A DNA stretch of 64,000 bases. It comes from Styela clava. Its lineage: Eukaryota. This document shows, one piece after another, positions 1 to 64,000 of the stretch; positions within the stretch are counted from its first letter, which is position 1; each line of letters opens with the position of its first letter. Position numbers and translations under genes: made by a program. The notes beneath the pieces are model-generated. The model was not told the DNA's origin. It searched no databases and saw only the letters and a list, made by a program, of their open reading frames with translations. The stretch is taken from positions 18,476,001 through 18,540,000 of the forward strand of contig NC_135255.1 of assembly GCF_964204865.1 (NCBI RefSeq), in the 5' to 3' direction.

Positions 1-1019
1 TATATTAGAGCTATAATCAAGGAAGATCATAAAAATAGACATTTCGATTTAAAAAGTTCTACCCCAATTTGGTATGGAAGATAAGAGAAGGGCAGTAATT
101 TTTGTTCTCTTTCGTTCGCCTATAGTTGTAGAAAATGTACAATGCTCACCCAATAGAATGTGAACAATAAATTATTGAGAAATAATATGATGAGAGAATT
201 GAAATGTGACGTCATGTTTCTAACTGTGACGTAAGTATATTGGGTTTCTCGTTTTGTTGCGAAAAATAATAATCTTGCTTATTTCCTAAATATATCGTTA
301 TGTTATATGCCTCATTCATCACCTCCGAAAACCATCCATCTTGACAATTTCTCAGAAACGACTGGTATTGTTCAGCGACATACTTTAACAATGAACTAGT
401 ACACTGATTTACAACCTATGTTCCGGAAACTACGTAAAGGCAAGCTTCCTCGACAAACCTGCTTGGAATGCAAGATAGTTTATTCAAATATTTGTAAGGA
501 CTTTTGAATGAGAGATTCAACATTGCGATAAGTTGCTAAATGAGGTTGAATACGCGTATTCGAATAAGACATCCTTACCTCAGTAAATCCAATACAGTGC
601 TTAACATACGCAAAGAAAAATATATTTTGCTTACCAAACAGAACTCTGAAAATAAACCTATTTTAACTAACATAAGAAACAGTCCATATTGAGTCAAAAA
701 GTTCAAGGTTAGTTTTAAATATACAACAAACCGTATTAAAGGAATTGCAGATACGTTGCATGAGAACTAGTAACTGAAGTCGATATCCTTGCATCGGTTG
801 ATGGTTTTGCCCGATACAGATATATATTATGAAGCGTGCCAATAACAGTCGATATAATTTCATACATATTCCTTCTATGTTTCAACGTAAGTTGAAAACG
901 AACTGCTTCGAATTCTGGTCGGGGAAATCACATTACAAATTATAGATATATCGCAAAACATAACATGAATTATGGCCATATTTTGAGCTATCTAGTCAAG
1001 TACAAATATAACAGGCCTG

Positions 1020-1672
1020 ATTAAGATCGAGAGTACTAAACTTTTAAGGGCACAATATTACATGCGTTAATACGTATACAAAAAATACATATTATAGTAT
1101 GATTTAACATTACTTCTTTCAACCTAAATATATTTCTTTTTAAACTCGCGCGGTAATTTTAAAGGACTTTTATATAAAATTTCTGCATATATATAAGATA
1201 TATATATCGGGTGTGTAACTGCGTCGACCATTTGCGCAGTAAAATCTCATTCTCACGCACACAAAGTGTGGGTCCTCATATTTTCTAACGCCGAGATAGA
1301 TGTTCGTTCCATGTTCAAGTTACATGTGTACTTTGCTCGCATTCTGATAATACTGTTGTAATATTTGACATAGTTTGTAGACTCTGCTCAGTCTTAAAAT
1401 ATCCATGCTCACTAGAACAACTTTTGCCCACTGTAACATTTTTTTAGACGAAACACTGCGCGTCACGCAAGTTATCCGATACAACAAAAATTTATACGGC
1501 CATTAGTCACGCCACTAAATTTGACACAATTCAGCAGGTCAGGAATATGATAATCAGCTAATCCTCTACAAAAGGTTGCCCTTTCCAACGAATAAATAAC
1601 AGAACCTTACCTATCAATAAAAATATTGAGAAAATTTTATCTATTTCTCGAAATATTCCGATGCAAAGATAC
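1020..1672. repeat. Internal ~650-bp direct repeat (homologous to ~3060-3730): intron 1 plus a leader-exon copy with ATG changed to ATT
   Basis: Colinear similarity between 1020-1670 and 3060-3730. The minus strand at 1635-1611 reads ATTTTCTCAATATTTTTATTGATAG|gtaagg. Confidence 0.85.
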
Positions 1673-1931
1673 CAGTGATATATCTACAACCCTTATAAGG
1701 GGTGAACACCCCCTTGATTTTGAGTTGTGACACCTCACTTTATTCCCAGAATTCAACAAAATTGTGTTTAAATATCCAGAAAGTAGATTAGTTTGATCAG
1801 TCAAATACATAACATATTTTTACAATAGTTACAAATAGTTTTATCACTGATAGCAAGATTTCTACCACCCCCTAAATTTAGAATCCTCCCCCGCCCCGCC
1901 CCCCTAAAATAAAAAGCTGGGGAACCTATTA
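1673..1931. mobile_element. Short hAT-type non-autonomous element (also at 7428-7686)
   Basis: Both ends match, in reverse complement, the ends of the 37104-38151 element (cagtgat...ggggtgaacacccc; aaaagctggggaac). Confidence 0.75.
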
Positions 1932-2416
1932 GAATGACAACTAGTAAACTACTCCATAAAGGGCTATAACTTCACCATCTGTCCGTGGACAGGAATAGGT
2001 ATGTCGACGTAAACAATTTTTTTTACAATAGTTTTGTGTTTTTCTCATTACATATTAGGAGTTTAGCGTTAGGAGTGTGAAACATATTTTCCGTTTTAAG
2101 CAAAGTGTTTGCTTATAGATAAGGGTTAAGGTTTAGCTCACAAGTCCTAATTGAATGTTGCTATTGTTTTCATTTTTAGAATTAAAATTAAGTAAGTTGT
2201 CGACCTGTTTTTTAGATTAGTCGTAAACTTTAGCAACCCATTTCTTTACAGAGTCTACCATAACCATTTCAAACTGTTTCTGTAAGGACGTCGAGTACTT
2301 TCGCTACTGTTTCCACAATGCAAATCATCATTTTTCAACACATATAAGCGACTATGTCGGGTATATCCGTCTATTTCATGCTTGTAGACTAGGTATTTCA
2401 CTGATTGCAATAGACT

Positions 2417-3250
2417 TCAATTAAAGTTGTGGAGTTGTGAAGATTGAGAAACCTGGCATATTATAGGTTTAAGGAAGTTAAGAGCGCGAAGTGTCTCCGC
2501 AAACACGTTATAGGCTTTTGTGCAGTCATTTCCCTCCAAGATCCAGTTTCTCGCCAGCCCCTTGCCATTACCAATTTGCGCAGGATACTTTGCACACAGA
2601 TCAATTGTTTCAGTATCTTGCCCCAAACACCTGTTTGCCACTGTGACGAAAACAAATTACGATATGAATCAGCTATAAGCTGCCTTATCGCAGTTCAGGA
2701 AAGTAATATGAGTAAAAAATGAATACATTTATTATATTATAAACAAAATTGTTTATATATCACTTTTCATTACTATATTTTACCAGAAAATAGTCACTAT
2801 GATTAGATACTATACCACGTCGCTGGAACATGAAATGCTAGCCCATTTTATAGAACTGAGATAATAATTTAACACGCTTGAGTGTTCAAAATGAATATGA
2901 GGTAAAAAAGTACTGAGCCTCATTCATTAGGGTTCTGATATACAAATTGTGAAGATTTATTGGGGTCGCCTAACTTCTGCTGTACATGCGCACGTATGGC
3001 ACTAGGCTTCGAAGGTATCGAAGTGAAATTTGTATGGCCTGAACTGTGGCCTTAAAATCGAGAGTAAATCGAGAGTACTAAATTTCTAAACTTTTGAGGC
3101 ACAATATTAGATTAAAACGTATACAAAAAGTACATATTACAGTATGTTTTAACATAACTTCTTTCAAATGAAGTATATTTTCTTCTTAACTCGCGCAGTA
3201 ATTATTAATGAAATTTATATATAAATCGCTGCAGATAGGTAATGATACGA

Positions 3251-3283
<33 letters not shown>

Positions 3284-3700
3284 CATCTAGGTTCCCTATA
3301 TGGTGCGTAACTGCGCCGACCATTGGGTGTGGGTCGTCATATTTTCTAACGCCGAGCTAGATGTTCGTTCCATGTTTGAATTACATGTGTAGTTTGCTCG
3401 CATTTTGATAATACTGTTGTAATATCTGACATAGTTTGTAGACTCTGCTCAGCCTTAAAATATTCATGCTCATTAGAACAAACATTTGCTCAGTGTAACA
3501 TTTTCTTGGAGGAAATACTGCTCGTCACCCACGTTATCCGATACAACAAAAATTTAAACGGCCATTATTCACGCCACTAAATTTGGCACAATTCAGCAGG
3601 ACAGGGACATGATCTTTAGCTAATTCCTTACACAAAGGTTGCCCTTTCCAACGATTAGAAAAAAGGAAGCCTTACCTATCAATAAAAGTATGAAAAACAT
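2417..3700 (-). pseudogene. Truncated CUB-receptor family copy U1 (signal exon plus partial first CUB exon; 82 aa if read to the stop)
   Basis: Leader 3700-3676 is ATG...ATAG|GTAAGG (MFFILLLI). The acceptor cacag at 2641 gives VANRCLGQDTETIDLC...WILEGNDC, homologous to gene G (ANACLGGDIDKTIDMC...WTLRGNDC). Similarity is lost after GNDC. Confidence 0.8.
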
Positions 3701-3829
3701 TTTATCGATTCCTTGAAATATCCCGATGCAAAAGTAAGATACTTGACCCTTTAGACCACACAGTGTCTAATGACAAACAATTTCATGTATATACGCCAAG
3801 CTGTCCACATGAAAGTATAAATGAATCAT

Positions 3830-4046
3830 TTCCCGTAGTGCGTGTACCAGGTTAGGGTTAGGCCATGATTTTATTCCGATTTTCTTTATTTTAGTTCCCT
3901 ATTTTAGTTTCGATTTCGAGGACTGTAGTGTTAGCCAAGTGATATACCCTCTGCCCATAGTGTTCCGTCCCCATGCACAACTTGATGTAAAGTAGGCGAA
4001 CAAAATTGGTTACCTCCCTATTGGTACACATACTTCTGGAGCGCCC
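3830..4046 (+). mobile_element. ~215-bp MITE family with ~24-bp imperfect TIRs and internal GGTTAGGGTTAGG
   Basis: Ends tcccgtagtg(t/c)gtgtacca and tggtacacatacttctggagcgcc. Other copies at ~9585, 15030, 29077, 36805, 41358(-), 51641, 52498(-); variants at ~16078 and 16802. Confidence 0.8.
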
Positions 4047-4893
4047 CATATTTAGCGTTTGTTTGCAAGGAAATGTACAAATGACTACTAATACAACCTC
4101 CTACAGTATTTATTTTTGCTTCGTCAAAATTAAAATATCTGCGAGGGTTACCTTACAAGCTAGCTGTTTGATTTTATTTATACTAACGCCGCCTCCTTTC
4201 ATAAAAGAGAACACGGCACATTGTATGCACGTCCATATTTATTGTTTGACTACTGTATTTATTTATTGTCATTCTCTATTCAAACTGGCAATACGAAAAA
4301 TATGTCGTTTGGCACATTATTGAGTTGTCATAATGATTTTTCTCATTTTTGAAATAAAAATATGTCCTATGCTATTCCAATACCCTTTCTTCTGTGCTAT
4401 TAAAATGGAGATAACACTGGTTTCGCCTACCAACTACTGCTGTGGGCTATAGACATAAGAAAGTTGCTATGCAATACATGGAACAATGCAAGTCATTGAC
4501 AGTTTATGTGGATCTATAGAAAAGCTATTGACACAAAGTCTTGCCTTATTATGGAGTTCGGATGTTTCAAACAATGAATCGCGCTCAACCTCCACCGTTT
4601 TCTTTCATATACACTCGTGTTGATTTACTGTTTATAAATATTGCGTGGCTGCGCATTGTAAGTAGTAAATACTTACCTGAGTGCATTACCTAAAAACATT
4701 ATAAAAAATCATGTATCAATACTGGTATGCAAAGACTCAATGAAACTTCGCCGCCCATATTTAAGAATAAAAGGTTACATTTTTGTAGGGCAATGCTTGG
4801 TTTTATCGTAACTAGTTATATATCAACCTGGTAGCGTGATTAAAATGTGACCAGAACCCTTATTAAACTTTCTAAGCTTTGAAATCGCTGGTA

Positions 4894-5207
4894 CAGTGGT
4901 TCCCTAACTTTTTATGGCTCGTGGACCCCTTCGTGGCTTTTAGCACTCATAGGTCCCTTCCTAATCATTCCCGTGGTATTTATAGTGGTATTGTAATTGG
5001 TAGATTCCAAATCCCATAATGTACAAACAATTAATGCTCAACAAAGTGAAAACATCCTTTGAAATACCCTTATCAAGCAATGAAACTAAGAAGAACGGTG
5101 TGTTTTCTTGTAAAGTGAAAAGCAAAATCAGTTCTACGCCTAGCACTGTGCCCCTTCCCATATACTGTTCTGTGGGTCACTTGAGAAGCCATGGTTGGGA
5201 ACCACTG
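4894..5207. mobile_element. hAT-type MITE (also at 10649-10962)
   Basis: TIR cagtggttccc / gggaaccactg; 8-bp TSD cgctggta / cgctagta (7 of 8 match). Confidence 0.85.
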
Positions 5208-8171
5208 CGCTAGTATGACCCCATATAGTATGGCATGACGTATTGATATGATACTGATTTGAAACACTTATCCGAATTCATCAGAAAAATATATTCTTTC
5301 AAATAGAAGATCTGTTCATCTAAAAATTCAATTTACTTTGCTTTTACATTATTTATTATTAATGTACCTTCTGTTCAGAAAACATACATAATCCGGCGTG
5401 ATTCAAAAATTTCGTTTTCGACTCTTAACTAACAAAAAAAGAAGGTGGCAAAACCATCGGAGTCTGAAAGACTCAAAATGTATAACACCAATATATTGAC
5501 TTCTCCTGGCTTGAGTCAAATTAAGAACTCATGTGCTGGTGTAGAAATGAAGATACTGCCAGGAAGCAAGGTCTGATGACGTAGAATGCGCAGCAGGGAT
5601 GATAAAGATAAATGTTGTTATTACTGCAACTAACATCTCGGGGGTGACTGAAAATGGTCCAAACTAAGGGTTCTACTATCGGCACGTCAGTAAAGGACAC
5701 TCCAACGTTCAAGTCACGGTATTTTGACACTAGAACAGGGACTACTACATAAGTATATATTAGAGCTATAATCAAGGAAGATCATAAAAATAGACATTTC
5801 GATTTAAAAAGTTCTACCCCAATTTGGTATGGAAGATAAGAGAAGGGCAGTAATTTTTGTTCTCTTTCGTTCGCCTATAGTTGTAGAAAATGTACAATGC
5901 TCACCCAATAGAATGTGAACAATAAATTATTGAGAAATAATATGATGAGAGAATTGAAATGTGACGTCATGTTTCTAACTGTGACGTAAGTATATTGGGT
6001 TTCTCGTTTTGTTGCGAAAAATAATAATCTTGCTTATTTCCTAAATATATCGTTATGTTATATGCCTCATTCATCACCTCCGAAAACCATCCATCTTGAC
6101 AATTTCTCAGAAACGACTGGTATTGTTCAGCGACATACTTTAACAATGAACTAGTACACTGATTTACAACCTATGTTCCGGAAACTACGTAAAGGCAAGC
6201 TTCCTCGACAAACCTGCTTGGAATGCAAGATAGTTTATTCAAATATTTGTAAGGACTTTTGAATGAGAGATTCAACATTGCGATAAGTTGCTAAATGAGG
6301 TTGAATACGCGTATTCGAATAAGACATCCTTACCTCAGTAAATCCAATACAGTGCTTAACATACGCAAAGAAAAATATATTTTGCTTACCAAACAGAACT
6401 CTGAAAATAAACCTATTTTAACTAACATAAGAAACAGTCCATATTGAGTCAAAAAGTTCAAGGTTAGTTTTAAATATACAACAAACCGTATTAAAGGAAT
6501 TGCAGATACGTTGCATGAGAACTAGTAACTGAAGTCGATATCCTTGCATCGGTTGATGGTTTTGCCCGATACAGATATATATTATGAAGCGTGCCAATAA
6601 CAGTCGATATAATTTCATACATATTCCTTCTATGTTTCAACGTAAGTTGAAAACGAACTGCTTCGAATTCTGGTCGGGGAAATCACATTACAAATTATAG
6701 ATATATCGCAAAACATAACATGAATTATGGCCATATTTTGAGCTATCTAGTCAAGTACAAATATAACAGGCCTGATTAAGATCGAGAGTACTAAACTTTT
6801 AAGGGCACAATATTACATGCGTTAATACGTATACAAAAAATACATATTATAGTATGATTTAACATTACTTCTTTCAACCTAAATATATTTCTTTTTAAAC
6901 TCGCGCGGTAATTTTAAAGGACTTTTATATAAAATTTCTGCATATATATAAGATATATATATCGGGTGTGTAACTGCGTCGACCATTTGCGCAGTAAAAT
7001 CTCATTCTCACGCACACAAAGTGTGGGTCCTCATATTTTCTAACGCCGAGATAGATGTTCGTTCCATGTTCAAGTTACATGTGTACTTTGCTCGCATTCT
7101 GATAATACTGTTGTAATATTTGACATAGTTTGTAGACTCTGCTCAGTCTTAAAATATCCATGCTCACTAGAACAACTTTTGCCCACTGTAACATTTTTTT
7201 AGACGAAACACTGCGCGTCACGCAAGTTATCCGATACAACAAAAATTTATACGGCCATTAGTCACGCCACTAAATTTGACACAATTCAGCAGGTCAGGAA
7301 TATGATAATCAGCTAATCCTCTACAAAAGGTTGCCCTTTCCAACGAATAAATAACAGAACCTTACCTATCAATAAAAATATTGAGAAAATTTTATCTATT
7401 TCTCGAAATATTCCGATGCAAAGATACCAGTGATATATCTACAACCCTTATAAGGGGTGAACACCCCCTTGATTTTGAGTTGTGACACCTCACTTTATTC
7501 CCAGAATTCAACAAAATTGTGTTTAAATATCCAGAAAGTAGATTAGTTTGATCAGTCAAATACATAACATATTTTTACAATAGTTACAAATAGTTTTATC
7601 ACTGATAGCAAGATTTCTACCACCCCCTAAATTTAGAATCCTCCCCCGCCCCGCCCCCCTAAAATAAAAAGCTGGGGAACCTATTAGAATGACAACTAGT
7701 AAACTACTCCATAAAGGGCTATAACTTCACCATCTGTCCGTGGACAGGAATAGGTATGTCGACGTAAACAATTTTTTTTACAATAGTTTTGTGTTTTTCT
7801 CATTACATATTAGGAGTTTAGCGTTAGGAGTGTGAAACATATTTTCCGTTTTAAGCAAAGTGTTTGCTTATAGATAAGGGTTAAGGTTTAGCTCACAAGT
7901 CCTAATTGAATGTTGCTATTGTTTTCATTTTTAGAATTAAAATTAAGTAAGTTGTCGACCTGTTTTTTAGATTAGTCGTAAACTTTAGCAACCCATTTCT
8001 TTACAGAGTCTACCATAACCATTTCAAACTGTTTCTGTAAGGACGTCGAGTACTTTCGCTACTGTTTCCACAATGCAAATCATCATTTTTCAACACATAT
8101 AAGCGACTATGTCGGGTATATCCGTCTATTTCATGCTTGTAGACTAGGTATTTCACTGATTGCAATAGACT

Positions 8172-9005
8172 TCAATTAAAGTTGTGGAGTTGTGAAGATT
8201 GAGAAACCTGGCATATTATAGGTTTAAGGAAGTTAAGAGCGCGAAGTGTCTCCGCAAACACGTTATAGGCTTTTGTGCAGTCATTTCCCTCCAAGATCCA
8301 GTTTCTCGCCAGCCCCTTGCCATTACCAATTTGCGCAGGATACTTTGCACACAGATCAATTGTTTCAGTATCTTGCCCCAAACACCTGTTTGCCACTGTG
8401 ACGAAAACAAATTACGATATGAATCAGCTATAAGCTGCCTTATCGCAGTTCAGGAAAGTAATATGAGTAAAAAATGAATACATTTATTATATTATAAACA
8501 AAATTGTTTATATATCACTTTTCATTACTATATTTTACCAGAAAATAGTCACTATGATTAGATACTATACCACGTCGCTGGAACATGAAATGCTAGCCCA
8601 TTTTATAGAACTGAGATAATAATTTAACACGCTTGAGTGTTCAAAATGAATATGAGGTAAAAAAGTACTGAGCCTCATTCATTAGGGTTCTGATATACAA
8701 ATTGTGAAGATTTATTGGGGTCGCCTAACTTCTGCTGTACATGCGCACGTATGGCACTAGGCTTCGAAGGTATCGAAGTGAAATTTGTATGGCCTGAACT
8801 GTGGCCTTAAAATCGAGAGTAAATCGAGAGTACTAAATTTCTAAACTTTTGAGGCACAATATTAGATTAAAACGTATACAAAAAGTACATATTACAGTAT
8901 GTTTTAACATAACTTCTTTCAAATGAAGTATATTTTCTTCTTAACTCGCGCAGTAATTATTAATGAAATTTATATATAAATCGCTGCAGATAGGTAATGA
9001 TACGA

Positions 9006-9038
<33 letters not shown>

Positions 9039-9455
9039 CATCTAGGTTCCCTATATGGTGCGTAACTGCGCCGACCATTGGGTGTGGGTCGTCATATTTT
9101 CTAACGCCGAGCTAGATGTTCGTTCCATGTTTGAATTACATGTGTAGTTTGCTCGCATTTTGATAATACTGTTGTAATATCTGACATAGTTTGTAGACTC
9201 TGCTCAGCCTTAAAATATTCATGCTCATTAGAACAAACATTTGCTCAGTGTAACATTTTCTTGGAGGAAATACTGCTCGTCACCCACGTTATCCGATACA
9301 ACAAAAATTTAAACGGCCATTATTCACGCCACTAAATTTGGCACAATTCAGCAGGACAGGGACATGATCTTTAGCTAATTCCTTACACAAAGGTTGCCCT
9401 TTCCAACGATTAGAAAAAAGGAAGCCTTACCTATCAATAAAAGTATGAAAAACAT
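8172..9455 (-). pseudogene. Truncated CUB-receptor family copy U2 (repeat-unit copy of U1)
   Basis: Same sequence as U1 at offset +5755 (leader 9455-9431, exon from 8395). Confidence 0.8.
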
Positions 9456-12400
9456 TTTATCGATTCCTTGAAATATCCCGATGCAAAAGTAAGATACTTG
9501 ACCCTTTAGACCACACAGTGTCTAATGACAAACAATTTCATGTATATACGCCAAGCTGTCCACATGAAAGTATAAATGAATCATTTCCCGTAGTGCGTGT
9601 ACCAGGTTAGGGTTAGGCCATGATTTTATTCCGATTTTCTTTATTTTAGTTCCCTATTTTAGTTTCGATTTCGAGGACTGTAGTGTTAGCCAAGTGATAT
9701 ACCCTCTGCCCATAGTGTTCCGTCCCCATGCACAACTTGATGTAAAGTAGGCGAACAAAATTGGTTACCTCCCTATTGGTACACATACTTCTGGAGCGCC
9801 CCATATTTAGCGTTTGTTTGCAAGGAAATGTACAAATGACTACTAATACAACCTCCTACAGTATTTATTTTTGCTTCGTCAAAATTAAAATATCTGCGAG
9901 GGTTACCTTACAAGCTAGCTGTTTGATTTTATTTATACTAACGCCGCCTCCTTTCATAAAAGAGAACACGGCACATTGTATGCACGTCCATATTTATTGT
10001 TTGACTACTGTATTTATTTATTGTCATTCTCTATTCAAACTGGCAATACGAAAAATATGTCGTTTGGCACATTATTGAGTTGTCATAATGATTTTTCTCA
10101 TTTTTGAAATAAAAATATGTCCTATGCTATTCCAATACCCTTTCTTCTGTGCTATTAAAATGGAGATAACACTGGTTTCGCCTACCAACTACTGCTGTGG
10201 GCTATAGACATAAGAAAGTTGCTATGCAATACATGGAACAATGCAAGTCATTGACAGTTTATGTGGATCTATAGAAAAGCTATTGACACAAAGTCTTGCC
10301 TTATTATGGAGTTCGGATGTTTCAAACAATGAATCGCGCTCAACCTCCACCGTTTTCTTTCATATACACTCGTGTTGATTTACTGTTTATAAATATTGCG
10401 TGGCTGCGCATTGTAAGTAGTAAATACTTACCTGAGTGCATTACCTAAAAACATTATAAAAAATCATGTATCAATACTGGTATGCAAAGACTCAATGAAA
10501 CTTCGCCGCCCATATTTAAGAATAAAAGGTTACATTTTTGTAGGGCAATGCTTGGTTTTATCGTAACTAGTTATATATCAACCTGGTAGCGTGATTAAAA
10601 TGTGACCAGAACCCTTATTAAACTTTCTAAGCTTTGAAATCGCTGGTACAGTGGTTCCCTAACTTTTTATGGCTCGTGGACCCCTTCGTGGCTTTTAGCA
10701 CTCATAGGTCCCTTCCTAATCATTCCCGTGGTATTTATAGTGGTATTGTAATTGGTAGATTCCAAATCCCATAATGTACAAACAATTAATGCTCAACAAA
10801 GTGAAAACATCCTTTGAAATACCCTTATCAAGCAATGAAACTAAGAAGAACGGTGTGTTTTCTTGTAAAGTGAAAAGCAAAATCAGTTCTACGCCTAGCA
10901 CTGTGCCCCTTCCCATATACTGTTCTGTGGGTCACTTGAGAAGCCATGGTTGGGAACCACTGCGCTAGTATGACCCCATATAGTATGGCATGACGTATTG
11001 ATATGATACTGATTTGAAACACTTATCCGAATTCATCAGAAAAATATATTCTTTCAAATAGAAGATCTGTTCATCTAAAAATTCAATTTACTTTGCTTTT
11101 ACATTATTTATTATTAATGTACCTTCTGTTCAGAAAACATACATAATCCGGCGTGATTCAAAAATTTCGTTTTCGACTCTTAACTAACAAAAAAAGAAGG
11201 TGGCAAAACCATCGGAGTCTGAAAGACTCAAAATGTATAACACCAATATATTGACTTCTCCTGGCTTGAGTCAAATTAAGAACTCATGTGCTGGTGTAGA
11301 AATGAAGATACTGCCAGGAAGCAAGGTCTGATGACGTAGAATGCGCAGCAGGGATGATAAAGATAAATGTTGTTATTACTGCAACTAACATCTCGGGGGT
11401 GACTGAAAATGGTCCAAACTAAGGGTTCTACTATCGGCACGTCAGTAAAGGACACTCCAACGTTCAAGTCACGGTATTTTGACACTAGAACAGGGACTAC
11501 TACATAAGTATATATTAGAGCTATAATCAAGGAAGATCATAAAAATAGACATTTCGATTTAAAAAGTTCTACCCCAATTTGGTATGGAAGATAAGAGAAG
11601 GGCAGTAATTTTTGTTCTCTTTCGTTCGCCTATAGTTGTAGAAAATGTACAATGCTCACCCAATAGAATGTGAACAATAAATTATTGAGAAATAATATGA
11701 TGAGAGAATTGAAATGTGACGTCATGTTTCTAACTGTGACGTAAGTATATTGGGTTTCTCGTTTTGTTGCGAAAAATAATAATCTTGCTTATTTCCTAAA
11801 TATATCGTTATGTTATATGCCTCATTCATCACCTCCGAAAACCATCCATCTTGACAATTTCTCAGAAACGACTGGTATTGTTCAGCGACATACTTTAACA
11901 ATGAACTAGTACACTGATTTACAACCTATGTTCCGGAAACTACGTAAAGGCAAGCTTCCTCGACAAACCTGCTTGGAATGCAAGATAGTTTATTCAAATA
12001 TTTGTAAGGACTTTTGAATGAGAGATTCAACATTGCGATAAGTTGCTAAATGAGGTTGAATACGCGTATTCGAATAAGACATCCTTACCTCAGTAAATCC
12101 AATACAGTGCTTAACATACGCAAAGAAAAATATATTTTGCTTACCAAACAGAACTCTGAAAATAAACCTATTTTAACTAACATAAGAAACAGTCCATATT
12201 GAGTCAAAAAGTTCAAGGTTAGTTTTAAATATACAACAAACCGTATTAAAGGAATTGCAGATACGTTGCATGAGAACTAGTAACTGAAGTCGATATCCTT
12301 GCATCGGTTGATGGTTTTGCCCGATACAGATATATATTATGAAGCGTGCCAATAACAGTCGATATAATTTCATACATATTCCTTCTATGTTTCAACGTAA

Positions 12401-13156
12401 GTTGAAAACGAACTGCTTCGAATTCTGGTCGGGGAAATCACATTACAAATTATAGATATATCGCAAAACATAACATGAATTATGGCCATATTTTGAGCTA
12501 TCTAGTCAAGTACAAATATAACAGGCCTGATTAAGATCGAGAGTACTAAACTTTTAAGGGCACAATATTACATGCGTTAATACGTATACAAAAAATACAT
12601 ATTATAGTATGATTTAACATTACTTCTTTCAACCTAAATATATTTCTTTTTAAACTCGCGCGGTAATTTTAAAGGACTTTTATATAAAATTTCTGCATAT
12701 ATATAAGATATATATATCGGGTGTGTAACTGCGTCGACCATTTGCGCAGTAAAATCTCATTCTCACGCACACAAAGTGTGGGTCCTCATATTTTCTAACG
12801 CCGAGATAGATGTTCGTTCCATGTTCAAGTTACATGTGTACTTTGCTCGCATTCTGATAATACTGTTGTAATATTTGACATAGTTTGTAGACTCTGCTCA
12901 GTCTTAAAATATCCATGCTCACTAGAACAACTTTTGCCCACTGTAACATTTTTTTAGACGAAACACTGCGCGTCACGCAAGTTATCCGATACAACAAAAA
13001 TTTATACGGCCATTAGTCACGCCACTAAATTTGACACAATTCAGCAGGTCAGGAATATGATAATCAGCTAATCCTCTACAAAAGGTTGCCCTTTCCAACG
13101 AATAAATAACAGAACCTTACCTATCAATAAAAATATTGAGAAAATTTTATCTATTT

Positions 13157-13356
13157 NNNNNNNNNNNNNNNNNNNNNNNNNNNNNNNNNNNNNNNNNNNN
13201 NNNNNNNNNNNNNNNNNNNNNNNNNNNNNNNNNNNNNNNNNNNNNNNNNNNNNNNNNNNNNNNNNNNNNNNNNNNNNNNNNNNNNNNNNNNNNNNNNNNN
13301 NNNNNNNNNNNNNNNNNNNNNNNNNNNNNNNNNNNNNNNNNNNNNNNNNNNNNNNN
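13157..13356. other. Assembly gap (200 N)
   Basis: Run of N inside the tandem array. Confidence 1.
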
Positions 13357-16300
13357 GAAGGGCAGTAATTTTTGTTCTCTTTCGTTCGCCTATAGTTGTA
13401 GAAAATGTACAATGCTCACCCAATAGAATGTGAACAATAAATTATTGAGAAATAATATGATGAGAGAATTGAAATGTGACGTCATGTTTCTAACTGTGAC
13501 GTAAGTATATTGGGTTTCTCGTTTTGTTGCGAAAAATAATAATCTTGCTTATTTCCTAAATATATCGTTATGTTATATGCCTCATTCATCACCTCCGAAA
13601 ACCATCCATCTTGACAATTTCTCAGAAACGACTGGTATTGTTCAGCGACATACTTTAACAATGAACTAGTACACTGATTTACAACCTATGTTCCGGAAAC
13701 TACGTAAAGGCAAGCTTCCTCGACAAACCTGCTTGGAATGCAAGATAGTTTATTCAAATATTTGTAAGGACTTTTGAATGAGAGATTCAACATTGCGATA
13801 AGTTGCTAAATGAGGTTGAATACGCGTATTCGAATAAGACATCCTTACCTCAGTAAATCCAATACAGTGCTTAACATACGCAAAGAAAAATATATTTTGC
13901 TTACCAAACAGAACTCTGAAAATAAACCTATTTTAACTAACATAAGAAACAGTCCATATTGAGTCAAAAAGTTCAAGGTTAGTTTTAAATATACAACAAA
14001 CCGTATTAAAGGAATTGCAGATACGTTGCATGAGAACTAGTAACTGAAGTCGATATCCTTGCATCGGTTGATGGTTTTGCCCGATACAGATATATATTAT
14101 GAAGCGTGCCAATAACAGTCGATATAATTTCATACATATTCCTTCTATGTTTCAACGTAAGTTGAAAACGAACTGCTTCGAATTCTGGTCGGGGAAATCA
14201 CATTACAAATTATAGATATATCGCAAAACATAACATGAATTATGGCCATATTTTGAGCTATCTAGTCAAGTACAAATATAACAGGCCTGATTAAGATCGA
14301 GAGTACTAAACTTTTAAGGGCACAATATTACATGCGTTAATACGTATACAAAAAATACATATTATAGTATGATTTAACATTACTTCTTTCAACCTAAATA
14401 TATTTCTTTTTAAACTCGCGCGGTAATTTTAAAGGACTTTTATATAAAATTTCTGCATATATATAAGATATATATATCGGGTGTGTAACTGCGTCGACCA
14501 TTTGCGCAGTAAAATCTCATTCTCACGCACACAAAGTGTGGGTCCTCATATTTTCTAACGCCGAGATAGATGTTCGTTCCATGTTCAAGTTACATGTGTA
14601 CTTTGCTCGCATTCTGATAATACTGTTGTAATATTTGACATAGTTTGTAGACTCTGCTCAGTCTTAAAATATCCATGCTCACTAGAACAACTTTTGCCCA
14701 CTGTAACATTTTTTTAGACGAAACACTGCGCGTCACGCAAGTTATCCGATACAACAAAAATTTATACGGCCATTAGTCACGCCACTAAATTTGACACAAT
14801 TCAGCAGGTCAGGAATATGATAATCAGCTAATCCTCTACAAAAGGTTGCCCTTTCCAACGAATAAATAACAGAACCTTACCTATCAATAAAAATATTGAG
14901 AAAATTTTATCTATTTCTCGAAATATTCCGATGCAAAGATACTTTTGTTCTTTTTAAACCACACAGTGTCTAATGACAAACAATTTGATGCACGACAAGC
15001 TGTCCACATGAAAGTATAACTGAATCATTTCCCGTAGTGCGTGTACCAGGTTAGTGATAGGCCATTATTTTATTCCGATTTCTTTTATTTTAATTCCCCA
15101 TTTTAGTTTCGATTTTGAGGACTGTAGTGTTAGCCAAGTGATATACCCTCTGCCCATAGTGTTCCGTCCCCATACACAACTTGATGTAAAGTAGGCGAAC
15201 AAGATTTGTTACGTCCCTATTGGTACACATACTTCTGGAGCGCCCCATATTTAGAGTTTATTTGCAGAAAATGTACAACAGACTACTAATACAACCTCCT
15301 ACACCTACAGTATTTATTTTTGCTTCGTCAGAATTAAAATATCTGCGAGGGTTACCTTACAAGCTAGCTGTTTGTTTATAGTTATACTAACGCCGCCTTC
15401 TTTCATAAAATAGAACACGGCACATTGTATGCACGTCCATATTTATTGTTTGACTATTTATATCTTGTCATACTCTATCCAAACTGGCAATACGAAAAGT
15501 ATGCCGTTTGGCACATTATCGAGTTGTCATAACAATTTTTCTCTTTTTTGAAATAAAAATATGTCGTATGCTACTCCATTACCCTTTCTTCTGTGCCTTT
15601 GAAATGGAAAGAAATGAACATTTGGGGAGAAAACAAACATAATCGAAAATTCCAACCGACTTCTAAATAACAACAAAAAAATTGATGTCAAAAACAGACT
15701 CAAAATATATAACACCAATATCCCGTCTTGAGTTATTTTAGGAATAAATGTGCTGTTTTAGAAGTGGTAATACTGCCAAAGGCAGGTTCTGTTTACGTAG
15801 AATGCCGTAGGAGAAGGGGGTTCTAAGGGTTTTACTATCGGTACAACAGCAAAAGACACTCCAACGTCCAAGTCTCAATATTTTAACAGGATTACAGGGA
15901 CTGCTACATAAATATAGATTAGAGCTATAATCACGAAAGATCACAAAAATAGACAATACCTATTTAAAAAATTCTTTCCTCAATTTGATAAGGAAAAATA
16001 GAAGTTCGTTCGCCTACAATTGTAGGAAATGTGCATTGTTCACCAAATATAATGTGACAATAAATTATAAAGAAATAGGCGCTCCCGTAGTATGTATACC
16101 AAAATGGCGCCCAACATGATAACCCTAACCTGGTAAACATACTATGTTCAGGCTGTGCGCCATCTTGGTACACACACCACTGGAGCACCGAGAAATAAAA
16201 TTACGAGTGAAATGAAATGTGACGTCATGTTTGAAATTGTGACGTAGGTGCATGCGGGTTTCTCGTTTTGTTGCGAAACATAATATTTGTGATGTTTTCC

Positions 16301-17467
16301 CAAATATATATTTAGGTTACATGCTTTATTCATCACCATTGAAAACCATCCATCCTGATCATTTCTCCGAAACGACTGGGCGATTTTCTTTAACAATAAA
16401 CTAGTCCACTGATTCACAACCTACGTTCAGGAAATTAGGTAAATGCAAGATTCCTCAACAAAACTGCTTGGAATGTAAGATATATTATATTCATATATTT
16501 GTATGGGCCTTTGAATGAGAGAATGAGATTTAACAATTCGATAAGTTGCTAATTGAGGTTGAATATGCCTATTCGAATAAGTCATCCCAACCTCAGTAGC
16601 TCCAATACATTGCTCAACATATGCGAAGGAAGGTGCCAAGTTCTCCTAGCTAAAACAATTATACTCAATATCATTCAAAATGTTTTGCCTACCAAGTTTA
16701 CTTCTTTCTTAAAATATTTACACGATTTCTTTCAAAAAAGAAAAAAAAAGATATTTTTCTTACCAAACACAACTCTAAAAATTTAACTAACCTAGAAAAT
16801 AGGGCGCTCCCGTAGTATGTGCATCAAGTTAGGTCTAGGACACAATTTTTTATTCCAATTTTCCTTATTTCAGTTCTACTACGAGTTCGGGGACTAGCCA
16901 AGTGACTCCCGTAGTATTTGTACCTGAAATTATGGTCTAACCCTAACCCGGTACACATACTACGTTCCGGTGTCCGCCATCTTGGTTCACATACTACATG
17001 ACTACCGAGAATAGTCCACATTGAGCCTTCAGTAATTAGTTTAAGTTTAAAATATACAACAAACGTTAAATGAATAGTTAATATGTTGCATGAGAACTAA
17101 TAACTGAAAGAGATCCCTGCCCCGGTACATGCTTTTGTCCGATACAGAAATATATATTATAAAGAATTGCTATATATGTTCACCATTTCAAAAAATAAAA
17201 AAAATGATTGCATAATGGTTATAGAGTCTGTACAGAAGTCCAGACTATAATTCTATTATGTACGCCGATATCTTTGGTTTTGCCCAATACACATATAATT
17301 AGAAAGAATGCCTATACATCTTCACTTATTTCAACAAATAAAAGATAGTGCATATAAGTTTGTAGAGAAGTAAAAATATCTTGAAACAAGGGAATATTTA
17401 CTTCTATTTTTCAACGCAAGTTACCAACTGTTTTATACTGAATTCTGGTCGGGGAAAATCCCGAAAT

Positions 17468-20004
17468 TCACAAATTATAAAGTTCGTTGACAACAACTTC
17501 TTGCTCGGATCTAGCATCAGATGCCTTAATAACGCTGTATACAGGTTCGCATTCATTTCCATGGCTTGTATTCGCGGCTTCCACAGTTGGAGAAGGCATG
17601 TGTTGGGGTGTTTGTAACTGGTTACCAATCTTCATTCGATATCTAAAATGTTCAAAAAGATATCATTTTGATACAGCAACCCTCAATATCAACAAAAATA
17701 GCAAAGAATAAAATGGGTCATATGTATTTTATAAAAGTAAATTAATCATATCACGAAAAAAAATATTTTATTAAATTATTTTCAGCTTCAACACGTGAAC
17801 ACGTGTAAATATATGCTCGCAGCAAATAATCGATCGCATACAAGTGATATGATAAAGTGAGTTGGTCGAATTCTGACAAATCAAAATTGTAAATCTAAAA
17901 ACGAGGTCCCCCCATCCGTTTTTTTATACGTTTCAATATATATATATTGGATATATTACTTCGATACAGCACTTTTCGATTTTCCTCAGTCACACGAAGG
18001 ATAACGCAAGTTTGAAATTCTTTGTTTGCAAATAATTTTGATATAGTTTAAAACGTGAGTTTCAACGAACTTTATCGAGAACAAACTGCATAAAACCTCC
18101 AAAAATGCGTTTCAAGGCGTCACTATAATATTCTTTTATTTCACACTAAGTTTATCATTTTGTAATACGTAGACACCAACCTGACAATCACCACAAAGAG
18201 AACGACCAAAACGATGAACAGTAGAACTCCGAAAATTATTGCAAGTTTGTAGTCCGAAGACACTGCTTGATCTTGATCAGTAATGCCAGATAAAACGGTC
18301 GAGTGTTGAGTAGTCGTTGAAATCGGCTGTTCCGGTATAGATGGTGTAGTTTTTTGTATTGTTTCTTTTGCTGTTGTTTAAAATAAAAGCATGCTTTATC
18401 CTATGATATGAAGACGTGTAATCGAGCGTTCAATTGTTAGGCAGGTGGGGCACAGGAACAAACATAAACTTGTAATTGACATCATTTCAGAATAACGCAT
18501 TCCCATTCAAAAAATCAATAATTAGGTCCTATATAGACTAAGAGTAGTCCTCCCCCATCCATCATGAAACAGTGGCAACTCCTAATAGACGTAACTGAGT
18601 CTAAACACTTATACAGATCTTACTTGTTGGTATTAATGGCTGGTAGATAATTTCCATTTCAAATTGTTGCCGATTGTTCGAAGCTCGTGATTCTGTAAAA
18701 TACTTCACAGTAATCGGTAAAATATTCTTCATTTTGGTCCATATTACGTTGGTGCAATCATTGGCAATGGAAACGTCGACAAAGGTAGAGTTTTCGGGAT
18801 AAAAGGCGAAGCAGTCGTTTTTATGGGATTTGCAAATGTTCCTGCTTCCACGATAATCTGCAAGGTAAATAAAATATATTCGATATCTTGTTTGATGCGA
18901 TAGATGGTAAAAACTTTACCTGAAATGGTTAGATATCCGCGGCATTGATAGTACCCACTATCTCTAAGACCCATCTCCGCCAATTTCAAGAGTAAAACCT
19001 GGTTTTGAAATTTACAATTTTGATTAGTCAGAATCCAACTAATGCTGACTACGTTGTATCCAGTATATCCGATAGATCTGATTGGTTGTGAGCATACACT
19101 TATTTTTTCTGCAAGAAGTCCGCGTGTCAACGCTGAAAATATAATTTAACAAATGAATGCTTTTCCTGAAATCATTGGATCACTTTTAAAAAGCAACTAA
19201 TGCGACTTTTTCATTGTAGCCACACATAATCGTTTTTTTAGATGTTTCCCACTTGCTGGTATAATGCTTGATTAAACCAAATATACCAAATGTTGTACAA
19301 TTCAAGAGTCCTGCTGAACAACAATACATTTTGGTAGTGTGCAGAAAGACTCTGAAATTGATTAGTATGGTCATGTTTATTCCTGTTGCAGCAGCCTTGC
19401 AATATACGCATACAGATCCACTGGCACAAACGCATTCGGGAAAGATTGGGAGTTAGTCTCACGTAATGTCTACTGTTAGTTATGCCAAATGTCGGTTGCT
19501 AATTAGTTTTCAGACGTTTATACTGGGCGGGAATGCATTCTGTCTTTGATATGAACTGTTGGAGTACGTAGGTTGAATGTCGGGTTTGCCATTCAGTGAG
19601 AATCTTGCAAAACACTTTACAAAACACAAAGTAGACCACGACCTCGTAGAACCGATAGTGGCGCGTATTCAAATGCAATGACTCAATTTTTATGCTTCGG
19701 AAATCCAAAAATAAAAAGGAGGTTTCGTCTTGTAGATTAGGATTTGAACCGACCAAAAAAAAAGAGCTCGCGATCTTGAAGTCCACGCTGCACCTCGTAT
19801 CATAAATGTAATCATACCTCCATGCTCTTACAATTCTGAGAATGGCTTACTCAGACACTATTTAACTAGACTATAGCCAATTAAGGATCTAATCATAAAA
19901 CTACGAATTCATTAGTCGATTTTGTCATTTGGCAGAACTAAATCACACGGCAACTTACCTAGAAGAAGAAACGTTTTAAGCATTTGTAATCCGGTTTTCT
20001 TCAT
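17468..20004 (-). CDS. Gene A: type I membrane receptor with signal peptide, divergent CUB domain, S/T stalk, TM and tyrosine-motif tail (~285 aa); apparently intact
   Basis: Exons 20004-19959 (MKKTGLQMLKTFLLL, least certain), 19132-18920, 18857-18624, 18370-18181 (TM LAIIFGVLLFIVLVVLFVVIV) and 17642-17468 (…EPVYSVIKASDARSEQEVVVNELYNL*). All introns are GT-AG with phases 1-1-1-2 and no stops. Confidence 0.85.
17690..17905 (+). pseudogene. Inverted degenerate copy of intron 1/exon 2 of a B-like gene, inside intron 4 of gene A
   Basis: Matches 23395-23620 (atcatatcacgaaaaaaaa…ttaaattattttcagct…aatcaaaattg(t/c)aaatct(a/g)aaaacg). Confidence 0.75.
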
Positions 20005-20744
20005 TTAATTTGAACCCAACTAATATAGCCTACCTTACAAATGCACTTTCATTAAAGGAAACTAACACGTTTCGTGCTTCTCTGACTGAACAGCCCAACA
20101 AATCGAAACAAGCGTGTTCGTCTGCTCTTGCTGTGCTTATTAAATTTTTTCTTCACTTCAATTCACCTCTTCCTTCATTATGTAATTAACAGGAAATATT
20201 TGTAATAGGTATCTTGTCTCAACGAATGCAAATGTTTTATGTAACCTATTGTTATAAAAAGCCTCATTCTGCAGAAAAGCAATTCTAGCGTCTACTATGT
20301 AAAACAGGTAGTCAATTGAAATTTTCCTAATTTAATTGAAAGCTGTGAACTATCAGTTTCTACGATTAACAATGAAAATTCCAATTTTTTCTCATCTCGC
20401 TTCCTTATGTAAATGAAACAGAAATACTTGTAATAGGTCTCTTGTCTTAGCGTATGCAAAAATGAAATTGCCTCTTGTTGCAGAAAACCACCATGTGAAT
20501 TACGGGCGATTCATTACCTCATGGTGAGTCACCTATGTGAAACTGGTATTCTTTTTAAATTTTAATTTCCATACATATTTCAGCCTCGGTTTCAGTTTCC
20601 ACGAGTAATATACAAAATTTTAATTGTTTTGGAGTCGTAATTTTCAATTAAAAATGAAAGTTTTCTAGACGCCAATGTTTATGCCATCGAATAATTTTTG
20701 TCAATTAAGATTCGACGTCGGAATTTTTGATTCACTCAAATGGT

Positions 20745-20880
20745 GGCTCGGGGGTGTGGCCGATCTTGCTAAGACTTGGGGAATACGCTCGCCAGCGCAC
20801 CTCTGATTACTCTGCGTGGGTTCGCAGGTCGAATCATGTGAGGGATGATTATGTGCGGGAGAATTTCAGTGGCTGATAAC
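20745..20880 (+). mobile_element. tRNA-derived SINE-like 5' fragment
   Basis: A-box-like tggccgatcttgctaag and B-box-like ggtcgaatc. Shares gggaatacgctcgcca(g/c)cgcacctctgattac with 35470-35682(-). Confidence 0.55.
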
Positions 20881-22941
20881 TATGTTTTTTTTACACAATA
20901 GAATATTAAATTTAAAATACGAGACGCAAAGCACCCTCGTCGAATGCATGATATTGAAATTTCAAAACATGATAAAGGTACTTACTGATTTGAAATAGAA
21001 ATATTCAAATAAATATAATTCACAGAAAGTAATCAGTGAGATCCATCGGTACTTTATAAATTCTATTTCAGTCAATTCGAAAGCGCATAACATTTTAGTG
21101 GTGAATGTTCTCAATCTTGGTGTTTAGATTGTTCGCTAATAAGTTTTTCGTGTTTCTCAGAACAAGGAAGTGTTTTTTTAATGCCATTGACAATTTTGAC
21201 TGAACTTTAGGGGCTGCATTTATGCGTGCACTCACTCTCATTATACAAAGTAACGCAAAATCAACAGAAGTGATCAACAAATGAAATGCAACCTGAAACA
21301 TTTAACGACTGACACCTTTTAACAGTATTGAGTTACAATGAAATGTCATTTAAACATTTCACGACTGACGCTTTTTAACAGTTACTTTTTATAAGTTGCC
21401 ATGACAAAAAAGATTTTACCTTAATTTTGCGTAACTTTTTTAACACCTGGTTAATTTTAAAACGTATCAAGTTGATCTGCTTCAACAGTTCAATCAGATT
21501 AAAAATATCGAATTACCGATACCGATAATTAAGTAGAACAAGTTTTTCTTTTTTTCTTTAAATTTACATCAACTTATATTGCATGTTAAAAAATTGGCTC
21601 AAACATTTGAACCATACGATCAAATTTGATTGCATCTATTTGCTTTCTATGTTTGTGGACTGAACATATAAAAAACTAAAAATAGCAACAAAATTAAAAA
21701 AAACTTTCCATTGAAAAGTAGTAATCAGTGAATCTCAACAACACAAGCTTAAATATTCTGCTTCTGGCTCCCATGTTCATGGCAAAGTCAAAATTAAGGA
21801 ATATTTGCATATAATAAAATGCCATCAGTTACATTTCGTAACGTAAGTTTAGTTGGATTGTTGTTGGTATCAGAAAATATTGATTTTCTCCCACATATCA
21901 ATATTCAAAGAGAAAGATTAAAACATTTATCAAGCGCAAATATGTCAATTATAGACAAAATTATGAGCAGGACAGAAGAAACCACTGTTTATTACGCCTT
22001 TATCTTGTTAGTGATGTTTTAATGTGTTCTTGACCCAAGAGTAATGGGACAACTAATCAAATATGATGTTTTGAAACCATTACTTATTTAGTGCTCCTTT
22101 ACCATGGGGACTACCTTCTCGTTAGAATTTTAATGTATTTTTGCTGCTATTTCTAAACTCACTTTACAAGAATTAACTAGATGTGATTAGAAAATCGTTG
22201 CCTGGGATTATTTATCAACCTAGTGACGTCATTAACGCTGTAGATAATGTCTATATTTACAGACGGGTGATTCAACCTAAGTCATTCAGTGGTTGATTCG
22301 GATTGAACTGCATACAATAAAATCTGGATAAATATAGTGAGTGCTTTTATCAATATTTTAATATCCAACCGAGAATATGATCGCTATTTTCGTTTTTGTA
22401 ACCTTACTAGTCACATCACATCAGGCATTGTTTGAAGGGTTCTGTTACATCACGTTTAAATCAAATTTGAATCAATACGGTTTTTTTAATACAAAAAATA
22501 TCAAATTCGACTGCCCGAAACTATCTACTTCACATGAATTGGACTTTAAATATTGCTGTTAAAAACGTATATGTGAGGTTTCTAGTATGACATTGATTGT
22601 CTATGTGGCCTAATTAAACAAATCATCACTCGTGTAACAGCGTTACTCTTGGAGAATGACAACCGCCAACGCGAAACTGGTTGCTGCACGGTAACATTTC
22701 GAATGCCAACCATTGGCACCCACCTACATTTCCGTGTGTAAAATCACTCTGTTGCGAAAATTATTCAGCAGTGATACTTACACAACACTTTGCACAATAT
22801 AGTTGTACGTGTCATGCTATGATGCACCAGTTATGAGAAAAGTTGGCAACATAGTGGATGAGGAATCACCCAGATATCTAATCTCTATTTGCAATTTCAA
22901 GAAACATTCCTATTCAAGCAACGCGAGCGGAGAAGCAAACA

Positions 22942-25280
22942 ATGATTCGTTGGACAGCGACAGGATGTTTTGCTTTTCATATATTAGCTCTCGTCAGTAA
23001 GTATTGCGATTTCATGGCATGGAATTTCAACGGAAACGGTTTGCTTAGTAAATCACTTACTACTGCTTTTGCTTGGAATAGGTAAAAAATTAGAAACAAC
23101 TGGTTAGATTAGGTATATGGAGTGAGGATTTATAGTGTATTCAGTAGTATATAAACGTAAATATATAAAACGTTTGGAATGTGTTTCAGAAAGTGTTTGT
23201 GTTCTGATCCATCAAATGACATTCAGCGTGAAGTACTTAACAGTTTGGGGGAATTGTACAAAATTGCAGAGCGCTACATTTATACGCTGTTCTTATAATT
23301 AAGGATTGTTTTATTCCACAAACCACTCTGAATATTGTTACATTATTTGTTCTCCATAAGCAATATCAGTAATATCTAAACAAAATGATATGGAACAACA
23401 AAGAAGGCAATGGGCCATTGTGTATATTGAAAATAATTTTATCATATCACGAAAAAAAAATTGTTGATTAAATTATTTTCAGCTCTGTCACACGGACTTC
23501 TTGCCGAAAACATAAATGTATGCTCACAATCAATCAGATCTATCGGATATAAGGGAAGTAGCAAAGTCAGCTTAAGTTGGACTCTGATTAATCAAAATTG
23601 CAAATCTGAAAACGTGGTTTTACTTTTGAGATTGGCGAAGATGTATCTCAAACCATACTCATATTGTCGCGGATCATTTACCATTTCAGGTGAGGTCTTT
23701 TATCAACAATATAGTATGGACAAAATCTCGAATATATTTTATCTTTCTTTGCAGCCTATCTTGAAAGCAAGAACATTTGTGACTACCCAGAAAACACCTG
23801 CTTCGTTTTTTATCCCGAAAAATCTACTTATATCGATTCCTCTATCGCCGAAAATTGCACCAATGTAAAATTGATCAAAATGGTGAATATTTTCCCGATT
23901 ACTGTGAAGTATAATCCAAATATTGGAATCATTGGCAAAACTTTGGAATTGCAATCATCTATCTTTCTTCCAATTCATCAGGTAAAAAATATAAATGCAC
24001 TGTACTTAGAGTTAAAAGAAGCCTTTTATCTATATATTACCCTAATTAACATTATTACGACCCGCAAGGAAAACTAGCGCGGCCCGCGTTGAAGTGACAA
24101 TTTTGAATGGTGCGCGGCCCGCAAACCGATATTTTAGTTTAGTTTTATCAGGTACATAGTGATTCCAATCCTTTGGGTTGCAATGCATATACCTGAGTCC
24201 AATTATTAGCTATACTTATGACGTCACAATGCTATGACAGCGGGCTTCAGTGAAACGAACAACGCATTTCATAAGATCAATAGCCAGAATTGTTGTGCAT
24301 GCAACTACTAGTAAGCATATGTTGAATGACGGTTCGGCCCGTGATTTCACCCACTTCATTCATGTACATGTTAATTGTAACAACTCTTCTCCATCATATC
24401 TAACTTATTTTCCTTCGTAATGCTACAAAATCTGAAATACTAGAAAGTAAAGTGAATTATGGAGCTTGTACCCCAGCCAATTATTAACTACGCGGTCTTT
24501 TAAAGAGTTGTTATAATACTAATATTGAACATGATTTCATTTGCAGATGACAAGGCCACAACTGCACAGCAGATTTCAACAATCGTACAGTCGGTTTCAA
24601 CAGCTGCACAGCCGGTTCCAACAACAGTAGAGCTGATATCAACAACTACTCAGCAATCCACCGTTCTGTCAAGCATTTCTGAACAAGTTCAAGCAGTATT
24701 CATTGACTGCACACTTGCAATACTTTTTGGGATTCTACTATTCATCGTCTTGATCGTTCTTTTTGTGGTGATTGCCAGGTTGGTGATTACATATTACAAG
24801 ATAATATACTTGGTGTGACATAGAGTAATATATGATGACTGATCAACCGATATCTTCAGAGATATTGGACGTTTGTTCTGATAAATGAAAGTGTAAAAAA
24901 GTTATAGTCTCATACCAAAACATTTTCTTACATCTTCGGTAGGATGGGGTTGTTCGCTAGCTTGAATCGCCAGAAGTTGCAAACAAAAAGTTTCAAACTT
25001 GCGATACTCCTTGCGCAACTGAAAATCTGAATATTGTTGCGAAGTACTATATCAAATATGCATATTGTGAGCTGTTGTCTTTTGATGATCTTTTTGTGCT
25101 TATTTTAGATATCGAAAGAAAATCGGTTACCAGCAACAAACGTCCCAAGGTCCGCAACATCGGCCTTCTTCGAATGTGGATGACGCGAATACAAGCGAAT
25201 CGTTATACAGCGTCATTAACAAGGCATCTAATGCCATATCCGAGCAAGAAGTTGTTATTAGCGAGCTTTATAATTTGTAA
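22942..25280 (+). pseudogene. Gene B: close paralog of A, frameshifted in exon 3 (possible secreted CUB-only product)
   Basis: Exons 22942-22996 (MIRWTATGCFAFHILALV|gtaagt), 23483-23689, 23755-23981 (227 nt, not 3n; shift near 23920-23940), 24547-24778 (7-aa stalk repeats plus TM) and 25109-25280 (…ESLYSVINK…EVVISELYNL*). Confidence 0.8.
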
Positions 25281-26514
25281 TATGGATTTCCCTGACTATT
25301 ATACGGTATATCGGTAAAAAAGAGAGTAACTTGTGTTGAAAAACTGAAGAAAAATAATTAGTTTTTTACGATAAACGAACAAACTTTATAATTTGTGATG
25401 TGATTTTTCCACGAATAGAATTCAGTAAAAAACAATTGGTAACTTGCGTTGAAAAACGAAGAAAAATATTCCGGGCGGTTGAAGATTTTTATTCTCAAAC
25501 TTTTCTATAAACTCTATGGAAACATATGCAATCATTTTTTTTATTTCTCGAGATATGTATACATCTATTGGCACGCTTTATAATATATATCCGTGTCATG
25601 CAAAAACATGAACCGATGCATGTATATCGACTTCGAGTTATTAGTTCATATCTTCTATTCCTTTAATAGCGTTTGTTGTATATTTTAACTTAAACTTTTG
25701 ATGAAGAATCAATTTGGACTATTTCTTAGGTTATTTTAAGTATGCTCAAATATTAAATATTTTAGGGGTCTGTTTAGTGAGCAAAAAAATGTATTTCTTC
25801 TTCAATTTTTTTTTGGATGAAATTGTGTAAATATTTAGTAAAGAAATAAACCTAGTATGAAAAACATCTTGAATGATATTTACTATAATTTTTTTTGGAT
25901 CACTTGACACCTTCTTTTTCATATGTTAAGCATTTTTTTAGAGCTACTGATGCTGGGATGACTTGTATGGGATGACGATGACGAATACGCATATTCAACC
26001 TCATTCAGCAATTTAGTGAAATGTCAAATCACATTTTCTCATTCGAAAGTCCATGAAAATATTTGACCAAACTATCCTGCATTTCAAGCAGTTTCGTCGA
26101 GATGGTTTATTTACATCGTTTCCTACACGTACTTCGAGAATTAGTAAACTAATTCATTGTTCAAGTATATCGTTATATCTGCTAACAAACAACAAACTGT
26201 TCTACGTCGGGTATATATTCGCTCCAAAGCTGTGCGCAATCCCCTTGAACTCATGCCCACTGACTGCATCACACATACTTTGAATTTTAAGATACTGTTT
26301 ATTGCAGCAGTAGCGGATGAAATGGTGCTCTTTATTATACGTGTTTGTTATAACTTATACCACTGTTCCCGTATATATGAATCGCGACCCAAAGCGGAGT
26401 CGCCATTCAGCAACGTGTCGCAATGTCGAATCTCTCATTCAAAAACCCATAAGAATATTTGAATAAACTATCTTGCATTCCAAGCATATTCATCGCAAAA
26501 GCTTGCCTTTACGT

Positions 26515-27661
26515 CAGGCCTGCCCAACCTTTTTCGTCTTGCGGGCCACTTTCAAATGATAAATATCGTTTCTGGCCGCAAACGTTGTCCCAAATTTTAA
26601 TACCAGCCAAGTCCCGATTTTGTTAGAATTCACATACTACATAAAAGGCAAGATTATTACGGTAACATAAAATCAATCGAGTTGATAATTATTTACTGGT
26701 TACTGATTAGTGCTGGTAAACTATTCGAATATCAGCAGTTTACTATTCAAATATCTGGTAACATGGGGCGTGAACAAGACACCCGCAGGTCGCTGAATCA
26801 AAACATCAACCCTTACACAACGCACTTGTGGATTTCTGACGACCACATGAGAATCTGCACACAGTTTTCACTAACAAACAAAGACGTCAAAAGAGAGTCT
26901 TATATTTGAGTCATGGTGTTTTTTATTTATTTATTTTCAGTGGCTAGGTTACTGTTTAAATGAGCGTCGTAATGTGCGCCAATGTCGCGGGAACATCAAA
27001 TTTTAGTGGGCCGTTTCGTAAAATTTGAAACTTCAATAGAAGTATTTAATGAAGAAACATTACAAAGTCTTCTGGACAAATATATATACTTATCTAATAT
27101 GTATAATTGCCATTTAAGTCAATTTTATCAGAATTATTGACGAATACGGATGGACGACAATTCCAAATTTTTATTCAACGCCAACATAAGATAAACAAAA
27201 ATACGAACCAAAAAAAAAAACGAGTCCCGGAGCCAGCAGCAAAGATATTGTTGACTATTTATTTTACATTGGCAATAAAGACGATCAAAGCCTACACAAA
27301 AGAAAGTAATCAAAATGAAAATAATTTGGAAATTTAGGTTCCAAATTCATCCCTATAATTGCGCTTAACGTTCGTCGTCAATGATCGCACAATATCGCAC
27401 AAGCTCGTCGTACAATACGCTTAGTTCTGCTAGAAATAAAAAAAAAACTTACTCCGATGTTCATCAGGGCGCAAGACTTGATACATACATAACAATAAGA
27501 ATCGACATCCGGATGTAGATAGATGGATGGAATAATCACACCAAAATCACGAAATATACTTCCGCCTATATAACATAGTAAACATACAAAAAGTCTGCTT
27601 ACAAAATTCATTGGGCCGGCCGCCAAAAACAGTACGACGGACCGCGTGTTTGGCAACCTTG
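26515..27661. mobile_element. hAT-type non-autonomous element with perfect 8-bp TSD CTTTACGT
   Basis: TSD at 26507-26514 and 27662-27669; imperfect CAGG…/…CTTG termini. The empty site is visible in the paralogous sequence at ~420-480 (reverse complement). Confidence 0.9.
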
Positions 27662-39768: not shown

Positions 39769-41592
39769 CTAGTTGACAAAACAATAAATCGCCCCCTCTC
39801 TCTCGCTGTTTTATGAGGAGCCAAACCTTCGCTTCGTGTAAGGTCCTAATCATCCATGTTTTAAAATGAATTTAGTTAAAAGAAAAGTGGGACGAACGGA
39901 ACCGTGTTTCCCTCTAATTAGAAATCATTTGAAATCGATTTTCCATTTTAGGTACGAAGAAAGAGACTTTTTTCGACAACTACAATCACCAACAAGAATA
40001 GTTTAGCAAAACGATCCTGCAGAATCTACACTTTGTGCCCAATAAGTCTTCTTCCACCTACTTTTTTAAGTACTCAATCTTTGAAATTGATTTTCCATTC
40101 GATGCTGGGAAAAAGAGACTTGATTCAACAACAACAATCACGCAAACAACAAGAAGAATTCAACAAAACGTTCCAGCAACATGTACACTTCGTGCACAAT
40201 AATATTAATGAATTTTAGATGAAAATGTAACAGTATTTTTGAAAACACGTGAGTATTATGACTTACCATGGATCGCGTCTTCCATACACGGTAAGTATTC
40301 GTAATCTATCTGAAATTTCCGAGGATACATCAATGCATAGAAATTAGGCGATGGTTTGAACTTTACAGTAAATGAATCAATTTCTTCATAGTTGTGGAAT
40401 CTTTGTGTACATTTCTGCGGCATTTTTATGTTTTCTAATTTTCGACATTTTTGATTGCTCCCGTGGAATATAAGACACGTGCCATTGGAAATCGTTGCAA
40501 TGTTTGTTCCTTGAAATAAGATAGTTTTTAATAAAACACAGTTAATAACTACGGGGATAAATCGGCTCAAATATTAGTACGGTAGGTGTTAAACGTGTAC
40601 TATGTAAGATCGTACTACCAAGAATGAATCATACGTTAGTTGGAAATCGAGTATAAATTTGATTTCTGCAACAAATTTTTTAGATATCACTGACGTTGGT
40701 TTTAGAAAATTCGCTTTTCTCAGCAACCAATGGACCAATTTCGGTATTTGACGACGGTCAAGTCTACTAAGAGGTAACTCTTTTTTTCAAATTTCTTTTC
40801 ACGAAAACACTTTGCTGTTTTATTATAAATAATAGGGAGCACTTTTTATTAGTCACGCCGGTATCGATGCGTGACCTACGCGTCCATTTATTCGATAATT
40901 CCCCTCTTTTTATATAAGAAAATAGGAAATGAGAGTAGTTGTTGTACAACTAGTTACCGTTAACGAATAAACTTCCAGCAAGATACGTGGTCTTAGATAT
41001 GAACATCATATTCATTGTACGAACAAACAAAACCAATGAAGAATTCTGGGAAAATTTGTGATGAGGAAGATTCCACGTTCTGCAGTTGCTTGACCGAAAC
41101 CTTTCTGGATAGTTTGGTGATTGAATGGACCCGTTTGTTGCTGTCATGCTTTCCATTATCGACGTGGACACGCTGATATAACGTTTTGGATCAACAACGC
41201 TGTGTGAATATAAAATGAAAAATGGTCAATTTTGTATTTCAATCCTTGACGATCTGAATATTACTAATTTATAATTATAATGGATAAAACAACTTGCTAA
41301 TATTCAAATTGATATATATAATGCAATGTTATTTATTGAATCTGTAACAAAACTGGCACTCCAGAAGTATGTGAAAGTAACTAATTTTGTTCGCCTACTT
41401 TACGTCGAGTTCTGTAAAGGGAATGAAGCCCATGGGCAGGGGCTATGTATTTATTTACCTGGCAAACACAGACAGTCCCCGAACTCGTAGTAGAACTAAA
41501 ATACAAAAAATCGGAATAAAATTATGGTCTAACCCTAATCTGGTACACATACTACGGAAGTATATGAAAAAATTTATTAACAAACTAAACTG

Positions 41593-42030
41593 CAGGGGTC
41601 GGCAATCTTTTGTCGCTCGCGGGCCAAAATCAAAAGTTGCAAGTCATTGGCGGGCCGCACATATTTTCAGAATGTTAAAAATCGAATGGATGACCAATGA
41701 ATCACATTTTATCACACAGATCAGAAGTTAAATTTTAAGCAGCGCGCGAAGACTGAACATTTGAATATTTTTTGCGCCAATAAATCATTTGCACTTAGCA
41801 TCAACTTTTCTGCGTTTTGTTGTCATTTGGCTAAATTATAATTGAATTATAGGCTCACTAAACGAGTAATTGTGAAATATATACTTGTTACGTTTTAATA
41901 TAATTTAGTCTATATGTAAATTCTTTTGCGTAAAGAATATAATCGACAAAACAGCTATAATTCGTTACTATAATTCAGTGGAGCGTCGCGGGCCGGATCC
42001 GGCACGCGGGCTGTAGGTTGCCGACCCCTG
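41593..42030. mobile_element. hAT-type MITE in intron 1 of gene D
   Basis: Perfect 13-bp TIR caggggtcggcaa / ttgccgacccctg; TSD imperfect. Confidence 0.85.
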
Positions 42031-44608
42031 AACTAAAGGGACGTTCCATCTGTCAACAATATATCGCAGACTGACATTTGTTCTGTAAAATATAGGGTGA
42101 TACAAAAAACTCGAACTATTCTTTGGCAGTTTGTTACATAGTTTAAGTACTTACCTATCAATAAAGGAATCCCAAACATCTCGTCTCCTAATATCTTCAA
42201 TTTCAGTATAAATATCATTAAAATCCAATGCCTGCAAAATTGAATCCAGCTCTCTTTTTAAAACAAACCGCGAAGTAACGGAGCCAATCAAATTAGCGTC
42301 ATGCACATAAGTAGATTCTGAATTATCTCAATTCAAATTATATTTCACTGTAAAAAATATACGTATTTTTCATCTGTAAATGCCCTGCGATTTTGCATGC
42401 TTATAAAAAAGATTGATTGCTTTTTACCTTTACAGTTAGTTGATTTTCGCAAATATTTAGGTTAGATAAACTACTTTCTTGAGTAGGTATCTTAGTAAGG
42501 TGAGTATCCCACAATGTGACGTATGCATATGCATGTCATATATCCTTTCTATATTATATAATGAGGTATCATATGATGCCTCGTGTCGTGGGCGAGCATA
42601 TTAAATAACCTATTTTAATCATACTATAGGTACATTCAAATTGGTAAATGATTTCCAAATAATAAACTAATACGTGCAATCACAAGTTGCCCATTCATCA
42701 TGCATCAATAATTAGGTATCATAGGATAGCACTCTACGACCTTATGACTCGGTACTTTGAGTTGGCCCAAACATCTAATTTAAGGCGCTCGTACATGAAC
42801 GTGATTGATGGCGATTATTAATTAATTAATTAAGTTTGCACACATACGCCCCAACATTATCCCGCTTTAAAATTCGTTCCTTTTCGTTTAAACACAGCAG
42901 CCTTTTATAGTTGCTTGAGCCAGTAACCAGTAACTCGGAGCAAGTTAAATCTGAGTCATACGCATGAAGTGGTTCCAAATTAATTGAATTCAAATTCTAT
43001 TTTACTGTAGAAATTATTAGTGTTTTTCACCGATAATTGACATGTGATTTTGCAGGCTAATACAAATGATTGATTACTGTTCGCCTTCACCAAAATCCAT
43101 AGAATATTTTCAATTTTACGGGGTGTCTTGCGGGTGCTCGATATTTCATTCTAAATTTTTATGCTTTGTTTTATACATCGTGTCCATATATTTCTAGTTT
43201 CATTGAAAATCAGTGCAATGATTACAAATCACCGAAACTAATGATTGGACCCATATTCTGAAAAATATTGTATAAACGTGATGTGTGTTTATGCCGGTAT
43301 CGAGAGAATATTTTCCCTGATAGTAGGGCAATTAAAAGTAACAAGCAGAAAATCCGAATTCATTATTTGTTCTGGCTTGAGCAGGGTTGGTCCTGCCGAT
43401 TTGAGCCGGGTTCGTGGCATGCCTCATCTATGTATTAATGACGCATACCATAATAAGCAGTATCGTACCTACCGTAAGTAATAAGCAGCAGTTGATAGCA
43501 TTATATAATGTTACATCGTTAGATTTTCTTACCACAATGTAACTATGTTTAATAGCAGGTTCATGTTAATTCAACTCCTAAAACAATTTGGTTCGTTTCT
43601 CTTGCAGAAATCAGTCTTCAGTTACTTGAAAATTTGAAATTGACTGGTCTATCATTTTTGTTAATATTTCAATTTTCTTCACATTGTTAAATTTGAACAA
43701 GGTACTATATTAAGCAGCCACTATATATATTGAAAATAACATAATTGTAACAGAATCTCTCTAGTCTAGCATTGTCTACTCACTGTATCACACCTTGGGT
43801 GAGGTGGTGGGGCTTGGACTTAAACGCAAGAATTTCGAACTACGATACCAACGTAGTTAAGTCTAACGCTTTAACCACTATCAATGGCTCCAATAGGATA
43901 AAGTTTATTTTTCCAACAACATAGTAAAATGATCCAAATCCAATAAAGTAGTAATTTACAGTAGTATAATTTTATTCTACTTATTTTTAACTTTCAAATT
44001 GCAGAATTGTTTTAAGTTGAGACGTAACGCCATGACCTAACGCAATATTGTGCGCAGATTTATAGGAAACTATTCCTGAAACTCAACCTGACAAGCTTTA
44101 ATTACTTTTTTGCTTAAAATCTTTCTATCCAGATGAGCCGATTCGGATATTTTGTACAAAGCTCCGCCAACGCTCAAAATAAGAAAATTAGTAATTATCT
44201 AATCAGGGTCTGGAAATGCAATTTTTCAAAACATTCCTTACCTCTAGACTGGATAAATACTAATTTTTTATTTAAAAACGTGGCGGTAGTGTTTTTTTCA
44301 AATCTAACATTTTTTTTCAGGGCTTTATACAAAAGATCCCCCTATTCTATGCAAGCGTGTCTGCGCATGCTTGGGATCCTTCAACAAATAATCTTTCCAG
44401 TGTAAGTTAATATACTTTACATTACTTGTACACGTTGATAAAACAAATCGCTGTCTTATTAAAATTTTTCGATCACATGTCTTCCGAACACTGAGATTAA
44501 GCAACTCGAACGTCACATCTTCTGTGTAATGTTTGAAAGGTACTTGGGAAATGAACCACAATTAGCATAACTCGTGAGATGACTAACATACTTTCGATGC
44601 GTCTATAG

Positions 44609-47600
44609 TGCGTAGTTAATAACAAAACAAGCATCCTTAAACTTCCCAGAATTGTCAAACATTACGTATCTTAGCTATTAGTTGGGATTACGCGAGACCA
44701 ACTACTTTTCCTTGCTCCATGCCTTTGTGCAAATGGATCCGTGTAAACTATATTGCAAGGATGCTCTAGGAAGTTTAAAGATATCTATTCTGTTGTGCAT
44801 TCTATTGCTTTTCTTGTCTTTGTTGAAATATGCTTGTCTGACCTAGGTTAAACAAAACGTTACATATCAGTCAGTAATTTATTTTTTTCACCATGCTGAA
44901 AATACGAACTATAGTATACATACACAAATTAAAGGAAATATAAAAATTGCATTCCAGGGTGAAAGGAGACGCCGAAAACCAATACTGGTGATCGAGCCGC
45001 GGCACCCTTGAGGAAGAAATGCATGTAAAGACTCTTGTACTTGAACGTATAAGGCCCGAATGTTGTAAATTTCCAATATATGTTTTTGTTTGATAATGAC
45101 CAATGTATGAATGTCATAAAAGCGATTTAGTATTTTGTACGTTATCGAATTTTGTAAAATAATTCTGCAAAATAATTCATTCCAAACTTTGTTGTGCTAA
45201 GGGTTTGAATTGCACAACATAAGAGTATTCTACCTCTTCTTTTCTACGTAATCCTCCATTGAGTTGTTGGCCTAGTAACAAAGTCTATTAAATGTAACTG
45301 GGCCACATAAAAAAAAGTAATCGCCGACCCCTAGTTTGCTCATACAGAGTTAAAGTCTGGAGAAAAGTCTGTACTATGGAATATTATAACACGTGATATT
45401 TCGCAATAAAGTCGCATTCAATCACGAGTCTCCACTTTTTGACTGCCTATGACGTGGTTAGTGTAAATTAACTGGACGAAACCGCAACTTGATATCACAG
45501 ACGACGCTTCCGCGTTTCCCTGGAATTAGTAATAACAAAGGATGCAAAATACATTACTATAGACTGTAATTATTATACGGAAACTCTAAAAGCAGATTTT
45601 TTATTTTTCGGTCTAGACTGATCAGCATCACATATAATAGGCGGTAAATGGACATGGCTCCGTGAGACAATCTTACAAATTGCGATTACTCTTGTTCGAA
45701 TAATTGACTCTACGAAATGTTCTCGTTGTGTGCCTTACAAGTACAACCTTACCCACATATCGTTGTCACTAAAATAGTTTCCAAGAGGATGATGGTCAGC
45801 TGGGAAAGTACTCAAAAGTATTAACAAAAACAAATTACCAAAAAAAAAAAAAAATGGAAGTTGGATCGGATAACAGCAGGTCCATAATGTTAGCTCGAAC
45901 AAATATCAGTGGTTTCAGTTTTCCAGTTACCGAAATATAAGGAATGGACTAGAATAATGTGGAAACTTCCACTGTTTATCTGCGAGTATCTGCTTTTATC
46001 GTGTTTAAAAAAGCATCAGATACGTTTCATTAATTGCTTTTATAGGATGGTAGAGTATGATATATAGATCAGTGTCTGAAATGCATTTGAGACATATTAA
46101 TTTTATTTCCTTATTCATTGGTATTGGAAATTCGTGTGATTACGCATTGGTTGTCGCCTGGAAAAGCATATTCGGGGACGCAAAAACGAAACCCAGGTCA
46201 TTTGAAACACATTCCAAAAGCACGGGTTTTCAAATTTTTGGTGTTATGGTGCCAGTGAAGCGGTTGGCTATTATTTACGGAATGCATTAAAATAAAAACA
46301 AAAAAACACATTGTTATTATCCGAATAAATTAAAGCAAGGCGTTAACATTCAGACGCTGCCATTGTCAAATTTTATCAATGCCGATATTGTTTCTTTGGA
46401 CATTCACAAAAATAACCAAGTCGATAATAAGTAAACGAATAGCTCGTTTTTCTCACGGATCTCTGAGGCTCCGTATGCAGTACTTTGAATACCTATGTTC
46501 TAGATTATGATGCGGTACGTTTTTGTCGGTGGGCCATATCACCAATTTTCAGACATCGAGTTGGGTCACACAAAAAAATTATTTCTTTTGCTTACACAAC
46601 GAATTACAGTAATAAAGGTATCGGGCAAAATTACGAAAGATTTAACGCAGCGAAAAGAGCAAAAAAATGTACTTTTACCCATATGCCCTATGGGGGGGGG
46701 GGGGGGGGATCTGAGTTTTGAGAGGGACCACACAATACGGCTTGGCGAATTGAGTCGTGGCCCACGGGCCGCCTGTTGTCCTGTTCTTATTGGAAAAGAA
46801 CTTTCGTACTAAGCGTCCTAGATTACCAAAACTTTTGGGTACAATCATAGAAAAAAAGAGTTCAAGTGTTTAGAGAAGTTCATTTTAGTAATAAAAGTAT
46901 AGGTTCTATTTTTGATAACCCCGTACATAAATTTCACAGCATTTTTTTTTCACAGCACTTTCTTTCCGTGAAATGATAAATCTGCATTGGAAGAACGGGC
47001 ACAAAAATTTTTATGAATCCATATGAATATATTAGTAATTATACCGGGCTTCTTTATTATATTAATTCAGCCACGCCCATAATAAATCGTTAACAACCTT
47101 GTCCTCGATCGTCTTATATTTAAACTCATTACAGCCTTTCCCTGTCTCCAATAATAAAACGTGATATGTAATTAAGCTCATTTCATCAAGATTGTTTCAT
47201 AGGAAGTACAGTAAAACTAACTATAAAATATTCAGTGTTAAATTATACAATTGTACTTATGTAGGTTATAAAATCACCACGTCGAAAGCATACACTAAAC
47301 CCGGAGAGAATCGACTCCAACCACTTCTGTGCAACCCACATATTCCATATCCACCGCATTCTCTGGGATATCAAATCAGTTTCAGGATACGTCCGTTGAT
47401 CGCTTACTCACTATAGTTTTTGGAATTTTACTCGGCATAGTTTTGATGGTTTTGCTTTGGTTGCCGTGAGGTGTTGGTATATTATCAATTTTCGGATCTT
47501 TTGCACCAATCCCCCGACAACGCTCAAACTAATAAATTAAGTAATTATCCAGTTACCGTTATGAATGGAGATTGCTCTGGAAATTCAAATGTTTAAATCA

Positions 47601-48667
47601 TTCCCATCCCAATTGGATAATTACTAATTTGTTATTTTAAAACGTTGGGTGGGGGTGGGGGGTGTTTTTCTCAAATCTCACATTTTTGCATTGGTGCCGG
47701 GGGCTTTGTACAAAAGATCCCGCTGTTCTTTTTCCCCAATGATGCTTATCCGTTCAATTCAGGTTCTCAACCAGTGGGCCACAGACCTATTAGAAAATGC
47801 TAGAGTTGTTGATAAAGTTAGTTAAAATTGATGATTAGTAACAATTGATGATGATGTTTTTTGTTACAGGGTAGTTTTCCCTTACTTATTATTAAAGTGA
47901 AAGTGTCTATTTTTGCAGGAGGAATTCTATGTTTTTCTTAAAGTTTTTTTCCAAACTCGAAAGAGTTAGTTGGCCACAGAATTTTTGTCCAACGAAAATG
48001 GGACACGAAAGAAAAAGGTTGAGAACCACTGCTAGTTTTAAGTAATTGGAACTAGTATATGATATACGGTGCTATATTTTGCCAACATTATAGGATCAAA
48101 TAACATCGCATTAATATTGTTGTTTCTGTAACTTACCTGTACGGTGATTATGCCTTACTTTAATTAAGCAAAGTTTGATTGAAACCCGAATATCAGATTT
48201 TGATGTTGGGCGTTTTTTCTTTAAAGGAGTAAAAGGTGTTATATCTATTATTAAGAACAGGATTGTTTTAAATATCATATTGTAAAATTAACATTCTCTA
48301 TCATACGTATGAATAGCAATCAGATATTCTTGAATTGAATTAGCAACTAACCTTGAAAGCGTGTGCTGTGTGTTGCAATAAAATTACTATTTCTTTATTC
48401 AGATGCCAAATGGTCAATCGCCAATTACAAATACTGCAAAATGAGAAGCATGGACAATCTACAAATATGGAAACAACGGAAGAAGGTGAAAATCGGCACT
48501 CATTCAAATTAGCCTGACCCACTGGTAGAATAAACTGCTCCGAAACCAGCAACGTTACAAACCAAAGAAACGAACATACAATTTATAGTGTTATTAATAA
48601 ACAAGCAAAACAAAACAACGTGAAATCTGAGCAAAAGATTGTTGTCAACGAAATATATAATATGTAG
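44609..48667 (+). pseudogene. Gene F: decayed CUB/TM receptor
   Basis: Exon-2 remnant ~44630-44786 reads ASLNFPE…Y*…FVQMD…GSLKIS. TM exon 47265-47470 has two frameshifts (LLTIVFGILLGIVLMVLL). Last exon 48403-48667 has an internal TGA at 48515, then HTIYSVINK…KIVVNEIYNM*. Leader and exon 3 were not identified. Confidence 0.75.
47760..48031. mobile_element. hAT-type MITE
   Basis: Inverted ends ggttctcaacc / ggttgagaacc. Confidence 0.6.
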
Positions 48668-50790
48668 TGAGGCTGGGTGATCGCAACAAAACACCATAAA
48701 TTAGAGGTGCACAAAATGTGGCACTCGTGTCCAATATGGCGGGCCATATTTTAGAACGTGGCACGCCACATGTTCGAACGTGGCACGCAAACGGCTTGGT
48801 AAAAAATCATTCTAGTATTTATAAAAAAAATCCTATTATCTCACGTTTATACCAAAATAAACTTATATCACCATCAAAAACGTTTTTAAGGCAATAGTTT
48901 TAGAGGACATCGAAACTACCGGAGTGATGGTAATTCGTTTTTGTTTGTTCGTGTTTTACGGAAATCCGTATGCAATACGAACAATTATTCAAACGTGGCG
49001 TGGCACGCAACAAGATAGTTTTAAATAATAATAAATCTAAATCCCCCGAACTATATGCGGATTGAAGTCAAACAGTAATTTGAATAATTGGCGAAGTGGA
49101 ATTATTAAAATTTTATGTATATTGTTACAGTTCAATTTTAAAAGTTGGTAAGCGTAATATCGGACTATGCATGGTTGCCCTAAACGTCAGTTTCAAATAT
49201 ATGAGTCAGCGGGACATGCGATGAATATCATTCTCATTATATTGTTTGCGCATCTTTCCTGAAACACAATTGCCTCATATTTTGAAGTTGCAATACCAAA
49301 ATGTTGAATTACCATGCTATAAATTCAAGGGCCTACTACTTGCAAAAGAGCTAAGAATTAGGTAACTCAATTACAAACCATCTGTATAACATGTGAAACA
49401 TATCAAAGACATTAGTGAATAAATGTTATATATTGACTTGAATATGAACAATTATCTTGCATTTCTCTTCTATTAATTACAATTTTATAAGCAGGTGGAG
49501 TTTGTGAGCAGTTGGGTTTATTCATTTTCATTTCACATGCTTCTTTGGCACGAAATGTATATTTGGATAGTTTTTTATTAGTTTGTTTTGCTGTTAGTAT
49601 TTTACTTCTTATTGTTATAAAAATATTTTCTCTTCAACTACTGGGGTGATTGCTTTAAAATTTTTAGTGGTTTAGGATCATATTTCTCGCTAAAGGGCTA
49701 TTATTTTCATTTATTTCAAAAATTTCTGTGGTCTCTATGGATTCAGTTTTATGTGTAAGATGATCGAAATTAAAAATTGCGCACCTTGTGGCGTTCCGCT
49801 TTCGCGAAAGTTGATATCTGGTACCGGTAGTCTACTGTGACAGATTGCATACCCGTATTACTTCGTTTTGGGGTTTCGTGTCCATAAATTTGAGCATCGC
49901 TCTCTTGTTTACAACGACTGCTATAACACTTTAATGCAAATCACATTATCTGCTCATTACTTTCTATGTATTTTTTTACAAGTATACTGTGAATCATTTT
50001 TGCAAGAATCTGGAACGCTCAATTGAGGACGAATTTTTTCCTCAGGAGATCTGACACTGGCTGCTAGCTAAATGTATAAATATTCCAAACATTTAATTCT
50101 GGTTCTATGGCACACACACTAGAGATGCTATATTAAGTTGATGGCATTCATTTTACAGTTTTATAGATTGCTATGTTTTATCGAGCAAAATTCTACTTTG
50201 CGTATATTTAATGAGAGCCTACGGTGGAAGTGGAACGCAGTGTATTATACGAACATTCGAATCCAATAGGTGACGAATTTGATCTATTATATTTCCATAG
50301 ACACAACATCCACATGAACTGTGAATGACTTCCACGTATCGCAAACTTCCTTGTGTGATGCCACCGCTCAACGTTTCTAGTGTTCTCATTTTACTCGTTA
50401 TATTGATATTCGTTGTATTCCAGTGGTAAGGTTAAGAGATGTAATATGTTTTTGATTTATATCCAAGGGAAAATGGTACCAATAAGACAAATAGAGGAGC
50501 ACTGTATTTTGTCGGCTTACGAATTCGTCCGAGTATAGCATTATCGCAATAGTTGAGCTTTATAGTTTCGTAGGCGTAAGAGCTGTACTTTCATTTTTTG
50601 AAACGGGTAATGGCACAAATTGATGGCTTACCAATTTGTCCGGATATAGCAAGAACTAAATCATAGAACATTACAGTTTCATAGACGTATTGTACCTTCA
50701 TTTTTGAAAGGAGTCCTAGTATCACTAACAGTGTTGACCAGTTTTGCAAATAAAAAATGTCGGAGCCAAACTTTATGGAAATGGCAACTA

Positions 50791-51034
50791 CCGTGTTTCC
50801 CCGAAACTAAGACTTGCCTAAACTTTAAAAATGATTTTATTATTATAAGTCCTCTCCTAAAAATAAGACCTAGTCGATAACGCGATTTTTTTTTAAATAA
50901 AACTCGTAATTATCTACTTTTTAATTTTAAATTTGATAAATGAAAATAAAAAGCCATCCCCTAAATTAAGCCCTAGTGTTATGTTTCCGAAGAAAATTGA
51001 AATAAGACTTGAAGTGTCTTTCGGGGAAACACGG
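50791..51034. mobile_element. pogo/Tc1-type MITE with TA target duplication
   Basis: ta|ccgtgtttccccgaaa … tttcggggaaacacgg|ta; perfect 16-bp TIR. Confidence 0.9.
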
Positions 51035-51839
51035 TATGTCGGTCACATGATTTAACAAATCGTAAAAGGCTTGTGCACTAGATTCGTAAATTATCAAAAA
51101 GAATGTTACAAACCAATGATTGTTACTGTTTTGCTATCAAAATATCAGAACCGGATACCGCGCGTGAGGTGACATCCACGAAGAATAATCTCACCTAAAA
51201 GGCGGCAATAGCTTTTTGTTTTATTGTTTTAATTAATATACGTTTATATAGGATGTCCATGAGGTCCTGAAAAATTTTAAAATAGCAAAGGGTATTTATC
51301 CATACTATATATTGTTTTGGCCTTCACAGATGTATTAAATGAATTAAAAATACTTTAACAATTACTGATTAAAAAACAACAAACCTGGTTAAGATAAATG
51401 GAGAACTGACTTCGTAACAAAATTTGAGTTCAAAAGGGACTTTATAGACACTCTGTATTTATTACTAAAGCTGTTTCAGTGCGTTGAAAAACAAAACAGG
51501 GTGCTTCGGATAGTTTTCATGGTCTGTAAATTGTATATTGGACACGATTTTACCGAACAGTAACTAATGGACTAGTGGTTCCCAACTGACACACATGCTA
51601 CCTCAGGGATCGACAGAAGCATTTTGGGGTTCATGAGCTGGTACTCCCGAAGTGTGTGTACCAGGTTAGGGTTAGTGCAGTTCTATGACGAGTTCGGGTA
51701 TGGTTTGTGTTAGCCAAGTGAAATATACCCCCTATCCATATGTTTCAGTCCCTTTACACAATTTGATGTAATATAGGCAAACAAAATTAGTTACCTCCAT
51801 ATTGATACACACCTTTCTGGAGAGCCCTTATTCACGAGA

Positions 51840-51871
<32 letters not shown>

Positions 51872-53589
51872 GAACGAACAGTTTTAAGCACTTGAAAGAT
51901 TATAGGTTATCATATGATTGTTCTTGAATATATTACATTGGGGCCCATCTTGTTTCGTTCTCTATCTAGCTTTACGGGTTCTCAACACATGACTCGACAT
52001 AACCAACTTATATTATCAGTTAACATAAAAAGCACCGCACAGTAGAACAGTTACAAAATGACTACCACGTTTTACAAGGACAATCAAAGACATCAAACAC
52101 AGGTGGCGCTATAGGGTACATTACGTCATATCGTAACACATCTATGAGCTCCGAAAATGTATTATGAAAACAGATAGCAAAATGAAACTATTCTCTGTTG
52201 TTTTCTAATTTAGACGGCAAAACAAATCCGACTCTAGAAATCAGAGCATTGGGCAACACGATATCTCATCATATAAACGAATGGTTTTAATCACTTATTC
52301 AAAAATTATTCAAGTTTTTGACCAAGTTTAATTGGACATTTGACACTGGATTGTTCTTGAGTATATTGGATGTGTGAGTAATTTTTGACAGAGTATTTCA
52401 CATCATCCTACAAAGACGGTCAAGAGTGCAGTTTATGAGAAGCATTGTCCCGAGTACATAACACCATTAAGTGGTACAGTTCAAAGCAATCAATAGGGGG
52501 CGCTCCAGAAGTGTGTGTGTACCAATATGGAGGGAACTAATTTTGTTCGCCTACTTCACATCAAGTTGTATAAAGGGACTGAATCCTATCGGCAGGGGGT
52601 ATGTTCATTTGGCTAACACAGACAGTCCCCGAACTCGTAAATGAACTAAAAAAAAAAGGAAAATCGGAATAAAATTATGACCTAACACACATTACGGGAG
52701 TACGCAATAGGATTTATGACCCGGGTTGAGAAATTTGGGAACAACTGTCATAAACGAAACTCGTCCAATACTATATTTAGTGACAGTACACATTGTACTG
52801 ATACTGAAACGCGGGTATATGAAACATTCGAATTCAGTAGCTGACTATACTCATACTCCTATTGCTTACACCCGACTACATTGAGCGCCTATGACGCATT
52901 CTATTATTGCGCATTGCAAAGGATGAGCATTATATTACCGCAAACACTCCCCGTTTGATTTTGAAAACCGATGCACATAGTATTGTCGCATTATTCAGAG
53001 CGCTTGTACCACAGGAGGTATTTGGTTATGCGATCTAAGTGGTTGTGTTATTTTAGTTAAACTAGGATCGGAATTCTATGAGGATATCTTTATAAACAAG
53101 TGAACACTTTGAGCAAGTGAGGTCGCGTACCAAAGTGACACTCTATCGATACTATAGTATATACTGGGGAAAATAAAGAGGATATGATTTTATGTTTACC
53201 TAGAGGAGAGAAAAACCGCTAGAGAAGCCAGATAATTTGGCAATCACCTGTCTACTGTTGTTTTACTAATTCCGAATCGGAAGAGATACATAGTTGAATT
53301 GCCCCTTTTGTCGCGGTAATATAATTCTTCGTAAACTATGTAGATCTTCGTGTGTCCATAGGTGGATTAATTAAATATTCCAACACTTACAAGGCAAAGA
53401 TTTTTCACGATAAAAGTGCCTAAAAGCAAGTAAATATTCTTTTTAAAGGTTAATACCAACTAAATATTGACGCGTTGACTAACTGCTCCGACGACCCGAG
53501 TGATTCTACCTTCATAACTTCGCTGTCGTGAAACAAGGGTCATACTTCTGCATTCTCCGATTTGAACGATGCAACCACCGTTGGATAAA

Positions 53590-55990
53590 ATGCTTGCGAT
53601 GATTCTCTTGATAAGTAAGCATTCGTTTTTATTATTTGTCGCGCATATACCCCGACAAATTTTAATACAATGTCGCTAAGTGAGCCCGCACATAAAATAG
53701 GTCTGATGAATGATCGATTACAAATTTGCTATGCTGCCCATAGCTCTCTAACTGTAAATAAGAAATATATATATTTAATTGTATCGGAAAATATAATAAT
53801 TTTTTAATATTTAGAGAATATAAATATTATCATTTATTTTGTCATTTACATTTATCCATTCCTTCTATTTTGGCGCAGTGGCAAATGCTTGTCTGGGTGG
53901 CGATATTGATAAAACAATTGATATGTGCGAGAACAACCGTGAAGAAATCAGTCACAAATATGTAAGATGGACATCGACCGCAACATGGACTTTGAGGGGA
54001 AATGACTGTGCTTACCCAAATAGCATGCTTTTACTGAAACTCACCGAGATGGATCTTTACAAGACTTCATATTGTTACGGTTATTTGCAGATATCAGGTG
54101 AAATAATTATAACTTGACCTATTTTTGTATTACACATTATTTCATCCACATTGATAGCAGTCCATGTAAGCAAAGACATGGTCATATTTTATGCGGTACA
54201 TGTAAGCTTTTGAAAACCTAATATATCCCAATGTCTACTGTGAATCAGAGATAAATGAAGCTGAAATAAGTGAATATGTTTATTGATTAATAAAACTATC
54301 TCTCTAATACTTCGTCATATCAACATTGTAACTGGAATAGTTGAACAAATTTTTCACGAAAAATCATCTGAATTTCAGCATTTCGCTCAAACATAAATAT
54401 TTGCGCCGTATATGCGGGCTGTTGCTTCCTAATAACAGCAAACTCTTCATCTATAAACGGTTTCTTCGTGCAAATGTCTGACTGCAAACGGATTTACTGG
54501 ATTTTTCGTGATGATATATTTCCTGTAACAATTACATACAGTCGATATGAGTTGAATGACCACAGTTTCAAAATAGACGTTAGATATCTTTCACAAAGAA
54601 CTGAAACTACTACAGCAAGTAAGTGTTTCTATATATTCTTTTAGTCTTCAAGAAAATTTTTTATTAGCGGCATTGGCATTATATTGCTTATTACTTATAT
54701 TGCCTTTTCGTAAGACTTTTTTATCATTTTTATTTGAGTGATGAAAGTTGGAATATGTTCAGTATGAGAAAAAATCAGAATTTAATTACAAGAGAGCTAC
54801 GCCCAAATGTATGGACACGTCTGTTCGCAGTACAGTACGGTTTACCGTATCGTCAGATCACAGTCTACAAATATATTCACACCAAGCGAAGCAGTACAGT
54901 CGGACACAAAATGGCGTCCGCGAAGCAGTACAGTCGGACACAAAATGGCGTCCGATGTCCGTAGAACGTTTAGTGACGTCATAGAAAACAAATCTCACAG
55001 AGCTAACAGAAATATTTGAAATAAATAAAAGTAATAGCCTTCTGGAGAAAAACTTCATCTTTAACCACTAAAAATTTCAAAGCAATTGGTCCAGTAATCA
55101 AAAATAATAAGATTTTCCACTAGGTGTCCAAAAAGTGTCAAAGAACAACAAATCGATCGTTATGTCCACTACGTGTCCAATAATTTTAAACTAATGCGTA
55201 AATCATCCATTTAGTTGTGAAACTCTTTATTTCCACACGGAAAATATTTATAGTCTTAACTTTATAGTCTGTACTTTCCATTAAAAAATGCTGCATTGTA
55301 TGTAACACATATTTTCATTTTATTTTACGCGATTGTACCACCGACAACAGCTCCCACACAAAGTTCCCCAATCGAGCGCACTCTCAGCATCATACTTGGA
55401 ATCCTAACAGGAATTGTGTTGGTTGCTTTATTGGCTGTCATCATAAGGTGAATACAATTATTTGAACTAGGATGTCGTATCTTAACAGAACAATTGGAAA
55501 AAATTGACTGATTACTAGACAAAAAAGATAGATACCAGCCAATAATATGTGGCTATCGTAGAGGAATACAATTCGTTAAGAACAAAATTTATTTAAAATA
55601 ATATTATAATATTATCCCAATTAACTATTAGACATAACGTATTTTGACCGCAAAGTTCCAATTACCTATTTTCGTCCTCGCTGTGTTTCTATGTCCTCTA
55701 CTCTCCGGCTTGAAGTAAATACCTACCGATACCACATTCAATCTCAAAACAGTAATAAACCTATTATTATTCAAAGGTATCGAAGCATTATACAAAAACT
55801 CCATGCAAACTCGGACGCTCTGAACGCAACAGCAACCTTAGAAACCGCAAGGGGAAGTGGCGAACAGAATCCGTACGACTTTGCCAATGAAGAAATCGCA
55901 GGAACAAGCAACAACGCTTCCGCAAACGTACCGGATGCGGTTTACAGCGTTGTAAACAAACAAGCAAAAAAGAGCGCGAAGCAACAGTGA
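53590..55990 (+). CDS. Gene G: CUB-like/TM receptor with a short stalk and an ITIM-like tail (~264 aa); probably intact through a cryptic acceptor
   Basis: Exons 53590-53614 (MLAMILLI), 53879-54097, 54379-54618, 55351-55447 (TM LSIILGILTGIVLVALLAVII) and 55777-55990 (…QNPYDF…DAVYSVVNKQ…*). Phases are consistent and there are no stops. Confidence 0.8.
54788..55181. mobile_element. Insertion in gene G intron 3, absent from paralog H; contains a 34-bp tandem duplication
   Basis: The flanks are contiguous in H (~60655-60690). Inverted motif tggacacgt / acgtgtcca; gcgaagcagtacagtcggacacaaaatggcgtcc occurs twice. Confidence 0.65.
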
Positions 55991-56037
55991 GATTGTATCT
56001 CACTGAGACAAAACAAACTTGCACAACTTTCTCGGGA

Positions 56038-56312
56038 GAGAATGAGACAACGAGATAGCGATCGGAGACCGCCGACTTATCGATCTAGTGGCGTGTATCC
56101 TTCGCTTTGACTCAATAGCGAAACCGCGTCTCCCATCACTAATTAATTAATAACTCGCTAAATATACGACATAATTCATCCAAAATCAATAGGCACATGC
56201 ACAATTTGGAGCAGATTCAACCTCGCTTTCGTGAGATATCGCGTGTATCTAACAGACAGACAAACAGACAAATACCTATCAACATACTTACCGATCAAAA
56301 TCGATGGGTAAT
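56038..56312 (-). mobile_element. DINE-1/HINE-like element just after the gene G stop; second copy at 57093-57378
   Basis: Reverse-complement similarity to 39373-39768 including (agac)n; absent at the equivalent position after gene H. Confidence 0.75.
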
Positions 56313-57734
56313 AATGGACAAAAAATAACTTGCTGAACTCAAATTTTCTCGAAAACTCACTAAGTATATTTGTGTTTTAAGAACATTATAAATATTTTGC
56401 GAACACTTATCTAGTATTTTTGCACTACAAAAATTTTGATATTTGATAATTTTGAAAATGATGATATAAAACAATGTCGGAAGAAAAGTCGTCCAATTGC
56501 ACGTTTTGTAACCTTTGTTTTGTAATTTAATTTTGATGGGTCTGATGAGTCAAGTTAGAAATGGTTAAATAAGTTCAAAAAGGCTTTTGTAGTCCCTGAC
56601 TAGATTTAATTTTTAAGTTTTTTTTTTGAGTTTTTTATTTTGACTTGGTGTCGGAATGGCAGTTTTTAGGCTGTTGTTTCGTTACTGCGGCCATAAATTT
56701 ACAGACTCAAAATGCCATGATGTGGTAAACTTTCTACACATATTGGTTGTTTTCTTGTGCGTGCACAATTTGAAGGTATTTCAACAAATAATTTAAATTT
56801 TGACTATCTTGAATTGGCGGGTATTGTACATCCCGAGACATAATCAACTTTTCATTTATTTTATTAATTTTTTCATTATCGAACCCTTATTTGTTAACAT
56901 TTGTTTCCCATGTAAAATAAAGAATTTATGTATATATGTAAGACCTCATTGTAGTATGACTTTGTGTGGATTTGACGAAACAGGCAAACATTTTTTTTTT
57001 ACCGGGGAATCTTAATAATAACAGACAGGCATGTGATTACTGTTACTAACAATGTTGGTTGAAATTTCAAAGTCCAAACTTTATAAAAATGCATCGAGAT
57101 AGCGATCAGAGACCGCCGACTTATCGATCTAGCTGCGTGTATCTTTCGATCTGACTCAATAGCGACACCGCGTGTCCCATCACTAATTAATTAATAACTC
57201 ACTAATTATACGACATAATTCATCCAAAATCAATAGGCTTCTGGTCCGAGATATGATGAATGCACATGCAAGCAGATTCAACCTCGCTTTTGTGAGATAC
57301 CGCGTAACATACGAAAGTGTCTAACAGACAGACAAACAAACAAACAGACAAATACCTACCAACATACTTATCAATCAATCAAACTGAAAAAGACTCGCCA
57401 CACTATAACATCTATTAACATACCGACTGTGGATGGATTTTACGGAAACAGAATTGTTACAAAACTCGACCCCACTACTATTAACGTCCTCAAAATTCAG
57501 CATATAAACTAGTGCTTTTAATAGCTTCAAAAAATTATAATTATATGCTATAATGCGATCAATTTTAATTTGACACTGATTGTTCTTGGGTAAATGTTAT
57601 ATGCGAGTAATATTCCATAATCCTACAATTGCCAGGAGGGATTGTATCTGGTAAAGATCACTTGTACATAACACCATTAACTAGTTTTATTCAAAAGGGT
57701 CCATTACCCCGAAGAGGTTAGAAACCTCTGTGAT

Positions 57735-58790
57735 AACCGTAACTCGTTCTATACAGTATTTAGTAAGAGTACACAGTGTACTGATACTGAAACACAAGCA
57801 TCTTGAGCTTTCGAATTCAATAGCGGACCATAGGATAGGATTTATATATTTATCCCGGGGGAGAAAAAATCCGTTAAGACGGCTTAATCATATGACGAAT
57901 CCCGGCTTCTCATCCGGTTACCAGTCGATGTCGGATATGGTATTAGTTAGTTATTTTCTTTCGCAAGCATGGACTTGACCACATTTCTGCTTCTATTGGT
58001 CAAACCTGGGTGAGTTACTGTTGTTGTGAGGGTCTATGACCCTAGTTGAAATGTTCGGGAACCACTGACATAAACGAAACTCGTCATATACTATATTTAG
58101 TAAGAGTACACAGTGTACTGATACTTAAACATTCGACTTCAATAGCTAACCATACTTCTATTGATCAAACCCAGATGAGCTATAGTTGCAAGAGTCCATG
58201 ACCCTAGTTGAGATGTTTGGAAATCACTGACATAAACGGAACTCGTTCTATACTATATTTATTAAGAGTGCACGGTTTACTGTTACTGAAACACGAGCAT
58301 CTGAAACATTCGAATTCAATAGATGACTATACTCATACTCCTATTGCCTACAACTGGAGATTGTAGACATTGAACGCATATCTATGACGTATTTTATTAT
58401 TGCGCATTGCAAGGGAAGACGTATTATATTGTCTCCTGGACTTACCGTTTGATTTTGAAAACCGATGCAAGTAGTATTGTTGCTTTATTCAGAGCGCTTG
58501 TACTATAAGTGCTATTTCGGTATGTTATCTATGTCTTTTCCGACAGACCGAATTTTTTATCATCCTACACAAAGCGGTCTTAGCGTGCAGTTTTGATGAG
58601 AAACATTGTCTTAAATGCGTCGTTGAGCGTCCATGACATATTCTATTATTGCGCATTGCAAAGGAAGGGCATTATATTACCACCTACACTCACCGTTTGA
58701 TTTTAAACCCGATGCACGTAGTATTGTCGCATTATTCAGAGTGATTGTACTCTTGGTGCGCTACCTCGGTATGCTACTTCAGCGATTGTG
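57735..58790. repeat. Local tandem duplications upstream of gene H
   Basis: The motif aactcgt…ata(c)tatatttagtaagagtacacagtgtactgatac occurs three times (57740, 58078, 58240) versus once upstream of G (~52758). The block 58385-58530 is repeated at 58633-58760. Confidence 0.7.
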
Positions 58791-59325
58791 TGATCTCGGT
58801 AATTTTTGCTCGGGTTAGGATCTGAATTCTATGAGAATGTCTTTATGAATTAAGATTACGTCAAGTGAAGTGAGATTGCGTACCAAAGTGGCACCCTATA
58901 GTAAATATAAGGAAAATGAATATGATTTTATATTTACCTAGAGCAGAGGGAAAACGATAGGGAAGCTACTTCATTTTGCCCGTTTATTCCGAGTGAGATG
59001 TAGAAAAGCCAAACAGTTAAACATTGCATGAACGGAGACGTATTACATTCACTATGTGTTAGTAGTTGTTTACTTCACTTGCTTATACTATGTAGATCTT
59101 CATATGCCCACACACGAGGCAGAAAATATAAATGAGAAAAATGTATAAAAGCAAGTAAATCATCTTCTTTTTAAAGATAATACTAACCAAACATTGACGC
59201 GTTGATTTACTGCTTCGACGACTCCACCCATTCCACCTTAATAATATAGCTGTCTTGAAAATCGTGAAGCAAGTCTCTTACTTTTACATTCTCTTATTTG
59301 AACGATGCAACTACAATTTGATAAA

Positions 59326-61532
59326 ATGCTTGTAATAATTCTCGTGATTGGTAAGGATTCGTATTTTTTAATCACGTAGAAAGCAAACCCTTTTTAATAA
59401 GGCAAACAATGCCAAAGTTGAATATAAATTATCAAGTGAGTCCACATAAAAAAGTCATACAAATTGCCCTGAAAAGGACGACTAAAAAGTGGTTATGGCG
59501 CTGAATAACTTCAAATGTGAGGCATAATTTTATATTTACATCTAATAAATCGTACATTTTAAACATATAAAATATAAATATTTCAGTCATTTTGTCGTTT
59601 ATATTCAACCATTTCTCTTGTTTTGGCAAAGTGACAAATACTTGTCTGGGTCGAGTTACTGAAAAGACAATTGATGTGTGTGCGGAAAATCATGCACATA
59701 TCAGTCACAATCCTAGTGGATGGGGGACTTGGGATTGGAATTTGGATGGGCATGGCCGTACATACCCTAATAGTATGCTTTTACTCAAACTCACGGAGAT
59801 GAATCTTTACAACTATCAACATAATTTTTGTTATGGTTCTATGAAGATATCAGGTAAAACAATTATTGATTGTGGTAATTTGAAAGTTGAAGTACGATCT
59901 CTGGTATTGTAAACTGATATCGTATGGAAATATTAAGATCGACATGCACTAAGCTTCACCTACAATGATAGAAACAAAGTTACCGTTCACACTTCATACG
60001 GTGCATGTAGGCTATAGAAAACTCAATATATACCAATGTCTACCTGGGAATGTCCACACAATTTGTTACAGTAATTTGAAAATACCGATGTTCATAAAAT
60101 GTACAAAAATTGCTTCAGTGGTTAGAATATTATTAGTGGATAGGCAGGCATCTGTATATGACTGAGAAAATATCGCACTGATGATTTGATCGTGTGCTTT
60201 ATCCTATCAACATTGCGAATGAGCTACGTACCCAACTGAAGCCAATTTTTAAGTCTCATCATCATTTCAGCCTCTGAAGAAAACACGAACATTTGTTGGT
60301 ATAGCACAGGCGGTTGCTTTTTAATCACAGCAAACTATCCAACCAATATAAATGTTACCTTCGTACAAATGTTTGAATGCAAATGGATTTACCGAGATGA
60401 TATATTTCCTGTAACTATTAGCTACAAGAGAACATAGAGTAACCACCACAATTTCACAATGGACGTCAGATATCTTCTAGAAAGAACTGAAACTACTGCA
60501 GCAAGTAAGTACTTCTATTATCTTTTATTCCTCGAGACATTTTTGCGTAGATGATTATTTTATTAGTTGCTTTGGTGTATATTACCTTTTCGTAATACTT
60601 TTTCAGTATTTTTGAGTGATGAAAGTTGGAATATGCTTAGTATATGAGAAAAAAATCAGAATGTAATCATAATTTTAAACTATTGAGTAAATCATTCATT
60701 TAGTTGTGAAACTCGTTATTTCTACTCGAATAATATTTACAGTCTTAAAACACCAATAAAAAATTCTGACTGTCTTCCTTATTAAAAAATGTATTTATCA
60801 CATATTTTTATTTTACGCAATAGCACCAACGACAACAGTAAAAATCACAACACAAGCCGCAACCAAATCTTCGATCAAAACAACAACAGCCAACGAACTT
60901 GTTTCAATTCCTCAGCAAATACCCCAAAGTTCACCCATCGAACGAACGCACTCTCAGCATTATACTTGGAATCCTGCTAGGAATTGTGTTGGTTGCTCTA
61001 TTGGCTGTCATCATAAGGTGAATAAAATTATTTAAACCAGGATTTCGTATCTAAACAGAACATTGAAGAAATTTGACTGTATACTAGGAAAAAAGAGACA
61101 GAGAGCAGCCAAAATCGAACTGGCTAGAATTTGTTAACAACTTGATTTGATATAAATATGATCACAATTCACTATACATCAAAATATTTTGACCTCAAAT
61201 TCCCAGCTATATATATTTTCGCCCTCGTGACTCTACGACCACTATTCTGCTTTCAGTAGATATCGACCGAAACTACACTCAATCATAACGATAATAACAA
61301 ACCTATTTTTATTTAAAGGTATCGGAGCATCGTGCGCAAACTCCGTGCAAACCCGGACTCTCAGAACGCAACAGCAACCTTAGAAATAGCAGGTCGAAGT
61401 GGCGAACAAAATCCGTACGACTTTGCCAATGAAGAAGTCGCAAGAACAAGCAACAATGCTTCCGCAAACGTATCGGATGCGGTTTACAGCGTTGTCAACA
61501 AACAAGCAAAAAAGAGCGCTATGCCGCAGTGA
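59326..61532 (+). pseudogene. Gene H: tandem paralog of G, inactivated
   Basis: Exons 59326-59350, 59632-59853 (Cys2 changed to Arg), 60271-60504 (in-frame TAG at 60435), 60824-61017 (4-bp cgaa duplication before the TM) and 61319-61532. Confidence 0.85.
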
Positions 61533-64000
61533 GATTTTAACCAACTGAAAATTTATTTAATTAATGGACAAAAATAACTTACTGAACTTCTTCAACTCTC
61601 ATTTAGTAACTTTGCGCAACAATAATTCAGCACATATTTGATAATTTTTAAAATAATAATAATATAAAAGTAAGATATTGTCGAACTTTTGTTTCGTAAG
61701 TTAATTTTGTTGGGTCAAATTAATAATTTAATGAGTCCAAAACACGCTTCTAAAGACCTATTGACTAGATTCATTTACTACAAATACAAACTAAATACAA
61801 ACTAAAAATGTCATTTTATTGTAATTCTAAATTTTTGCACAACTTGTTTTTTTGCGCATTCGCAATTCAAAATTATTCAACGAGTTTGAATCTTGGACTA
61901 TCTTGAGTCGGCTAATATTGTACATAGCTTGAGACATAATCAACTTTGCATTAATTTTATTAATTTTTAATTGGACCATCTTGAGTCTGCGGTTATTGTA
62001 CATAGCCCGAGCCATAATCAACTTTGCATTTATTTTGTTAAATTTTTTATACTTGCCCTCTTATATGTAACAACAATTGTTGCACTTGTAATAATAAAGA
62101 TTGAATGATATTATATACATTCTCTTCGTATTATTTTAATGCAATGTATTTGTGTGGGTTTGGCGAAACAGGTTACTCCATGCTGTGATCTGGGCAGGTT
62201 AATTTATGGATATCCCTGTTCCGTGGGGATGAGTTTGAAGGGTGGTGTATATTACCTTGTTTAGAAGTAAGTGAATCTTCGGCTAATTCAGAGTAACACC
62301 AGAAAAACTATGGAAAAATAGGAGTGACAAATCTTCACCGGAACACGTCCTACAAATGGGAGCTATAGACAGCAGATTTGGTATTCAGGCAGCTTTATAA
62401 AGTGTGAACTGACAAATGTGATTTATATCCAGAACTTTACTTCAAGTATCAAGTAGTCTGAATATTTGTTCAATCTCCGGGTAATACATCAATTTGTCTA
62501 CCAAACCTAGACATTATTCACCTTGTATTATAACGTTGAGCAAATTTTCCTCTTTCGCAGTTTCATAGCTGGAATTTCCATGCGCAATTTCCTATCGCGC
62601 GAAACAAAGACAAAGTACCCGAAACTAGCACTTATTAAAACCCTCTTTTGCATTTTGCTAAATCTGCTCGTTGACAAAAACAGACTCGCGTCATTGCGCT
62701 TATTTTAACAATGTGACATTGCCAATGCTGACTAGTTGTAACTTTTCATTACTCTACAAAAAGTGTGTCAATATCATATTGTTATTATATTCTATGGACA
62801 TGGTATTATATTCATATTATATTCTATGGCCATGGTACATAGATAAACTGCACTCAATTTGAACGTTTTACCATGTAACCATACTTGGCGGAATTTATAC
62901 CATCGCTTGTGCTATCGACTCTATTTAATATATATTTACCTGCTGAAAAAGGTAGCCACGGTATTGTAAAATGTAAACCATAGCGTCAGATAATTTTTCG
63001 AGCTTGTTACACAGATAAAATGCGCATAATTTTAACTCGTTATACTTTAACCAAACTTCGCAACAGACTCAGACCCTTCCCTTGAAATTGACGCTGTCGA
63101 TGGTCTTTTAAAACGCCGATTAATTTGTTCGCCAATAAAATGATAAACTCTTTCAAAAATTGTTAAGTAATTATGTAAGTAAATGTTGGAAACTCGAAAA
63201 TATATACAACCATAACGCTGAAAATTATCTGACGCAAAAATGTGTGTAAATATGCAAATTTCATTAACTATAGTCCTGAAGGAACGTAATTCGTCTTGCT
63301 ATGGTATGCAGAATACTATAACATATGGCACAACCGATATGACTGACGTCCATTCTTGTAAAACGGTTAATATGAGCCTTTGATGTTTGATATCGACGCT
63401 CAACGATAATTTTTATTCCATCTGTTAAATAGAAATCAAAAATGTATAATACATAAATACAAATATTATAGTATAGGTTGCTTTTACGTCTTCCATTCTT
63501 CCCAGGTAATTTGTTTATTAAAGAAAAATGCCCAAAATAATTTAGATCAATTTTAATCAACACTAAAACAAAACTTTCTCGCTTTACTAGACAACTGTGA
63601 AATGACAATCATAGACAAATTGTACCTATGTTTACACTATCACGTGGCTTGCATAATTATTGATCTCCAAAACAAGAACTCCAAGTGACTTAATTACTCG
63701 AGTATTTGTACTTTTTCAGTGAGAAAATTCTCCGACATCGTAGTATTATAGCGGAAATTCCTTGTTGTTCAAAATGAAGATATATTTTTAGAATTATTCA
63801 GCTCGAGAATATGTTATTTTTCATTATCCTCCATCTGTTTGTCTTATGCAATGGGCTATATTTTGCGTCATGGAATTTCATTTTAACAATTTGAAGCCGT
63901 AAATACTGACTATTTATAATTTTATTCACCAACACGACCATCATGAATTGATGGGAAAGCTAGATAATTTGGCAATCACTTGTCTTCTGTTGTCCTATTA

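Follow-up and report, generated by a model that had tools for sequence, protein, structure and literature searches.

A clustered family of putative recognition receptors with a CUB-like ectodomain and tyrosine-motif tails in Styela clava

What do the short, scattered exons in this part of the Styela clava genome encode, and do they form one family of cell-surface receptors? The window, the whole 64,000-nucleotide stretch analysed here (contig C6:18,476,001-18,540,000), was searched by tblastn self-comparison and splice-site mapping. Family elements numbered 11, in the interval from 2,447 to 61,532 (Table 1): three intact genes (B, D and G), six damaged or fragmentary copies and two borne on a repeat. 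The initial annotation had counted about ten (three, five and two); its intact and repeat-borne copies stand, and the damaged class has gained one. All complete copies consist of five exons joined at canonical AG/GT sites, with the intron phases of 1-1-1-2 that had been proposed. The junctions were defined by splice-site logic together with RefSeq models, and were read codon by codon in the RefSeq proteins retrieved with the exon-2 profile, which gave identical junctions for G, B, D and K. The cluster had been called hidden, which is true of the open reading frame track only, since RefSeq already annotates these four genes as "uncharacterized protein" loci. We found no published description of this S. 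clava family, so as far as publications go it is undescribed, as had been suggested, with the RefSeq listing as the exception. Exon 1 candidates from a hydrophobicity scan, at 31103 for D and 21301 for B, were ruled out by the RefSeq N-termini, which give 31603 and 20004.

Table 1 Family elements and the tandem array, in window positions.
Feature	Positions	Strand	Exons or content	Basis
Tandem array, 5,755-bp unit	1-14942	n/a	100% identity	Self-comparison
Relic R1	2447-2656	-	Degenerate exon-2-like piece within the tandem repeat unit	28% identity to G, E = 4e-4
Relic R2	8202-8411	-	Identical copy of R1, one 5,755-bp unit further along	
Gene B, intact	17468-20004	-	20004-19959 (signal), 19132-18920 (domain N-half), 18857-18624 (domain C-half), 18370-18181 (stalk and TM), 17642-17468 (tail with stop)	Splice sites and phases; equals RefSeq XP_039255181.2 (P0002)
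Lone exon-2-like scrap	17776-17989	+	…ILTNQNCKSKNEV…	
Copy C, pseudogene	23483-25280	+	23483-23689, 23755-23981, 24547-24778, 25109-25280; exon 1 without confident placement	Comparison with B
Fragment E, TM and tail only	29407-30723	-	TM exon ending at donor 30579; tail exon 29614-29407	
Gene D, intact	31603-34868	+	31603-31633, 32406-32621, 33082-33315, 33800-33914, 34676-34868	Equals RefSeq LOC120331778 protein (P0023)
Gene K, 5' end damaged	38410-41200	-	41140-40958, 40509-40267, 39153-38952, 38569-38410	Splice mapping; RefSeq XP_077969560.1 (P0005)
Fragment F, TM and tail only	47299-48667	+	Stalk/TM exon about 47309-47465; tail exon about 48383-48667	
Gene G, intact	53569-55990	+	53569-53614, 53879-54097, 54379-54618, 55351-55447, 55777-55990	Equals RefSeq XP_077970209.1 (P0001); AlphaFold2-modelled
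Copy H, pseudogene	59305-61532	+	59305-59350, 59632-59853, 60271-60504, about 60930-61017, 61319-61532	Splice mapping

The product of a complete gene is predicted from sequence to be a type I membrane glycoprotein, 260-300 residues long. Its signal peptide is followed by one CUB-like β-sandwich (exons 2 and 3), a stalk that is rich in Ser, Thr and Pro and varies in length, a single TM helix leading into R-Y/F-R-K/R, and a cytoplasmic tail of 55-75 residues with two conserved tyrosine motifs. The proposed order of signal peptide, single ectodomain, stalk, TM and tail is therefore upheld, as a β-sandwich ectodomain on a tyrosine-motif tail.

The damaged copies have failed in different ways. Gene K has lost its signal peptide: a frameshift separates the signal region from the domain, leaving a remnant (ALLIQNVISAC, 41200-41168) in a different frame, and XP_077969560.1 starts without a signal peptide at an internal Met at 41156. 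An undamaged N-terminus of this type is seen in protein P0006, and the K tail lacks the family tyrosine motifs. Copy C has a frameshift in exon 3, between ITVKY and FGIAIIY. Copy H carries an in-frame TAG in exon 3 (60435-60437), and in its fourth listed exon the frame equivalent to that of G is broken upstream of the TM. Fragment E has a Glu within its TM (LSIAVSALATVEAIIIAVLVFLR) and domain exons are absent upstream, while the tail exon of fragment F contains an in-frame stop.

The family extends well beyond the window. At least 46 exon-2 matches occur in the S. clava genome, in four clusters, with about 22 on C6 at 18.20-18.54 Mb and the others on C1, C3 and C16. The C6 cluster spans roughly 360 kb, window included, and sampling of the adjacent DNA as far as 18.567 Mb revealed further complete genes. 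Copies are 20-50% identical to one another and many are pseudogenes, in keeping with the initial description of a clustered, divergent and pseudogene-rich family. Its suggested lineage restriction was also borne out: an exon-2 profile searched against 1.84 billion representatives and a full-length profile search both returned proteins from S. clava alone. Bacterial matches (P0007, P0008, P0011 and P0012; Chitinophaga T9SS repeat proteins with PKD-like/HYR domains) were rejected as summed short repeat matches.

Comparison of members indicates that ectodomain and TM/tail modules are swapped between them. D and P0006 share 23% identity in the ectodomain and 89% in the TM and tail, whereas P0006 and K share 80% and 28%, respectively, and G and P0024 share 28% and 68%. 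Such exchange is possible because phase-1 introns flank the domain exons. At the nucleotide level, identity is about 73% in exons 2-3, not above that of the introns, and 86-88% in exons 4-5. For two pairs, each with a pseudogene partner, the dN/dS of exon 2 was 0.56-0.63 and that of exon 5 was 0.25-0.42. Exon-2 values in these pairs do not exceed 1 and give no sign of positive selection; the ratios point to weaker constraint on the ectodomain and to nothing further.

We propose that the cluster is a birth-and-death family of cell-surface recognition receptors with a CUB-like ectodomain and a tyrosine-motif tail, a reading to which we assign a probability of roughly 0.6. Binding and signalling are the parts that we infer. 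The variable CUB-like domain would bind an extracellular ligand, and the tail tyrosines, once phosphorylated, would recruit SH2 or PTB proteins; with both activities the proteins would act in recognition at the cell surface. Our leading guess is that they do so in immunity or in self/non-self discrimination.

The tails commonly carry xVY[S/H]x[V/I], more closely xVY[S/H][V/T][V/I], followed about 20 residues on by a C-terminal VVNELYx[L/M], and these two tyrosine blocks are the only tail segments conserved across subfamilies (20-30% identity). The paired motifs are EPVYSVI and VVNELYNL in B, DTIYHTV and VVNQLYTMAP in D, NPYDFA and DAVYSVV in G, SLYSVI and VISELYNL in copy C, and HTIYSVI and VVNEIYNM in fragment F, with VVNELYTM in fragment E. 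The initial annotation had assigned immunoreceptor-type motifs to these tails. Defining ITIM as [S/I/V/L]xYxx[I/V/L] and ITSM as TxYxx[V/I], strict motifs are present in 3 of 14 informative tails, with an ITIM in pseudogene C and an ITSM in D and F. TIYHTV is also carried by P0006 and P0025. B (PVYSVI) and G (AVYSVV) miss both definitions at position -2; the assignment as first made fits a minority of the tails. YxxPhi is found in 12 of the 14, and the C-terminal block has the NxxY form in eight, with S replacing N in a ninth (C). The second tyrosine often lies 2 residues from the C-terminus, and therefore no full YxxPhi or ITIM is possible there. The conserved motifs, a YxxPhi core and a C-terminal NxxY-type block, would also suit endocytic or PTB signals.

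The preponderance of YxxPhi over ITIM/ITSM, the NxxY forms and the position of the second tyrosine all favour endocytic, scavenger or adhesion receptors, in which AP-2 would recognise YxxPhi for sorting and PTB adaptors would bind VVNELY as an NxxY signal, rather than immunoreceptor motifs being at work. Such NxxY signals occur in the tails of LDLR and integrin beta, and many endocytic receptors contain CUB domains, among them cubilin, itself a fold match of the G model. However, a multigene cluster with extreme ectodomain divergence, pseudogenes and module shuffling is more characteristic of families that serve recognition or immunity than of cargo receptors, and the spacing of about 20 residues between tyrosines also suits tandem-SH2 proteins. 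We regard sorting or adhesion receptors as unlikely; were they correct, the locus would belong to a large, uncharacterized and species-restricted gene family, useful for annotation and unsurprising.

The recognition-receptor reading that we prefer includes a CUB-like ectodomain, and the initial annotation had specified a single CUB domain. Full-length RefSeq entries served as input for Pfam, folding and alignment. The AlphaFold2 model of G, built on an alignment of 12 sequences, has pLDDT values of 73-92 over residues 25-160. In a wide VIA-align search with this model, the 14 best of 48,161 chains were all CUB domains (Z 8.5-9.7, rmsd 2.3-3.0 Å over 100-107 residues); the background quoted by the tool is Z 7-8, and 9.7 is modestly higher. 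The CUB domains matched are those of Kremen, GPR126, TSG-6, C1s, neuropilins, MASP, cubilin and spermadhesin. CUB matches also dominate the Foldseek search, with Neto2 best, aligned across its CUB and TM helix. The predicted model has the strand arrangement of the CUB β-sandwich of about 110 residues. ESM features place the nearest named clusters among CUB at 0.85-0.87, which we treat as a lead only.

Sequence comparison is less clear. No member among the full-length RefSeq proteins reaches the gathering score of Pfam CUB (PF00431, 21.4 bits); the best are 13.7 bits (E 0.079) and 12.9 bits (E 0.14), both of K type. Zero matches were obtained for single exons at E up to 10, and none inside the cluster, against 137 canonical matches elsewhere in the S. 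clava genome, half-domain exons included. Searching the PDB sequences with the family profile returned TM-helix noise only, and hhalign of the family against seven canonical Styela CUBs gave one weak, collinear alignment of 97 columns (E/P 0.015, probability 2.9%). The pattern of four canonical cysteines (C1-C2, C3-C4) and the Ca-site residues are absent from the family alignments. The Cys ahead of the conserved Trp is missing save in the K type (C-x-x-W), which also retains a G-x-I-x-SPNYP motif, and extra family-specific Cys residues occur after the W-x-L block and in exon 3. Canonical Styela CUBs have an intron near ...DYxE|VxDG in phase 0, and the family has one 1-2 codons later in phase 1, which is suggestive only. 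An exon-2 array on C1 at 27.77-27.93 Mb, considered as a cubilin-like multi-CUB gene linking the family to CUB, was rejected: its translations are more family members.

These Pfam and cysteine results would be expected of a generic jelly-roll sandwich without descent from CUB, whose resemblance is convergent or an artefact of a model built on so few sequences. Confidence in the K-type model is low, and its matches (Z ≤7) are generic jelly rolls only, with many unrelated sandwiches fitting equally; by itself it supports neither side. Yet the 14 best matches of the G model cover the whole domain, and the collinear hhalign alignment, the two motifs kept by the K type and the nearby intron, in its other phase, likewise argue against such an origin, which we consider quite unlikely. 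A CUB-like fold is the best structural match of the predicted G model, and we read the ectodomain as a strongly diverged CUB-like domain. The single CUB domain is backed by AlphaFold2, Foldseek and VIA-align for G, and opposed by the Pfam threshold and the cysteine pattern.

Recognition could also take place between gametes, the proteins acting in gamete-surface recognition or self-sterility of a hermaphrodite ascidian and not as somatic immune receptors. Spermadhesins, sperm-coat proteins in which a single CUB is the whole recognition unit, form a fast-evolving cluster and are among the best fold matches (Z 8.7), and rapid divergence, clustering and restriction to one lineage are typical traits of reproductive protein families. 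Spermadhesins differ in being secreted, without TM or tail, and confined to mammals, and a signalling-type tail is unusual among known ascidian gamete recognition proteins. We judge a gamete role distinctly improbable.

Auxiliary subunits of ion channels or receptors, suggested by the Neto2 match, are highly improbable already because of copy number: NETO, SOL-1 and LEV-10 are CUB-containing single-pass proteins with conserved, low-copy orthologues, two CUBs and, in NETO, an LDLa, whereas the S. clava family has one domain, about 50 copies and numerous pseudogenes, and was found in a single species. More broadly, NETO1/2, neuropilins, CDCP1, DCBLD2 and Kremen resemble the family as type I TM proteins that bear a CUB-type sandwich, and CDCP1 and DCBLD2 signal via tail tyrosines. 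Unlike the S. clava family, which is one-domain, fails Pfam CUB and is hugely expanded in one species, they are conserved multidomain proteins of low copy number that pass Pfam CUB.

Within the recognition-receptor reading, we compared the family with known systems. KIR, Ly49, Hydractinia Alr and Botryllus FF/FcoR represent repeated origins of polymorphic recognition on unrelated scaffolds, with clustered genes and tyrosine-motif signalling common to all. The family resembles KIR, LILR, Ly49, SLAM and CD300 in its clusters, birth-and-death evolution, pseudogenes and divergent ectodomains on conserved tails, and in the ITSM- or ITIM-fitting motifs of D, F and C. It differs in having an ectodomain of neither Ig nor C-type lectin type and, in most tails, a -2 residue that does not fit ITIM/ITSM; a basic TM residue or partner adaptor is not among the features seen.

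The Botryllus schlosseri FF/FcoR genes form large, clustered and divergent families with intergenic recombination and copy-number turnover (PMC12582321). They encode type I proteins with Ig-like and sushi ectodomains and conserved tail tyrosine motifs, of which FcoR core-1 is YxxI/L/V and core-2, [A/D]VYxxV, is paired, 29-33 residues apart and C-terminal (PMC12582321). Both species belong to the ascidian family Styelidae, and both sets of genes are large, clustered and highly divergent, show recombination between genes and turnover of copies, and encode type I proteins with tail tyrosine motifs. DAVYSVV in G, H and two neighbours matches core-2, and most S. clava tails match core-1. By description, the basis of this comparison, the ectodomains differ, with one CUB-like domain in S. 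clava. The core-2-like motif is single in G-type tails and in a B-type neighbour (L009), the other tyrosine being NPYDFA, 23 residues upstream, or VVNELY. S. clava is also solitary, without colony fusion.

A stronger form of our proposal is possible, though less likely than not: about 50 germline receptors, their modules recombined via phase-1 introns and their tails inhibitory-like, switch-like and other, would be a CUB-based counterpart of KIR/Ly49 or Botryllus FF/FcoR for innate non-self, allogeneic or gamete discrimination. If so, chordates would have a third ectodomain scaffold, independent of the others, for polymorphic recognition. CUB-based genes that behave in this way in the genome of a species closely related to Botryllus would add an independent case. 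They would also make two questions tractable: is the ectodomain replaceable while the signalling tail is conserved, and do solitary ascidians retain receptor repertoires of the allorecognition type?

Finally, the tandem array that holds both relics is interrupted by an assembly gap (13157-13356), which no family exon or reading frame touches within the window. The sides of the gap are not continuous because the last base to its left is unit position 1646 and the first to its right (13357) is unit position 87, which do not follow on; the unread repeat sequence amounts to at least about 4.2 kb. The array, in which 1-7401 equals 5756-13156 at 100% identity, may be an assembly artefact.

The window (C6:18,476,001–18,540,000) lies in the 377 Mb genome of the solitary ascidian S. 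clava (family Styelidae), is about 35% GC and contains no long ORFs. We searched candidate exon peptides against it by tblastn and mapped the splice sites; the resulting genes have five exons joined at canonical AG/GT sites, with the intron phases of 1-1-1-2 that the initial annotation had proposed. As in that annotation, three copies are intact (genes B, D and G in our naming), and its total of about 10 copies becomes 11 elements in our count. The exons of the window have identical counterparts among S. clava RefSeq proteins, all of them predicted (XP_) models. The model of G agrees with the database protein P0001 (XP_077970209.1) residue for residue over all four junctions, and the models of B, D and K (a damaged copy) are likewise matched by P0002, P0023 and P0005, respectively. 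K carries a short CTGT-type microsatellite between its exons 3 and 4 (39262–39549) that reads SVCLSVCLSVC in one frame, and a tblastn match at this location was rejected as spurious.

Features of the receptor-like gene cluster and its repeats (window coordinates)
Feature	Position	Strand	Description
Tandem array	1-14942		unit 5,755 bp, assembly gap inside
Exon-2 relic 1	2447-2656	minus	inside tandem array
Exon-2 relic 2	8202-8411	minus	inside tandem array
Gene B, intact	20004-19959, 19132-18920, 18857-18624, 18370-18181, 17642-17468	minus	five exons
Exon-2 scrap	17776-17989
C, damaged	23483-25280		frameshift in exon 3
Fragment E	30723-29407	minus	TM and tail exons only
Gene D, intact	31603-31633, 32406-32621, 33082-33315, 33800-33914, 34676-34868	plus	five exons
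K, damaged	41200-38410	minus	signal-peptide remnant and domain in different frames
Fragment F	47299-48667		TM and tail exons only
Gene G, intact	53569-53614, 53879-54097, 54379-54618, 55351-55447, 55777-55990	plus	five exons
H, damaged	59305-61532		in-frame TAG in exon 3
~200-bp interspersed repeat	3831-4052, 9586-9807, 15030-15251, 29078-29271, 41378-41562, 52492-52688	both

A profile of six exon-2 peptides (A1), searched against 1.84 billion representative proteins, returned eight real matches of 184–297 residues, all from S. clava and all named "uncharacterized protein", together with four large matches outside Styela that were bacterial repeat proteins and hence spurious. A second, full-length profile search again recovered S. 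clava proteins only. A literature search found no paper describing the family, in agreement with the initial annotation, which had not recognized it as described; RefSeq holds its members as uncharacterized proteins.

We compared the ectodomain, previously assigned as CUB, to known CUB domains by sequence and by structure. By sequence, the ectodomain does not appear to be a CUB domain, or not detectably. Pfam gave no match on single exons and, on full-length proteins, only sub-threshold CUB matches (E 0.079 and 0.14), confined to K-type members and falling on the N-terminal G-x-I-Q-SPNYP motif. Canonical CUB domains are easily detected in this genome, with half-domain exons above the cut-off among the 137 matches, none of which lies within this cluster. 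Aligning the family profile to that of seven canonical Styela CUB domains, a test planned in advance, produced one collinear 97-column alignment (P 0.015) at a probability of only 2.9%, and the named ESM-feature neighbors, treated as a lead only, were CUB clusters (0.85–0.87). An AlphaFold2 model of G, built on a 12-sequence family alignment, has nine strands and a pLDDT of 73–92 over residues 25–160. Among 48,161 chains compared by VIA-align, 14 CUB domains rank top, including those of Kremen, GPR126, TSG-6, C1s, neuropilin-1/2, MASP-1, MAP-1, cubilin and spermadhesin (Z 8.5–9.7, RMSD of 2.3–3.0 Å, 100–107 residues, whole domain covered), followed by SID1, GOLD and collagen-binding sandwiches (Z 6–8). 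Foldseek separately ranked the CUB domains of Neto2, neuropilin, C1r, TSG-6, MASP and spermadhesin first (E 5e-4 to 1e-2). The K-type model was poor (mean pLDDT of 57) and matched many unrelated jelly rolls at Z ≤ 7. Judged on the G model, the fold is probably CUB. The earlier assignment stands for this predicted fold, as seen by VIA-align and Foldseek, and fails at the Pfam threshold and at the canonical CUB cysteine pairs, which are not kept in the family alignments. We conclude that the ectodomain is a strongly remodelled CUB-like sandwich, short of demonstrated PF00431 membership.

Against a background of only 20–30% identity between subfamilies, two blocks are conspicuous in the tails, x-[V/I]-Y-[S/H/A]-[V/T/S]-[V/I] (block 1) and, ~20 residues later, the C-terminal V-V-N-E-L-Y-x-[L/M] (block 2), and this conservation argues for function. 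Block 1 takes the form YxxPhi in 12 of 14 informative tails from the window and its neighbors. The ITIM/ITSM tails proposed in the initial annotation apply strictly to three of these 14, with C alone carrying an ITIM (SLYSVI) and only D (TIYHTV) and F (TIYSVI) an ITSM; the rest fit neither strictly. G, H and two neighbors fit [A/D]VYxxV, the "core-2" motif described for the Fester co-receptors (FcoR) of Botryllus (PMC12582321). Block 2, an NxxY-type motif, is present in nine tails and often ends the protein two residues past the tyrosine. This chemistry would suit SH2/PTB signalling and AP-2/PTB sorting about equally. The TM helix of fragment E (30578–30646) contains a glutamate (…ALATVEAIIIAV…), as does P0010, a full-length member from the C3 cluster, at the matching place (…FAILEANIIIG…). 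Thus, the charged TM residue is a subfamily trait, and it may be a sign of association with a second membrane protein.

The ectodomain and TM/tail modules have separate histories. D and the database protein P0006 are 23% identical in the ectodomain and 89% in TM plus tail, P0006 and K are 80% and 28% identical, and G and P0024 28% and 68%. P0006 dates from an older annotation and may be chimeric, a weakness from which the G/P0024 pair is free, both having contiguous exons in the current annotation. Phase-1 introns on both sides of the domain exons permit such exchange of modules. P0006 and P0014 represent LOC120331778 in the older RefSeq annotation, with a K-type ectodomain on a D-type TM and tail, while the current annotation of this locus is gene D. 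They are either a real mosaic paralogue from another individual or assembly or a chimeric old model; no such mosaic was found at ≥90% identity in the sampled DNA. Between G and H, exons 2–3 are ~73% identical, no more than the introns (58–78%), and exons 4–5 are 86–88% identical. The dN/dS ratios, from pairs that each include a pseudogene, are 0.56–0.63 for exon 2 and 0.25–0.42 for exon 5, indicating weak constraint on the ectodomain without demonstrating positive selection.

The family is real and its scaffold unusual. The best-supported reading is a lineage-restricted set of putative cell-surface recognition receptors shaped by birth-and-death evolution, in which a variable CUB-like domain, putatively ligand-binding, is joined to a conserved two-tyrosine tail. 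Immunity, allorecognition, gamete recognition and uptake are candidate roles. Among described systems, the closest in concept belongs to Botryllus, another member of the Styelidae: its Fester/FcoR complex uses Ig and sushi domains, whereas the Styela proteins have a CUB-like domain.

Genome-wide, the exon-2 profile matched 46 places, ~22 in C6 18.20–18.54 Mb, ~20 in a tandem array at C1 27.77–27.93 Mb, three on C3 and two on C16. When translated, the matches on C1, C3 and C16 have the family signature W-x-L...C...SVLL...C-x-GSL-x-I-x-G rather than canonical CUB sequence. Half of the DNA neighboring the window was sampled, and additional complete genes were found on both strands within 18.215–18.567 Mb. 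The ~20 exon-2-like pieces at C1:27,768,000–27,927,500 are near-identical (…IWKLNTDSCTSVNSVLL.KI..NNLNQNSQCIGSLKITG), lie on one strand 3–13 kb apart and make up a younger subfamily, arranged in tandem, within the family. At C3:15,714,000–15,810,000, at least eight single-exon ORFs of ~148 residues lie in tandem, spaced 6–15 kb apart, each with a canonical Pfam CUB domain (70–77 bits). They mark an expansion of canonical CUB genes in this genome, distinct from the receptor-like family.

Self-comparison of the window revealed a 5,755-bp unit in tandem, with 1–7401 identical to 5756–13156 at 100%. Base 13156, at the left edge of the assembly gap, falls on unit position 1646 and base 13357, at its right edge, on unit position 87, from where identity continues to 14942. 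Thus, the two sides are not continuous, leaving at least ~4.2 kb of the repeat unread, along with whole units in any number. Family exons in the window all lie more than 4 kb from the gap, which is spanned by no reading frame. Of the family, the array contains just the two identical, degenerate exon-2 relics (28% identical to G, E = 4e-4), which may be one locus doubled by the assembler, given the perfect identity over 7.4 kb beside the gap. It is likely that the array is unresolved or its copy number an assembly artefact. Inside the unit, 1036–1667 and 3086–3732 show 81% resemblance. The ~200-bp repeat scattered through the cluster (77–86% identity) is probably a SINE- or MITE-like element.

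What the first reader, a model, noticed from the sequence alone, without database searches (positions are those of the whole stretch)
17468..61532. Cytoplasmic tails keep and swap tyrosine motifs while the rest of the tail diverges
The aligned motif is SLYSVI in B (canonical ITIM), TIYHTV in C and TIYSVI in F (ITSM, TxYxxV/I), PVYSVI in A and AVYSVV in G and H. A terminal motif is shared: VVVNELYNL* (A), VVISELYNL* (B), TVVNQLYTMAP* (C), TVVNELYTM* (E), IVVNEIYNM* (F). It resembles hydrophobic-NxxY PTB-binding sites and is absent from G and H, which instead carry NPYDF. Inference: paralogs differ in phosphatase or adaptor recruitment.
Basis: partly seen in the sequence, partly recalled or inferred. 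Interest (0 to 1): 0.75.

Follow-up and report, generated by a model that had tools for sequence, protein, structure and literature searches.

The report
Two conserved tyrosine motifs, sea-squirt receptors
A large, unstudied family of sea-squirt cell-surface receptors keeps two short tyrosine-containing docking motifs in otherwise fast-changing inner tails, which points to a shared signalling code, but the proposed switching between "ITIM" and "ITSM" types looks like drift.

Summary
All 11 quoted peptides are at the stated places. The window is Styela clava, part of a family with at least 48 copies. This scan already noted the family on other DNA (s1-815900, s1-814213).

Across 12 divergent tail lineages, the best-kept columns are the two tyrosines, the N, L and V of the distal motif, and a juxtamembrane R. 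Everything else is 8/12 or lower.

- **Proximal core:** [DE]x[VI]Y[SH][VT][VI]NK, conserved at and after Tyr, as in SH2 or AP-2 ligands.
- **Distal core:** VxNxLY plus 2-4 residues to the C-terminus, conserved before Tyr, as in PTB ligands and like CD200R's KxNx[I/L]Y (PMC8007030).

The ITIM/ITSM reading is weak. Position -2 is the most variable one nearby (P10, A10, H3, T2, D2, S1, N1). The one canonical ITIM (B) and one ITSM (F) sit in broken genes.

Real paralog differences are motif presence or absence, made by a frameshift, a repeat insertion, stop codons, a missing tail exon and intron retention. Binding partners and the sign of signalling are untested.

The parts
17468..17641 (-). Gene A tail exon (last exon, includes stop). 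Proximal PVYSVI 17528-17545; terminal VVVNELYNL* ends at 17471. Intact gene.
   Evidence: Exact map of database protein P0002 = XP_039255181.2; motifs.
18180..18368 (-). Gene A stalk/TM exon. It ends ..VIV R|gt in phase 2 and joins the tail exon.
18625..19133 (-). Gene A ectodomain exons 1 (18921-19133) and 2 (18625-18858), separated by a short intron.
   Evidence: No significant Pfam hit.
25110..25280 (+). Gene B tail exon: SLYSVI plus VVISELYNL* (S replaces the otherwise kept N). Gene B has a 7-nt deletion in exon 2 (about 23930). NCBI models only a 139-aa TM+tail product.
   Evidence: (P0038).
29407..29614 (-). Unit E tail exon: AYYETA, NAYEID, and terminal TVVNELYTM*. It is spliced to TM exon 30579-30728 in transcript contigs.
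   Evidence: read laying (X1 record 1, X8 record 21).
30579..30728 (-). Unit E short-ectodomain/TM exon (Cys in the outer part, Glu in the TM). No ectodomain exons were detected nearby.
34674..34868 (+). Gene C tail exon: TIYHTV plus TVVNQLYTMAP*. The TM exon 33800-33912 is joined to it in a transcript contig.
   Evidence: X2 record 12; joints 31629|32402, 32617|33078, 33912|34674.
38410..38568 (-). Gene D tail exon. It is family-like for its first 32 residues, then runs into a repeat-derived stretch ending ..PDLYA*. Neither conserved motif is present.
   Evidence: P0015.
47299..47466 (+). Remnant F TM exon, with a 1-nt deletion that creates TGA just before the donor.
48403..48667 (+). Remnant F tail exon. 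In-frame TGA at 48515-48517 lies upstream of TIYSVI (48578-48595) and IVVNEIYNM* (ends 48664).
55778..55990 (+). Gene G tail exon: NPYDF 55868-55882, AVYSVV 55937-55954, no terminal NxLY motif. Intact gene.
   Evidence: P0009 = XP_077970209.1.
61320..61532 (+). Gene H tail exon: NPYDF 61410-61424, AVYSVV 61479-61496. Gene H has a TAG and a 9-nt deletion in exon 2 (about 60380-60435).
   Evidence: (L007: 1 TAG).

Best explanation
The eight tails belong to a tandem array of a Styela clava-restricted family of small type I membrane receptors. Each gene has a signal peptide, a two-exon ectodomain of about 140 aa with no recognised domain, a Ser/Thr-rich stalk, a TM segment, and a 50-90 aa tail in one last exon.

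**Shown.** The tails evolve fast but keep two short linear motifs about 20-25 residues apart.
- A proximal [DE]-x-[VI]-Y-[SH]-[VT]-[VI]-N-K, conserved at and C-terminal of Tyr.
- A motif at the very C-terminus, [RK]-E-x-V-x-N-x-L-Y plus 2-4 residues, conserved N-terminal of Tyr.

**Inferred.** The tail is a two-site phosphotyrosine docking module.
- After phosphorylation, the proximal site is read by an SH2 protein.
- The distal Phi-x-N-x-L-Y site is read by a PTB-domain adaptor (Shc, Dok, IRS or FRS type), as in CD200R.
- Whether the output is inhibitory or activating is unknown.

Paralogs differ not by ITIM/ITSM class but by which sites they retain:
- both sites (A, C);
- proximal only, plus NPYDF (G type);
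- proximal only, after a 1-nt frameshift (relatives outside the window);
- distal without the conserved proximal core (E, which keeps other tyrosines);
- none (D; tail-less isoforms).
For: **Identity and size of the family**
- Exact protein matches are named Styela clava.
- There are at least 48 exon-2 matches in clusters on six contigs of the genome.
- Only 26 hits at E<=1e-3 were found among 1.84 billion representatives. Of these, 14 were looked up by name: 9 are S. clava proteins, one is an unnamed Logan contig, and four long multi-stretch hits are unrelated or unnamed. Others in the list match genes of this genome by sequence.

**Conservation**
- Of 56 alignment columns in 12 lineages, the top ones are N 11/12, proximal Y 11/12, distal Y 10/12, L 10/12, V 10/12 and the juxtamembrane R 10/12. 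The next best is S(+1) at 8/12.
- Motif counts far exceed shuffles.
- Both motifs persist in clusters on other contigs whose tails are otherwise about 20-40% identical.
- Conserved residues show synonymous codon turnover: V is GTT 8, GTA 7, GTG 1; N is AAC 9, AAT 5; L uses four codons; Y is TAT 12, TAC 4.
- Among 26 genes found through the ectodomain alone, 21 have the proximal motif and 13 the distal one. All 13 with the distal motif also have the proximal.

**Direction of conservation**. This fits what is established for SH2 ligands (read after pTyr) and PTB ligands (read before Tyr, with Asn at -3 and a contact at -5; passages of PMC4985636).

**Precedent.** CD200R keeps K/R(-5), N(-3), I/L(-1) and Y but not the Pro, and it recruits Dok2 (PMC8007030, abstract and passages).

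**Candidate readers in the genome**
- SH2-SH2-phosphatase exons in order on C8:10.9218-10.9258 Mb.
- PID followed by SH2 on C3:18.260-18.267 Mb.
- Seven IRS-type PTB matches.

**Transcription.** TM-to-tail splicing of C and E is seen in transcript contigs.
Against: - No binding, phosphorylation or expression-site data exist.
- The proximal motif also fits the YxxPhi AP-2 sorting signal. NxxY motifs often act in trafficking rather than signalling (stated in PMC8007030).
- Pro at -2, typical of NPxY, is absent here (E or Q instead).
- Most distal motifs leave only 2 residues after Tyr, which is unusual for known PTB ligands that I recall.
- Seventeen of the 33 tails came from loci, and 13 of those were located with a tail profile, which favours motif-bearing tails. 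The ectodomain-ascertained count corrects for this only in part.
- Lineage groupings and alignments were my own choices.
- Four of the eight window units are damaged (B, D, F, H), so part of the variation is decay rather than design.
Confidence: 0.55

Rival explanations
1. Both motifs are sorting signals. YxxPhi would bind the AP-2 mu2 subunit, and Phi-x-N-x-x-Y would bind a Dab2/ARH/Numb/CED-6-type PTB adaptor without phosphorylation. The family would then be endocytic or scavenger receptors rather than signalling receptors.
For: - Every proximal motif has Y and V/I at +3 (12/12 lineages).
- NPxY-type motifs are mostly known from trafficking (PMC8007030 abstract and introduction).
- PID-type PTB genes exist in the genome.
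Against: Conservation reaches beyond the minimal YxxPhi: D/E at -3, V/I at -1, S/H at +1, N at +4 and K at +5. The Pro of NPxY is absent. There is no evidence on ligand uptake. This rival shares the PTB step with the best explanation and is not excluded.
Confidence: 0.2
2. The proximal motif is a true ITIM or ITSM, and changes at -2 (S, T, P, A) switch paralogs between SHP-type phosphatases, SAP-like adaptors and others.
For: - B reads SLYSVI; C and F read TIYxxV/I.
- A tandem-SH2 phosphatase locus exists.
- In the related colonial tunicate Botryllus, FcoR alleles and splice forms swap ITIM and hemITAM (PMC12582321 abstract and passages).
Against: - Strict ITIM is in 2/33 tails and strict ITSM in 2/33, no more than in shuffled tails.
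- The -2 spectrum is P10, A10, H3, T2, D2, S1, N1.
- B and F are disabled.
- C's closest relatives have P at -2.
Confidence: 0.15
3. The motifs have no function of their own. Their sharing reflects recent common ancestry or gene conversion among tandem copies.
For: - Close paralogs (G, H, L031; the A-like group) share 50-85% tail identity.
- One database model (P0021) combines a D-like ectodomain with a C-like tail, which hints at exchange.
Against: - The motifs are kept between clusters on six contigs whose tails are otherwise about 20-40% identical.
- Conserved residues show synonymous codon turnover.
- In disabled or frameshifted copies the motif decays (B: N to S; L032/L036/L051).
Confidence: 0.05

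Closest known systems
CD200R1 (vertebrate inhibitory receptor signalling through an NxxY motif and Dok2)
   Same: - It is a single-pass receptor.
- Its key tyrosine sits in K/R(-5)-x-N(-3)-x-I/L(-1)-Y, with the Pro not conserved outside mammals.
- Further conserved tyrosines lie upstream (PMC8007030, abstract and passages).
- The Styela distal motif keeps V(-5), N(-3), L(-1) and Y.
   Different: - CD200R has an Ig ectodomain, a basic rather than hydrophobic residue at -5, and an acidic EEDE stretch.
- From recall, its motif is not at the extreme C-terminus.
- No sequence homology was shown.
Botryllus schlosseri FcoR family (fester co-receptors)
   Same: - It is a tunicate multigene family in polymorphic clusters.
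- Tails carry tyrosine motifs, including 'core-2' [A/D]VYxxV of unknown function.
- Alleles and intron-retaining splice forms change the motif content (PMC12582321, abstract and passages).
- Styela G-type tails read DAVYSVV, and an intron-retention isoform (P0037) is tail-less.
   Different: - FcoRs are described as IgSF proteins with many exons.
- Core-2 comes in pairs 29-33 residues apart.
- That paper's main text has no occurrence of 'NxxY', 'PTB' or 'Dok'.
- The exon-2 profile found no named non-Styela relative.
The supplements of that paper, which hold the motif figures, could not be opened.
Vertebrate ITIM/ITSM receptors (such as PD-1, SLAM family, Siglecs, KIR/LILR clusters)
   Same: - Tandem arrays of fast-evolving ectodomains are joined to tails with two tyrosine motifs about 20-30 residues apart.
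- Some paralogs lose their tails.
- This comparison is from recall.
   Different: The defining -2 residue is not kept. The second motif is PTB-like rather than a second ITIM or ITSM. The ectodomain is not a recognised Ig domain.
CED-1 / Draper / MEGF10 phagocytic receptors (NPxY plus YxxL tails); RET Tyr1062 'NKLY' docking site for Shc, Dok and FRS2
   Same: One tail combines a PTB-type NxxY site with an SH2-type YxxPhi site. NxLY lacks Pro yet acts as a multi-adaptor PTB site. Both points are recalled and come from no call.
   Different: The ectodomains are unrelated, the order and position of the motifs differ, and nothing was tested here.

Membership tests
ITIM ([I/V/L/S]-x-Y-x-x-[I/V/L]) | I, V, L or S at -2 | tested here: not met
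   Strict pattern in 2/33 tails, shuffle mean 3.5. The -2 spectrum is P10, A10, H3, T2, D2, S1, N1. The one S (gene B) is in a gene with a frameshifted exon 2.
ITIM ([I/V/L/S]-x-Y-x-x-[I/V/L]) | Tyr with I, V or L at +3 | tested here: met
   V/I at +3 in 12/12 lineages that have the motif.
ITIM ([I/V/L/S]-x-Y-x-x-[I/V/L]) | Recruits SHP-1, SHP-2 or SHIP when phosphorylated | not testable with these tools
   Only the presence of an SH2-SH2-phosphatase locus on C8 was shown.
ITSM (T-x-Y-x-x-[V/I]) | Thr at -2 | tested here: not met
   2/33 tails (C and the database model P0021), shuffle mean 0.8. F's TIYSVI lies behind a stop. C-like relatives read PVYHTV, PIYHTV or PVYQTV.
PTB-domain ligand (Phi-x-N-P-x-Y / NxxY) | Asn at -3 and a hydrophobic residue at -5, with conservation N-terminal of Tyr | tested here: met
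   V(-5) 11/11, N(-3) 10.5/11, L(-1) 10.5/11; positions after Tyr are variable.
PTB-domain ligand (Phi-x-N-P-x-Y / NxxY) | Pro at -2 | tested here: not met
   E in 6 and Q in 4 of 11 lineages. Pro is also not conserved in non-mammalian CD200R (PMC8007030).
PTB-domain ligand (Phi-x-N-P-x-Y / NxxY) | Binds a PTB domain | not testable with these tools
   PID and IRS-type PTB genes are present in the genome.
YxxPhi AP-2 sorting signal | Tyr with a bulky hydrophobic residue at +3 | tested here: met
   Function as a sorting signal is not testable here.
Class II PDZ ligand (hydrophobic at 0 and -2 of the C-terminus) | Hydrophobic last residue at a fixed distance from the kept Tyr | tested here: not met
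   Endings after Tyr: NL 6, NM 3, TMT 3, and one each of TM, HM, NAL, SSL, TIT, TLP, TMAP, AMAS. That is 7 of 20 ending in T, P or S, with length 2-4.
Botryllus FcoR 'core-2' module | [A/D]VYxxV, in pairs 29-33 residues apart at the C-terminal end | tested here: not met
   The single-motif pattern AVY..V is present in G-type and L032-type tails, but never as a pair. The partner is NPYDF or NxLY.
CUB domain (ectodomain, as proposed in note s1-814932) | Match to Pfam CUB over its cut-off, or a CUB fold | tested here: inconclusive
   Ten exon translations, ten full-length proteins and the 18 members of A5 gave only one CUB match: P0021 at E 0.14, 12.9 bits against a 21.4 cut-off.

The most novel reading that the evidence does not exclude
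A non-vertebrate chordate has built, on an ectodomain with no recognised domain, its own counterpart of NK-type paired-receptor clusters. Its tails would use a fixed two-reader code: one SH2-type site plus a CD200R/RET-like NxLY PTB site at the extreme C-terminus. Paralogs would be switched between signalling states by crude genetic events (1-nt frameshift, repeat insertion, missing tail exon, intron retention). A short, expressed TM+tail unit (E: outer Cys, Glu in the TM, same distal motif) would serve as a DAP12-like partner chain.
Probability: 0.25. Interest if true: 0.75.

Novelty: new variant of a known kind. Interest (0 to 1): 0.55.

Why it matters
If the two motifs are docking sites, this is an independent invention of a tyrosine-motif receptor cluster in the closest invertebrate relatives of vertebrates. 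It would pair an SH2-type site with a PTB-type site, rather than using the ITIM/ITAM pairs seen in vertebrates.

It gives a concrete, small set of peptides and candidate readers to test in a tractable animal: the SHP-like gene on C8, the Shc-like gene on C3, and the IRS/Dok-type PTB genes. It also gives a natural series of motif-loss paralogs for comparison.

The work also cautions against reading ITIM or ITSM labels from single sequences when the class-defining position is not conserved in the family.

Tried and rejected
**Domain and fold searches**
- Pfam on ten exon translations, ten full-length proteins and the 18 members of alignment A5 found no significant domain. The only CUB hit was P0021 at E 0.14.
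- A PDB profile search gave only weak, TM-driven hits.

**Homology searches**
- The search for homologous proteins with the 18-protein alignment returned just 5 S. clava proteins.
- The same tool with the tail region of P0003 returned only P0003 itself from 3 candidates. Known paralogs were missed, so these blanks say nothing about other species.

**Tests of tail-exon exchange**
- Exon-2 and tail identities correlate weakly (Spearman 0.18).
- The AU test does not reject the G-type-tail genes as one clade on exon 2 (p 0.64), nor L032+L036 (p 0.19).
- Only C+P0021 is rejected (p 0.024). P0021 is an older database model of uncertain status. I therefore do not claim module swapping.

**Other readings rejected**
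- A class II PDZ-ligand reading of the C-terminus was rejected on the variable endings.
- An ITAM reading does not fit: no window tail has YxxL/I-x6-12-YxxL/I.

**Literature**
- Four searches found no paper on this family.
- From PMC12582321, PMC8007030 and PMC4985636 I saw the search listing with the start of the abstract, plus passages returned by 'find'. I did not read whole texts. I did not try any supplement; they were announced as closed. The SI figures of PMC12582321 that show the FcoR tail motifs may bear on the core-2 comparison.

**Rows dropped before counts**
- F, L052, L056 and L060 (stop, frameshift or fragment) were left out of the 33 tails.
- P0004, P0010 and P0014 (truncated models without tails) were left out of the 26 ectodomain-ascertained genes.
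- P0033 and P0007 were left out of the exon-2 tree.

Full report
**What is in the window.** The window is AT-rich (GC about 0.30-0.375 per 2-kb window) and is C6:18476001-18540000 of a 377-Mb assembly. Exact protein matches carry NCBI names 'uncharacterized protein LOC... [Styela clava]', so the organism is the solitary sea squirt Styela clava.

They lie in the last exon of eight units, A to H. The full gene plan is:
- a signal-peptide exon;
- two ectodomain exons separated by a short intron;
- a stalk/TM exon ending ..VR|gt in phase 2;
- a tail exon starting ag|N-[Y/F/C]-R...

My exon reading of A, G, D and part of B matches database proteins P0002, P0009, P0015 and P0038 exactly. Transcript contigs of public runs join C's exons at 31629|32402, 32617|33078 and 33912|34674. 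They also join E's TM exon (30579-30728) to its tail exon (..29614).

**State of the eight units.**
- A, C and G look intact.
- D is intact up to the first 32 residues of its tail. It then runs into a repeat-derived stretch whose core recurs at 30039 and 41991, and it has neither motif.
- B has a 7-nt deletion in exon 2. NCBI models only a 139-aa TM+tail product for it.
- H has a TAG and a 9-nt deletion in exon 2.
- F has no detectable ectodomain exons, a 1-nt deletion that creates a stop at the end of its TM exon, and a TGA at 48515-48517 upstream of both motifs.
- E has only a short outer segment, a TM and a tail. It has no ectodomain exons nearby, but it is transcribed and spliced, and 133-168 nt of its 5' sequence lie outside the stretch I laid.

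**The family.**
- A profile of exon 2 finds at least 48 matches in the genome, in clusters on C6 (18.20-18.58 Mb), C1 (27.58-28.05 Mb), C19, C16, C17 and C3.
- A wider exon-2 profile (23 sequences) searched against 1.84 billion protein representatives gave only 26 hits at E<=1e-3.
- I looked up 14 of them by name. Nine are S. clava proteins and one is an unnamed 965-nt Logan contig. Four long, multi-stretch hits are unrelated or unnamed: Giardia, Mya arenaria, one called 'surface anchored' and one without a name.
- Pfam gives no significant domain. The best CUB match is one protein at E 0.14.
- The 'CUB-like' label from other notes of this scan (s1-814932, s1-815900) is therefore neither confirmed nor refuted here.
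- This scan had already noted the family on other DNA of this genome.

**Are the tyrosines more conserved than their surroundings?** I assembled 33 tails. Six came from the window, 17 from fetched loci and 10 from database proteins.

Motif counts against 2000 composition-preserving shuffles:

| Pattern | All tails | Lineage representatives | Shuffles |
|---|---|---|---|
| [VILM]Y[SH][VTE][VI] | 24/33 | 8/15 | 0/2000 reach the observed count |
| [VIL]x1-2 N x [LIV] Y x1-3-end | 16/33 | 9/15 | 0/2000 reach the observed count |

- In a MAFFT alignment of 12 divergent lineages, 56 columns had at least 8 residues. The top columns are N 11/12, proximal Y 11/12, distal Y 10/12, L 10/12, V 10/12 and the juxtamembrane R 10/12. 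The next is S at +1 with 8/12, and all others are 7/12 or lower.
- Conserved residues use several synonymous codons across lineages. This argues for long-term purifying selection rather than recent copying.
- Part of the tail set was found with a tail profile, which favours motif-bearing tails. I therefore recounted on 26 genes found through the ectodomain alone. The proximal motif is in 21, the distal in 13, all 13 distal-bearing tails also have the proximal, and five have neither.
For the distal motif, the Tyr shares top rank with V(-5), N(-3) and L(-1).

**What kind of motifs.** Lineage-weighted position tables:

| Motif | Positions conserved | Positions variable |
|---|---|---|
| Proximal | D/E at -3 (10/12), V/I at -1 (8.8/12), Y, S/H at +1, V/T at +2, V/I at +3 (12/12), N at +4 (6.5/12), K at +5 (8.2/12) | -2 (P, A, H, T and others) |
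| Distal | R/K at -8, E at -7 (8/11), V at -5 (11/11), N at -3 (10.5/11), L at -1 (10.5/11), Y | the 2-4 residues after Y, up to the stop |

- Conservation after Tyr is what SH2 domains (and AP-2 mu2) read.
- Conservation before Tyr, with Asn at -3 and a contact at -5, is the PTB pattern (established knowledge; passages of PMC4985636).
- The nearest precedent I could document is CD200R. Its K/R(-5), N(-3), I/L(-1) and Y are conserved across vertebrate classes while the Pro is not, and its phosphorylated Tyr recruits Dok2 (PMC8007030, abstract and passages).
- The two Tyr are 20-25 residues apart in most tails that carry both motifs, and 14 apart in P0011.
- A PDZ-ligand reading fails, because 7 of 20 endings finish in T, P or S and their length varies.

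**ITIM/ITSM 'swapping'.**
- Strict ITIM occurs in 2/33 tails and strict ITSM in 2/33, no more than in shuffled tails.
- The -2 residue, which defines these classes, reads P10, A10, H3, T2, D2, S1, N1.
- The single canonical ITIM (B) and F's ITSM are in disabled genes.
- C's TIYHTV is PVYHTV, PIYHTV or PVYQTV in its closest relatives.
- I therefore read the -2 changes as drift at an unconstrained position. It is not evidence for switched partners.

**What does differ between paralogs.** Motif content changes through discrete events:
- The G type (G, H, L031, L053, L054) ends 13-14 residues after the proximal motif's +3 residue and carries NPYDF upstream.
- L032, L036 and L051 share a 1-nt deletion that frameshifts away the distal motif.
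- D's tail is cut by a repeat.
- In this assembly, one gene (the second gene in locus L033, database model P0001) has no tail exon, although an older database model (P0032) has a full tail.
- P0037 is an intron-retention isoform without a tail.
- B has S in place of the otherwise kept N.
- NPYDF is shared only by close relatives, so its conservation says little.

**Candidate readers.** The genome holds:
- two SH2 exons followed by a tyrosine-phosphatase exon on one strand within 4 kb (C8:10921780-10925824);
- PID exons followed by an SH2 exon (C3:18260013-18267417, minus strand);
- seven IRS-type PTB matches.

These show that SHP-like, Shc-like and IRS/Dok/FRS-like readers could exist. They do not show binding.

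**Comparison with what is known.**
- In the colonial styelid Botryllus, FcoR co-receptors carry ITIM, hemITAM and 'core' tyrosine motifs, including core-2 [A/D]VYxxV of unknown function.
- Alleles and intron-retaining splice forms change their motif content (PMC12582321, abstract and passages).
- Styela G-type tails match the core-2 pattern once, not as the described pair.
- That paper's main text has no occurrence of 'NxxY', 'PTB' or 'Dok'.
- Four literature searches found nothing on the Styela family.

**Verdict.** The conserved unit is a two-motif tail, SH2/AP-2-type plus PTB-type. The ITIM/ITSM class reading is not supported. Paralogs differ by the presence or absence of whole motifs, and half of the units in the window are damaged. 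The mechanism (two-site phosphotyrosine docking) is inferred from motif anatomy and precedent, and a sorting-signal role is the main rival.

Noticed in passing
window 29407-30728 (-): Unit E is transcribed and spliced (TM exon to tail exon) in contigs of two runs, and 133-168 nt of 5' sequence lie outside 29300-34900. Its exon encodes a short outer segment with a Cys and a TM with a Glu. That layout recalls partner chains such as DAP12 (the resemblance is from recall). It bears on note s1-814954.
   Followed up: partly
window 1-13700: Three 100%-identical tandem copies of a 5,755-bp unit, plus a partial fourth copy after the N gap (13157-13356). Each full unit holds an ORF (2420-2656 and 8175-8411, minus strand) that weakly matches the family's exon-1 profile (E 1.6e-4). 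This may be an assembly artefact or a very recent amplification.
   Followed up: no
P0021 / P0028 (older NCBI models of LOC120331778): These models have a D-like ectodomain (exon 2 is 81% identical to D) joined to a C-like TM and tail (tail 87% identical to C). In this window C and D lie on opposite strands, so the models come from another copy or haplotype, or they are chimeric. The AU test rejects C+P0021 as a clade on exon 2 (p 0.024).
   Followed up: partly
L033:4441-4629 (G000:C6 about 18.448 Mb) and P0001 / P0032: In the current assembly this gene has a TM exon but no tail exon, and its model ends after the TM. The older model of the same LOC has a full two-motif tail. This may be a presence/absence polymorphism of the tail.
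   Followed up: no
P0007, P0030, P0033 (C1 cluster): Other family members carry different tyrosine-rich tails, for example ..AYSDITIEPTYEQPMESTYQNL* and a 106-aa tail with 8 Tyr. P0011 has Glu and Asn inside its TM. The family therefore holds alternative tail types beyond those in the window.
   Followed up: no
window 30048-30234, 30609-30982, 31731-31917: These stretches have very high summed contig depth in all four runs, with many partial and rearranged contigs. They are probably abundant repeat or transposon-derived transcripts in the E-C intergenic region.
   Followed up: no
window 40956-41156 (-): D's first ectodomain exon reads ..GSIQSPNYPERFRSSNCRTWNL... A D-like database protein (P0021) gives the family's only Pfam CUB hit (E 0.14, profile positions 5-33). 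The other paralogs have lost this signature.
   Followed up: partly
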